Counted from the first letter of the stretch, positions 1 through 64,000 are shown. The stretch is DNA of 64,000 nt from Raillietiella orientalis (GCA_036172245.1 JAYWIR010000004.1:6634001-6698000); one strand, 5' to 3'. The notes: generated by a model not told the origin, from the letters alone. Numbers and translations: made by a program.

Positions 1-1140
1 TCTGGAGTGGATTCGGGCGTTTCCATCTTGTCTTGACTGAGTTCCCAACTGGCATCTGTTTCCTCTAAGAGTTTTCCTCGAAAAGCAATCGATGAGCCTT
101 CTTTTGGCAGAAAACGTTCTTCTTCGAGCGCCCTTCCAACTCTCCACGCTGCTTCGAACGTTTCCGGATTTCCCGAGGGACCGCTATGAGCGCATGTCCT
201 ATTTCTTAGAGGAAGAAATTCCTGTGGACCGCTCTACTCATCCACAGAAAGGCCCTTCCTCTGCTCTTCCCCCGCCCAACTGTAGGGGTGGAGGTGATTT
301 TCTCCTTGAAGGAAAGACTTCGCTGAGGAAGCCACCCAACCATTCCACTCGGTGAACGGGTAGCTCGAAGACCGGAGTGAACAGAGAGTGCGTGTACCTG
401 CAACCGACTAATCTGGCACACGTATCTGGCAAGTCTCCTGGAAGAATGCCCAAACTTGCGGAAAATGCTTCAGTTTACCATAAACTCGTGCCTCCATATC
501 GTTCTACTGATCCTTTGTTACCGCTTTCTACCGCATGGTTCACAATTCTGTTTCTTCGGTATTCTGTGACCGGCTTAGGGAATTTTGGCATTATGAAGTT
601 CCAAAACTTTCTAAGAAGAAGGAGAAAATTTATGAGATTCGGTGACCGTTGCTTAGAGAGTTGCTCCAGGCAAGAGCAAGAGGAACCATTCGCGGGAAAC
701 GATCCCTGCCTGCCTGCTTCGAATGAAGCTTGGATTCAGATGGCTGAAAAATTTCTTCTTCCCTTGCCATTTCCTATGATTCTCCGGTTTTACGATGCTG
801 GTATCTTACGATCTTGGTATTCTGTTGCCGTCTGAAGGACTGCCATAGTCGAAGATAACCTACCAAGTTTGCCTGTGTCTGGATTCGGAAATCTTTCTCC
901 AAGCCGTAGAGAAGATAGCCCATCTGCGAGCGAGTCCTTGTCGTCACGAGGCGGGAGTGAGGAAGTTCGCATTCTGATTCGCGAGAGATGAGGAGGAAAA
1001 CATCTGATCGCCTCCGCCGACCTTTGTCATTACACCCTCGTGCCTCCTCTCTCCAGGTAACAGCCCAGAATACCAGCAGGTGCAGGCCTCGGCTGGCGGG
1101 AGCGGAAAAACCAGGCGCCTTCAGAGATCATCGTGAGCTT
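1..1140 (+). pseudogene. Decayed F-box/LRR gene 3' part (FBXO33/FBXO39-like), runs off left edge
   Basis: Fragments in different + frames: YLASLLEECPNLRKM (from 423; LRR 'CPNL' motif), SNEAWIQMAEKF (ORF 377..835), EEVRILIRER (~960), VTAQN...RLAG (~1057-1100; cf. recalled FBXO33 VWAHNLIAIARLRG). Family-level match only. Confidence 0.4.
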
Positions 1141-1254
1141 TCCAGGAAGCAGACCGAAAATCTGTTCGTTGTCATCGGGACCGCGAAGACAGCAGCTTTG
1201 CCACGATTCGGAAATGGGTTCCTTCTCTGCCCTCTATTTTCTCCCTAGCTCCTT

Positions 1255-3320
1255 ATTTTTTCAGGCTCACGAAGTGCAACCCCGAGAGAGGCCTCGCTGC
1301 CTGCCGAAAATCGGTCTCTTGTCGGAGAATCGCTGTCACTGCCGTCATCACGCGAGCATCGGGTGCCGAAAGAGGCGATTCTTTAATGGCGTCTCTACCT
1401 ACCTTCAACAGGTGACAGAGAGCGGATGTCATTTCCACGTGCTTGCTGGCAGCTTGGAGTGTCTGCGGACGCCGGTGAGGCGCAATTTCTCCAGTGGGAA
1501 CCTACGATGTGCTGCTTTACTCGCGAGGCAAGCCAAAAAATGGCGAAAATTTTGCATTTTCCTCAAACTGATTGTGGTCTCAGTGGTGCGGCTGCTGTTT
1601 CCACTGCCATCGAAAAGTCACTATCATTTTTTACATATCTTTTGGTCTTCGTAACAACAGATGAACTTCTGTCTGATCGTTCGGAAAAACAGTCACACCG
1701 AAGCCGCGAGCCACGATCCATAGACGCTATCATCAACTGCTTGCAGACCTCAGTTCGACTGAGGAAGTGGCACGTGTGCCCTTATCTCTGAAGACAATCT
1801 GGAAGACATTCCGACGGATGCACACGGCATATGACAAATCGAGCCGTTCATACCCCAGGAAACCAAGCCACAAGACCTCGCCGTCTAGTTTTGCTGAAGC
1901 CGGGGAGTCTGATTTCTTAGTAATGAACCACTCCTTGACCACCGTGCAGAGAATGCTCTACAAAAAATTACCGCGCTTCATTCGGAAACGAAGTCAGACA
2001 GCTGAAAAGGAATAACAGATGGAAACAAGTGAATGGAAGGATAGACTCCGATCTCAATTCGTCTCTTCGCGAACCCGAAAAGTCAAATTTGTAATGCAGA
2101 AAAATAAGCTGACATTTCTGGTTAAAAAAGCAGTTCTGTAGAGATGTGTGAGCTACGAAAAAACAGAGGTGTAGGAATGTTTGCTGAAGTGAGGACTGGC
2201 GTTTCTCCAGACTGGAAATCCACTTAAAAATCAGAGGCGATCAAAAGTTCATTCCCGAGTGACCATAAATTGCCGTGAAGGGTGCATAAAAAGCAAATCT
2301 GCATCCGTTTTCTTAGGGAGTTCGCAAAGGCCTCTCACGTTGCTGCCTCGAAATGCGCTTGACACGTTTCTCCTGTTGCTCTGTCTTCAAGACCAACCTA
2401 GCGAGAAGAAGCAATCGGTTCCCCGGGTCGTTTGGAGCAAAGAGCAACAAGTCGAGAACAGACATCCCCGTGCGTTGTTGTCCTTGCTCGAATTGGACGA
2501 ATCAGACGGTGACGTGAAAACGGTTTTCCTGTTCCTGCGCCTCCCGAAATTCGATTCCGATCCGGGTGCATCTCAAGACCATTCCCTTTTCCGATGAAAG
2601 GAAAATGGAACGGATTTTCCGTTCCATTTTTTCGGAGGTCACAAAGCCCCTTCCTCTTCATTTAAGGAATGTTGCGCGTGAGTTTTGATCGACTGCTTCT
2701 CTTTCAAGTGACTTCACTCTCGTGACACGCAAGTGTACAAACGGCTCTCAGTTTTCTGGAAGACATCCTAGAAGTCTCCAGCCGCTAAGTGTCTCACATC
2801 TTCTCTCACCCGATTTTTAGACGCCAACGAAGCTTCTAATTGGAGCCCTCAGCTTCGTTCTGAACTTCTGGCAACAGGAAGAAACACCACAGGGGCAAGG
2901 TGGGGAAGATATCAAGGGAATGCTTGCTTCAGACAAGAGTTCTTGAGCAGTGGCGGCAGCAGTGTGCGGACCGGGATTGTCGTATCCACCCTCCGTATCC
3001 TTCCTTCCTTCAAGCAGCTTGCAGCGGATCCCTCAATTGGATCCAGAAACCTATTTATGAAGGACCTGGTCAAACGTTTGACCATTCGCTGCAAATTCAT
3101 AACGAGTAGCCTCCCTGAATGTCATTTTTGTTTTTTGTTTTAAAAAAAACTCCTACCCTTTCAGCACGTGCAAGATCACTTACTTTCAGAAGCCTACAAA
3201 CCTCACTAGCTCTTACCTTCAACAAAAAAAGCATTCCCACAACTTTGCGGTTTTGCTTCTGTATTTGCGTTGCTGCAGCAAAAGGTAGGATTTCAGGAGA
3301 AAGGATGGGGCAGCTCAACC
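1255..3320 (-). pseudogene. SKP2: Decayed SKP2 (F-box/LRR substrate receptor)
   Basis: Collinear motifs vs recalled human SKP2: ILSPEIL...LLKVRASEVCR (ORF 3097..3318; SLPDELL...LLKVSGVCK), RLTRSFIN (ORF 2912..3100; RCPRSFMD), RLDLSYAVCIRRNVFQIVF (ORF 1733..1942; HLDLSDSVMLKNDCFQEFF), FRQAARPLSG (ORF 1253..1438; FTTIARPTIG). Frameshifts and stops between blocks. Confidence 0.8.
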
Positions 3321-3699
3321 ATCTTGCCGGCCTGTTTTCTGTGGATTACAGCTGTTTAGAGGACAAAAAAAAGATGATAATTGGATGATTTTTCGTTCTA
3401 AAGAGTTTTCATTCCTGCTTAATGGAGCTCAGAGCCATTTCAGTGCGCCCTACTTACAGCCAGTGTTCACATCTTGTGCTTCGAATTCCCTGTGTCTTCG
3501 GTAGCCTCCTCTCCATCCAGTGCATGAGCGAATGCTCTGCCACATGGATGTGAGGACAGCATAAAGGATGCGCTAGCAAAGGAAATTCCGCAGAGATGGA
3601 TGGAAGAGGAGACCTCAGCAGAGGATCGTATCGGCTACATGGAGGGTGAGCAGAGGGTGACCAGAAAGCCAGATGCAGGAAAGCAGCGTTTCCCGGACA

Positions 3700-5780
3700 G
3701 CAGAACTCGTTTCGCTTTGGAGTGATTCGATCGGCAAGCATGAAAGCCAGCGAAATGGCCGGCAACTTGAGCAGTGGAAACAATGGTCAGAGTTTTTCTG
3801 GTTTCCTTTTGCGCGCAACTGCAGCCCAAACTGATTTCTCGGACCAGGTAAGAAATCGGGGAAGGAAAGGGGGAAAAGGTGTGAGGAAAAACAAGAGATG
3901 GCCAGAGCTAGTGGAAAGATAGTCGGGTGGTGGTAAGATAAAAGATTGTGACTCTTGATAGCAGAGCTGCCATGATTCGTGGGTTCCGCATGCGCGTAGA
4001 AAGAAATCACAGGCAGACAGAGACCTGCGGGATTGGGAGTTCAGAGATCACGGACTCCAAGTGAGACGCCGGGACGCGGAGTCAAACATCGGAATCAGAC
4101 GGACTCTTTTCCATCAAGCGGGAGGAAAATTCTTTCCAAGTGCTTCGAAATATTTTTTTTCCTTCATTGCATGGCTTAGAGTCTCCAAGCAGGTCTTGGA
4201 AAGTCAGACATCCCGCCGCATGTCCAGGTCTAAAGCTTTTCCGTCCTTGCCACCTGGCGATGCGCCGCTTTTCGACCGCATCCCATTTTGCCATGAGGGA
4301 CTTCATTAGGGAGCAAAGCCGAAGCACTAGCTTCGAGACCCCAGAGACGAATCGTGAGAGGCTTCACTGCAAAGCACTTCTTCGCCTGCCCGATTCTGTA
4401 CAGGGACCAGGATTCCGTAAGGAGAACTGCCCAAGAAGAAACACCGAGAAAGCGATCCTGGGAGAGCTGCTTGGAGGAGAGAGTGGCTGCTCCAGAGTAC
4501 ACTTGTGCTCCTGACATGCTTCTCCGCTGGGGTTGGGGTGGGGGGCGATAAGAGACGGGTGATGGCGAAAAGCATCGCCGAAGGTCTGACAAGGTCAGTA
4601 GCGATCGGGAATTGCAGAATCTTCGCAGCAGGGATACTCCAGACACTCCGCAGGACCTCACATGAAGAGGTGGTGCTGGAATAACTAAGGTGGCCTTCCG
4701 AGAACGGGACATGAGAATAGAGACGCGTGGTCGCGTCACTTTGCTAGCAGATGAGACCAGCTGCTTGTGAGCTGCTGCAAATTATCTTTTGGTACGTGGA
4801 CAGACCCTGACGAAGTAGGGAAAACCGTTCTGTGCATGCGTTGGGGGTTCCCGGTCTTCTCGCTTTGTCCGGAGATCTGCTGGGGGCTCTTCCCGCCGTC
4901 CAGCGACGACTAGATTCCGGAAGTAGCACCAAACGGCCTCTTCCATCTCTCCACTACCCGCCTCGTTCTGTCCTGTCCCTAGGTAATCGCATCCTGCAGA
5001 AGGTTGCCTCTTTCGTCGCGGGAAAAGAGGGAGTGCCATCACACATGCACATCTGCCATGTGACTTTCTCGCTGGAGGTTAGCGCGGCCCTCCTTCCTAC
5101 TCTTCCAACGCCCCTCCAGTGCAACAGGAAGCCCCGTGCCGTCCGTGGAGCACGCGGAAAACTCGGCGACCTATCTCCTTGTACGGATCCGACCCGACTG
5201 GGTGCTCCGAGCAAAGGGCGAGTCGTCGTAGAGGGCGTCAACGCTGCGGAGGATTCAAGGCAGCGCAAGGAGAGAGACGAGGACCGGCTCTCCACTCCGC
5301 CTCCAAGGGAGCACCAGAGTCGGCACGAGCGCTCGTTTCCGCGGTGTCCTCAGAAGTCTGCAACCCGAAGAACGACGAGGCGCCGGCGGAGTTGGAGATC
5401 CATTCTCTCCGGGTGGGCCACCTCGAGGACGAGGTGGATCTGAGCATCCCTCGAGTGGAAGCATCAGTCGAGCAGCCGGTCGTGATGAGCGACCTCATCC
5501 TCGAGAGCCACACCCCCACCCTGAGAGTTTCTCATCCCGGACTTCCAGGTCGTAGATTCAAAATAAATTTAAGATGGCGGTCTGGAGCATGCCGTCCCGA
5601 AACGGAAGGAACCAAACCTCATTGGGGACAGAACTGTGGAGAGAGAAGGAGGAAGCTGGTGGAGTAATGAATAAATGGAAGGGTGGGATGAGTCGGCCCT
5701 GCGATGTTGGGCAGGGAAGGCAGGCCAGGGGTGAATGGGATGCCGCCGCTGGTCCTGACGTTCCACGTGAGTCACATCCC
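3700..5780 (+). pseudogene. PRC1: Decayed PRC1/MAP65/Ase1-family gene, copy A
   Basis: ELVSLWSDSIGKHESQR (3703-; HLREIWELIGIPEDQR), SACA*KEIT (SVCQKELNT), DTPDTP (4633-; HTPDTS), DETSCL*AAAN (4750-; DEDAFCLSLEN), ELEIHSLR...SHTPTLRVSHPG (ORF 5119..5667; DAEIVRLK...ASDPNRFTNRG), all in the correct order. Donor GTAAGA at 3848. Confidence 0.65.
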
Positions 5781-6459
5781 AATAGGGCCATTTCACCCGG
5801 GCTTTCGTGGGCGCGACGAAAGACCGCCTCGGATGGCGGCCGCACACTTCACTTTGGAGGTCTTTGTCGCCCGTGGTGGTGGAAGGTGGCCAGCGAGGAG
5901 GTGACTGTTAAGCTGGAACGTGCCTCCGTGCTCCAGCATGTTCTGGAGGACATCATCTGGTGCTCCCATAACGCGCATGCATCCCTGCTGCAGATCGGTG
6001 AGCTTCAAAAGCCATGTGCAAAAAAGTTCCACTCTTTCTTGAGTGGGTGCATCGCTTCTCGAGAGTCCTCGTTTGGAGAGAGTTCTCTGTGACCTGAGCA
6101 AAGCAAGACTGGCGGTGTGCTGGTACACAAGGAGAAGGACAGAGGCGCCTGCCAGGAAGCCGGGGATCGAGAGGTTTCTAGATGGAATCTCAAGAAATCC
6201 CTCCGAGGACCCAGATGGAGAGGCTGTGGAGGTGATGGTGGAAAATCCTCCTTGGTCAACATATCACCATAAAAAAACCAGCTGTGGATAATAAAAGGAG
6301 GGAGGAGGGACTTCCAAGGCGCGCCTCCCCTTCCTCCCTCCCGCTTACTTTTTTTTTGGGTTCGCCGAGTACCTCAAGAACCGTCGCACCCCTGGAGGAG
6401 GCTCACCCAGCTCTTTCACACTGTTCCACGCCACCTGAGAATGTATGTAATTCTTCAAG

Positions 6460-6810
6460 ATAGGGGGTACCCCGGGAAGGGTCCGCCCTATGAATCCAGG
6501 AAGGGCTCGGAGTCCGTTCCTCTCGCTCATTGGGAGAGATCCCTGAAAGGAACCTCCACCCTGGTTGTCTTTAAAGAGGAACCCCGAAGGGAAAGCCCCT
6601 CTTCCTTATTCTCTCCAGAGGGACTTCTGGAGGAGTCCGCTCCATTTTTCTTCTCCGAAGGGAACCGGAAAGGATCCGCTAGTAGGGATTTCTTCTCCGG
6701 AGGGTACCCGCAAGGGAACCTCTCCTGTTTACTCCTCCTCTGAAGAGAACCCCCTCCCTCCTCCGAAGGGACGCTTCCGAAATTCAGAAGGGCACTGCTT
6801 CCCCGAAGGT
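6460..6810. repeat. Degenerate minisatellite with a (CT)CCGAAGGG-like core, ~40 bp spacing in its centre
   Basis: Related units near 6609, 6648, 6689, 6730 and 6757, e.g. ttcttctccgaagggaacc / ttcttctccggagggtacc / cctcctccgaagggacgc. Confidence 0.55.
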
Positions 6811-7948
6811 CTCGCTCGCTTCTTTGCACTCTCTCGCTTGCTTTCTTTGCCCGCTTGGTCGGCAAGGAAGTCGGATGGGGAGCGGGGAGCCGAGAGCGCG
6901 CAAAAGCTGAGAAAGTTCATAGTGGATCACCTCTGATTCGGAGGGTCTCTTTCGTGCCCTCTGCGCAGAAGCTCCGTCCCCCCCGGTGAGCAGCTCTAGG
7001 TGGAAGCAAAAGAGACCGGAAAGAAGGATCTTCCAGTTGCGCCTTCTGCCCACCCTCTTCCTCCTTTCGGATTCCTGGAATGCTGCAGCGCCAAAGTTCA
7101 AAGTGGATGTTCACTGCCAAGGGAACTGCCGCCTCCGGGTGATGGCGACGCTTCGCTGATTTGGGCCGGTTCAACTCGATAGCCCGCCAAGTAGGTGGGG
7201 AATTCGACAGGCACCCCTGGCACCGGGCAGACGGAGGTATTCCGCCGTGCACACGAGTACGAGCGAGGCCCTCAGCTGGGTGACCCTTTCTGGATGGCAC
7301 TTCTTTCCTGTTTTACCACCGAGCCATCCGAAAGCAAAAAAGGATGCAATCGAATAGAAAGGAGTCCTCTAACCGAGGAGGAGGAGAGCCGATTTGCGCA
7401 CGCCTCCGTGGATTAATGGATGAGTGAGTTCTGTTGAAGAAGCCGACTCCTCTTGGGGTCCAAACCGTCATCAGCCATCAATGCGTTCTGGAAGGGTCTG
7501 TTATGTGCTACGTGACTTACAGCAACAAGTCGGACGGAGATGCGCTCTTCAGCCCGAGAGTCCGCCATTACGATTGCCAGAATTGTATCTTGCAAAAAAA
7601 AAAAAAAAAAAGGACGGAAGCCAATTAGAGCCATGTACTTGGGAAGTCACGATTCCATTTCGAGTTTCTATAATTGATGGCAACAAAAAGCAACTGCTCT
7701 GCATTTCTGGAAAAGAACCATTTTTCGGGCTGTCTTTTCTCAACCCCCTGTCCGTGGGGTGCGCGGGGGGAACGGCAGCCAGGAGTGTACTCAGATTTGC
7801 ATTGAGGCAAAGGAAGACCACTGAGTAAGATGCAGCGGCTTCCCAGGAGTCAATGGGAACCCGCGATTGGCTGCCGATGGCCGTTGCTTCTGTTCCTGTG
7901 TGCCGTACGAAGGAATCCTCGCGTGTGTGCGTTTTCATCGCTTTCCAG

Positions 7949-8023
7949 GATAGGGGGGGGGGAGAGATAGGGGGGGAGGAGAGAGATAGGGGGGGAGGAG
8001 AGAGATAGGGGGGGAGGAGAGAG
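7949..8023. repeat. G-rich 19-bp tandem repeat (GAGAGATAGGGGGGGAGGA x3 plus partial copies)
   Basis: Exact units at 7962-7980, 7981-7999 and 8000-8018; four G-runs of 7-10 nt. Confidence 0.95.
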
Positions 8024-10357
8024 TGGACGACAGCCGGTGACAGGCATGTGTGCACACACGTGTCGCGGATCCGTGAACGCGTGCCTGGATGAGCGCCACC
8101 CACGTGCGATATCATGTTGCGATCTGCATCTTGCACGAACGTATCTATGCGCGCGCGCGCGCCCACGTGAACGTTCGCGCGAGTGTGCTCGAGCATGCAC
8201 GCAGCGAATCAAGGCAGCCCAGCACCCAAGCCAGGTACTCGATCGTGCACGAGGCTCACAACCGCCCGCAGCGATCTCCCTACTTTCCCGCTTGAACTTT
8301 CCTCCCAGATGTTTGTTTTCTGTTGGTCAACCCACGTCGCGATGCGGAAAAGTGTCTGCCGCGGTCGGCGGCAAACGGCGGGAGCACGACGAGCGGCAAC
8401 AGCTGATCAACACTCCAGGCCCTGCCTCCTCGCGTGCAGACTCATCATCGGTTGTCATAGCAAAAGCCAAATGTTTCCTAGAACGAAACTTTCCCCGGCG
8501 AGAGATTCCAATCAAACATCACCGTTCGCCGAAGGTGAAAGATTTCCGTCAAAAACCACTTCGTTATATTTAGAATTTTCCAGGAGGTTTCAAAATTTTT
8601 TTTTTTTTAAATAAAAAAGGGGGAACAAAAAAGCGGAAAAAAGTAAAAGCCTATAAAAACTTTGGATTCCGTCATTTGTGGCGTGCCATTGTGCTCCGAC
8701 CTACAGCCGGAATTTGACTCAGGTCTCATTAATGCACCAGATAAAAACGGTGATCTTGAATTTCGATGGATCAGAACGTATAATGAATTACGTACAGCGT
8801 GTGGACACTCAATATTCTCAGTGCATTCGGCTCAGTGCATCGGTAGCATTTTTTATCGGGTGCTTCGAAAATTCCTCGATCACATCGCATTGGTGATTCC
8901 ACCGCATCAGTGATATCTTTCAATCATTTGAGATGTAAATTCTTGGAACTTCCGAATCGGAAACCCTAATTATTTTCGGTTGCTGGACAACAGAGACAAG
9001 CCTGACATCAGAATGAAACTTTTGCTGAACGTGAGTAAATAAATATGGATTTTCCAAATGTGAAAGAGAGTGAAGGATGCCAGAATGATCTCGTGGAAAG
9101 ATATACGATCTTCTTTCTTTCTATTTAGAATTCTTCCTTCCCCCTCCCCCTCCTAAACGAGTGAGTGAGCATGTGTATGGCTTTGTGTGCCTATTCGTGG
9201 GCATTTGCAACGGCACGAAGTGGGAAGATTCCGTTCCTTTGCCGGACGCTTGGGATTCTTACGAACATGTTTTCTGTAACACCGGGACGGCAATGCCGTC
9301 GACTCCGTGGTTCATGACCACGTTTTCTCGCCACCGTTTTCCTTTCGGCGGCGCCTGCGTGGATTTCCTTTCATAGGGAAGGCGAAAACTTTTCTTCCAG
9401 CTCTCCTATCTGTATCATCTGCTGTTAGGCAACAACGCGCAGTCTGCACTGAAGGCTGCGCGATAGGTTACGACAGTCCGACCGTGAGATAACGAAATTT
9501 CAAGGAAAGCGAAAGTACTCTCGAAGGAAATAGGAACAGATTTCCATATACTCTCATTGTTTCTTTCCTGCTCCCATTCAGAATCGTATGCTGCGCTGCT
9601 GCGCGTTGGCACCCACGACTTCCCCTCCTCCCTTTCACCTCTGGGTTTTTCCCACCCCCTTTGGCTCTGTGGCGTTGAGCCAAACCTCCAGTAGGAGGGA
9701 ACCAGCTGCCCCAGAAATTCCACAGCTGTAATCCTGTTGATGCAGCATCACGCGACTCGTAATCCCATGGGTGCTTCTGCAGCCTAACACAAGCCGGACC
9801 TGAGTCACAAAGGTTATCTGGGTCGATCACACCAATTGCTTCACGAGTATCCGTGCAAACAGACACGGCAGTCTTTCAGACCTGCCAATGTAAAATTTAT
9901 TGAGGTCGAAACGTAAATCTCTCTGCTCATTGATTTCACAAATCATGGCGTGCACAGAGCTGTGCTGCTCGCTCTCCCCTGGATAATAACAGCGAAAATG
10001 ACCAGACGGCTGCCATTCTTAAGAAACAGTCCGACGGTTCCATGTGATGGAGAGAGCAACCCACCAGCTTCCTTTCCACCTTCGTTCCGTTTGTCCCTGT
10101 AAGTGTAACGAGGGCGGGTCTTGCCTCTGAGATGCGATGCTTCGAATCACTCATATGCGTTTCGTACCGTTACCTGGGTGAATGAGTTCTCAGAGTTCTT
10201 GCATGGTGCGGTCCTCGCACAGTTTCCGTAATGGGGGAACTGATCCTCGAGGGTAAAAGGTTTCTTCAACTCGACGCAAGCCGTCACCCTGAAAGAATCA
10301 GGGATGTATTTTTCGAGTCTCATCTCGTCATGCACACCCAACCTACAGAAACAGCTC

Positions 10358-10397
10358 CTTCAGGGATGCACCCTCTCGGGAGGGTGCATCCCTGAAG
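10358..10397. repeat. Perfect 18-bp inverted repeat with a 4-nt loop
   Basis: CTTCAGGGATGCACCCTC-TCGG-GAGGGTGCATCCCTGAAG read directly from the sequence. Confidence 0.95.
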
Positions 10398-12899
10398 AGT
10401 GTGACAGTCTGGGTTTCTCGACTTGCAGAAGGCATGCACCAACTGCTGACGTCGTCTTCCGGCCAGGAAGTTCCCTGGGAAGTTCCTGGAGCAGGAATGC
10501 ATCTCGTGGAAATTTCGCTTGCTCCCTAACAATCCCAACTGCGAAGCCCTTTCTTCGCTTGGCGAATGCCCGTGCATCGCGACCCACGGATTATTCGAAA
10601 GCATTGCGACTTTGTGCTGCAAGACCGAACCAAGTTGCTGGCCCGCAGCGAATGCATTCGCCCCGCATTCCTAGGGAGTCCACTCCCATTTCGTCAAACG
10701 GATTCGTGTGACCAAAGGTGCCATAACTACATGCATGCACGTGCTTCTGAAGCGCAGCAATCCCGATGCCGTGCTTCAGAATCCTAAAAATCATCAGATC
10801 TGAGCACTAACAGCGTCGTTCCTCAAGCGCCGATAGAGTTTCTCTCATCGAAACGCTACAGAAGGTGCCTTCCATTCATGACGCTTTTCATAATGATCCT
10901 GGAATTCCCTTCGAGACATGAAAGACGGAGCAAGGATGTAAACAGCGGCAAGGGCTTCTGTACGGTATTTTCACGCGTTCCGACGGTCCAGTACAGTAAC
11001 TACAGTGTACCTGTATGGTAGTTTCGCGACTCAGGTCCCGTGACTCTGGAAGGCACGATGCGGGAGGACGAATAGGGAGCACTCTAGTCCCCAGTCTGTT
11101 TCGTCACGGCAAGGTCTAACGTGCTCAAGATGAGGCTCAAGGATGGAAGATTTTGTGAGAAGAGATATTCCCTACCTTCGCTGGATGGCCCATGAGATGA
11201 TAATTATGCTTTCTACGGTCAGCCATGTTGGTGTGGCCAGAAGAGAGAGATGATTAGCACGGTGATTTTCACCTTGTCGATGCTCGTGGACCGGCGTCCC
11301 TTGCTTCATTAGCTGCCGCAGAAAATGATCTAATTAATTGTTTGGAGGGAATAAACGCATGTATCCTGATTCATTGAGTGGCGACTTGTTTCCGGGAACG
11401 AAGGGAATACAGACTTGTGAAACAGGGCTTGCCGAAGGAGGTTTAGCTTGTTAGTGAAAGACATTCTGAATCTGCACTTAGAGCAATGGCAACTCAAACC
11501 TCGCTCAGTAAAGGCCACTTCCCTCGTGCTGCCTTTCCCTCGATTGAATAGCTGGAGTTCCGGGAAGCAGTATGAGATTCCAGAAATTGCCTTCTAATGG
11601 ATTCTCATACCATCTGTTTGATCCAGTCGCCTACAACTTTACTCTTAAAAGCATCAAAATTAACTGGCTGACTGAAACATCCGAGGGTCTTTGCTCTTTC
11701 TTGGTGACTCAAGCAAGAAGTCGGCTTCCCTCATCTCGTACACTTGTTATTGGCGAGGAATAGGTCGAGGCTCCTCTTCTCGTTCCCGCCAGCCGGATTT
11801 TCATGCTCATTTATGAGGCCGTATTCCAGAGCACCTTTCGCGTTTCCGAGGTCGCTGGTTGCAGTGGGGGAGGGGGAAAGCGAATAATAAGAACCACCAC
11901 CGCCTGCCTGCATCCACCTAGCGTGGGCGCTGCTGCGCCCGAGAAACGCACCCACTTTGCCTCTCTTTGGTTCTCTCTCGACGCGATGGCTCGTACCTCA
12001 GGATACTCGAAAAGTCACAGGACCTTTGCTTCACGGGTCTCGGTTCCTTTAATTTGGGAGGGAAGAGATCGCTCTTGGAGCACGGGTGCTCGGGAAGAGA
12101 AATGAAGGAAAGATCTGCGGGAGTGAAAGTCGCCGTGACTTGCGAAAGACCATTACAGCTTTTTTGCGAGCGAGTTTTCCGAAGCAGAACCGAGACTGAT
12201 CTCCAAGACAGCTGGCGCGCCACCCGCGAACACGGATGGAGGTTCGGCGACGTGCCGTCCCGGGGGAACGTGACCGAATCGACCCCGAGACGCTCCGAGC
12301 ACGGCGGCTGAGCAGGAAAACTAGCGACGGCCAGCTTGGTACACGTCCCTTTCGCCATGGCTCCGAACTCATGCGCTTGGCGATGAGCACGGTAGGGGCG
12401 CGCTCTGGAACGCAATGGCACCTCATTGACCAACTCCCGCCGGCACCTGAGAGCGGCGGCAGCAGCAGTCGGCAGCGCTGCTGAAAAGTAAAACTGTAAA
12501 GAGATCCCCGGAGTGGTCCCATTTCTCTCCTTTGGTGAAGCCATTTTTTTGTTTTGAAACGGGGTGCATTTCCTCTTCCTCCTCCTTCCTCCCCCAAAAC
12601 AGTCCTACTTTCAGGCCGATGGCGTCAGACATGCGTCATCCACGAGGGAGAAAATGCAGTGTGGGCGTAAAGGAGGAATTGCAGATCCGACAAAAAGGGG
12701 CTGACCACTCTCATTATGGAAAGCAGCGGAGGTGGGGGAGGCGGATTAAACGGTGCCTCCAAAAATCTCCAATGACGTGTATCCTGAGTGCTTTCCAAGT
12801 GCCTGACGTGCTCTCTGACTCATCTCCTTTTCGGAATTGGACCCGTTACTTTTGCTCCGCACCCGAGCGTGGTTTCCCCCGCATCCGGAGGGCGAAAGC

Positions 12900-15090
12900 G
12901 ACAGCTCGCTGCGAGCGCACGTGGCGCGCGCGACCTCGCGTGTTTCCCCGGCCCGGCCGATGGGACAGGATCGGTCTCCAGGAGGAAGGGGACGAGGCAC
13001 GCGGAGCGAGGCTGAGGAAGGCATTTCAGTGGTGCTGGCCGGCAGCGGCGAGATTCGTTCTCCCTGTTGGGTGCCTCTTCGTCTGGAGAAGAAGGAAATG
13101 GGTCGTGAAGTCTGCTTTGCGGTTACGAAAAGGTGGATCAGCATGAATCGGGATGGAAATTCGTTCTGGGAATGGGCCGAGGGAAGGAAGGAAGGGGAGG
13201 GAAGGACGCAGCTTCCGAGCTGCTCGCTGATATACCGTTGCCGCAACACGAGACGAAGAGATCAAAAGTTTCACGGAGGGCGAGCGGGCTGGCTGCTGAC
13301 TCCCCCACCGGACGCCGTTCGCTGGTGGATGCTCCAAGAAACAGGTTTTTTAAATCCTTCCTTTTTTTTTTTTGCTCTCGGTTCAAGCTGCAGTTCAAGA
13401 TCGAGCACTCTAGAATCGGTGAGAGAGCATCCTCCGTCGTCAGGAGCGACTTCTCGCGGACGCGGTGCCCAGAGACCTTAACCTTGCTTCGAGCGGAGGT
13501 TTCTGGAAAAGTCCATCAGGCGCCGGAGAGCACAGAGTAGAGCGGCGGGGCTCAGCGGTGTGCGTCGCCGCGGAAGGCGTTGACCAACCTCGCTGGAGGG
13601 GCAGAGGAACCGTGGGGGAAATGAGCGGGCCGCTCTGCCTGCGCCGCAGGACGGAGAGCCCTCTGGGCCTCGGGACGGCCGTGGCGCCTGGGTCCCGAGA
13701 TCGACAGGGGGAGGAAGTGAAGAGAGGGGAGAGAGAAAGGAGGGAGGGGGTGGACGGAAGACGTTCTCCTCGGAGTGTCAGCGCGCTCCCTTCCGGCGAG
13801 CCGCCGTCCGCAGAGGACGCCCGCGCGGGAGAAGAAGGGCGCTTTGATTTATGCTATCGGTGAGTTCGAGAGCGCGATCGACCCGAAGAAGAATCCGCAG
13901 TCCCAACGCAGAGAGATCGCTACGAGGGTCGGAAGCAGACGGGTTCATCATCTCTGGGAGCGGCCCCACCTGCGCCGGTGTCACTGTCCTCTCCCGAGAC
14001 GGCGCATGTGTCAGTTCATCGATTTACTGGTCCCGTTCGCCTTCGCGTATTTCCCCTTCTCCCTCCACACACCCCCTCCCTCTCGAGACGAATGCGGGGG
14101 CGCGGTGGAGGCAGGGATGAGGAAGGGTGCTCGCATTGCCGCAGTTCCGCGCGCCTGCCGTAGCCGGCACCCCGCGCGACCCGCTCCGGGACAACGGGAG
14201 GATCCGCTCCAGGAGGGCCGGTTAGTCTCGGGTGGTCCAGGGCTGGCGGAACTTCGCCGGGAAGCGGCCGGAAGCCCTTCGCTCCTCCTCCGCCCGCGAG
14301 GCCGGAACGGGAGGCGTCGGTGCCTCCTTCCGGCACCTCGAAACGGAGGATCCCATGCTTCTTCGGGAGAGGAGCCAAGAAGACGCCGGCTCTCTTTCCC
14401 GACCTTCCAGGGCAACTTCGTGTTTCGGCAAACCGGAAGCTATCCTGCTCCGTTTCCCGGGGCAAAGGCTCTTCCCGGTGTGGTCCGCGCCCGGAATGCG
14501 GCGACAATCCCGGAAGCAAGGGAGCGGACATGACCTTGGGGCGCGCCTTCGCGTCAGCGCGCGGTCCTCTCCCCCGTTCTCGCCGCGATGCGCAGACCTT
14601 AAGTAGCCCGAGACCAGCCGCCACCGGTCTGACCGTCCCGAGGAGGTGCGCGCTCCAGGGGCTCTCCAGAGCGGAACTGCTGCAGACTCGCCCCCGACGT
14701 GTGATCCCGAGAAAGCAACAGGGGGAAGGGAAAGGGCAGGAATACTCTCGGTTCCTTCTTTCCGGGATGGCCTCACGAATGCGCGCGAAGGCGGCGGGTC
14801 AGGTCGCCAGGGAGAAGGCTGCTGGGTCGCCTCAGGACGCACCCCATCGAGGCCCCGTGCGGAAGGAGGCGGGCGATCGACCGAGGCACCTCCGCGACGA
14901 AAGGAGGAGGCGCAACGCCCCAAGGGATGGGCGATCCGCAGGAGTTCTCCCACCCGGGCGCGTCGTGTCGAGACGACCGGGTAATGCGGTGGGGTCCGAG
15001 GAAAGGGGGGTCGGGGAAGGCGATCCCGAAGGGCAGCGCCGCAGGCGAGGGCGTTTCCTCGGCACCCTGGCTGCCGTCGTCCTGATTCCC
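12900..15090 (+). pseudogene. KEAP1: Decayed KEAP1 (BACK + Kelch repeats; BTB not found)
   Basis: EVCFAVTKRWIS and AVRWWMLQETGFL (ORF 12837..13481; EVFHACINWVK, AVRCHSLTPNFL), LQFKIEHSRI..RCPETL (ORF 13133..13540; LQMQLQKCEI..RCKDYL), RTP..GALIYAIG (ORF 13775..14533; RAPKVGRLIYTAG), GCSHCRSSAR (ORF 13978..14163; GCIHHNSVER), further Kelch-like DP motifs to ~14710. Confidence 0.78.
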
Positions 15091-16045
15091 TGAAGGCAAA
15101 ACGAGGGAGAGAGTTGGAAGAGAGGGATGAAGGGCAAAAGAAAGAAAAAAAAAACCACGCCGCATCCCCGCCACCGAGCTCTCTGCCTCCTCCTCTCCTC
15201 CCGCGGCTCCGCCCTGTGCCCAGCATCCGGCTCGATAGCCGTCCGGTGAGTCAATCAGTGACGACCGAGGCGCCGATGCGGCCCGCGCGCTCTCATAAGT
15301 CCCCACCCGCCCACCTCCACCTCCTGCCTTTCTTTTTTCCTTTCCCCCTCCCCTCCCCCGCCTCCCCAGCTCCCCCGCCCCTTATCGCACGCGCTCTCCT
15401 TCGAGGACCCTCCTTTCGCCCCGAATCTGCTGCTCGGTGGGGGTGTCAAGAAATAGGAAAAAAGGGCAAGATGGCTGTCGCGTGCGCGCACGGAATGCTG
15501 CGGTTTCTCTCTCGAGGCACCTCCCGGGAGGATGCAGCTGCGAAGGAGTCCCACGCAACCGCCATGCCGCCGCCTCGAACGGAGACCCTCGGGGCAGCTG
15601 ACCCCTGTCTGACCCTCCTCGGTGCTCCTTTCTCTCAGTGTCTGTGCCTCCCCTGCCCCACACTGCCTTCTCCTTCCCCCTCGCGGAACCAGCCCTGGCG
15701 TGCGGGGCTGCTGGTCTGCGAGGCGGCAAGGAGGAGTGGGTGGCGCGGAGAATTCGGGAGCCGCAGCAGCGCAAGCCAATCCCTCCCTTTTTCCTGCAGG
15801 CGCCACCTCCCTTCAGCAATCCCCTTACACCTACCTCTCTCTCTCTCTCTCTCTCTCCCCGGGAGCATCGAGTGATCCCGAAAGGGCGAGGATGGCGGAG
15901 GCGGTGCAGCAGCCTCTGTGCCTCCGGGGAAGCGGACACGGGAGGTCTCCCATCGCGGCTCCTTAAGAGCGAGGGGGCCGAGGGCGGAAGCTCGGGCGAG
16001 GCTGCGCAGCGAGACGTCTCCCTTCCTCTCCCTCTTTTCCCGCAG

Positions 16046-16621
16046 CTCCTCGTGGGACTCTCCCTGGTCTCGACGGGCACTCCCTACCAGTACCACATCC
16101 AAACGGACGAGGGAGACGAGAGGTATTTCCGGTATCAGACGGACAGCGGTCAGTTCCGGCGAGAGAAGAGGTTCCGGAACGGTACGGTCGTGGGGAGCTA
16201 CGGATGGGTCGACCGGAGTGGGAAGTACCGGCTCTACGACTACGTCGCCGACGACAGGGGCTACCGCGTGGTGAGGACCAGAATCCGGTACGTGGATCCC
16301 TCTTCCCGCCGCGAGGCCGGCGGAGGAACGCCACCGCCGCCCCGGGGAGGAGGAGACCCGCCCTCGCCGCCCCCGCCCTCGACCACGAAAACAGGGCGCC
16401 CGGTTGGCCTCGGAAGGGCTCCCGGACTCATCTTCAACACCGGGAAGCAGTTCCACTACGAGAGGACTCTGGGCGACGGGACGCGCTCGGGAAAGCACGG
16501 ATACGTCGACCCCTTCGGCATCCTCCGGATTACGCATTACACAGCCGGACCGGGAGGCTTCCGGGTCCGCAAGGAGAACCGGCACGTGGGGACGGACTTC
16601 GACACCTCCACCCTGGACTGA
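16046..16621 (+). CDS. Cuticular protein with two chitin-binding R&R (chitin_bind_4-like) domains; terminal exon, 5' exon not located
   Basis: Acceptor ctcttttcccgcag at 16045, then an open frame LLVGLSLV...QYHIQTDEGDERYFRYQTDSGQFRREKR..GTVVGSYGWVDRSGKYRLYDYVADDRGYRV (R&R G-x-Y-x-W-V-D...Y-x-A-D-x-x-G-Y pattern), a Pro-rich linker and a second domain GKHGYVDPFGILRITHYTAGPGGF; TGA at 16619-16621. Confidence 0.92.
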   Translation, partial: LLVGLSLVSTGTPYQYHIQTDEGDERYFRYQTDSGQFRREKRFRNGTVVGSYGWVDRSGKYRLYDYVADDRGYRVVRTRIRYVDPSSRREAGGGTPPPPRGGGDPPSPPPPSTTKTGRPVGLGRAPGLIFNTGKQFHYERTLGDGTRSGKHGYVDPFGILRITHYTAGPGGFRVRKENRHVGTDFDTSTLD

Positions 16622-16824
16622 CGGCAGTGGCGCCACGAGGGACGTCCCTGATCCCAGAGCCCTCCCTTTCCCCGACGACTACGACTGCCCCCCTCCTCCA
16701 CCCTTCCTCCCGCTCCCAGGAACCGGAAGCAGCAGAAGCAAACCGCTCCCCGCACTCGGAGGCGGCGGACAGTGGCGCCTCGCCGGCGCGGCCACCCCTC
16801 CCCCGGCGGGCACCTATGGGACTC

Positions 16825-16830
16825 AATAAA
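16825..16830 (+). promoter_or_regulatory. Probable polyadenylation signal of the cuticle protein gene
   Basis: AATAAA about 200 nt after the stop codon in otherwise GC-rich DNA. Confidence 0.6.
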
Positions 16831-16959
16831 AGGTGGGGCCAAGACTCATCCCCATCACCACCTCCGTGGGTGAGACTGGGAAGGGGGAAGGGGAAAAGAT
16901 CCTGAGGGACGCACCCTGATGAATCTCCACGAGGACGAAGGACAGCAAGCAGACGGAGT

Positions 16960-17640
16960 GGCGCCGCCTCTGCGGCTCTTTTTAGGCACGAGAAGGCCGT
17001 CTGTCCTCTTGGACAGCTTCCTCCTTCCCCCCTATCCCCGACGGTCAGGACGCCTGAGGAGCGGCTTCTGCTCTCCCTCTATACATGATGCGGAAGTCGG
17101 AGTGTCCGGGTCTCCTCCCTTTCCAATGCCACACCCTTCCACCCTACTGCCTCTCCAATCGTCTCTCCAAAGACGCGGCTCCTCGGACAGAGGTGGCACG
17201 ACCCCTCTTGGGCTGGAGGCGGTTCCACAGTCCCACCTTCACCTAGTCTCACAGGCGCTTGCAGGCCGACTCGCTGGACGAGGCTGCGAGGAGGTCACTT
17301 GGGAACCGGGCTGATGGATCAGGAGGGACTCTGGTTGAGGTCGGTGGCGCCAACGCCGGCGATTTCCGGCCCAGTTCTCTGGAGAGCAACGGGGACCTCG
17401 AACGCGTGTGGGCGCGGCAGTAGGCGCCTTCAGGGCTTAAGCTGCGGGGTCTCCCCCTGGAAGCTCTTCGCACCCTCTGTCGCCCGCAAACCTTCGCCAA
17501 CAGGTCGCGCGGGAGAAGGTCAGCAGAGTCCACGGCGAGCGACCGCGCTTCTAGAGGCCTTCCTACTCCTGCAGTGGGCGCCGCCAGCCCTCGACAGGGG
17601 CTCCCCTCTTCGCCGCGCCGTGCTATCCAAGTCTCAGTTC
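16960..17640 (+). mobile_element. Highly decayed non-LTR ORF2 C-terminal relic; first ~280 bp homologous to 19165-19450
   Basis: DNA similarity to 19165-19450 (ccttccaccctactgcctctccaatcgtctctcca vs ccttccgccctactgtctctccgatcgcctctcca). Peptides PLRLFL, CEEVTWEPG and LERVWAR resemble PARLFL, PEEVKWLPA and LQRLWRR of the better LINE copies in this window. Confidence 0.5.
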
Positions 17641-18189
17641 CCTGGAAGTGGCATGGGGGGAGGGAGAGGAGGAGGAATTAGAAGGGCATTGCGCCCGTGT
17701 CTTTCTGTAAGAGGGCTTTCCTTGTCGCTTCCCCCCCAGCGGGGCCGACATCATGTCGCCCCTGCCCGGAATGAAGCAGAGACGCCTGGGCGGTGCAGCT
17801 GCTGTCGCCTCAGTGATGGCGGCGGCAATCAAACATTCCCTCCTCCTCCCTTCCTACTCTCCAGTCTGCATTCTCCCCGTCCGAGGGCCTTGTAATTAAT
17901 GAACCGGACTGGTGCCTGGCACCCGCTCGCGCCCGCCCAGCTGACTTGCATGCGCGCCATCCTGTGGTGGGCGAGCGCAGCTTCCCAGATCGCGCGCTCG
18001 AGGTACAGGCGGCGGCGTTCTTTCCCTCTCACGCCCGCCTGCAACAGGTCGGGGGCTCCGCCTTGGAAGCGGGGAGGGAATAGCTATTCCCTCCCGCGAC
18101 GTGGGCTAAGAGGCAAGCCGGATCCCAAGTGAAAAAGTGAGGCTGCCTGCGCTAGCATCGTTAGTCACCTCGTTGGAGCGGCCGAGGTC

Positions 18190-18800
18190 ATATGGCGCTG
18201 CCTCTGGGCCAGTGAGCGCGAGATAGAACCCCCCTCTCTCCCTCTTCCCACCTCCCGCGCCTCTGAGAGTGGGTTGAGGCGCAGTGAACGGAGGCGGAAG
18301 GTGGGGAATTCCCGGGACTGGAGAAGATCGCTGATAAGAGGAGCACCCCGCACGCACGTGACGATAGGTAGCATGGACTATCCATTGGACCGGAGGGTCG
18401 AAGCAGGATCCGTTTGGCCACCGTTCCCTTGCACGCAGTCCCCTGAGCGAGACACACGTGCTCGGGATACGAAAGCAGGACGGTGGACAGCGCATGGGCA
18501 TCTCGGGGGGAGGGGGGTGCGCTGAGGGAAAACCTTCTTACAGGACTGCGACGCCTTGAGCACCGGAGAAGCAGCAGCTCGGTAGCCACGAGGAGAGAGG
18601 CCTCTCCCGGGGTGACCTCCTATGATCTCGTTTTCTCTTGGCCCATGCGAGCACTTGGAGGATCCCCCAGCGAGTAGGCTGCAGTCGCCGGTTCACTTGA
18701 CCCGGCTGAACGATTCGCTACTGTCCTTGGGGGAGATATCTCCCCCGCCCCCTCCATCCGCAGATCACCGGCTTCTTCCTTCCCTTCAGCTACTGGGTTT
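18190..18800 (-). mobile_element. Possible highly decayed non-LTR ORF2 C-terminal relic
   Basis: EASLLVATELLL...RDAH (ORF 18188..18589 and upstream) loosely matches ETALLVLHWRL...LDAHC of LINE copy 2; weak. Confidence 0.3.
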
Positions 18801-19164
18801 CCTCACAGTTCCCTAAAGAACGAGGTTAGTCCGGAGTGCGGCACGGCAGGCAGTTGCAGTCCGAGGCATTTCTGCCTTCTCCTCTCCTCGCATTCCTTGG
18901 CCCTTTCGAATCTGGAGGCCCTCGAGCAGTACACAGATTTTCTTAATCTCCACGTGCCGCAAAAGCAGCTGATGATCCCGAAACGAAAGCGTGCTGCTTG
19001 TCTGCAAGTCTGCTGTTCTCTAGAGCAGTGGATCTGAAGCTAAAGCGAGACAGTTTTACTGCGCAACTAGGGCGCCTTCGTTTGGGGACACTTCTGGTTA
19101 CCAGAGGGACGCACTCTGATGGTGTTCCAGGAAGAAAGAGTAGGAAGAAGGGGGGCATGCATAC

Positions 19165-19450
19165 GAGGTGGCGCTGCCCCTGCGGCTCCAGTTCGGCACG
19201 AGGAGGCCGTCTCTTCCCTTGGACAGCCTCCCCTTGCCACCACTCCCGGCGGCCAGGACACCTGAGGGGAGGCTGCTGCTCCCACCTTACGCACGATGGG
19301 GAAATTACAGTGCCTGAAACGCCTCCCTTTCCATCTCCTCGCCCTTCCGCCCTACTGTCTCTCCGATCGCCTCTCCAGAAACGCGGTCCCCCGGAGGAAG
19401 CGCGACTCCTCCTGGGCTGGAGGTGGTGTCGCAGTCCCACCTTCGCCCGA
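19165..19450 (+). repeat. Dispersed repeat homologous to ~16965-17245 (probable LINE fragment)
   Basis: Collinear DNA similarity over ~280 bp, ending in gggctggaggtggtgtcgcagtcccaccttc vs gggctggaggcggttccacagtcccaccttc. Confidence 0.8.
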
Positions 19451-20340
19451 GAGTTATCTTCGTTTGGGTACACCTCTGGTTACCAGGAAGCAGGAGAGCT
19501 CAGAGGCTCGGTTTCGATGAAATTGGGGAGAGTGTTCCTCTGCACATGTTTGTTCAACCATGTTTCTTTCCAGTTCTCCTTTCTAGACTAAGGAGTCGGG
19601 TCCGAGAAATCCTTGAATGCACCCGGCAGAAGAACCGGCGCGATACTTCCTCGACCTTTCATGCTCCAGGTCAAGGGGAACTCTCACGAGGTCTCGTCTC
19701 CGAAAACCAGTTTCATCTCAGAAGGAACGGACGACAGGAAGAAAGTCGTCTTCGGTTTCGTGCCAACAAGCAATCAGCCTTGACTCTGGCAAAGAAAAGT
19801 ATCTGTCGGTCCAGGAAGTACCGGATCTCGTTTCCTAGAAACAAGAATACGGTACGATGCGAAGTAGATGATTGCGCTGCGAAGCAGTCGTCTGGAAATG
19901 CCCCCGACACCTTCCCTCGACGTTAAACAGGAAGGTGAGTGTTTTCCAAGTCTTGCAGCAGATTGAGAACCAAGTATTTTCTTTCCCAGAAACCAGGATT
20001 TCCGTTTCTTCCGATGAACATGCCAACGTGGAAGATGAACTCGCATTCATTATATGCACATTACTCTCAGTTACTCCCACAATTATGTTACTCAGCACAT
20101 TACTCCCACAATATTGTTATTGACGCTTCCACGAAGCATTTTTGGGATCCATTTTTATGCAATTTGCATCTTCACTTTAAAGATGTAAAAGTTGGGTACT
20201 CGGCTAGAAACCACGTGAGAGGCAGAAAAAAGTCAATCACATGAATCTTTCTCTTTCTCTACACTGAAGCAACAATATACATCGCTGAATAAATATGTAA
20301 ATAAATATAAAGGATAATATTGATGATATTCAATATCGGA

Positions 20341-22310
20341 TCAGGAGGCGTTGGAATCCACGAAGTACCTGAAAGTTTGTGCCGAAAAAAAGTAGTATGC
20401 AATGGAGTGGAAGGGTTTGCTGGTGAAGATCTCTCTCTCTGTTCCTGAAAGTCCGTCTAGAATGCAGCTGCTAGTGAAGGAGTTTGATTAGAAGTTGCAC
20501 AGCTTTGTGCTGCAGCCACTGGATCCCTTTGTCCATAGATTGATTGCCTTTTCCATTTCATTGGGGATCAAAAAACCAACAGTATCATTCAAAATGTGCG
20601 CTGCTTGGCTGTTACGCGATCAATTTGCCTCTTTCCAGACGTCTGGGACTCGGTTATCGCACCTCCGTTCTTCCGTGCAGTGCTCGGTGCTTCTGAGTGT
20701 TGAAGGTCGTCTTCTAACCTTCCTTCCTTCTCCAAACCTCCAGGGTGCGCAAGACGTTGTTCCTCTTTCTGAGATGTAATGCGTAGTTGGTGCATACATC
20801 CCAAGCTTGACCGATCTGGATTTACGGCTTCATCACCTTCGAGGTGTCGAAATTCCTTCTGTGTGGTTCTTCCTTCTTCTCAGCCGCCATTATTCGAATC
20901 TACTGAAAAGACGAAAACGTATCGCTCTTCCATGACGGATAACTCATCCATCACGGACTAATCCGTGTACCATGAGTTCTGACTCAAGCATTTTTGTTAG
21001 TCTTCTCGAATTTCCGCATCTTGAGCTTTTCTTTGTTCTTTGAGTGTAGCCAGTTTCAGCGGACAGAGCGGCTACAAAAAACTCTTTCGCGTTTCCAATG
21101 ACAAACATGTTTTTGCCGTCTGCCTCCCTTTTTCGCATTTAGACTCCGGGATACTTTTCCACGCTTCTCTCGACGAGGGAATCGCTTGCAGTTCCAGTTG
21201 ACGAGTCCATCGTCACCGGTTTCCTTGTTTTCTCTTCTTTCACCTTTCCTCCAATTCGTGTTTCCTTTGTCTTCACGTGCTGCTTGCTTGACTTTCCTCT
21301 TTGTCCTTCCAGGGGTTGTGAAGCGATTGGAAGAACTTCGGTTGAGAGCTGCATGAAAGCGTAGCTGTTGGGCATCAGGGGACTTCTTCCGTGTTTTCTG
21401 GAGGGTCCCGAATCGCGAAACTCTTTATCTGCTCAGGGAGCAAGAGGAAGATGCCGTGCAAATTGCGAGGCACGCAAATCAATCCCGAAGTCATCAGTTC
21501 TGAGGAGAACATGTAAGTTGCTGCCGATAAAGGTGAGGGAATGTGTGTAGGAAGGAGTGAAGGGGATGCTATGAGTAACAGCAACCCCCTGCTCTGATGT
21601 AATTATCTTAAGGGCAAGTATCTTTTCTAACATGGATTCAGAATAGGAAAGCTCGTTCGTTCGAGACCCAGTTGTCCTTTTGAGGAATTCAAATGGCTCG
21701 TCTGAACAAGAGAACAAAGCAAAGCCAAGAGAAAAGAGCAAAAACGAAAATCAACAGAGCTCAGTAAAAGATTTCTCAAGGATTTCTTAATGCCAGACCA
21801 ATACATGAGGAACATTCCCTATACATTCCATTGCCAATTTGCACTCCCCAAGAAAGTATACAGAACGATGGTCTCCTGTCCCTAATGTTGACTGACTGCA
21901 TTCAGCACAGGACAAGTTAGCTGTCTCAGTCTTGATTGGGATCTATAACGGTTGTGGAATGAATGAGAACCCTAGGTGTTCGTCCGCCTGCTTGGAAACA
22001 GAGGAAGTGTCTCCAGAGGTGACAAGTCTTTTCGTATACTTACCGGAGCACGTTACAAGCGACAGAGTTCTTGGCAACACGGAAATGAGGAGAGAACTGC
22101 GTGGAAACCGAGCTGCCTCGGTTTGGATTTTGAACGCGCGGGTTTCGTACCGGCTTCCACATTAGGAGAAATTTCTCCCTGGTTCATCCTGGAGATGATA
22201 CGAAGATGCGATCACAGAATCAGAGCAAGAGACTCTCCGAACGAATCCAAGAGACTCCAAGCCGAAACTGAAGATGAGGCAAAGTTCACCAAACAGACGA
22301 AGCACACAAA
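20341..22310 (-). pseudogene. PRC1: Decayed PRC1/MAP65/Ase1-family gene, copy B
   Basis: In order: SFPCCQELCRL (SISVCQKELNTL), EPFEFLKR (ORF 21433..21741; EEFVSIKR), QIKS..PENTEEV (ORF 21375..21584; QIRE..PEEEREAV), LVNWNC..EKR (LVQYWDQC..EQR), PLC/AETGYTQ/DAEIR/RL (~21075-21000; PFCAEDYTE..DAEIVRL), KAINLWTK (ARIELWEQ). Minus-strand donor GTAAGT at 22043-22038. Confidence 0.75.
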
Positions 22311-22499
22311 AGCAAACACATGTTTTACAACGTGCAAGAAGGTTCCAGAGAGCACCTTTCCTTCTGAGAGAGCGTCCCCTAAATCTTCTGTTTTTGAAGC
22401 TGAGTGGTAAGCATTCTAAAGCAGGAAGACAGGGAGCGACGCGGGATCTGTTTGTGAGCTTCACTTGCAAAATCCACTTTTCCTCAAGCAAACAGAAAT

Positions 22500-25400
22500 T
22501 TCAATGGAATGGCAAACAAAGAGGTTTGATCTGAGGGACTGAGCGACCCTCTTCTCCTTGTGAAACTTTCCCTGTCTTTGTGAAACGCATCTTTGGAAAC
22601 GCATAAGAAGAATGTTGTCAAGGAACTGGATTGAGTTTTTAGCTTCGTACGCAATGGAGTTCCTGGTGACGCTTTTCTATCAGTGCAAAGCACCTTACAA
22701 AGATTCCTCACTCTGCTGCTGTTTCAATCGCTGCTTACATCCATGCAATGTTTTCAGTCATCAGCAGTGACTCAAGGTACAGCCTGGGTCTCGTGAAATC
22801 GCGTCCGCTTCGTTCGCGTTCATGAGAAAGATTTACGACTTCGAAGAGAAAATCGGTAATTCCGAAACCCAATTGCTTCGATGCTGAGAGACCTGAAAAC
22901 CAAGTCTCTCAGCTTCGAAGTTTCAGCCGGAGCTGAAACGGAAGTCAAGAATTGATGTAAGAGTGAAGATGAGAATTCATGATTTCCAGAAAACACGCTG
23001 AGTAAGGGAAACAGCAACAGCATCAGCGATAAGAACGAAAGGCTCAGCTTCGAGAATGCAAGGCAAATGCTGACCCATACAAAAAATGATCATGATTGTT
23101 TCTTCTTGACAAGGGAAAATAGGATGATGTACCGCCATTTGTAGCCGTGAGGAAAATCGTTCTCTCTTGCCGCCCCGTATTCTACGGAGAAATATTAATT
23201 TGTTTTGGATGTCTTTTCGCCAGCATCTCCATCCATCCGAATCCGTCACTGCAATTGAGTTGTCATGCTTGCGTTTCCATTCTTCACGCAGGTCCAACGG
23301 CTTTAATCATTCAATTTCCTCGTTCTCTCTCCCCAATTAAACAACTTGGAGCGATTTCCATCCATCCAGGATGAGACTCTGTTTCCTGAAAGGCAAGCGC
23401 TTGTTCGCCTTTTTTTTTTTTTTTTATTTGTTATTTTTGCTATAGTCAGCGCCATCATGAAGCAAATTGCGTTTTTTCGAGCGCGAAAGATATAAAGCGC
23501 TGTCATCTTTCCTGACCTAAACCACGGACATTTCCTGGACAAAAACGTGTTTGTTACATTTTCGAAATGCAAATTCTTGCTTTCAAAGTGATTTATCGAT
23601 CAAATTGCGAAAATGTGACAACGAAACTGGCAGGGAGGGGGGAGCGCCCACCGCGAAAAAGGACATGTGGGAAGATCTAGGTGCTATCGGCTTAATGAGA
23701 ATCATCATCGTTACACTCGCTTAGGCTGAAAGGGAAAGGATTTTCCTATAGGAAAGGGATTTTTGTTCTTTCTAAGTAAGGCAACCTCTTTGACGAAACA
23801 CGCGGCGATGGGAGCCTACGTTTCATGAATCTTGAGCAATAAAGAGAGACGGTTCATGGCAGAAGGACTTCGGATTCTTCACGGAAGTTTTTTTTTTTTT
23901 TTTTTTTTTCACAAAGAAGGAAGAGACTCGTCATTCTGGGAAGCCATCTGATTCATTTCAGCTTGCATGTCCAAAGATTTTATAAGTGATGATGACACTC
24001 GTGAGGATGACTTAAATGCTTGGTTTGCTGCACATCGACATGCCAGCAGCAAATGCTTGGGGATCGAATTTCTAGGAAAAACATCACTCTGGAATGCATG
24101 GATGGCGAAGGAGGAATCCAGCTAACATTGAAATTAACAGGGGAGCTCGCAGCAGGAAACAAGTGGAAGCAGCTGGGTTCGATCTCCAGGTAACTTTCAC
24201 CAGCATTCCTAAGCACGTGAGGGCTGGGAAATTTAGTTCTCAGAATCAGATTGATTGGAATCGGGATTGGGAGAGCACTTCGCGTCGCGTACTCCGAAAT
24301 ATCAGTCTGATCTCAAGACAGGGGATCTGGCAAAAGCTCCGATGAAAACGCAAGATCCATTTGCTAAGTGTCCCTTGTGAATAGGAGGATGCGGATTGAA
24401 CCTCACCGCAGAGAGGACCATATGAAGGCTATTCCAAGCTGCAATGCCATACGATAGGAAAGCTCATCATCACTAGACAGAATGAGCCGGCAGAGCTTCG
24501 AGAATGTATTCTAGAAAATTCGATCGTCCTACCGACCCCCGCAAAAGGTCCAACGACCGAGGGTTTGCACGGGCAGTGTGATTTTGAGAGACGAGAGGGA
24601 CAGCCGAATTAAGGTCTTTTCTATGGGATGCGAAGTAGAGGGGCAGCTTGAATTTGATAGAAGGACAAATGGCACAGAGGATGCCGAGCAGTATGGCGAC
24701 AAAAAATAGGAAATAGTATGTAAACAGAACGAGCTGCTTGTCCGGAAAGCATCATACACACATTTGTCACCCAAAACGACTTTCTCCTCAATCTGTGAGG
24801 TTCATGGATGAAGGAGGCATACAGTGGAAAAAAAACACACAAGAGAAAAAAATAGAAATTGGCAGCAGAAATGAAGTCTTTGCTGAAGTCTTGTGTACAA
24901 GTAACCGGTTTGCATTTTTTTTTACCCCTTTCGCTCTTCATCATTCAAATTTGAAACTTCTATGGTTTTTTCTCTGTGGTATTTTTTTGTTTTGGACCAC
25001 GAAAGGTGCGCGCTAATTTCGTCGTAATCCTGGGGTATCAGCAACCTTGATCGTTTGATGCATGCATCAAGCAATGTGCACGAGCTTAGAGTATGTACAA
25101 ATGAAATTTGTTGGTCCACTGACCTGTCGTGGGTTAAGGGAAACTGTGCTGAGAGTAAAATGACCCTCGAACGCATTTCGTCCCGTTCGTTTTGCAGGTC
25201 GAATAAAGGTGCATGCGTTGTCTCCAGCTTCTTAAACCCGCCAGGTGCCAAACTCATCGCGGAGGAATTCCGTAAACTCTTTCCCTTCTAATTAAGTGTC
25301 CTTTGGAAGAATAAAACTTATTTTTTTTCCTCCTGGGATGCGAAGTGTTTCCCGGCGGTGTTTCTCACAAGATACCTCAGAATGAAACAGCCGAAGCTTT

Positions 25401-27230
25401 CGGGGAAACTTGACACTTTGGGGCTAAAAAGGCAAATTCAAAAATCGCTGCGTCCGTACCATTTTCACACCCGCACAGGAGCCACCATGAAGGAATTTCT
25501 GCTCCTCAGTAATGAGTTAGTTTCAACTATATCGAGTTTTCAGGTATCCTTGAACATCCATCAGAGGCCCATTATTTTCCTGAGAATTTTTTTCTCTCGT
25601 GAGCGATCGAGGCAATGACATTGGGTTGCTAGAATCTCTTGGCTATCTATCCATCTCTGATTCTTGAGGGAGGAGATAGGCTACCTACCCGTTAAAAAAA
25701 AAAAAACTGTTACTTTTTGGACATCATTCTTATGCCATGCTTGGCAGGGCATCGAGTACATCACCTTCAGTCTCTCATCCTCTAAACAAGCCATACATCT
25801 CTTCCCCTATTCGGATGTTTCTTTTGGCAACTGTCCTGTCGTCGAGAGCATCCCTTTCCCTTTACGACAGGGAGCATCGGTTTCGCGAACCGATCGTCAA
25901 CAGAGGTTCTTCCTCCTCCAACTGCTCTACCCTCCATTTTGCTGCCATCTTTCTTTCGTCTTCTACTTGCTTCTACTCTCCAGGTTTCGCCGTCATCTTC
26001 TGTTCTTTCCTTTGCGCAGCATCTCCGTTGGCACAGCCGGCCGAAGTGATCTCACCCACTGGCAGAACGGAAGGACAGCATACTTGAGTCCTCTGACAGG
26101 ATCGAAGAAGTCAAGAAGAGGCCGAAGAGCTGATCGGATCGAGTGGAGGGAAAGATCTCTGTTGGCAGTGGAGTATCTCCGAAGACCCTAGTGGAACCAA
26201 TTAGCACCGATCTCAGCTCTTGGAGTTCTTTCGCTCCCTCTCCGATCTCGGTATGCAGCATGTATGCCGAGATCGGAGATGCGACTTGAATGCAACATCT
26301 CCGACCTCGGTATTCATACTCTCCAAGAATGGCTAACTGCATCCTGAGAGTTCGTCCAACGCGGTTTGCGAGGAGAAGAGAAATGGACAGTTGCTGCATG
26401 CTCGAGTCTTCCCTCGCGGCTCGACACCGGTGAAAATGAAACAGGTTTTCATATGGCAATCTCCCTCTACTATTGCCCTGAGGTCCATGAAGACTCTGTT
26501 CAAGCGAAAAAGAAGGATTCTCGAGAGTAAGGCAAGCTCACCACCCTCAGCAAAGCCAGGACAAGTAAGCGGTACAAGAGCTCAGGAGTAAGAGTACCAA
26601 ACTGGATTAGGAGCAGTGGAAATCACTCCGAAATCAGTTTTCTTTATAAGCGCAGTTGTTTTCGGGTTCCTCTGTGTACGGTGATTAGCTGGTAAGAACG
26701 ATTGTGACTTGAATGCTCGGATCGGGAAGTTCCAGAATCGCTCCTGGCATCCCCGATGTAACCATTTCAGTGGCCTGGGAAGTGACTTGACTCAAGCATG
26801 CCCTTTTCCAGGAGAACGCATTCAGATGAACTGAACATCAGTAAGAAAAATATATATATATATTTTTTGGTAACCCGAGCTCACGATGCTCCTAAAAGAA
26901 GGAGAGGGAGATAGTAGCCTATGAAATTATTATGGGATTAAAAAGAAGCACCATGTGTCCTGTCTCCATATTAGCGACTCCGTCGAGTAAATCAGCGAGC
27001 ACCTGACGAGACTGGTTGACATAGATCCGTTCGACTCATGGTAGGAGATGCTCCAACTCTTCTCACGGTGTACACGAGAGTCTCTCAGTTTCGTGGAGGT
27101 ATCATAAATAGTTCAGAAGCTGTTCAGAGATGCTTCCGCTCTTCTCAAGGTGTCGGATACGGCACGCAAGCCTTGTAGGCAAGTCTCTTCGAGCGGAGTT
27201 CTTTTCTAAGAGAGCGTTCCAATCAGCTCT
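22500..27230 (-). pseudogene. ZSWIM4/5/6: Decayed full-length ZSWIM4/5/6-family gene
   Basis: More than 15 collinear blocks vs recalled ZSWIM6, e.g. ALLE..SARR, PRN*ETLVYT (PRSEREICMYS), FHRCR and HTEIGEGAKEL (ORF 26052..26459; FDRCK, HTEVLPTAQKL), DPVRG (DPTAG), HTLSSCTLLDA (ORF 24922..25257; HVPTACARVDA), GPFAGVG..NTFSK..DDELSYRMAL (~24555-24440; GPYSGLG..HTFAK..DAELAYKIAL), EM/IRWL (EMVRWL), GNHEF..LRDLVFR (ORF 22820..23023; GKNEL..LSDILRR). Confidence 0.9.
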
Positions 27231-27639
27231 GTTTGTTGGAGAAGCGCAGGAGTTACAAAGAATGAAAAGAACAGCATTTTTATGATTCTTGTTCTACGCG
27301 CAGGAGGTCACGAAATTGGTTCGGAACCAATTCCGGTCTTTCGGAACCGATTCCGAAGAACTTCTGTCTACATCCACATCGGTTGGTCCTGGCTCTTGGA
27401 CGTTTTCATCAGCAAGAGGAAGTCCCAGTTATCGAGTACAATAGGAATCGCGATTGTGTTGGATTAGGGGCCACTACAAGGCGGCCCATTTTGTCGAGGT
27501 GTAGTCGCGAACTGCAGCTCCCGCACTACTTGCTCATTTTGGGGATCTAAGGATCCAGGATAGTCAACTGACTAAGTCTCGCACAGTCATCGGAACAGTC
27601 TTCGTCGACAGAGAGGCAGAGAGGTCTTTGGATTTGGTC

Positions 27640-30500
27640 TTCTTTCTTTCTCGAGCACTTCTGAGCACGTCAGGGGTGCTCTCGTGGTTGCAGGCAACGC
27701 GTCCAGGATGAACTTCTTCCCTTACGCACGCAATACCATATCCGGACGAAGACGACAACCCACTCCAGGGTTGCGCTCATTGAGGGAAACCACGTCCTAG
27801 CAGCTTCCTTCAGCTATCAGTCCTCGAGAGGCGAAGCGAGGCATTGAGCTGCTGAAAGTACTGGAGAGAGAGCTAAAAACAGCGACCGAGCACATGAGGC
27901 AACGTCACATTTTAGAACTGGCATTTGCTATGACTATGATCCCATTTTTTTAGCAGGTAGCCTCCCTAACTGGGAGGGGGGAGGGAGCTGAGGGTGGCAA
28001 CATGGAGAAATCCCCTGAATCAGATGCGCCCACCTGAAGTGAGAAAATGGCTCAACCTTGTGTGCAGCCGAATGCATGATACGTTTTCTCACCTGGCCTC
28101 TGACTTTCCATCAGGAAATGCCACTCCTGACTATGCTGAAGATTCCGAACGGTGGATGCCAACTTCCTCTTTGCGGTTGGGTCGATTCGTCAATGTACAC
28201 CGCTGAAGACGAAATGAGGCTCTCCTCGTATGGAAGTCCATTTTTGTCTTACACGTGATGGTGCGTGTCTCCTTATCTTCCACCAAACTTCTCATGTCCA
28301 CGCTGTCCCTTTGGAATCCCTTGGGAATTTCCCCTTACCTTGTGGAAAGGCTTCTCATTCACAGTTCATCGTCCACATAAGAGAGAACCGATGGCTGTCG
28401 CATCTGCTCGCCGATGAAGGAAACGAAGTTGCTGTGGAACACGACCGTTGGATCCGTAACCGTCGGAATTCTGTTGTAGCGCTTCTTCTCATCCGAGAGA
28501 TGGAGAGTTGCGATCCACCGTCTCACACGAGCCGAACTGATTCCTCCCGGTGCTGAACTCTCCACGGGGCTGCAAACCCTCCTTGTTCCAGTGGAGCAAA
28601 AGCGAAGGGAAAGTGTTCCTGAGGATCTCCAGAGTTTGCCTTCCAGCTCGACTGTGTGCAAACAGAGATGAGAATGCTAGGGGAATCTCTGCTTCATGTT
28701 GAAGCCTCGGGTGGAACGCGAAGACCTTACCAAACCCATTCTTGACTTTGGATTTTTGAATCGCCCGGCAGAGGAATGCTTTAGTTTCTCCTCTTTCCTA
28801 TGGTTTCCTCTCTGCTGATGCATATGGAAGGATCTTATTGGGTAAGCATTTCAAAAGCATTGGGATATGCAGCAGACACTTGATGACAGCCGATCTAATG
28901 ATCCACTGGGAAGAAACATTCAACATTTGCGTCAGAATTTCGACATCAGGCAATCGTTACAGTTGTGTGGAAATGGGCAGATGCATCTGTCTTTTCCTTT
29001 ACATTCAAAATCTCTACGAAGATCAGTGCATGCAGAATGCAGCTGTTTCTAGAAATGTCCAAAAAACTGATGGCATTCGGGTGACCATCTGCTGCAAAAT
29101 CCAGTGCGAGCTTGCCAAGATTTCATACAGGAGTGGAACAGTGGAAATGTAATTGAATCTTCTACGTGATTTCGCTTCTAATTTCGTGAGTTGGAGCGAA
29201 GAGCTGCTTTGAAGAAAGGTGGGAAAAAGTGACAAGGATCATCCAGCTTCCTCGCGGGGCTGGCGAGCTCCAGATAGTCTTCCGGTGCTGGAATCTCTTC
29301 TCGACCTCTTGGCTAAGATCAAGTGCAGCAGTCTGCCAATCCTAGAAAGACTTCACTCCGTTCCTCAGCATCTGTTGTCAAATGACCACACACTGTGCAA
29401 GTTTAGTTTCGGAAGCGTCCGAGGCCTGGGCGTCTGGGTTGGTCAGCTCAGCCCGCCCTGAAAACCTTCGAAAAGTGTTTTTTCCGTGCTTTGGTCATCT
29501 TGGTACTCCCTTTACTCTTTGCTCTTCTTGTTGCCAACGGGCCGTTTCAAGGTGCCTCTGGTTGTGTGAACTCACGGGAAATGAGAACGGATCCGTTATG
29601 TCCGTCGAACCCGTTTTCTTCCCACAGCCTTTACCCGGAATTTTGTTAAATGCATCCCCGCGGACAAAAGGGACATAAACAGATGAAGGTAGAGGTTCAT
29701 CGGGTTTACGTTGTTTTTGCCCATCTCCTCTGTTTAACTCCTGCTACCATCCTGAAGGTTCTTTCATTAGGGGCGGCGACCCATCCGATGATCCCAATGT
29801 ACGTCTCGAGGATGCTGGACCTTCAAGCAACTTCCTGATGTGCTCCTGCTTCTTGGGAACCTTCGATTGCCTTCCTCCGAATTGCTCGATCCCAGAGATA
29901 CGGAGCTGTCGAGGGCACTCTGGAGGCGAACCGGGGAGCCAGCCCTGCTCTCTCCTGCCTTACCACTCTCTGGCATCGCTGATCGTCCGCAACGGGCGGT
30001 CATTCCGCGGTGGACACGGTTTGCCCGCAGTGAGTCGGGGGGGGGGGGGTCTGCTCAAGCCGGCAAGGACGTAGTAGCTCCAAAGACTTCCCTGCTCTTA
30101 TGCGCAGCTTTCCGGGAATCCTCTCGGAGGAAGAAGGAATGTCCAGAGGGGAGCTCTCGGCCCAAACGCAGCTTTCGTCCACTTTCCGACAGGCGGCGAG
30201 GTCAGCGGATTCCTCAGACCAGGAAGCCCTCTCATTGGAGGATGAGGCTTCTAAGGCACGCGGGCAATCCACTAAGGAAGGGAAACCATGCCGAACCTGT
30301 ACACTTGGGCACAGCGCGACGGGTTTGCATGCTGAACGGACTGCGTTATCCACACGGATGGACTCGGAGAACCGCAACCTCCGGCAGTCAGCCAGTGTTT
30401 CCGTGAATTTGCTGAAGTTTCGACGTCCGCTGTCACCGCTATGTACTACTTCCGAATACAGGCTCGTTTGGTCCCGTATACTGATCCCTGAGTGCGTGAG
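27640..30500 (+). pseudogene. TUBGCP3: Decayed gamma-tubulin complex component 3 (GRIP1/GRIP2 domains)
   Basis: GVLSWLQ (DILYVFQ), EALLVW (RRLLVW), GRNIQHL (GKSINFL), FLEMSKKLM (~29046; YFETSKYLL), LLDLL..SVPQHLLS (ORF 29219..29461; LMDLL..TLYQHNLT), PENLRK (PEILRR), HSLASLI (HILASEM), QLSSTFRQ and RMDSENRNL (ORF 30100..30858; QLRAVFDQ, KMCSQLRIL). Donor GTAAGC at 28842. Confidence 0.85.
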
Positions 30501-30676
30501 CAGGTCTCTTTGCAGGCTTTGCGTTCTAATATCTCTTGCTGTGTTTTGCGCGGGGACGCTGCTTTTTGGGTTTTGCGAACAAATTGATTCTCGGCGGAAC
30601 GTCCTGTCGAACTTGGAACTGCCGAAACCGAAGCTGAGGAAGGGAGCAGCCCGAGCCGTCGTAGGTAAAGACGGTC

Positions 30677-31070
30677 GTGGCGCTAGCAAAGCAGATCTGC
30701 ACGAGAAAGCACTGGTGGCACGACGGCGCTGCGGAAGCAGCTGGCGACGAAGGAAGCGCGGAAGAGCGCTCCAGACGAATAGGGATTCGATGTTACTGAC
30801 CGATGGCACGAATTCTGCGGGAGAACAGACCATTACCAGAACGGCACGGTGCTTTTGATCCGTGAGTTGCCTCTCCAACCCCTACGGAGTGAGCGAAGCA
30901 GCGCAGGACGATTTCAAGACGGACCTAAGACCCATGGGTGCGGCAGCGTCAGTGGGAAGTGTGTTCGGTTGTCCTGTCATTGAAACGCAAATCTGGGCGC
31001 TGTCCATGCTAAGCGCGTGGTCATCACGCCGAAGGACGTGCGGATGGCCCTTCGCATCCGTGGTGAGCAG
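30677..31070 (+). pseudogene. His3: Histone H3 pseudogene (intronless)
   Basis: VALAKQ/SARESTGGTTALRKQLATKEARKSAP, HYQNGTVLLIRELPLQPL, AQDDFKTDLR, ANLGAVHAKRVVITPKDVRMALRIRGE. Start codon is GTG, there are several frameshifts and stops, and RYRP reads TGT TAC TGA CCG (consistent with CpG decay). Confidence 0.93.
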
Positions 31071-31365
31071 AACAGAAGCAGGTCCGCAGAAGAAAAAAAA
31101 TTGTATATTTCCATTTAAATTGGCTTTTTCGACTACCCCCTTTCTCGAAAAGCTGGAAAGTTTCATGCTATGGCGAACATGATTCTCTAGAGACTTGTTT
31201 TTTTACACCTTACTCAGTCTTTTCCTCGTCTTGCAGAACAATAAGGTCCGTTCCTCCAGGGAAACCGCATCAACAGTCCAATTCAATCGTTCGCGTTCCC
31301 ATCGAAGCTTTCACGATTCCAAGCCAAGTAGCGACGTTTCTCTTGCGCTTTAACGATTTCTTCCA

Positions 31366-34300
31366 GTGAATTCCGGAACTCCGTTATTTCCTTCAGAACT
31401 TTGGCATTGGGTGCCAACGCCAAGGAGCGCTTTGCCTTCCTGGACGAAGTTTAGAATTCTGAGGGATGAGGTTTCGTTTACGCAACGCAGCGTTTCTCTG
31501 GGAGTCAGCCAGCTGCATCCTCAACTCCCCGGAAAGCACGACTCACGAGGAAGTTTCCCATCGGTTACTGGGCGTTGCCACCCGGGTACGCCCGGGGCGT
31601 TTATTAAAAAAAACTCTACATTACGTGGTACCAAGCCCACTATCGGCCAATAACACCGGACCTGCCGGGACGCCGGGACGCAGACCAGCGTGACTCTCCT
31701 CGGCAGTGAAAGGGGATGGGAGGGAAACAAAAAGAAAAAATAAAACATAAGCAAACAAAAAAAAGAGTTTGGAGGGCAAAGAAGGGATCACAGTTCACTG
31801 GGAGGAGGGCGCATCCTTTGTAAGAAGCCCTCGAGGTCCATCCGCATTTGTGCCAGTTTGGACCATCCGGCAGCTCTCCGCATGAAGCAAACTGCATACT
31901 GGATGACGTCCCCTCTCGTTCTCATCCTGTTCTTCGTCGTCGGCATTGCTCCAGGCCGCCACGATGCCTTGGATGCAGCAAAGTGCTGCGAGGGCTGCGG
32001 CTGGCTGCAGGGTGTCCCTCACGAAGAGAAGCCGGAAAACGTCTCTGGGCGTCACCGGGAGCCCGCAGGTCGTCCCAAAACGTTCCCATAGGGGTCGGAG
32101 GGCAGCACAATCCACAATAAGGTGGGGAAGCGATTCCCGCTCCCCACATCTGGCGCACTGAGGATTCACAGCTCCCCTTATCCAGTGGAAGCGGCGTGCG
32201 TTGCAGGGTAACCCCCAGTTCAACGGTAGCAGCAACGACTCTTGCCACTTAAGGGGCAGGATCCTCGATTCTTTTAGTACCATAGGTCATTTCAGCTCAT
32301 CCGTCGGGATGGCGAGCAGCTTGTCTCATCTCAATAAACCTCGCAGATGGACGCTCGGGGTCGTGGCGTCGGCCAGCTCTCCCATGGTCCATCCGCTGAT
32401 CAACCTCTCTCGTCCTGCGATGCGGCAGGAGACTTACCACCTTGGCGTCCGTCTACTGTAAAGTGCCCCTCCAGGAAGGGCAGAGCCGTAGCTAGGCAGG
32501 TCGTCTCTGCCCACGTGCTCATAGCGGGACACTCCAGTAGGTCCCGCTGGGTGCAGCGGGCATAGGGGCCGCGTCGCAGGCGTATCCATGTCTCGTGGCT
32601 CCTCTGGTTCACTACCGCCCACGTGCCGATAGTCTCCTCCAACCAGGCGGAGGAGTTGGCGGGGCTGCAAATCATGCAGATGTTTTCCTTCTCCAGGGTT
32701 GCCATGCGTCCGAGCAGTAGGCCGCATCTTCCAATCTTCCGGCCGCGGCACAGAAGAAAAGACGCTAGCCCTTCGGTCCCGGACACACAGCTGGCGAGGA
32801 GGCGGGCCAGAACGCACCAAGGGGTGCTCCACATCTTCGCTGCGATGGCCATAATGCGCCATCGCAGCAGTATTTCCACACGCTCCAGCGTCAGGAAGCT
32901 AAGATCGCCGTCCCGAAGCGGAGCGCACAAGTCCTTCAAAGGGACTCGGGGCCTCCCCTTGCCCCAAAGGGCGATGCGGAGGAGGTCCTTCGTCCTCTTC
33001 TTCACTTCGATGGTAACGGGACACACAAAAAGTAGAGGGCAGAGAATAGGGGCTGCAAACGCGTCCCAAACCGCGGTCCGTTCCGGCAAGTGAAACTTGT
33101 CTTCCAGGAACGGGCCGATCGCCAACTCCACTTTCTGAAGACGACCTCACTGGGTTACTGGGCGCGTCCGCTTGCTTCGAAAAAGGGGAAGGTCCGCAAA
33201 GCCCCTTGGCGTACCTTGCACGCTTCCTTTCCTTTCGTCTCAGAGTGCTTGCTTTAAGAAACGAGCGGCACGAAACGCTCTGGCGATTTTTCTGGAAAGG
33301 ATCGCAAAAGCAGCTATCGCAACCTCGGAACGTTTCCGATCCTGTGGAATTCTCTTTAGAACATGAAGGAATCGTCTCTGTTGAGGTGAAACGATTCCTC
33401 CACCTCCTTTCCGCCTAGGAACGGAGATCAGGCAGTTTCCTTTCGATACGCTCAGTGGGTTGTTCCCTTGCTGGACACCTTCCGCAGCCTTTTCGAGCGC
33501 GCGATTGGCCGAACTTTCCTATTCCTCCATTTTAGTTCTTAAAAGGAAAAACTCGTTCCTTCTGCCCTTTCGGGAGTATCTTTGACAGGAAGCTTCTATC
33601 TAGAAACGTAGTGTGGTCTTGCACGTCTTGATAATTTATCTCTGCCAACGTAGCCCCGCCAGCATCAACACAAAGCACCTCCAAAATTGGAAAGCAGAGT
33701 GACAAGTTGAGGATCCGGGCAGATTCTTCGACTTGCACGATCCACAAAATCCTTGCTCCAGTAGCATGAACCAAGGAATCTTCATTTCCATCAGTAAACA
33801 TCAAGGAGTAGTTTAAGTAGATGTTTAAGTGTGGTGTTCAGGAGGAAGAGACGGAAATGCTGGCAGAATCCACGAGATCCGAAGAAAAATGGTGAACAGA
33901 GTCTGGCCAGGACGGAGCCAGAGGAAGCTCTGGTGGTGGTCTGAAGAGACTTGACGTGCAAATGCTCTGTCAGAGAGAGGTGAGGTAGGGGATAAAGACC
34001 GATCGAACCATCTCGTTGCAGGGTCCGTTCGCAACTTTCCCCCAGGATAGCTATAGCTCGTCGAAGCGGAAGAAGAACGGAGTCTCATCCGGTAACGCGA
34101 GTGATTAGAAATGACCTCGGCCTTTTCCTAAACTTGAAGTTGGTGAGAGGTTTGGTCTGCTCCAGGTCCATTTTGGTGAGCAGAACTCGAGCAGAGGGAT
34201 GAACGAAGGGGTTGCGTCGCAGAGAGCCCGATGCGACACTTGGCACATCACGCGAAAGACGCTGGTTCCTACGGACCACGGGACGGTGGCCACGTAAGTG

Positions 34301-34830
34301 GGAGTGCGCTAAGGATTGTGTTGGGACTTGCCTGCCGGAGCGACCGGTCCTGGAGTTTCGTCGCGTTCAAGCGTCGAACCGACGCCTAGCGCCTAACCTC
34401 CCAGACAGATGGATTACGGCGCTGCGTCGTCGTCGGCAGCCGCAAACACTTGGATGACACGTTGGGGATCTGAGATCGAGAAATGTTCTACGAGAGCAGC
34501 CTCTGAGCATGGTCCAGTCTATCCTAATTCTTCGTATTGTCTGCGGACTTGGGATGAAAACACCTGGGAATTTAACAGTGTTGCTAGCAAGGCATACCTG
34601 TTCTAGACTGAAAGTTTCGTTCCTTCTGTCGCCAGAACTGTTGTGCAAATTAGCTAAGGAATCCTTCGCCGGTTCTGGTCTTTGAAATCGAAAAATAGAA
34701 CATTCCCAAAAGCTGAAATCAAAGTTTGGAAACAGCCGTTTGAGGACGTACGCAGAATACAGGAGTCGTCCTTCAATGGGTCAGTACTTCAACCGTGGAC
34801 AAGGAAGCTGCAAAATAAAAGTCGATCCTT
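31366..34830 (+). pseudogene. DTL: Decayed DTL/Cdt2 (WD40 CRL4 substrate receptor), interrupted by LINE copy 1
   Basis: HRLLGA|..ASKKGKVR across the insertion (EHVLAVANEEGFVR), CFKKRAARNA (ORF 33172..33366; CFKEWMAHWNA), GDQAVSF (GDQTAKF), GGRDGN (33841-33858, exact), RREPDAT (RQEPIAS), AN/LDDTL (ANCTDDNI), KAYLF (AAYIW). Donor GTAAGT at 34294. Confidence 0.85.
31575..33152 (-). mobile_element. 5'-truncated L1/Tx1-clade non-LTR retrotransposon, copy 1 (post-RT region + CCHC zinc knuckle)
   Basis: ORFs 32400..33131 and 31795..32283 (LCAPLRDGDL; CARCGERESLPHLIVDC..LW); 12-bp TSD GGTTACTGGGCG at 31563-31574 and 33153-33164; terminal motif at 31579-31605. Confidence 0.92.
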
Positions 34831-36214
34831 CTATCCCTTTTTTCTAGCTGATACTCAAATATTTGTGTCCCCCTGATGTAGCGTGTAACTTTTATCATAT
34901 ATAACAGGAGATTAACTGAGAAACCGGAACCTTGTACTTTTTTTGGTCATCTTGTGAGAGGTCCGTGTTTTTGATTTTTAGCTGATTCTCTGCTTCTAAC
35001 GTGCCAGCTCCTTAAATTTTCATTTGGAAGCAAATGGGAACACTCGAAGTCCCTATCTGATATCACAAGGTCAGTCCATATGGCGTGATGCTCATTTGCA
35101 TCTTAGTTTCCTTGCCGAGTTACAAATGGAAATCTTGATCACTTTACTGTCTCCTCATCAGATCGGCAATGAGTTTAAATATTGGCCGCCAGCAAGTCTA
35201 CGTGCCACTCTAGAAAGCCAAACGATTAAACGAACACCTCGCCTCTCTTTTAGAAATCCTCTCTGTTACGTCTGGAGTATTCCAGAACAATTCAACATAA
35301 GGTTTCAAGCAATACTTCCCGTACAGAATCAGATACTTTGCCCGTTATCTCTTCCAATGTATGTATCTCTGAATTTCAACCTATCTATCAGCGATAAAGT
35401 TTTAAATTCCCAAAATTGTTTGTTTCTTCCTTCTTGCAAGCATATTTTGTGTGAGGACCTTTTATGTATGTTTCCATCCCCCCAAGAATGAGAGAATTAC
35501 ATGTATGAATGGGATGATTCGAAAAAATGTTGCGAACTAAATTTCAATGAGGAATGTTTGTTTCCGGAAAAGGTGCGGCACAATGCGTTTTGTTAGCAAA
35601 CGCCGGATCACTGATCTTCAAAAACATAATACTTTGCTTTGCTTTGAAAGAGATAAATATGTGAGAATAACATGGATTGGATGTTGAGAACTCTTATTGC
35701 TTTATGGGAATGGGGAAAACAGCCTCACGACCAGGAAATGCCACCGAAAGTCGGTTCAAAATAACTGCATTCCAATTAAGCAAAGAGAAAGAAAGCAGCT
35801 GAGTGCTTTCCTGCCTCGGAGATGCCTTCATTGCTACCATTTGCAGAAACAGGAATGGGAATCACGAGAAGCCAAAACCCAATGTGTGTGACTCCACTGT
35901 TCTTAGCTCTTTGTGTGAAGTGAACACGGCATTCCTCCATACGCCTTTTCCCAGCAAGTGTGCAAGCGGTGGCACTCGATCGATGATGCAATGGTAACCT
36001 TCGCTACGAGGAAAGGATAGCCGAATGCAAAAAAGAACGATCGCATTCACGTCACGTCACTAGAAATGTACATCTATAATCTATTATTCCAGAAACGAGG
36101 AAACAAAGGAATAAAAATTAAGGAAAGCACGCAAGTGAGTAGCAAATCCCTGGAAATATAATCCCTGGAATGATCTTAAGTATGATCCAAAAACAGCAAG
36201 CAAACACGTAAAAC

Positions 36215-36600
36215 TATATATATACACATATATGCATACGATCTAACACATATACACATATGTGTACATTAGATATAAGACATATATATGTTTTTATCAC
36301 ATATATACATGCATATATGTACATTAGATATATATACATTAGATAATATTCACCTATATGAATGTATATATATATTATATATATATTCATACATATATAT
36401 ATATATACATATATACATTCATATATATATATATTCATAGACATATATATATATTCACATATATGCATAGACATAACATATATCATATGTCATACTTACA
36501 CACTGTGTACAGAAAAGGATGTACGTGCACACACAGCACGCATATCATAACGCACCACACATGCATATATGCGTGTCCATGCCTATCTATCTATGTACCT
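36215..36600. repeat. Degenerate (TA)n/(TACA)n microsatellite tract
   Basis: Long alternating TA/CA run; it produces the spurious YI-rich ORFs 36214..36486, 36358..36645 and 36362..36550. Confidence 0.95.
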
Positions 36601-36769
36601 ATTTGTATATTTTTTAATTTTCAATTTATCGTTTTTAATTTGTAAAGTTTTCTTTTTGAAAGAGAAAAAAGAAAACAGCGAAATACAGTCCAATAATCTA
36701 AGAACAGTTCCAAAGAAATTCTCTGTTTTCTAGAAAAATGTTCCGATCCAGAGTTGAAACACTGTAATC

Positions 36770-39240
36770 AGCTACCTTCCAGTTTAGAATCGCAAACGAG
36801 GAGTATGAAGTTATCAAACATCGGAAGCAAGGAACAACTCAAAACAAATCTGGAAGGACGAGGACCTTACTTACAGTTACGAAACTACAGAAAGATCACA
36901 GAACGGTTACCATGAACATTTGAATTTCAAGAGTTGATTGCGATTGAAAATAAAGAATCCGATTTCGTTTACAGTGTCTAATGCTCGTCCGAGATCGCAA
37001 TGTCTTTCACCAGACTATCTTGGAAAATTTGCCTATCTTAAATCACCTTAGAAAGCTGCTAATGTTTTTATTATTGGCATCACTTTGACTTGGCTGTTTG
37101 TTCAAAGAGACAGTACATTCTGAAGATCTCTGTTGCCCTTAGAAGATCGAGGCATTCCAAGATCTGGTGAGTAGAAACGAAATTAGGAAACCATGCAAAC
37201 ATTACAGCTGCATTTCTTTTAGGTATTTAACAAGAACTAACCAAATATGAGCTTTACCTTAGAACCTTTGCCAAAAACAAAGATCTAAATCTGATCTAAA
37301 TCTAAGAAACCTAAATCTAAAACCTAACTCATAAGGACAAATTCGTTGGTCTAGTTTCAAAGTGCAAGTCCATCTGAATCCCATTTGCCTTATTCCGTGT
37401 GCACACAGATCGTATGTGCGCAGGAAGCTGAAATGATCAGATAATTTGGCTGTTGCTTGTGGCTTCCGTAAATTATGTTACCATGCACCCAAGAAAACCA
37501 TGAATGAGCACAGCGTACAATTCACACATCTCTTTTTGTCTCACAAACGCGGGCATTTGTTCACTGTTGCAGGTATCAATAGCAAAATAATTCGTAAACC
37601 GGCTTCATCTTGGCCTTTTGTAACAAAATAAGATTCAGATGAGCATACAGGATAAAACATGATCCCCAAATCCAAAAAGTTTGGCTTGCGCTGGACTGAA
37701 CGCGGGCTGTTCTGAATCCTAGAAAAAAATGATTGCAAAAAAGAAAAAACTATCCTCCGCTTCACGTTTCCTAGAAATTTTTGCACTATTGAAAACTCAA
37801 AACATCTCTTTCTACATAATGAGAAAAATCAGGATTTGAGATCTGGATGACTTTCACTTGAAAAATTTCCCCCCTGTGCATGGTAACATGAAGTTTTCTG
37901 TTTCCAGCATAGTGTCAACCTTTAATCTTCCAATCCCGTCTCTCTGGCTTGCAGAGAATTGCTTAAAATTTATCTGAGATTCGTTGGCGGCTCCCTGATA
38001 TCCTGACGAAGCACCTGTATTTTCCGAAAGGGGAGGAATGCCCGGAACTTTCTCATTTGCGGCCACCTCGGTGATTCCATCCAAGAAGTGAAGCCTGATC
38101 TTATGAAATCTGATGAGTTGAAAAGGATGCGAAACACTGATGAGACTCTGAGAAACACTTAAACCTGAGATCAGCAGTCAATTTGATGAGATGACTGTCT
38201 CTCACTGCATGCTGAGGCATCTCTGTATCGCCATTTGCAACAAAGTTCGACAGGGTTGTTTCAGCGTCGAACAAAAATATTCCTCAGGAATCTGCATTTG
38301 CTGCCATTTTCGTGCGGAAAGAAAAACTTTGTCTCCATAAAAATGATTTTTAGGGAATTTTCATCCAACGATTGCTTTGTGTTTCCCAGGTGAATCTGTG
38401 AAATAAAGAAACACACAGGACAATTATGTCTTGTAAATTGATGAAAGCTTGAAATTTCAATTCGATTCAAATTCCAAGGTATTAAGAAAGATTCAAGTAA
38501 GGGAAAGAAATGGAATGATTAATTCCCAATATCTATTTTAAAACTTTTGATCTCTAGAAGCGAATTTTTTTTTTTTTTTACTTTTGGACCGCAATGCGTG
38601 CATCGTCAGTTAAGCTATCTGAACTAAATTTGTAATTGAGTTCACTTAGAAACTGTAAGTATTCCTTTTCATACAGCAAACTGTTCAGAGAATTATTGCT
38701 GGGAAATTAAAACACCGAAAGCAAAAATTGAAGGTATTTTTCCAAAAAAATCTTCCGCAAATAACCAAGAGACCAACATGTAAGCATGCGATTTGAACCT
38801 CTGCTATTCCAGCAAGAGGGAAATTTCTCGAAGAAAACGCAACTTGGGAACTGAGGCTAACATAAGCGAGGGAATCTTATTCTGTGATCATGAGATGCAC
38901 AGTGAAGCACTTGTTCCGTGGATTCCTGAAAATTTACGAATTTCAAAACCTTCTGAAAATGATTTCAAGTATGAATCTCAAAAACCTATAGATGGTTTCG
39001 AACGGTGGATGCTTTCCTAAATTGGAGAAATGGAATTTCTCAAAAGTTAGATGCAGCTGAGATTTCGAATTGTTCCTTCCCTCCCCCGCCAGATACAGTG
39101 TATTGCACGATTTTCATCTGATACACCTCTCACATGAGATACCATGATGCTAACGGATCAACTTTCCTGACTTTAAAATCAATGCTATCGTTGCGAATCA
39201 AGCACGGTTCTATTTGAATCTGATGGCACAGCCTCTCACT
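36770..39240 (+). pseudogene. Decayed extracellular LRR protein (LRRs + LRRCT, possible Ig domain)
   Basis: LRR-type fragments: ILENLPILNHL, IEAFQDL (donor GTGAGT at 37167), TNQI*ALP, QNKIQMSIQDKT, ENSKHLFLHNEK, LWLAENCLKFI. Then LFCD..LVPWI (ORF 38793..39020; LRRCT-like) and IQCIAR..PLT*..SDGT (Ig-like). Confidence 0.55.
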
Positions 39241-40709
39241 CTTTATGAAGTGAATACTTGCAAACCCTTATGAAAACATCGCATATGTGGTGATGCAATG
39301 CACCCCCAAGTATATATTGACATGCACGCATACATGCACACAGACGAGGTATTTATTCATCCTGCTGGCATAGGATAGGAATAAGAATGCAATTAGTGTG
39401 TTATCATGCGTCTGAATAGATATTCTGATAAATAATAAAGAACTGATTGCCTTATATAGCCTAAGATACTTCAGCCTTATAATCACTGAGTAGCTATCCT
39501 TGAAGATAACCTCAGGACAGCACGATCAATTAGAATACCTTTCATTATTTTTACCACGTTTGAGCAAACGAGAGGAAGATCTTTTCCTCCGAGATTCCAA
39601 TAAGGAATAGCATGGGTTTCATGCGAAACACTGATAAAGGATGGAATCTGTTTGATCCTGATTCCTGGGACAGAATAAAGATCAGAAATTCGTTATTTTA
39701 TAACGAAATTTTGATCATTATTGCTTATTTTATAAGTACACAGGAATCCAGAAACAAAATGTTCGTTTGAAAATGAAAACACAGTCCGTCGCAGTTAGGC
39801 TAAAACGCCCGAGTCAAGAAAACTTTGAATTATGGATGTATGGAAATTTATGAATTCACAGTTTGGAAAGACGCATCATGGTAAAGTTTTTGAAAGAGAA
39901 CTTGAAGTGAGAAGTTCCACGGCATGTTATTTGCTCGTACTTGAGGGGTTTTAAGAATCCTGCAAACCTGATAATTTTTGAAGACCTTAATGATGTCGGG
40001 TGTCGGTGTTTATGCATTTGATATTCATTTATGCGCTTCCACTCGCCGTTAAGTTCTCGTTGAGAATGTTTGATGACATTTAAAAACGAATCCATAGACT
40101 AAAAAAATCCTTGTCAGTTCTTACCCTTCAGAAGACTTTTCTAGCACATTCTTCATGTTGGCGAATCTATCAGTAAAGTAGTCAGAGCTAAGAGAATTCC
40201 CATCAAATTTTTTAATTTTTTATTCTAATGGGATGTGGGTTGCAAGAAGCTTTAGCAATGAAGTTTCCCTCTTAACAAATGAAATTTCAGTACCGGAATT
40301 TCAGAGGAAGAAAAAAATGATTTCCGAAGGAACATTGTTAGGATACTGGTCTCCAAGATATTATTTTTCATAGTTATCACGGAAAATAATGTTCCTTCAT
40401 CATGAATTTAGACGATGAACGCGAAATTAAGACCCATTACTTAAAGAAAGGCGTACAGCGAAGTCTTACATCTCGGTTTATCACTGGCCAGCTATCCTAA
40501 TTAATATTCCCAACTGTTTTTAATTGTATCACAAGCAAACTAATCTGCTGTGGATTTTCTTGGGAGAGATCTGCTGTCAGCCTCCCTTTCGATGTTTTAC
40601 TTGAATAAATTATCAAAGAGTGCTTCGTTGCGTTGTGAATTCGAATCTTCAGACATTCTTATTCATCTGTATCTTCTGTTTCATATGGAATCCACAGCTG
40701 TAGTATCTG

Positions 40710-41150
40710 ATCTTTAACATCTGCCATACTGAGAAGAGAAATACCCCAAGAAGGAAAACACAATGAGCTGCACATCTCGAAACAGTCATCTCCTTTCCAA
40801 CAAATCCGAGCTTCATTTGTTTCTGATTCCGGATTTCGAAATCGAGAACAGAGAGACACTATTCCAGTCATTTCCAAGTTCTGAAACACCCTCGCATTAC
40901 CACCGAATTGGCATTTAGGAATAAGTGGAGATCACTCTCAATGTTTGCAGGTGCAATCCTTAGAGGCGGGCATTACTGGTTATCCTCTGGGTTACACGAG
41001 TACCTGTTCCTTAAACAGGTATATGGCGTGTCCACTGCCTGTCTAGCTGGTCCATTTATCCACGGAATGCTCTCAGTGTTTTGACAAACAACACATGGGA
41101 AACTTCCTTGAATGTCAAATGCTTCAGGTCTTCAAGTGCTAGAAGCGATC
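40710..41150 (+). mobile_element. Possible very decayed non-LTR RT relic
   Basis: IFNICH/EIPQEGK resembles the IFN.C..IP..WK block at the start of non-LTR RTs; no catalytic motif found. Confidence 0.22.
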
Positions 41151-42724
41151 CACAGGCGAATATCTGAGCCGTAAAATTTCTTACACATCTCAGTTTGGAA
41201 AATGCCTACCAGTTGGGAAGGAACAACACTAAACAGGAAAAGAAGTTCATAAAGTCGCGTGATGTAAGTGCAAAATGCATGAGAACAGCACCGGTTTGGT
41301 GACAGTTCTCTGAAAGGAGACAAACAGTAATGCAGCAGGATTCAAGGAAACGCAGTAGGAGAAGCAGGAACAAGTCGACAAGCTATGGAACACTTCTATC
41401 TGTTTGAAGGCACCCAGCTAAATGCAATACGAAATGGAACAGCACACGACAAAGATTGCAGCGAAAAGCTACCTAAGGACCCGAATGGGAAACAAGCCCA
41501 AGGAAAGCATGCTGCTCACCACGAAGCATGTTGATTACTGAAACAATGATTTCACGTAAGGGATTGTTCCGAATATGACTGACTAAAAGAACTGCAATCA
41601 CGCCACATGCACGAACAGGATGACATCAGATCACATGGAAAGCAGCGCACGCAGATACGATGCCACCTAAATAGGAGGCTTAAAAGGGCAACGCTATTTA
41701 AACGGATCTTGTCCACGGCTTCAAGTTCGCATCAAGTTGATATCCGCTAAACCGTTCGTCTTGCCATCTTTCTACAGCCTAGCGCGAACCCGCTTCGCTG
41801 GTGGTAAGTGAAATTCTTTACTTCAGTTTTGTATGAAACGCTCCCTCCTGAGCTCCTAGGAAAGTGTGTTTGATAGTTGTTGAGTGATTGATCTGTCTGC
41901 AGGCTCAACGACACTGCAGAAATGCAAGCAGAGCATAAAGTGCTCTTCAAGTTTGCACAGCAGCTAGGCGCTCCTAGGCGCTCACGAAGCCAATTCGAAA
42001 CTTAGGATTTGAATAGGCGATGCCCCCGAAATTCCTGATCAGCTTCACTAAGTAAATCTGCTAGAGAATGCTGCATCTGCTTATTCTTTGTAACGGTTTT
42101 AATGAACGTGATGAGTAATCCAGGGTAAGGGAATTTACACAGTGGGACACAAACATGTTTCCAATGAGAACTGAGGAGCCGATTCTTACTTTTTCTGTGC
42201 TCCACTCTGTGAAACTGACACAGTGCCTTCAGGAAAATAATCCTGAACACTCGGGAATAACGAATGCACTATAAGTTATTGCCTTTCGTTTCTTGCTCCG
42301 GGCATGTAGTTTAAAAAGATGACTGTCTCCTGTTCCTCTGATTCGAACCCGAAATTCAGGTCTTCAGGTTTGAAGGAACATTCCACCAAAAGTGTGGTGC
42401 TGGCAAGTGCAAATAGCAATGGAAGTAACAGCAGCGGTTGGTTGAGATTGTTTGAATTCGTTCCCGTGTCTGAAGAGACTGAAGGGAAACGCAAGATCGG
42501 GAACCGTGATATAAAACCATCACTTTACTGTTGCAAACCTGGCTGCTCTAGCTCTTACAAAAACCGTCTAAATAGGCGTCTTTGTCGGTGGTCAATCCTG
42601 GAACGTCCACCTTTCGCTTCGTGCCTCTTCTCCTCTTCCTCCTCCACTGAGTTCTGTTTCCATCTTCCATCTTAGAAAATAATAGTTCAATTGTACTCTT
42701 TCAGGAAAAGTTTGGCCTAGCAGT

Positions 42725-43845
42725 ATGTCGGAGGAGAAAAGAAGCAGTTTTCAATCACGACTGCCGCCGCTGAAGCAGGTAAACAGACTTGATAGTAGCA
42801 TTATTGTTGCATTAAGTAGGTAGAGTAGTAGAGTGAGTCATTGCCTTATTTTTGCTTCTCGACTCGAAAAATGAGATGTTAACGATAAGCGACAGCTTGC
42901 AGCCGATTTGTGGGTTGAGTATAGAAGGGTGTTTGTTTCCCATCCTGGAATTCTTCCAGTGTAACTAGTTTTGGTTAACCAGAATAGCGTGCGGGCAGCT
43001 TGGTACAGCTGAGTGCTTGGAAAAAGCTGGAGACTCCCTTTTTTCCTCTAGCAAATAGGAAAGCCGACCCTCTGTGTGTGTTTTGTTTTATTTTGCGTTG
43101 TGCTCCTCCATTTCCAAAGACCGATATAAGAACTCACTGTTGGAGTGAAACTGTTTCAGATTGGTTTTCAAGATGTCGGCAGACAATCGCAGCTTCTTCT
43201 AGACGAATTTCACAGATTGGCTGGATTCTGAAAGATGGAAAACTCACTGACTCTACCAAAGAAATTCCTAGATCAGGATTACCTTTACTCGAATGAAGTT
43301 TCTTGTCATATCTGTCGATGCTCTATATTTCGCCCCTTTTTAAGAAAGCTTGTTTCGCTTTGCTGCTGTAAACAAGGATTCCTCAGAGGCTATCATGGAA
43401 AGTGAAACAGAGACACTCATATTCTAACTTTCCTAGCGTTCGAAAGCAGGAAAAGGTAGTAATTGGATTCGTTGCGAAGTAAACAATTCGAAGGACTCTA
43501 AAATGTATTGCATTATCACTTAATCTGTTCTTTGGATAGCTGCCGTATTTTGCATATCAGAGTGCTCTATAACTTGTTAGCCAGCCATTCTTTAGAAGCA
43601 CTCTACATCTTCCGATCTGAAGTACGCACTTCACTCTTCTTTGCACGATGTACTTGCGCTGGTAGGAGAGACCGTTCGGGTGGAACACCTCTGGTGGACA
43701 ACCCGAACGGTCCAAGGGACAACTTGGAATTATTTCCCATTCGCTAATCGGAATGTTCAATTGGTCCCTTTTTTTTTCTGCAGTTGAGAGATTCAGTTCT
43801 CCCTCTCCCGTGCTGAGAATAAAGAAACGAAAAGTTGTCTTGTGT
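42725..43845 (+). pseudogene. RAB28: Decayed RAB28-like small GTPase
   Basis: MSEEK/KQFSI..EAGKQT (RQLKI..ASGKTS), QIGFQDVGRQ..KFLDQDYLYS (QIWDIGGQ..KMLDKYIYG), SETETLI (SETQPLV), KH..VLALVGE (KH..VSAKTGD), LSRAE/RKVV (LNKAE..RVV), in the correct order. Confidence 0.6.
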
Positions 43846-45571
43846 TTAGAGTAGTTGTTTGTCCACCTCTATCTTGTATTTAGAACAGTTGTTCAAGTGA
43901 AAACAGCCACGAGAAGAACCCGTAGCAATAGGAAATCGGGGGAGTGGGAAGGAAGGGAACTGCTGCTTCCATAAGTTCATGCCTTGCTTTGCGGACATTT
44001 AAATGCAGATGAAAATTGAATGTATGTTCTTATCGTATCCTTGACCCTTTCCTAAGCCAAGAAATGCTCGTTGTCCATTTTCTCGTGATTTCAGTGTACG
44101 GAGACCGAGTTCTGGATTGTAGTTTCCTGGTGTTGGAGTTTTCCCATGTTTCTTCCTTTCTCTATCGACGTTAACAGGAATAAAAAAAACAAAAAAAACT
44201 CTTCGACACTGAATGCTCGTCTTTCACATTCCTATTCTGAGATGCATCTCAGTCTCTCTGTTAATGCAATAGTTTTCTTGGAGGTTTGGTAATGAAAGCG
44301 AAGGAACCCCGCAACAGCGTGGTATGTAATGGAACCTCTCTTTCCACTTGAGGAATGCTCCACAAAGAGCATTCGTTATGGATTAATTATCAAAAATTGT
44401 GTAAGTAGTTCAGAGGAAATTCAAAAGAGATCAAGTGACGTCTCTTCCTGTTTTGCTAATAGAAATAAGGGTGCTTTCTGTCCTCGTAAGCAACCATCAT
44501 TCCGCCATTAAGTCATTTCCACAAGCAGCGGAACGATAAGATAACCTTCGGCGATTGATGACTTCGACTCTCAATCTTTATTTGGTTATTGTTGTTTACA
44601 AAGGTAGGAGCCAGGATCAACAGCCAGCTGTCAACGAACCCGTACTTTCGCCGGGATTCTCGTAGGAGAACCAGGCTTGACCAAACCCTACCTACTTCAG
44701 ATGCTGAAGCACCTAAATCACTATAAGCAAAATGGAGTATCTGCTTCTGAAATTCTGATCCCATCCTTCGCTGCTTGACACTCTTATTCATACACTTCAG
44801 TCGGAAAGCCATAAGTATTCCAGCACCATTGCACATCTCGAGGATCATTATTATGTATCAGATGTTATTGATGCCTAGTGATAATGCTGATAATTTCTAT
44901 TCTTCCGATTTATTTTCATAGATTACTAAGAGTAGCAGCTTATATTGTTGTATTTACTCCTCAGCTCTGTGTATCTATTCTATTCCTATCGTCGATAGGC
45001 AGAAATGGTGCATATCTGTGCTGGTTTCTGTTTCATCTTGTGTTATATCTGATATTACTCTCCAGAAAATAATAGCAAATAACCTTTAGTAGTGCACTCT
45101 ATACATTGACTGTGAATCGTAACAGAAAAACGTGTGTTTCGGCTTGATCTACAAGTATTACTTTCAACGTGTTTCTGTGGGTTTCAGCTTTCACAAGAAT
45201 ACAACTTTGATGAACTTAGAAAGTAATTGGCATTTTTGTTGTTGTGCTGAATTCTTGCCTATCTGGCAAAAAAGTTGAAGGTGTTTTTAGTTTGCGGTGT
45301 AGTCTCCCTTTTAAAAAAAAATTGTCATTGGTAAAAAGCGTTCGTTGTTTTCCAGTGACAGCTTTTTTTTCACTGGGAAAATAGAGTCTTTATGAACAGC
45401 TCACGATGCCTGTTGCTTGAAGCACTTCAAAAACTCATCAAATTGATGCGATAAGTTTCCAATCCAACGAATTCAATCAGTTCTTGGTTCTAATGTTCAG
45501 TTATTTCGTGACTTGGACGGCGCGACATTGGCTGTTGAAAAGTGTGTTTTGAAACACATCCTGTCTTCCAG

Positions 45572-46956
45572 AGTCTCGCCTCGTTGCTGCCAATTTATGG
45601 AAATTTCATTTCCGGATTGATACTTGGATTTATCACACCAGCCCTGTACTTTTTGCAAAATCCAGAAAACAACTACGGTCTCGTACTCAATGTAGATGAA
45701 GCGAGCTGGTTCGCCAGTTTGTTCTTTTTCGGAGCCATGCTGGGAGTTACGTTGCTAGCTTTCTCCACGACATTTGGACACAAACAGATGTTATTCCTTA
45801 CTTGCCTCCCCCGTTTGATGGCATGGTACTTACTGATGACATCGTCTACAGTTTCCTCTCTTTATCTGGCACAACTTCTTGCTGGTCTTAGCTTTGGTAT
45901 AGACCAAGTAGAAAGCATAGTTTACTGCAAGGAAACGGTGGAAGCAGATTTTAAAAGATTCGTTGTGGCAATGACATCACCTGCAAACACTCTCGGCATT
46001 GTGGTTATCATTCTCTCTGGTAAGGTGGACAAATTGAGGATTCTATCTAATGCCCCGTTTTATTTCTTACAGGTAAATATCTGTCTTACACTTACCTCAC
46101 AAAAATTGGCATAGCTAGCAGTGTTTTACATGCGATGCTCACTATGCTCGTACCCGAAACACCGTACAGTCTGTTAAAGAACAACAACTTAAAAAAGATG
46201 CAAGAAGCCATTGATTGGTTGCAGTGGTCTGAGAATGGCAAACTGGAGCTGAACTTATTTAGAAAAGAGGAAGAACAAAAGCAAGAGAAGAAATCATCAT
46301 TTAGTTTGAAAAACTATTTCGATAAAGAGCAGCTAAAAGCTCTTGCTGCTAGCTGCTTGTACACGAGCTTCCAACGTAACTTGGGTTACCTTGGTATTCA
46401 AACTTACGCTATGGAATTCTTCCGGTTTGCTAATATCAGTTTTAACTCCACCGACGCTTCTATTTTGCTCGTCTCTATCCAGCTAGTGTCTCAAATCCCA
46501 TCATTGTTGTTCATAGATCGCCTAGGGTCTAGGAAAATCGGAATGATCTCCAGTTCCCTGATGTGCCTTTGTTATGTCGTAATTATTATTTACAATGAAG
46601 TATTACTGCCTATGGGAATCCGGTATTCGAACTGGATTTTTTCCATTGCCTTTTTTTGCTCAGTGTCCATGTACGGTTTTGGTCCGTCTGTCTTAAGCCA
46701 GGTGTTGCCTGGGGAACTCTTCAAGGAAGGAACAAAACAGTGGATATGGTCAGCATACGCTTTCTGGTCATATTCCTGTTATTTTGAAGCCACTAAATCG
46801 TTCCCCTTTGTATACAGAGACTTTGGTTTTACAGGAATGTTTGTGTTTTTTTCGATTGTTGCTTTCCTCACGTGTATCATACACACTCTTCGCTTGTGTC
46901 ACCCCAACATGGATCGCAAGGACAAACTGGATGCCATGGAGAGCGTGAATCCTTGA
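45572..46956 (+). CDS. MFS sugar porter, Tret1 (facilitated trehalose transporter)-like; exons 45572-46019 and 46073-46956, short first exon probably 45493-45507
   Basis: ORFs 45542..46114 and 46135..46956 join in frame after removing a 53-bp GT-AG intron at 46020-46072 (ILSG-KYLSY..VPETPY). Sugar-porter motifs GFITPAL, EASWFAS, PETP, IDRLGSRK and GFGP..LPGELF; multiple hydrophobic segments; acceptor at 45571. Confidence 0.9.
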
Positions 46957-48463
46957 AAGTCTCAGTTTATTGAGCTTTAGTTCCATAGAAGACGACTGTT
47001 AAGTCCTTAACGTACCCCAACCAGATCCCCAGTCGTGATGCCGCTGTTGTTGTTGTTGACCGGTACTTGTTTTACTCAATTGTTCAAGGTAATGCTGTTA
47101 TGCAGTCTTTATTTCCCCTTATCACTTCTAAGTGATATTAAATGATATTTTGATACCAATGACTTATTTTTTCTTTTCTTGGAGATCCAGATACTTCAGT
47201 TGGAATAGACACGCGAAACAGAGTGGCTGGGTTATTATTTGACCACCACCACCAACTAACCAGGAAACCATGGACAGCGTTTGGAAGATGCTGGACGAGA
47301 AATCTGATTGAGCTGATGGAATTCGGGATACAGAAAACGGAGTGGTTTGGAGTGCTCGAATTTAACGAAAGACCTGGATGGAAGTCGTATCACTTTACTG
47401 GTCTTGCTTGCTTAAACTCCTGAGAACACTCAATCCGAATGAGAAGAAGGCCAACTACCGAACAAGAAGGCCATTCGCAAACAGATTTTTTCCCTAGAAT
47501 AGGAGCAGCGCTTTAGCAATTACGTTAATCGAGTGGAATTTAACTTTTTTGCCAGATAGCCTAGACTACTGAAGAGAAAAACATTCTCGTGAGAAAGCAG
47601 TTTTCAGGAAAGAAAATCAGCAAATCCACGATTCTTGGTCTCTTTGGAAATTGAGCGTAATTATCCAATTTATAGTAGTGTATTTCTCTGTGCTGAATTT
47701 CCTGACATGAAAACTGTGTTTCAGCAATCGTAGGGAACGGAATCGTGATCACAGAAACTTAGATATGTGAAACGTAATCTGAAATGCAAGCATGGAAAAG
47801 CAAACTCGAGATATCGAGCTCATTTGCACTGGCTTGGTTGCGTTGCTTCTGTTGAGAAAACTTTCCTTTTTTGTATCGATATTTCATACATTCAGCTAAA
47901 GGAAAAAGTCTCAAGTTATGTCGCTCTTGTCCCACTTATGCTCCAGTTTATTTACTGCCAAACATGTTTATTTTATGGGAGAAGCTTTGCATCGTAATGA
48001 AACTCTTGAAATGTTAAGGAACGCCAAAACTCGGTCACTCCTACTTGTATTCACTTTTACTCAGAGATTCAGAAGAAGAAAATCCAATCCAATGAGCTGA
48101 GAACACACCCTTGAAAAAACAAACCATATACAATCATGGCTACTGAAAGCCAAAAACAAAACAGAATGGTACAGTAAGAGCAGAGTATTGAAACTTGATG
48201 ATTCTCCCGATGAAAAGAGAACACAAAATGGATGTCCAAGATTTAATAGAATATTATTTAGCTTGAGTGCAAAGTATATGATTTCAATTAAGTCCATTTA
48301 CAAGGTGGACTTCTCTTTGCCATGGGAACGGTTGAACAGTCGAATTTCCATGGGAACTTCTATAGGAAAAGAAAATGGGAGGCAACGAAATATCTACAGC
48401 TGAGAACCATTTCTTCTTCAGCTCAAGAAATCAACTACATCAATGCAGAATCAACCAAGAAAT

Positions 48464-50665
48464 CTTTCACCAGGGTAAGCCGGGGCTTTTATTATTAAAA
48501 CACATTTTTACAATTCTTAATTGCTGTCAATTATTGATTAGTTGTATTTGTGTTCCTGTCAGAACACATTGTTCGTATTTCTTATGCACTTGTTTTCCGA
48601 CTTGAGTGCAGGTAAGGCCTTCTCCACTCGCGAAGGGGACGAGAAAAAGAAAAACAAAAAACGAAAAACGAAAAAAACGCTTGGGGGACGATGTTCATGG
48701 GGAGGGGAGGGAAGGTAAGGGATCACTGTTCGCCGAGGGGAGGCCTCTGCATCTGGTTCCGGATGCGAACAAGTGCTGGCAGAATTTTACTCAGCCGGCG
48801 CCTACGGGAAGCCTTTTCCATGGAGATGACCGCCCAGTGGATGGCATTCCGACTACTGTGGCCTCTTATTGACGCGTTCCACTTGTCCAATATTCCCCGT
48901 ATGCAGCAGAGAACTGCAACACACGCGGCACCTGGCAGGGAGTTCCGCATCAAGAGGCGACGAAAAATATTTTTAGGGTCGCCCACCGGTACGCTTATGG
49001 CCGACGAGAGTCGATCCACCTGCGGCGGAGGGCGACACACTCGATTAGTAAGTGGGAGAATTTCTCCGTTTTCCCGCACTCTGTACAATGGGCATCCAAT
49101 CTCCCCAATGTCCAGTGAGACAGGCGTGCTCTGCTCATAAGTCTCCAATGGAGCACAAGCAGCGCCGTCTCCTGCCAATCCAAAGGGAGGGTGCCACTGT
49201 CCCAATATGCCGGTAGCCACTTCACCTCCTCCGGAGGCATGCCGAGCAGCTCGCTCCAGCGCACAATTCCATTTGGCGGGACACTCGGGGTTGTAGCGTC
49301 CGCTAGTTCCCGGGACGTCCACACCTTCATTAGTTTTTTCCTGCCTCCGATGAGGCAGGATACTTCATAAGAAGCCTCCTCTTGGCTGTCCCTGGCTTCT
49401 ATGAGAAAGGGCAGCACGGGGGCAAGGGGGGTGAATGAAGCCCACAAAAGCTTTTGTGGGTTGGAAACGATCTCCAGCAGGGGCTGGCCAGCGTTCCTGC
49501 CTCGACGAAGATAGAAGTCCACTTCGCTGGAGCCGTTGATTTTTGCCCACGCGGAAACGGACTCCTGGAGCCAGGAAGTCCAGTTTGCGGGGCTGCAGGA
49601 GATCCACGGGTTGCTCCTCACCAGGGCCACCAATTCCCGTAGCTGAAACCCACAATGGTACAGTCTACAGTCGTTGGCCACTAGGACTGAAGTCAATCCG
49701 TCGCAGCCGGTTGCCCTGCGGGCGAGGAGTCGTATGGGCGCACACCATGGTGCTGTCCAATATTTTGCCGCAAGGGCAAGTTTCCTTAGTTGTAGCTGAC
49801 GCTCCATGCGCTCCAACGTCAGGAGACCAAGTCCACCGTCCCTGCGTGGAGCGTACATGTCTTTAAGTCGGACGCGGAGCCTCCGGTTACCCTAAAGGGC
49901 TTTCCTGATGAGGCCCCTTGTCCGTGTTCTAATTTGGGGAGGGGCGGGGCACACAAAAAGTAGAGGGCGAAGGAGGGGGGCCGCAAAGGCGCTCCACACC
50001 GCGACCCGTTCCCGCAAGTAAAACTTGCCGTCCCGGAACGGGCCGATCGCTAACTCCACCTTTTGAAGACGGTCGGACCCGGCTTCTGCAATGCAGAAGT
50101 CCCCCAACAGAACGCCAAGGTACTTGATGTACCTGCCCGTGGGGATCCTCAAGCGGATCCAGTCCGACCGTCCTACCCGCGACGAGTCCGAGAAGATGAT
50201 CGACGACTTCTCCCTGTTCACCTCCAGGCCCGTCCCGCGGCACAGCAGCTCGAATAAATCCTCGAGCGCCGATGCCGGGGTGGACCCGGGGAGCAGGAGC
50301 AGAAGGTCGTCGTCATAGGCCGACGCGGCAGGAGTGCAGGGACAAGAGCTCGGCAGGGTTGCCAAAGTCTCCCTGTATGCTCTCAGCACCAACTCAAAGT
50401 AGATGCTGAAGAGTAGGGGGCTGAGGCTGTCGCCCTGCCGGATGCCGCGACGAACCGGCACGCCGTACACGTGCCGGCCGCTGAAACAAATATTGATGTA
50501 TGCGAAGCGCCAGCAGGAGCGCAGGTGGGCCAGGAAGTCGGCCGGAAATCCCATGCGTTCCAGAAGCTCCAGGAGGAGTTCCTGGTTGACGCAGTCGAAA
50601 GCTTTACGCAGATCGACTGCGACCGCAAGGGCTCCGGGCGCCGCTTCACCCCTTCGGCTCAACCA
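48464..50665 (-). mobile_element. 5'-truncated L1/Tx1-clade non-LTR retrotransposon, copy 2 (most of RT + C-terminus)
   Basis: RT motifs DLRKAFDCV, RGIRQGDSLSPLLF, AYDDDL, GLEVNREKS and KYLGV (ORF 49892..50785); one in-frame TAG at 49892-49894; YAPRRDGGLG and CTECGKTEKFSHLLIEC (ORF 48995..49858); frameshift near 49015. TSD AGAATCAACCAAGAAAT at 48447-48463 and 50666-50682. Confidence 0.96.
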
Positions 50666-52039
50666 AGAATCAACCAAGAAATAAACTGACCCATTCATGC
50701 CATTTTTAATACTTGATGTGGATTGGGAGAAGAATCCGTAGGTGCATTTTTCTCCCAAAGCGACTTTATTTTCTAAATAAACCACTTTGAAAGTTGATTC
50801 AATTTTATTTATTTATCATGAAATTGGTGCTACTTTAGCGGACTGACCTCAATTAAGGGTTTCTTTTCAAGAGCGCATTCTTATTTTTTTTAGGAACTCC
50901 TATGTTTCAGAAAAGCTGAAAGTCGTGAGGAAAACAGCGAACTTGCTATGACCCTTTCAATCATTGCAATGTTTACCAAAGATATCAGGCGGTTTTGGAG
51001 CTATGAATGCTACGGATGAGGGCATCTCGATCAACATCTCTCCTGGTTTCCGTTCTTAATCTTTCGTGCTCTCACTTTAAGAAAACCTCGAAGGCATCAT
51101 CTTCATCTGAATTCACTTAACCCACTCGAGTACACGGTTGAGTTGTATTTCGACATGGGAAATATTTTTAACATAATAAAGATTAATTAATTAAGGGGTT
51201 CAACTTCAACCATGAACATGTTTTTTCATGAATTAATTGAAGGGTTCATCTCCATTATTTTTTTCCTTTTAAAACCATGAACATGCTGAGGTCAACCTTG
51301 ACTGATGTTGGTCTGTACGACTGAGTGTTAACAAAACTCCAAAGTACCTGGCTGCGGCCATTGAGCTTCCTCTTCTTTTGCAATTCACCGGATATAGTCG
51401 GCATGAAATATAATCTTATCTTGTTAATCCATTAGTTGCAAAAAGAAGATCATGTTAGGAAAAAGAAAAAAAAATACGACCTCATTATGAGGGCGGAAGA
51501 GTTTTTGGAAACAGGCAAGATGCCGAAAAGAAACGAACTTTTAGAGAAAATGTACTTTTACTGTGTGTAAGCTGAACGTTACGCACGAAAACTTGAAATA
51601 TCCGAATTCCAAGAACAGTGGAATACAAGCAGTTTCATTTTTAGATGGTTAACTCGGAATAGCATTAAAATTCCCGGAAAACTCCTTCCGATCAAAAGGC
51701 TCAAGTCTTTCGCAGCTCAACACAGGGCACGTTCTTCTCTTTGAGATATATTTATTCTCTCGATCACCTTTCAGAAGGATGTTGTTGACCCGTTCGGTTT
51801 ACATTCTTCTGACAGGCATCTTCATTTCTCGTCTTAATTATAGCATTGAAAATCTGCAGACGATTCAAAAGAGGCGGCTTTTTTTTCTTCTTTTACATCA
51901 CAGGCAGCTTTTACATTCACCGAATAAAATATTATGTAAAGTTTCTGCTTGCTTCAAATCGCACCACAAATGTAGGCAACACTGAGCTCGCTTAACGCCA
52001 GCTGGTTTTATTCTTCAGTCTTCATTAACTTAACAGTTT

Positions 52040-52620
52040 TCTCTTGAATCCAACCAACAGGTGTTTAAGACTGTGGATGTTGGTCTTACAAATAAAAGCG
52101 TTTTCCCAGGATAGATTCTTGGTTTGGTTGATTGCATGCTTGCATGCAGTCACAATATGGATTATTCGCTTATGCCAAAGCCTAGCTTTGTATTCTAACG
52201 TGATGGTAGGGAAATTTAAACCACGACCTGAAGCATTGGCTACGTTCCTTGTGAAAGTTTTATAAAGTAAGCACTCCCTATATAGCCCTCCACTATGTAA
52301 GCACTCCCTTATTCCCTCATTTGTACCAACAGAATTTCTTTAAAAGCTCTCGCATCAAAAGTTCTCGCATCAGCTGGAAGTACCGGAATGTGCATTTCAA
52401 CTGAACTTTGTTTCGTTCCAAAATCATCAACTGATCATTTGACTGCCTACTTATACTTGAGCAAGTAACACAACAGTTAACTGGTCAGTTTATATGTTAT
52501 GAAGCAGAAGCGTACGTGTTCCTCACCAGAACTCCTCCTGGACTATCCGTTTCACAGAGCTTGCAGGAGATTTGTAATCTGTCGATCTCTGAATGATTGA
52601 AACATTTCCTGAAAGTCTAG
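52040..52620 (+). pseudogene. Decayed WD40 + SOCS-box gene (WSB1-like), 3' part
   Basis: WD-like RCLRLW, AFSQDRFLV..AVTIW (ORF 52044..52265) and KVLASAG, then TPPGLSVSQSLQEICNLSI (~52531-52590; recalled WSB1 TPRQVPSLQHLCRMSI). Confidence 0.55.
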
Positions 52621-55600
52621 AGAAGACGCAGTAATTCTCCGAACTGGAAGTAGGCAGACGAACGATCTCTGAGACCACCTTACAAATAGAGGGCATAGAT
52701 CATGTCCCTGTACCAGTCTTACTATGATTCAGCTAGTTGAATTCAGAGTATCAAACTTTCCAACATTTTGTTTTTACTGACATCTAGAAAACAGGAGCGT
52801 ACAGCTTGTCTGCTATGTTCCTTACAGCAGTGTTCTCGGATTTTGAACTGCTGTTTGCAATGCCGTTCTTTGGTAATTACTTTCTCTTTAGTGGGTTCTC
52901 TCTTCATCATCTTTCTTAGGAGTTCTGTTCCCTGTTCTTAGGATCCTCATGATACTCGATTGCTCTCCCTCTTCCCTTTTTCTTTCCTCCGGAAGAGTTC
53001 CGTTCGTAAGTACAATTCTTAAAGGAAAAAAAAACAGATTAGATATTTCATTTTGTGATGCAAGTTTCGAAATGGCTCTGTACAGTACCATTCGAGAAAC
53101 TGCCATTACAATACAGCAATGGATCAGTAACTCATAGATCTCACTGCTGAGAACCGTAGCTTCTTCCATATCAGCACTTTAGTCAACCAGTAATCTCAGT
53201 TGGCTCCACTGTGTGTTGTTAATGAAGGAGGGAGAGATTGACCCAGCAGCAGATTCAATAGCAGATTCATCGATGATTCTGTTGATCTGGGTCTATCAGA
53301 TAATGTCGAAAAATTCCCATGTTGATGTTTTGTCTCTAATGGAGAAATTTTTAAGTCTAATGCAGCGTTCAGTAACTGGCAAAGCAAAGAAACATTTACC
53401 AGTACAGACATAAAGCTCTGCTTTATAAAAAGCTAAAAATGAAACCTCAGCTAGTAAATAATTTAAAGCTTATTATTTCCTGTCTCTTTAGTTCCGACAA
53501 TTTCCTAAAAATATGTTCTATTATATTTTCAAGGACTCCACTCAACCCGATCGCCCCCATCATCAATCACGGAAGACTACATATTAATGGAACATATTGC
53601 ATACTTTGTTCATAAATCAAAGCTCATTTCGATGCTCTCTATAAGATGCAACTGCTGTGTGTTGTGTGAACTTCCGAATAGTGCAGGATGTCTTGTACCC
53701 ATGATCTGCTCAAAGGTCCTACGTATATGCGCGATTAAATAGAGAGCAGTTGAACGCTCTCTGTTTAATAGAGAACGCTCCTGTTTTCTAGAAAAATTTG
53801 TTGGAGTTTATCAGTCGCAGATCCAAGTTATGGGACTCCTTTTCTCTTCTTTGGATTCAGAAGCGTTATAGACATTGAAGAAAAACTATTTACATCTTCC
53901 TTACCAATTAAAAGTATTTCACAATTGCGTCCTAAAAAAAAAATAGCTGTGAAATAACATGGAAATGCTAGCAGATTAAACTAAGGATCGACCGTGGTGA
54001 GACACTGGCAGTCTGATTGATTTTGGATGTTATTTTATAGCATTTAATCCACGTACATGAGGTTCTACAAATATTCATTCAATTTAAAAATAATAATCGA
54101 TGTATATTACAGGGCATAAATATATTTAATCAGTTCATTATTTTACAAGATACATTTAACAGATACATACATTTTATATAATCTTTATGATTTTATTCTG
54201 AAATAAGAATGAGATCCGAATTAAGATTCTCCTCTCCGAATTCATCTCCGAATGAGAATTCTGAAATGCATTGATTTATGGATACCACAAATGTATATAA
54301 TGTTAATATGCATGATGGTCCATGATTAGTAGCCAGCAAGGGATGATATTTAATGCATCCAAAAAAGTTAATCACGATACGTTTCCCTCTAAAAATGAAT
54401 CTGTATGTAAAGTTTCTTATAGTTTCCATGACTTATAAATAGTTAAAGGATTCTTTCATTGCGTATGGCTCACAAACAAGAAAGCCATGGGCGAATGTTT
54501 GTGGCAATAGCACTCTGTCATCAGTCAGTCATTTTTTCATAATATTTGGAGATTTCTAGAATGAAGATCAGCAATTTGAAGTGCCTACTGAAATGACAAA
54601 GGATGCTGTTCATCCCTGGGTGCATCACTTCTCAGCTGCTAAGGGATGATACTAGATCTAGCATCCAGTGTAAGGTCAGAGTAACTAATAATGCCGAATA
54701 AATCGTTCTTTCTAAGTAGGTTTTATTCATACTAAGATGCGCAAGAGTTAGAGAAGGAAACTGGAGCTGCTTTCCAGAGCATTCTAACAAGAATCTAAAA
54801 AACTGCGAAACGATGGAGTCAAAATCGTAAAAGTCTTAAAGGAAGGCAAATCTGACAAAGTGCTCTTTGGGAACGTTTCTCTTAGTAGCCCATTTGCAGC
54901 TTTTCTAATTTTCCGAAAAGGAAAAGATCGTAAAAAAAAAAAAAAAATGAATTCAGAAGAAAAAACTGCTTATTTTCAAGAAAGCTAAAGAGCATCTTCT
55001 CGGAGATGAGCTGTTGATTGCATTTTTTGTTTGCGAATGCCCCTGTGAGAAGACAGCTTGCCAGGATTGTTAGCAGATTAAAGATGAAATGAATAGTCGC
55101 GACCTCGACCATTCAATTGCCTAATATATTGCCTGTTTTGTATACACACAAAAGTGCTCCTTCCAGTTGGGTTTTTAATCCTAGGGATTTCTAGGTAGGG
55201 TGTGATACTTTGCTTAATTCCCAGTCGTCCTGGTGGATGTTCGGCTTTCTCCGCGCAGATATGCATATCTATGTATACATAAATAACCTGACACGCATAT
55301 ATTTCATCTGTGTATGTATGTGCATGTGTCTCTCTGTTTGCATATGCGGACAGCCTTATGTAGCCAACTGATGTTCTTGTTGCTTGTCGGAAGAGAAATT
55401 ACGAGACACGCATGTGACGAAAGACGAAGGAAGGCAGTTCACTTGATTGTGTATCGTAGCTACAGTACAGGTGGCAAGCAACCAATGAAGAATCGAGAGG
55501 CAGGGGAAAAGAAAAGAAACATGAAGCTTTCGAAATGCATTCATGGAATCGGATTAGGATTCAGAGCTCATTTTTCAATTATGCAACAACTCCATAAGCC

Positions 55601-57344
55601 CAAGTGAGGCCAAAATGCCATTTGGAAAACGAGCTGCCTGGAAGAGAAACAAGCTTGTTCGGTTCCGTTTGAGTTGCTGTGCACATAAGTGAACACACAG
55701 AAATCAGCAGATCTAAGCTTGCAAAAGTATAAACAGATATCCTGGCATAATTTCTTCAAACCCTCCGTGTTCTAACACTAAGAAAACACTTGAAGCAAAT
55801 CCAAAGAGGCAGGGAAGAGCTGGGAACACGAGATGAACGATTTAGAAGGAAAAGCTTCTTGAAGTAAACACAGTGACTGATTTTTTTTTTTTTTTGCATG
55901 TGGCCTATTCGCAAACTGCATGCACGCAGTAGATGGCAAAGGCTATCGTCAGAATTGCAATCGTGAGATTCGAGTAATGGATTTCAGGAAGCTGCATAAA
56001 ATTCATGCAGTTTTCTATAAAAATTCAGCGAAGACATCCCATAGATCAGCCTTGGGGATCGTATGTCAAACGCAATAGCGAATAACACGACATCGGCTCT
56101 CGATACCGCATCCATCCACCTGCCTGAGAAAACTTTTTGTAGAAGCTCACGAAGCTATTTAAGTCTTATGGAAACAGTATCACGGACCAAAGAGGACATA
56201 CCATATTTCGGAGGACCTAAAAAAAATACCAAGACGATCCGAAGACGCTCTTCAAAGAATATCAAGTATTGGTCGTACATCAAAAAAATGAGGATGTCAA
56301 CAAAAATTGCACCACACACTTTTGGCTTTGTAACCGAGGCAGCTGGCAGTTGAATCGAAGGCAATTACGCCCGAAGTCTAGCAAGACCTCGATGATTAGA
56401 TATAATGAGGTCGTAGTGAAGCGCTGATGCTGAGAAAATGAAGTTAAAAAAAAAAGGAGAGAGATGAGAAACCAGGAAGAGTTAATTAACAGAAATCAAT
56501 AACTCAAATCATCAGGAAATCCTGCAGCTAGAGTAGAAGTGGAGTTCATAGTGCACTTGGTCAGATGAAAGAGCTGAAAAGCACTGTGTAGAGTATTTCA
56601 TGAAGAGTTACCGAATGCAATCGCATGAAAAGGCAAGAGAAAGAGAGAATGCATCTCTTTCGTGCCTTTTTGGATCCATCCATTCGGGATCTTAGCGAGG
56701 AATCTTCCAAACTTTGGGGTTCTATTCTGCAGTTTTGGTGATTGCTTCTCACGATACAAGTTTGGAATTCCTAAAACACTGGATATCAAAAAGTCAGAGA
56801 TGGAGTGGACATAAATGTATCCTAATTGAGAGTAAGCACCCTGGACGCCCCCCAAGTTGACGGTCGGAACAACCGTTTTCGGAACGGGTCGGCATCAACA
56901 TGTGATAGCAAGGGTGTTCACCCTCGAGAGATACCAGAAGCACTTCTTGATTTGCTTCTTAAGCATTGGAAGGTGACACTACGATGAGACGGTGACGTGG
57001 GAATACTTGATGACGCTAGACGGAAAATAGGAGCATTATGGTGTGATCAGTGCGTGCTGAAGCTCGAATTCCTTTGCATAAAATCCGAGGGAAAGGACCT
57101 GGAGTTCTTGAAGAGATCTCCAGAAGAGATTAGACGGCATTTTTTTCGTTCCTCAAAATTTGCAGAAATCAGGCAGCTCACGAAAGGAAAGGAAAGACGT
57201 TGGGAGGATGTGGCGAAGTTACCCGAAATCCTGACGTGGAGCAAACTCAGTCTTGCGGGAACCGGGAATAAAAGGGAAAGAGGAAAAATGAAAACAACTG
57301 ACAGAACCTTTGTTATCGAAGTGCCCGTCCTCAAAGGGAGAGAC

Positions 57345-57660
57345 GAAACCAAGAACCAGCAGAGTTCTTTTCAAGGATCTGGCTTCCCCGATAGATGATG
57401 TTTGCTTGTGAAGACACTGAGATGCCAAGCGAGGTGAAAGCCATCTATATGGATTTCAAAGTGGGAAGGTTTCTTCCGCGAGTCTAAGGAGATGAAAGAC
57501 AACTCCGCGGAGGCGTGTTGCCATCCGAAAGCGAGAGCACTACACGAAGGGTTGTACCTGTTCCTCAGGCAACGACCAAGAACCAAGTTCACTGGAGCAA
57601 AAGCGAAGAGTTCGAACGAGCTGCTGCAACAATTTGCAAGACGAACAGCTCTCAATTTTC
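57345..57660 (+). pseudogene. TAF13: Decayed TAF13 (TFIID subunit 13)
   Basis: RVLFKDL/MMFACEDTEMPSE (RLFSKELRCMMYGFGDDQNPYTE), then EGLYLFLRQRPRTKFTGAK..NELLQQFARR (ORF 57492..57716; EDIVFLIRKDPRKFARVK..NEELKRARK). Confidence 0.78.
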
Positions 57661-58596
57661 TTAACCTTCTGCTTCCCCAGACACAAAAGCAACTCCCTCG
57701 CTCCTCCTCTTGCTAGGTGGTTTCTAAAAGTGCTCGAAAATCGTATGCTCTGGAAGTAACCTCCATTCCTTCTTCACTTTCAAGATTTACTTTCCTTCGA
57801 AATCTATCTTATCTTCGAAATCAATCTATCATGCCTACATAAGTACGCAGAATTGTGGCGTTAAACTCGGACAGATCCCACGAAACAGCGCAATTGGAGA
57901 ATCAAATCCAAACGCAGTCTCCATAGCAAATAGAAGGGAGGAAACATGGGCAGAGCCCATTCTTCGAAACATGCAGCCTTAGATTTCCGAACAATCCTCT
58001 CATACTTCCGGAATCTTCGATTCCTTGAGATCGACAGATGCCACAATGAGACGACTGGAAGAGACAAATCAGGATTTGTTCTCCGTGCTCGGTAAACGAC
58101 ATGGAGCGATCCTGGCTTTTGCCGCCCTTGCGTCACTTGATACCCGTTCTCTTGATTCCAAGTACTCCCCCCTCCCCTTTTCCTCTTTGGCCATGTCCAC
58201 TGCTGCTTTGCTCTTTCCCGTCCAAAGGCGTGTACCTGATTTCGTTGCTCAGAAATGCTCATTCCCCTTTCTCTGGAGCACGCTGGTTTTCTACGGCTTT
58301 GTGATACAAACACTCGTGATGCATGTCGTTAGTGATTCGGGATGACAAACCTTAAATGATAGGGTTTTCTGAAACTCGACTCATCCCAACGAAGACTGGA
58401 TGGAATTTGTTCTGGCTACATCCAGAAACAAATGTGCCCCATCCCGAGATGATCCGAGATCTTTGATCCTGTCCGTTTCCGAGACCTTAAAAGCGAAGCA
58501 GAGGCATCCATCCATACATGAAATGCGGAACAAATTCTTTTCGTTGGAGGTCTGAGAACCGCAAGTCATTATGGTCTTCCGTCTCTGTTGAGCTGT

Positions 58597-60230
58597 TTCT
58601 CACCCGGGTGCGCCGGGGCGTTTATTTCTAAACTATCCAGGAACAGAGTTCCCGGACAAAGGACACAGAAGAAACGAAGGGGGGGAATCCCCGACACGCA
58701 GACCGGTAAACCGAAAGTCCGGAAAGGGAGGGAGGGGACCACAAATACACATATAAAAAATAGAAATAAAGATATGGGGAGGGTAGGGGACAGGGGTCTT
58801 TGGTTTGGCCGTTCCTTTCTTTCAGAACCGGTTATGGATGCCGGTGATCTCGCTCCTAACGCCCTCTGAAAGATGGGCCCACTCGACTGCCGACGTCATG
58901 CTTGCGCTGGCTAAACCGGTGGGCTGACGAAGGATGGCCAGCTTCTCCAACTCTCGGTGGGCCTTGTCGATGGCGCGGGTGCAACACACGGTTGCAACGA
59001 CAGCACCTAAAGAAAGGCCGCCTGGCGTGAAGAAGCGGCGCATCAAGTCTCTCGCGGTGTCCCCCTGGTGCAGGAGAGCTGAGGCCAGTCTCCGCCACAG
59101 TCTTTGGAGGACACCGCAGTCCAAGAGCAGGTGCGGGAGCGTTTCCACGTCCCCGCACCGTTTACAGTTCGGGGAGACAACTCCCCCGGAAACACGGTTC
59201 GTCCGCTGGTTGGAGTGAAAACCCCAATGCACCAGCATGATGACGTCCTGCTTCCAAGAAAGGGGGAACACAGAAGTGTTCAAACAGGAGGGAAGGACCA
59301 CAAGTTCTTCGGAAGGCACACTCAATAGTTCGCTCCACCGAAGGAATCCTTTCGGGATGGTGCGAGGCGTGGCGGCGTCTGCCAGCTTGCAAGTCCTCCA
59401 GCCGCCTATGGGTCGGGTTGCTCCTGCGATGGTGCAGACGACCTCCCACCTCACCGGTAGGCAGCTGTCATCTCTTGCCCTGAGGGCTGAAAGCGCGTCG
59501 GCGAGGGGCGTGACGGCCAGGCGAGTCCGCTTCTCCTGGATGTTCCGGACCTTATCCACCGTGCAGTACAGGGAGAGGTTGGCGCAACAAAGTTCCAAGA
59601 GCGAAACATTCTGTTGCTTTGCCCAGGCATGCAACGATTCCTGCCGCCAGGCGTCAAAGTTCTTTGGGCGGAAGGAGACCCATGCGTGGGCTACCAGGAG
59701 CCGGTAGAGAGGTTTCAAGGAGAAACCGAAGCTTCTCGTGGTGCGCTCCGTATGCGGCGGGAGCGACAGAAGGCCATCGCTGCCGGTGCAGCGCCGCAGG
59801 AACAGGCGCGCGGGAGCGCACCACGGAGTGGACCAAAGGTTGGCGCACAGGGCCAACATCCGAAGCTGCACCTTTAGCTCGATTCTCTCCAGCGTCAGGA
59901 TGCCCAAGCCGGCATCCTGACGCGGAGCCGCCAAGTCTTTGAGGCGGATCCTGGACCTCGCAGGTCCCCACAGAGCGTTCCTCAACAGGCTTTGTGCCTG
60001 GAGCTTGGCCGAGTAGGGGGGCGGGCAAACAAAAAGCAGGAAGCGCGAGAGGGGGGCAATGAAGGTGTTCCATATCGTGGCCCGCTCCGGCAGGACGAAC
60101 CTGCCATGGTGGAACGGGCTCAGAGCATTCGTAGCCTTCCGAAGGCAGTCCGACCACGCTTCCACTGGGCTGGTGTTCCCCAGCGGGACGCCTAAGTATT
60201 TGAAAGACTTAGCACTGGAGCTGGAGTTCC
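58597..60230 (-). mobile_element. 5'-truncated L1/Tx1-clade non-LTR retrotransposon, copy 3 (uninterrupted ORF2 C-terminal half)
   Basis: ORF 58822..60258 is open from FKYLGV through LAAPRQDAGLG to CKRCGDVETLPHLLLDC..LW; TSD GT(T/G)GAGCTGT at 58587-58596 and 60231-60240 (9/10); terminal motif at 58601-58626. Confidence 0.94.
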
Positions 60231-60559
60231 GTGGAGCTGTGTTGAGAAAAGATAACACACGAAAGGTGTGTTATCTTTAATTTATCTATCACCACCTTCC
60301 GTGTGTTATGCTGCACGCCTCCGTGTACACACATCTTCATATAAAGAAACATCACCCATTTTTATCTGAAAGTACAGTAGACAACAAGGACGGCTGGAGA
60401 CCCACGCATTCAAAACTAGGGGTTTTTTGTTTTCAGTTTGAGTCCGAAAGCATGTGCGGCCAATTACAATTCGATCCCGGCTTGAGTGCTCGACACCTTA
60501 CTCGTGTTAGCACATCTGTAAAGGGGTCCGGAAAGAGTGGAGAAGGGGATGAGGGATGA

Positions 60560-63470
60560 GGGATGAGGAAAATGGGTTCGCGTTCAGAAACAGTCGCAAC
60601 TGGTTCGTTCTGCTGCAAGATTTTGTTGCCAGAGGTGGCGTGCTCCTGTCTTTTCGAACATTCTTGATGGCATCAGAAACTAGACTGTTGCAAACCTTTC
60701 GGATGAGCGCTCCGATAGCTATGCCTCCCATGCAACCTTCTAGAATCTCTCAGGAAAAAAAATCTCATGGTGAAATCTGTTTAAACTTTCGTGCAGCTTG
60801 TTCCATGCTGCCATTGGCCACAGATAGCAGGACGATTTAGGAATCCTTCCCTCCCGATACGTAGATCTGAGATCGAGACGCATTCGCTTACCAGTTTCTC
60901 CAACAGGCATTTCGGTTCCACAACTGGCCACAGCAATCCATCTACCATCGTCTGAGTCCTTCGTTGACAAACCATCGCTCAACCATCGCTGCCCTCGTCA
61001 GTCTTTTTGGCTCGCGCTGCTTCAGCGCAAAGTGCGTGCACAGGAGCGGCACACCAAGCCACTTCGTTGACTACTGGGAAACTTAAGATGATACGGGAAC
61101 ACACCATGCTCTCAAACTGCCAGTCATATAGACGTCGACTTGGGATTTAATTTGGTGTTTTCCTGCACGCTCCAAGAATCCGAATTGTCATCATTGATAA
61201 AGAAGGACCACGCAAGCACACAGTCAAGAAGAGCAGGTGTACTGATGACTCGAAATGAAGTGTTTCCGCGTTTGTAGAAGGCATCGCGGGACCTTTATAA
61301 ATATAAAACAAACCACAGGTCATCGGGAACTAAGTTCCTGCAAAGCAGCAGCAACAGCAAAAAAAAGCAGAAGTTCAGGGGGAATGACCACCAGCTCTCA
61401 GACCCCGGTCTGCGAGCTGGTGGTCTAAGAAAGTCAGGAGTGAAAGCGGGAAAAGGGGGACAATAAAGGAAGTAAAAAATAGGGGAGAACAGGAACAATG
61501 GGTCTTTGGTTTCAGCCACTTTCTGCCTTCCTAGAGTCGAATGCTGGCGATCTCCCTGACGACTTCTTCTTGCAGGTGAGGTCATCACGTTGCAACCGTC
61601 CTCTTTAAGACGGCAGCCATGCGAGCGGCGTCCCTTCGCTGTGCCCGAAACTTCAGCAGATAGAGCACTGCGACGATGGCGCTGATACAGCATATCGGTG
61701 CCATCATGAAACCTGCCGTAAGTCCGCTTAGCGTGTGGAAACGCCGCGGCAGGTCCATTGCGGTATCCTGTGGACGGCCGAGAGCCGAAGAGAGTCTCCG
61801 CCACATGTCCTGGAGGACATCGCAGTCCAACAAGAGAGCTGAGGGAGCGATTCCATCGACCCGCATCTAGAACAGTTCGGGGACGCAACTCCTCAGGAGA
61901 CCAGGTGTCTGCGCTGATTGTACTGGAATCCCCCCATTGGAGAAACAGCAGAATATCTTGTTCCGACAAGCGGAAACACGTAAGTGTCTGCACACAGAGA
62001 AAGGACCACGAGTTCTTCGGGTGACATACCGAGCAGGTCACTCTACCAAAGGACTCCTTTCGCCCGGGAACGAGGAGCGGCGACGTTCACCAACTAGCTC
62101 GCCTTGTAGCCCTCAAGGAGTTTCTCGACTCCTGCAGAGTGGCAGGAGAACTCCCACCTAGCGAGTTGGCTGCTGTCACTGTTTTTCCTGATGGCAGACA
62201 GTGCTGTAGCCAGGTCTACGACAGCTATTCGGGACCACTGCGTCTATTGCTTCAGGAGATCTTCCAGCGGTTTGCAAAGGAGCTTCCGCAGAGGAAGAAG
62301 TTATTCTGGGCGCACTTCCGGAGTGGCAACCCAGAACTCTAGTGCCTTCTGCCATCAAGCAGTCCAGTCTTTTGGCCGGCGGGAGATCCAGGAATGGGCT
62401 TCCAGCATTGAGAACCAGGACAGTCGCATCAGGGATCAGCCGGATCCAGTCATCGTATGCTGGCTGCGCGGCAGCAACGAAACAAGTCCCTCGATTTCAG
62501 AGCATCGCCGAAGGATGAGCACAACACGGAAAGGTCCACAATCTCGCACAAAGTCTCAATAGTCCGAGCTGCACTTGCAGTTCGACTTTGTGAATGGTCA
62601 AGATGCCCAAGACGGAATCCTGGCTTGACGCCACCACGACGCCACTAAGTCTTTCAGGCGGATCTGGGACCTTGCAGAGTCCCAGAGGGCTTTCCTAAGG
62701 AGGTACCGCTCTTGAATCTTCACTAAATAAGATGACGGGCAAGCAAAAGACAAAATGAGCAGGAGGGGGGCAACAGAAGTATTTCAGATGGAGGCCCGTT
62801 CTGGCATGATGAGCCCGCCATCTCCTGACATTCTGAAGACAGGCTGACCACGCTTCCACAGTGCAGAATTCTCCCGGCGGAACGCCAAGGTACTTGAAGT
62901 ACCAATTCGTAGAGTTCCTCAGGTGGATCCAATCGGCCTGCCCCTTTCACGACGCACTCACTGGGACGACCATGCGCTTCGTCCTGTTGATGCCCATGCC
63001 CTCTTCCTGAAGGCACGTTTTCGCAGAGGCTGTTCCCTTAAGGTATGTTTCCTGGGGTGCATCCAAGGGGAGGACCCTTTGCTTCCTGCGGAAGATTCCT
63101 CTCAGCTAAGCCCCTTGAGATCGTTCTAACACCATGGGGTGAATAGACCATCGACTCGTTTGCTATAATCACCTTTTGAAGTTGCCAATTCGTGCTAAAC
63201 AGTGACGAGTTTGGAGGCAGAGACGAAATATTCACGCCCCCTTTGAGAGAGGAATTCAAATACTCTAATGAGAGGATGGCAAAAAAGTCATGTCTGTTCC
63301 TGTGGCTGTACAAGAGAATCGAAGAATCCTCGAAGGATCCTCCACAGGTTGCACGCTGCTTTGCCAGCTCGCCGTTTTTCGATTTAGCCCTGGAAGAGCC
63401 GATGCTGCTAGAGAGATGGCAGCATCTGTTTTCTCCTGGAGCCATTGATGTGCGTCGCTTACCATATCAG
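60560..63470 (-). pseudogene. TBL2: Decayed TBL2 (transducin beta-like 2, WD40), interrupted by LINE copy 4
   Basis: HLSSSI..SKNG..ATCG..EDSSILLYS..DF (ORF 63038..63445; HSGNI..SSNG..ATCADDRTIRIWS..DF), DDGRWIAVASCGTEMPVGE (ORF 60740..60982; PCGRFVASCGFTPDVKVWE), DAIKNV..LATKSC..LRLFLN (ORF 60507..60731; ECIANL..LASC..VRLFHN). Confidence 0.82.
61280..63090 (-). mobile_element. Decayed 5'-truncated L1/Tx1-clade non-LTR retrotransposon, copy 4
   Basis: GMGINRTK (~62980-63000), FKYLGV (~62882-62899), LLLDCDVLQDMWRRLSSAL (ORF 61585..61866, close to copy 3); many frameshifts; ends not precisely defined and no TSD found. Confidence 0.85.
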
Positions 63471-64000
63471 CGGTCGTGCAAGATCCATTTTCCAAGCGAT
63501 CCCCGAGAAGGGGTCGGATTGTACCATCCTGCGGCAGCTCACAGCTGCCTCCAGTGCAGAACCTTTGGCAAGCACAGAGAACGGCGGCGCGGGAACCTCC
63601 AGGCTTCCATGTCGAAGATGAATTGTCACAGCACCAGTCTTATCCGTAAGGATCGAATCGCAACGGTGGGCTCCTTGTTTTAAAAGGTGGGAAGGATTGT
63701 CAAGAGAAAGAGAAGGAAAAAACTCCTCTGCGTTAGTGAGTACAGAACAACTGTGGAGTCTGTTGGGAGAACAGGGTTACCGTTGAACAGGGAGACGGGA
63801 GGCAGCCGACCACCCACAAGGAGAGGGCAGAGCCCCCAAGAGCGGAAGACGAAAGAACTATGTCTCGGTGCACCACCTTGAAACTACCCAAATCGCTGAC
63901 AGATCACTCCCTTGCCCCCTTCTTCCAAATACACGACTGAAAGACATATCGGGAGCTTTCTTGTTTGGGAAGACGGTATGCGCTGGATGGGATGCATATG

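Follow-up and report, generated by a model that had tools for sequence, protein, structure and literature searches.

How does a LINE whose reverse transcriptase (RT) has its affinities with L1-group elements come to end without a poly(A) tail, and why do copies with strongly diverged proteins share the same short ending? The question is raised by a window of 64,000 nt (the whole stretch of DNA analysed here) from Raillietiella orientalis (GCA_036172245.1 JAYWIR010000004.1:6634001-6698000), an arthropod-type animal genome, in which four old, inactivated LINE copies lie on the minus strand:

31575-33152, minus strand: LINE copy 1, 5'-truncated, 1578 bp, ORF split over several frames, bounded by an exact 12-bp target-site duplication (TSD).
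48464-50665, minus strand: LINE copy 2, 5'-truncated, 2202 bp, with RT core, C-terminal region and CCHC.
49892-50812, minus strand: RT-core reading frame of copy 2, the query for family placement.
58597-60230, minus strand: LINE copy 3, 5'-truncated, about 1634 bp, its 5' limit varying with the TSD register accepted.
61268-63000 (approximate limits, ~61.3-63.0 kb), minus strand: LINE copy 4, more decayed than the other copies.

Relative to the protein P0001, all four copies are truncated at the 5' end. Copy 1 matches residues 410-599 of P0001 in tblastn (33140-32571), and copy 2 matches residues 189-584 at 63% identity, with one in-frame stop and at least one frameshift in its coding sequence. 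Copy 3 retains a single open frame of 482 aa up to its stop (58822-60270). Copy 4, which was missing from the initial annotation, belongs to the same lineage: its DNA resembles that of copy 3 (59014-59496 with 61720-62204, and 59814-60107 with 62517-62821) and also that of copy 2, and tblastn aligns it with residues 356-592 of P0001. Between copies, protein identity is 35-46% over the longer alignments and reaches 66% over one 59-aa stretch. With proteins only ~40% identical, the copies appear to represent at least three families, so that their earlier description as different subfamilies with dissimilar 3' UTRs was, if anything, an understatement.

The limits of the insertions were set by the duplications that flank them:

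31563-31574, unstranded: 3'-side TSD of copy 1, GGTTACTGGGCG, exact 12 bp.
33153-33164, unstranded: 5'-side TSD of copy 1, GGTTACTGGGCG, exact 12 bp.
48447-48463, unstranded: 3'-side TSD of copy 2, AGAATCAACCAAGAAAT, exact 17 bp.
50666-50682, unstranded: 5'-side TSD of copy 2, AGAATCAACCAAGAAAT, exact 17 bp.
58587-58596, unstranded: probable 3'-side TSD of copy 3, GTTGAGCTGT, matching 60231-60240 at 9/10 positions.
60231-60240, unstranded: probable 5'-side TSD of copy 3, GTGGAGCTGT, matching 58587-58596 at 9/10 positions.

The 12-mer flanking copy 1 has just two exact occurrences in the window. An extra partial copy of the target, TCAACCA, lies at 50659-50665, before the 5'-side TSD of copy 2. 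The pattern flanking copy 3 is not uncommon (six matches in the window with at most one mismatch, versus 4.2 expected), and an alternative, exact 7-bp duplication, TGTTGAG (58586-92 and 60240-46), would leave an 8-nt tail; around copy 4 the search returned 7-mers only and no TSD. Because 5' truncation is accompanied by TSDs, insertion of these LINEs by target-primed reverse transcription is supported.

Since exact TSDs fix their ends, copies 1 and 2 can be seen to end exactly 4 nt past the sequence GGTG, with the TSD directly adjoining, and copy 3 ends likewise in the 9/10 register. The 4-nt offset claimed for all three copies is therefore firm for two of them and probable for the third. As had also been proposed, poly(A) tails are absent from these three ends, the longest A-run being 3, as are microsatellite or other tandem-repeat tails. 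The primer-side target ends (...GGGCG, ...GAAAT and ...GCTGT) are not T-rich, again in agreement with the initial annotation, and, a single T apart, are complementary neither to the element ends nor to poly(A). The three empty sites are unrelated sequences and are not repeated within the window. A mammalian-type 'relaxed' L1 was rejected on the absence of both a poly(A) tail and a T-rich (TTTT/AA-like) nick site at the three ends.

Immediately upstream of the terminal 4 nt, each of the three copies carries the motif first noticed at these positions:

31579-31605, minus strand: copy 1 motif, AATAAACGCCCCGGGCGTACCCGGGTG, 27 nt, followed by GCAA (31575-31578).
48468-48493, minus strand: copy 2 motif, AATAAAAGCCCCGGCTTACCCTGGTG, 26 nt, followed by AAAG (48464-48467).
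58601-58626, minus strand: copy 3 motif, AATAAACGCCCCGGCGCACCCGGGTG, 26 nt, followed by AGAA (58597-58600).

The consensus is AATAAA and GCCCCGG(G)-NNN-ACCC(G/T)GGTG followed by 4 nt, the motif of copy 1 being 27 nt long because of a 1-nt insertion. A degenerate 26-nt pattern found copies 2 and 3 at zero mismatches, with 0.00 matches expected from 100 shuffles. In the three-copy alignment 22 of 27 motif columns are invariant; the variable positions are the loop (columns 37-38), column 27 and the last 4 nt, and the stem is invariant but for one change. In global alignments the terminal 30-31 nt are 77-87% identical between copies, as compared to 40-45% for the remaining 3' UTR (ungapped columns; 25-39% over all alignment columns) and 48-54% for the last 900 nt of coding DNA (ungapped columns). 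That so many columns are invariant despite diverged proteins and unalignable UTRs indicates that the terminal element is under selection, and no other part of the elements is conserved to nearly this degree, which argues for a role in cis. In the 3' region of copy 4, TATAAAGGTCCCGCG... is present and the ACCCGGGTG (GGTG) half of the motif is absent. No further copy of the motif occurs in the 64-kb window, nor does any SINE or short element with this tail, nor any tRNA-like gene. A histone-mRNA-type 3' stem-loop was rejected, there being no match to the Rfam histone stem-loop model at the gathering threshold across the whole window, and none at E values up to 1 around copy 1 or up to 10 around copy 3.

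The initial annotation took the conserved feature to be a hairpin, a claim that fared poorly. The GC-rich near-palindrome, CCCCGG-loop-CCCGGG, can form a putative 5-bp stem in which 14 of 15 cells pair across the three copies. The CCGG stem described for every copy can form in copies 1 and 3, but in the register common to those two, copy 2 has a C.U mismatch mid-stem, at the sole variable stem position, and the G-U pair ascribed to it exists only in a shifted 4-bp fold. No pair is changed on both sides, a covariation test that has little power with three sequences. Local folds gave z-scores of -1.2, +0.5 and -1.5 for copies 1-3, with 16, 141 and 19 of 200 shuffles folding at least as well, and in 126-nt contexts the motifs of copies 1 and 3 take part in other pairings in the minimum-energy folds. 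The hairpin is weak, and its fold energies are no better than those of shuffles. The specific proposal of an animal L1-group lineage without poly(A), whose ORF2 protein would read a ~26-nt AAUAAA-GC-hairpin and start at one nucleotide, R2-like, at non-T-rich targets, is in our view possible but somewhat doubtful.

P0001, which is 70% identical to the RT of copy 2, has human L1 ORF2p as its best solved-structure match (residues 395-773, 7e-40), as compared to 7e-17 for R2. The nearest full-length relatives are 26-30% identical (E values of 1e-43 to 1e-30), and most combine PF03372, PF00078 and PF13966. The four copies and P0001 are all truncated before the RT N-terminus, so the APE and ORF1 regions are not covered, and PF03372 (the APE-type endonuclease) was seen only in the roughly 30%-identical full-length relatives. 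Copy 2 matches RVT_1 at 1.2e-16. A C-x2-C-x7-H-x4-C zinc knuckle follows the RT/thumb in the translations of copies 1, 2 and 3, where zf-RVT scores of 4.8e-5 (24.4 bits, copy 2) and 0.0032 (18.5 bits, copy 3) both lie below the 27.5-bit cut-off; the C-terminus of an Ixodes relative aligns with copy 3 at 5e-5. In two trees built without curated L1, Tx1, RTE or CR1 references, the lineage fell in a starred clade with support of 96* (54 rows, LG+G4) and 95* (34 of those 54 rows, mixture model). Its partners in both were plant L1-type, fungal and animal APE-RT-zfRVT proteins, with a PF14529-bearing outgroup apart, and its branch is long and isolated (1.0-1.5 changes per column). These comparisons support an affinity of the RT with L1-group elements (L1/Tx1). 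The earlier 'L1/Tx1-like' label agrees with this at the level of the group, L1 and Tx1 both being candidates; for Tx1, one protein-atlas neighbour cluster is named after it (score 0.88, lead level only), while Tx1-type target specificity was not seen, the three insertions lying in three unrelated sequences, albeit at only three sites.

What, then, sets the shared end? We hold with moderate confidence that the copies are four dead insertions of a deep-branching L1-group lineage with stringent-type recognition of a 26-27-nt 3' cis element and a fixed, tail-less end. Active members would have kept the element (AAUAAA, the GC-rich near-palindrome and UG), and the ORF2 protein would bind this terminal element of its own RNA. 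Insertion through target-primed reverse transcription at unrelated sites that are not T-rich would then involve cDNA synthesis beginning at or beside the end of the templated sequence, with no pairing between the target-DNA primer and a poly(A) tail, in an R2-like start of the kind proposed for the stringent L1s of monocots and of green algae. The copies themselves, their ends and TSDs, the terminal conservation and the L1-group affinity are what the sequence shows; we infer that the motif is read by the protein, that the stem outweighs primary sequence, and that the RT rather than RNA 3' processing sets the start.

The RT-measured start has a live rival in 3' processing, because AAUAAA and the end are 24-25 nt apart and A prevails in the last 4 nt. 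The conserved block may be a processing module (AAUAAA plus a structured spacer), with the end a cleavage site ~24 nt downstream, the RNA polyadenylated, and the RT starting at the first 1-3 A's or the A-tails since lost, so that recognition of the hairpin would be unneeded. The hexamer is invariant in all three copies, and its distance from the end falls inside the usual window for cleavage and polyadenylation after AAUAAA, 10-30 nt. The last 4 nt contain 8 A in 12 positions, versus 19% A in the elements (P = 4.6e-4), two of three ends finish in AA, and the stem is without covariation; with an A-rich terminus, the 'tail-less' end could be a processing site plus a vestigial A tail of 1-3 nt. 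The offset that the initial annotation attributed to measurement by ORF2p comes from only three copies, one with an ambiguous end, and could instead be set by cleavage and polyadenylation. However, a poly(A) signal alone leaves unexplained the near-invariance of 20 nt past the hexamer at ~40% protein identity. Copy 2 ends in G right before its exact 17-bp TSD, and the end tracks GGTG, not AAUAAA, when copy 1 gains its 1 nt: the GGTG-to-end distance is constant, whereas the AAUAAA-to-end distance goes from 24 to 25 nt. Nor are the primer ends T-rich, as annealing to poly(A) would favour. We regard processing as rather unlikely to account for the shared end.

It is improbable that the shared ending is instead young, a ~30-nt 3' module passed between diverged families by RT template switching or recombination, which would say little on long-term constraint. 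Similarity does begin abruptly at the T-rich/AATAAA boundary, with the UTR upstream unalignable, and the 3' half differs in copy 4, a member of this lineage. Yet no longer tract is shared by any pair of copies, the few differences fall outside AAUAAA and, but for one change, outside the stem, and the presence of the same module at the same position in three separate families would still imply that a 3' end owes its function to this module. Most improbable of all, the 4 nt past GGTG may be untemplated, A-biased RT additions to an RNA ending in ...GGUG, their equal length coincidental: they differ in all three copies, are A-rich and abut intact TSDs, so that the differences are not post-insertion decay, but equal length would have had to arise three times (twice under the alternative register of copy 3), and, because the copies belong to different families, templated ends peculiar to each family would account for the differences just as well.

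The stringent reading can be set beside several known systems. R2 has a precise, tail-less 3' end; its RNA is recognised through the 3' UTR and reverse transcription begins at a defined point on it, with no primer-template annealing. These copies share the precise end and the lack of a tail, whereas R2 has a restriction-like endonuclease and a 28S rDNA target; here there are three unrelated targets and an RT nearer to L1 ORF2p. L2/CR1-type stringent LINEs end in short tandem repeats. Unlike them, these copies have no end repeat, and their RT stands apart from the PF14529-bearing outgroup proteins. The ORF2 proteins of the L2/CR1-type elements UnaL2 and ZfL2 recognise a 3' stem-loop (PMC4176376), the mechanism to which the initial annotation appealed, and UnaL2 ends in TGTAA repeats (PMC3747384). 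The Tx1 group (Tx1L, Keno, Kibi, Koshi, Tx1-Mar) lies within the L1 group and occurs in non-mammalian animals, but its members are described in PMC4494074 and PMC1950540 as specific for targets such as a DNA transposon, U2 genes and microsatellites, unlike the present insertions into unrelated sequences.

The closest parallel is found within the L1 clade itself. Strict 3'-end recognition had been treated as foreign to this clade, a view now out of date, as lineages of the L1 clade that are stringent and conserve a 3' stem-loop have been published (Ohshima 2012, PMC3472496), among them the monocot '1a' lineage, including LINE1-1_ZM, and Chlamydomonas L1-1_CR; PMC3747384 likewise gives an L1-clade precedent with a conserved 3' end and hairpin. 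The divergence given there is 0.144 in the last 45 nt, versus 0.570 overall (PMC3472496). These elements and the present copies have in common an L1-group RT, last tens of nucleotides far better conserved than the remainder, and a short GC-containing hairpin near the end with conserved flanking bases. The published hairpin shows compensatory changes and has partner SINEs with the same tail (PMC3472496), unlike these copies, which have no A-run above 3, no covariation, no SINE in 64 kb and an animal host. L1 families without a 3' repeat (9/233 in flowering plants and 5/15 in green algae; Table 1, PMC3472496) resemble them in belonging to the L1 group and in having neither poly(A) nor a microsatellite at the end. 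As Ohshima 2012 describes both stringent L1s and no-3'-repeat L1 families, one of the outcomes that the initial annotation named as refuting it, an RT grouping with a clade in which ends of this kind had been recorded, has in part come about.

L1s with stringent 3' ends and L1 families lacking a 3' repeat are already known, and the lineage described here, in an arthropod-type animal, is a real but fairly ordinary case of a LINE that probably needs its own 3' end for copying. In Ohshima's proposal, L1 was stringent in its ancestral form, and 'relaxed' priming on poly(A) came later, more than once. If stringent recognition holds, and if the lineage lies near the base of the animal L1/Tx1 elements, these copies would provide animal-side evidence for that stringent ancestor.

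Four minus-strand fragments of one LINE lineage were identified by tblastn with P0001, a partial database relative of the copy 2 reverse transcriptase (RT) core, and by self-BLAST of the window:

31575-33152, minus strand, LINE copy 1
48464-50665, minus strand, LINE copy 2
58597 to ~60230, minus strand, LINE copy 3
~61268-63000, minus strand, LINE copy 4, more decayed

The 5' starts of all four fall within or beyond the RT domain, the kind of 5' truncation that target-primed reverse transcription typically leaves. Copy 2 matches RVT_1 (1.2e-16) and, below threshold, zf-RVT. Copy 3 retains a single open frame of 482 aa up to its stop codon, and the frames of copies 1 and 2 are broken by stops and frameshifts.

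Copies 1-3 share an ending of the form GCCCCGG-N3-5-ACCCNGGTG, which follows an AATAAA hexamer and closes on GGTG; shuffles of the window put the chance expectation of the degenerate pattern at 0.00. The motif was read back from the sequence at each position listed in the initial annotation (31579-31605, 48468-48493 and 58601-58626). Copy 1 is flanked by an exact 12-bp target-site duplication (GGTTACTGGGCG) and copy 2 by an exact 17-bp duplication (AGAATCAACCAAGAAAT), and in both the gap between GGTG and the duplication is exactly 4 nt (GCAA and AAAG, respectively). The duplication of copy 3 is imperfect, with GTTGAGCTGT and GTGGAGCTGT agreeing at 9/10 positions (or 11/13 on direct reading). 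Because a competing register, an exact 7-mer, would give copy 3 an 8-nt tail, the claim that all three copies end 4 nt after GGTG is secure for copies 1 and 2 and probable for copy 3. The longest A-run at these ends is at most 3, even counting the first base of the duplication, in agreement with the reported lack of a poly(A) tail. The presumed priming DNA ends (...GGGCG, ...GAAAT and ...GCTGT) are likewise non-T-rich, as had been proposed, and show no complementarity to the element ends. The shared tail-less ending is a real and statistically secure observation. Copy 4 keeps TATAAAGGTCCCGCG without the ACCCGGGTG half of the motif, and no duplication was found around it, its two sides having only 7-mers in common, of which ~3 are expected by chance (an estimate). 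At the 5' junction of copy 2 (50659-50682), an extra partial target, TCAACCA, lies directly before the 17-bp duplication, so that part of the target is present three times; LINE integration is known to leave irregular 5' junctions of this kind.

The proteins of copies 1-3, previously assigned to different subfamilies, share 35-46% identity over longer alignments (one 59-aa stretch reaches 66%), a divergence at the level of families, not subfamilies. Global DNA alignments of the three copies give identities over ungapped columns of 48-54% for the last 900 coding nt and 40-45% for the 3' UTR upstream of AATAAA, which is effectively unalignable, consistent with the initial description of these UTRs as dissimilar. 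In the same alignments identity rises to 77-87% over the terminal 30-31 nt, and 22 of the 27 motif columns are invariant across the three copies. The copies differ in the last 4 nt, in the column next after AATAAA, at two positions of the loop and, in copy 2, at one position of the stem. Since perfect duplications indicate little mutation after insertion, the differences between copies, including those in the last 4 nt, either existed already in the source elements or arose as the copies were inserted. It is a solid conclusion that selection acted on the terminal block while the lineage was active.

Whether this block acts as a hairpin is a separate matter. A stem had been described in each copy, with a G-U pair in copy 2. 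The 5-bp CCCGG/CCGGG pairing is possible in copies 1 and 3, but in the same register copy 2 has a central C.U mismatch, and its G-U pair occurs only in a shifted 4-bp fold. Pairing is possible in 14 of 15 cells across the three sequences and no pair varies on both sides; therefore, the covariation that would mark a conserved stem is absent from the three copies. Local folds do not beat a shuffled background: of 200 shuffles per copy, 16, 141 and 19 equal or surpass copies 1, 2 and 3. When 126-nt 3' regions are folded, the structures are inconsistent (z = +0.46, -0.82, -1.98 and -0.62), and in copies 1 and 3 the motif enters other pairings in the minimum-energy fold. An Rfam search at the 3' ends gave no family match. 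In favor of a stem, variation falls in the loop and the arms are fixed. The three sequences fit sequence-specific and structure-specific recognition alike, so that the two cannot be told apart, and the hairpin is without independent support. In copy 4 (61262-61299, minus strand), CCGCG/CGCGG pairing is possible after TATAAAGG with a loop of 14 nt. This stem, if homologous to CCCGG/CCGGG, would amount to two compensatory changes, on both sides of the stem; with an undefined terminus and 67/200 shuffles folding as well, it was not counted toward covariation. Further upstream in the 3' UTRs, on the minus strand, lie GGAAC-N3-GTTCC hairpins in copies 3 (58650-58672) and 4 (61325-61340) and a GTGTTC-N6-GAACAC hairpin in copy 2 (48545-48565), and copies 1 and 3 have GGTCTGCGT in common ~100 nt from the end. 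The hairpins with GAAC/GTTC arms and GGTCTGCGT are possible further conserved UTR features, seen in few sequences.

The reading we moderately favor is that the RT would recognize the terminal block and begin cDNA at a defined nucleotide, perhaps on an RNA whose end comes from cleavage and polyadenylation. Two observations count toward it: the spacing between GGTG and the end stays constant, even where an extra G in copy 1 shifts the AAUAAA-to-end distance from 24 to 25 nt, and the primers need no complementarity. The element end also fits a cleavage/polyadenylation site in itself, with an invariant AAUAAA placed 24-25 nt before the end, inside the usual hexamer-to-cleavage spacing of 10-30 nt, and with A-rich last 4 nt (8/12 vs 19% A in the elements, P = 4.6e-4) that could be a vestigial A-tail. 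Polyadenylation alone, however, would not require invariance in the 20 nt past the hexamer, and the final base of copy 2 is a G. The initial annotation had ORF2p recognize the hairpin and start at a fixed point; recast as the RT reading the block, this mechanism is plausible but unproven, and its hairpin component is not upheld by the covariation and folding results.

To place the lineage, the copy 2 RT core was scored against 1.84 billion representative proteins. The only matches better than 1e-30, and the only proteins more than 50% identical, were P0001 (70% identity; 619 aa long) and a second relative, P0002 (77% identity; 132 aa long), both partial sequences; the next best were at most 32% identical. 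The lineage thus stands alone in present protein collections, and annotated sets contain hardly any trace of its RT. P0001 derives from a JGI metagenome contig of 2870 bp, and its full-length relatives (26-30% identity) mostly combine Exo_endo_phos, RVT_1 and zf-RVT, the named ones belonging to ticks, frog, lizard, fishes, plants and fungi. Against the PDB, P0001 matched human L1 ORF2p residues 395-773 at 7e-40 and R2 at 7e-17; with the shorter RT core as query, L1 and R2 scored nearly alike (6e-15 vs 1.6e-14). The copy 3 C-terminal frame gave spurious PDB matches only, and a word-based search of its 482-aa frame against longer proteins gave nothing. A protein atlas returned generic RT clusters and one Tx1-named cluster (score 0.88). 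In a quick LG+G4 tree of 54 rows (4 of the 56 candidates were excluded because their coverage was short), the lineage fell inside a starred clade (support 96) of 41 rows, apart from the outgroup proteins bearing PF14529. Members of this clade are plant L1-type, fungal and animal proteins with the Exo_endo_phos + RVT_1 + zf-RVT architecture. A mixture-model tree of 34 of those rows, 20 being dropped to save time, gave the same placement (starred, 95), with the lineage on a stem 1.5 long inside a group of 17 rows, animal and unnamed (support 91, unstarred). The trees, which contain no curated L1, Tx1, RTE or CR1 references, support the L1 group as a whole rather than L1 or Tx1 in particular, and the L1-group label is reasonable. 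Tx1 insertion is target-specific according to sections 15-16 of PMC4494074 and an excerpt of PMC1950540, unlike what is seen at the three sites here. "Tx1" in an excerpt of PMC4176376 was rejected as a clade name, being a mutant-protein label there.

The window is eukaryotic and arthropod-like, and most of the closest atlas clusters come from arthropods. Other features found by domain and Rfam searches are:

15602-16621, plus strand, very GC-rich cuticle-protein frame with two Chitin_bind_4 repeats (domain search)
29293-29468, plus strand, U2 snRNA-like sequence covering the full model (Rfam, 28.7 vs threshold 46 bits, E 0.008)
33869-34438, plus strand, eukaryotic LSU rRNA fragment (Rfam RF02543, 102.5 bits, model positions 675-1444 of 3401)
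45539-46956, plus strand, two frames with Sugar_tr/MFS domains (domain search)

The cuticle-protein frame lies in a very GC-rich block (14000-19500, 58-67% GC) with a diverged internal duplication (16901-17243 vs 19101-19447, 74% identity). The U2-like sequence, likely a decayed pseudogene, lies ~2.1 kb away from copy 1, which does not interrupt it, and the LSU rRNA fragment, probably also a pseudogene fragment, lies ~700 bp beyond copy 1's 5' duplication with no other rDNA nearby. The Sugar_tr/MFS frames probably represent exons from a sugar-transporter gene, with copy 2 following ~1.5 kb downstream in the opposite orientation. Simple repeats comprise an AT-rich microsatellite/minisatellite block (36220-36498; periods 2, 20 and 32) and a G-rich 19-bp tandem repeat in four copies (7949-8023).

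The initial annotation had regarded strict 3'-end recognition as typical of L2/CR1-type LINEs, and L1-clade elements as usually priming on poly(A). In a monocot L1 lineage, the last ~45 nt are conserved (divergence 0.144 vs 0.570 overall) and form a hairpin with compensatory changes that is common to maize and sorghum SINEs (Ohshima 2012, PMC3472496). A Chlamydomonas L1 and SINE have a common tail, 9/233 flowering-plant and 5/15 green-algal L1 families are without a 3' repeat, and the ancestral L1 was proposed to be stringent (PMC3472496), an account repeated in a review (PMC3747384). The L1 clade is thus already known to include strict 3' recognition and tail-less ends, and the present lineage, a tail-less LINE of probable stringent type, is of a known kind within the L1 group. 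What is new is that an arthropod-type genome holds an isolated lineage whose compact ending has no repeat, with AAUAAA inside the conserved block and a GC near-palindrome within the last 25 nt. Open-access keyword searching turned up no account of an animal or arthropod L1-group element ending in this way, which does not prove absence. The sole match in a degenerate-motif scan of genome contigs, in a Synergistaceae MAG, was rejected, as it lies in a pilin-like gene with no LINE homology; one match is about the estimated chance expectation.

For annotation, A-tails are useless for delimiting copies of this LINE lineage. The choice of template by the RT decides which other RNAs, such as SINEs and mRNAs, LINEs mobilize, and the L1 group is the textbook "relaxed" case that reads poly(A). 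The ~30-nt ending offers a compact candidate recognition element for experiments, and further L1-group lineages with a conserved tail-less 3' end help to date the onset of relaxation.
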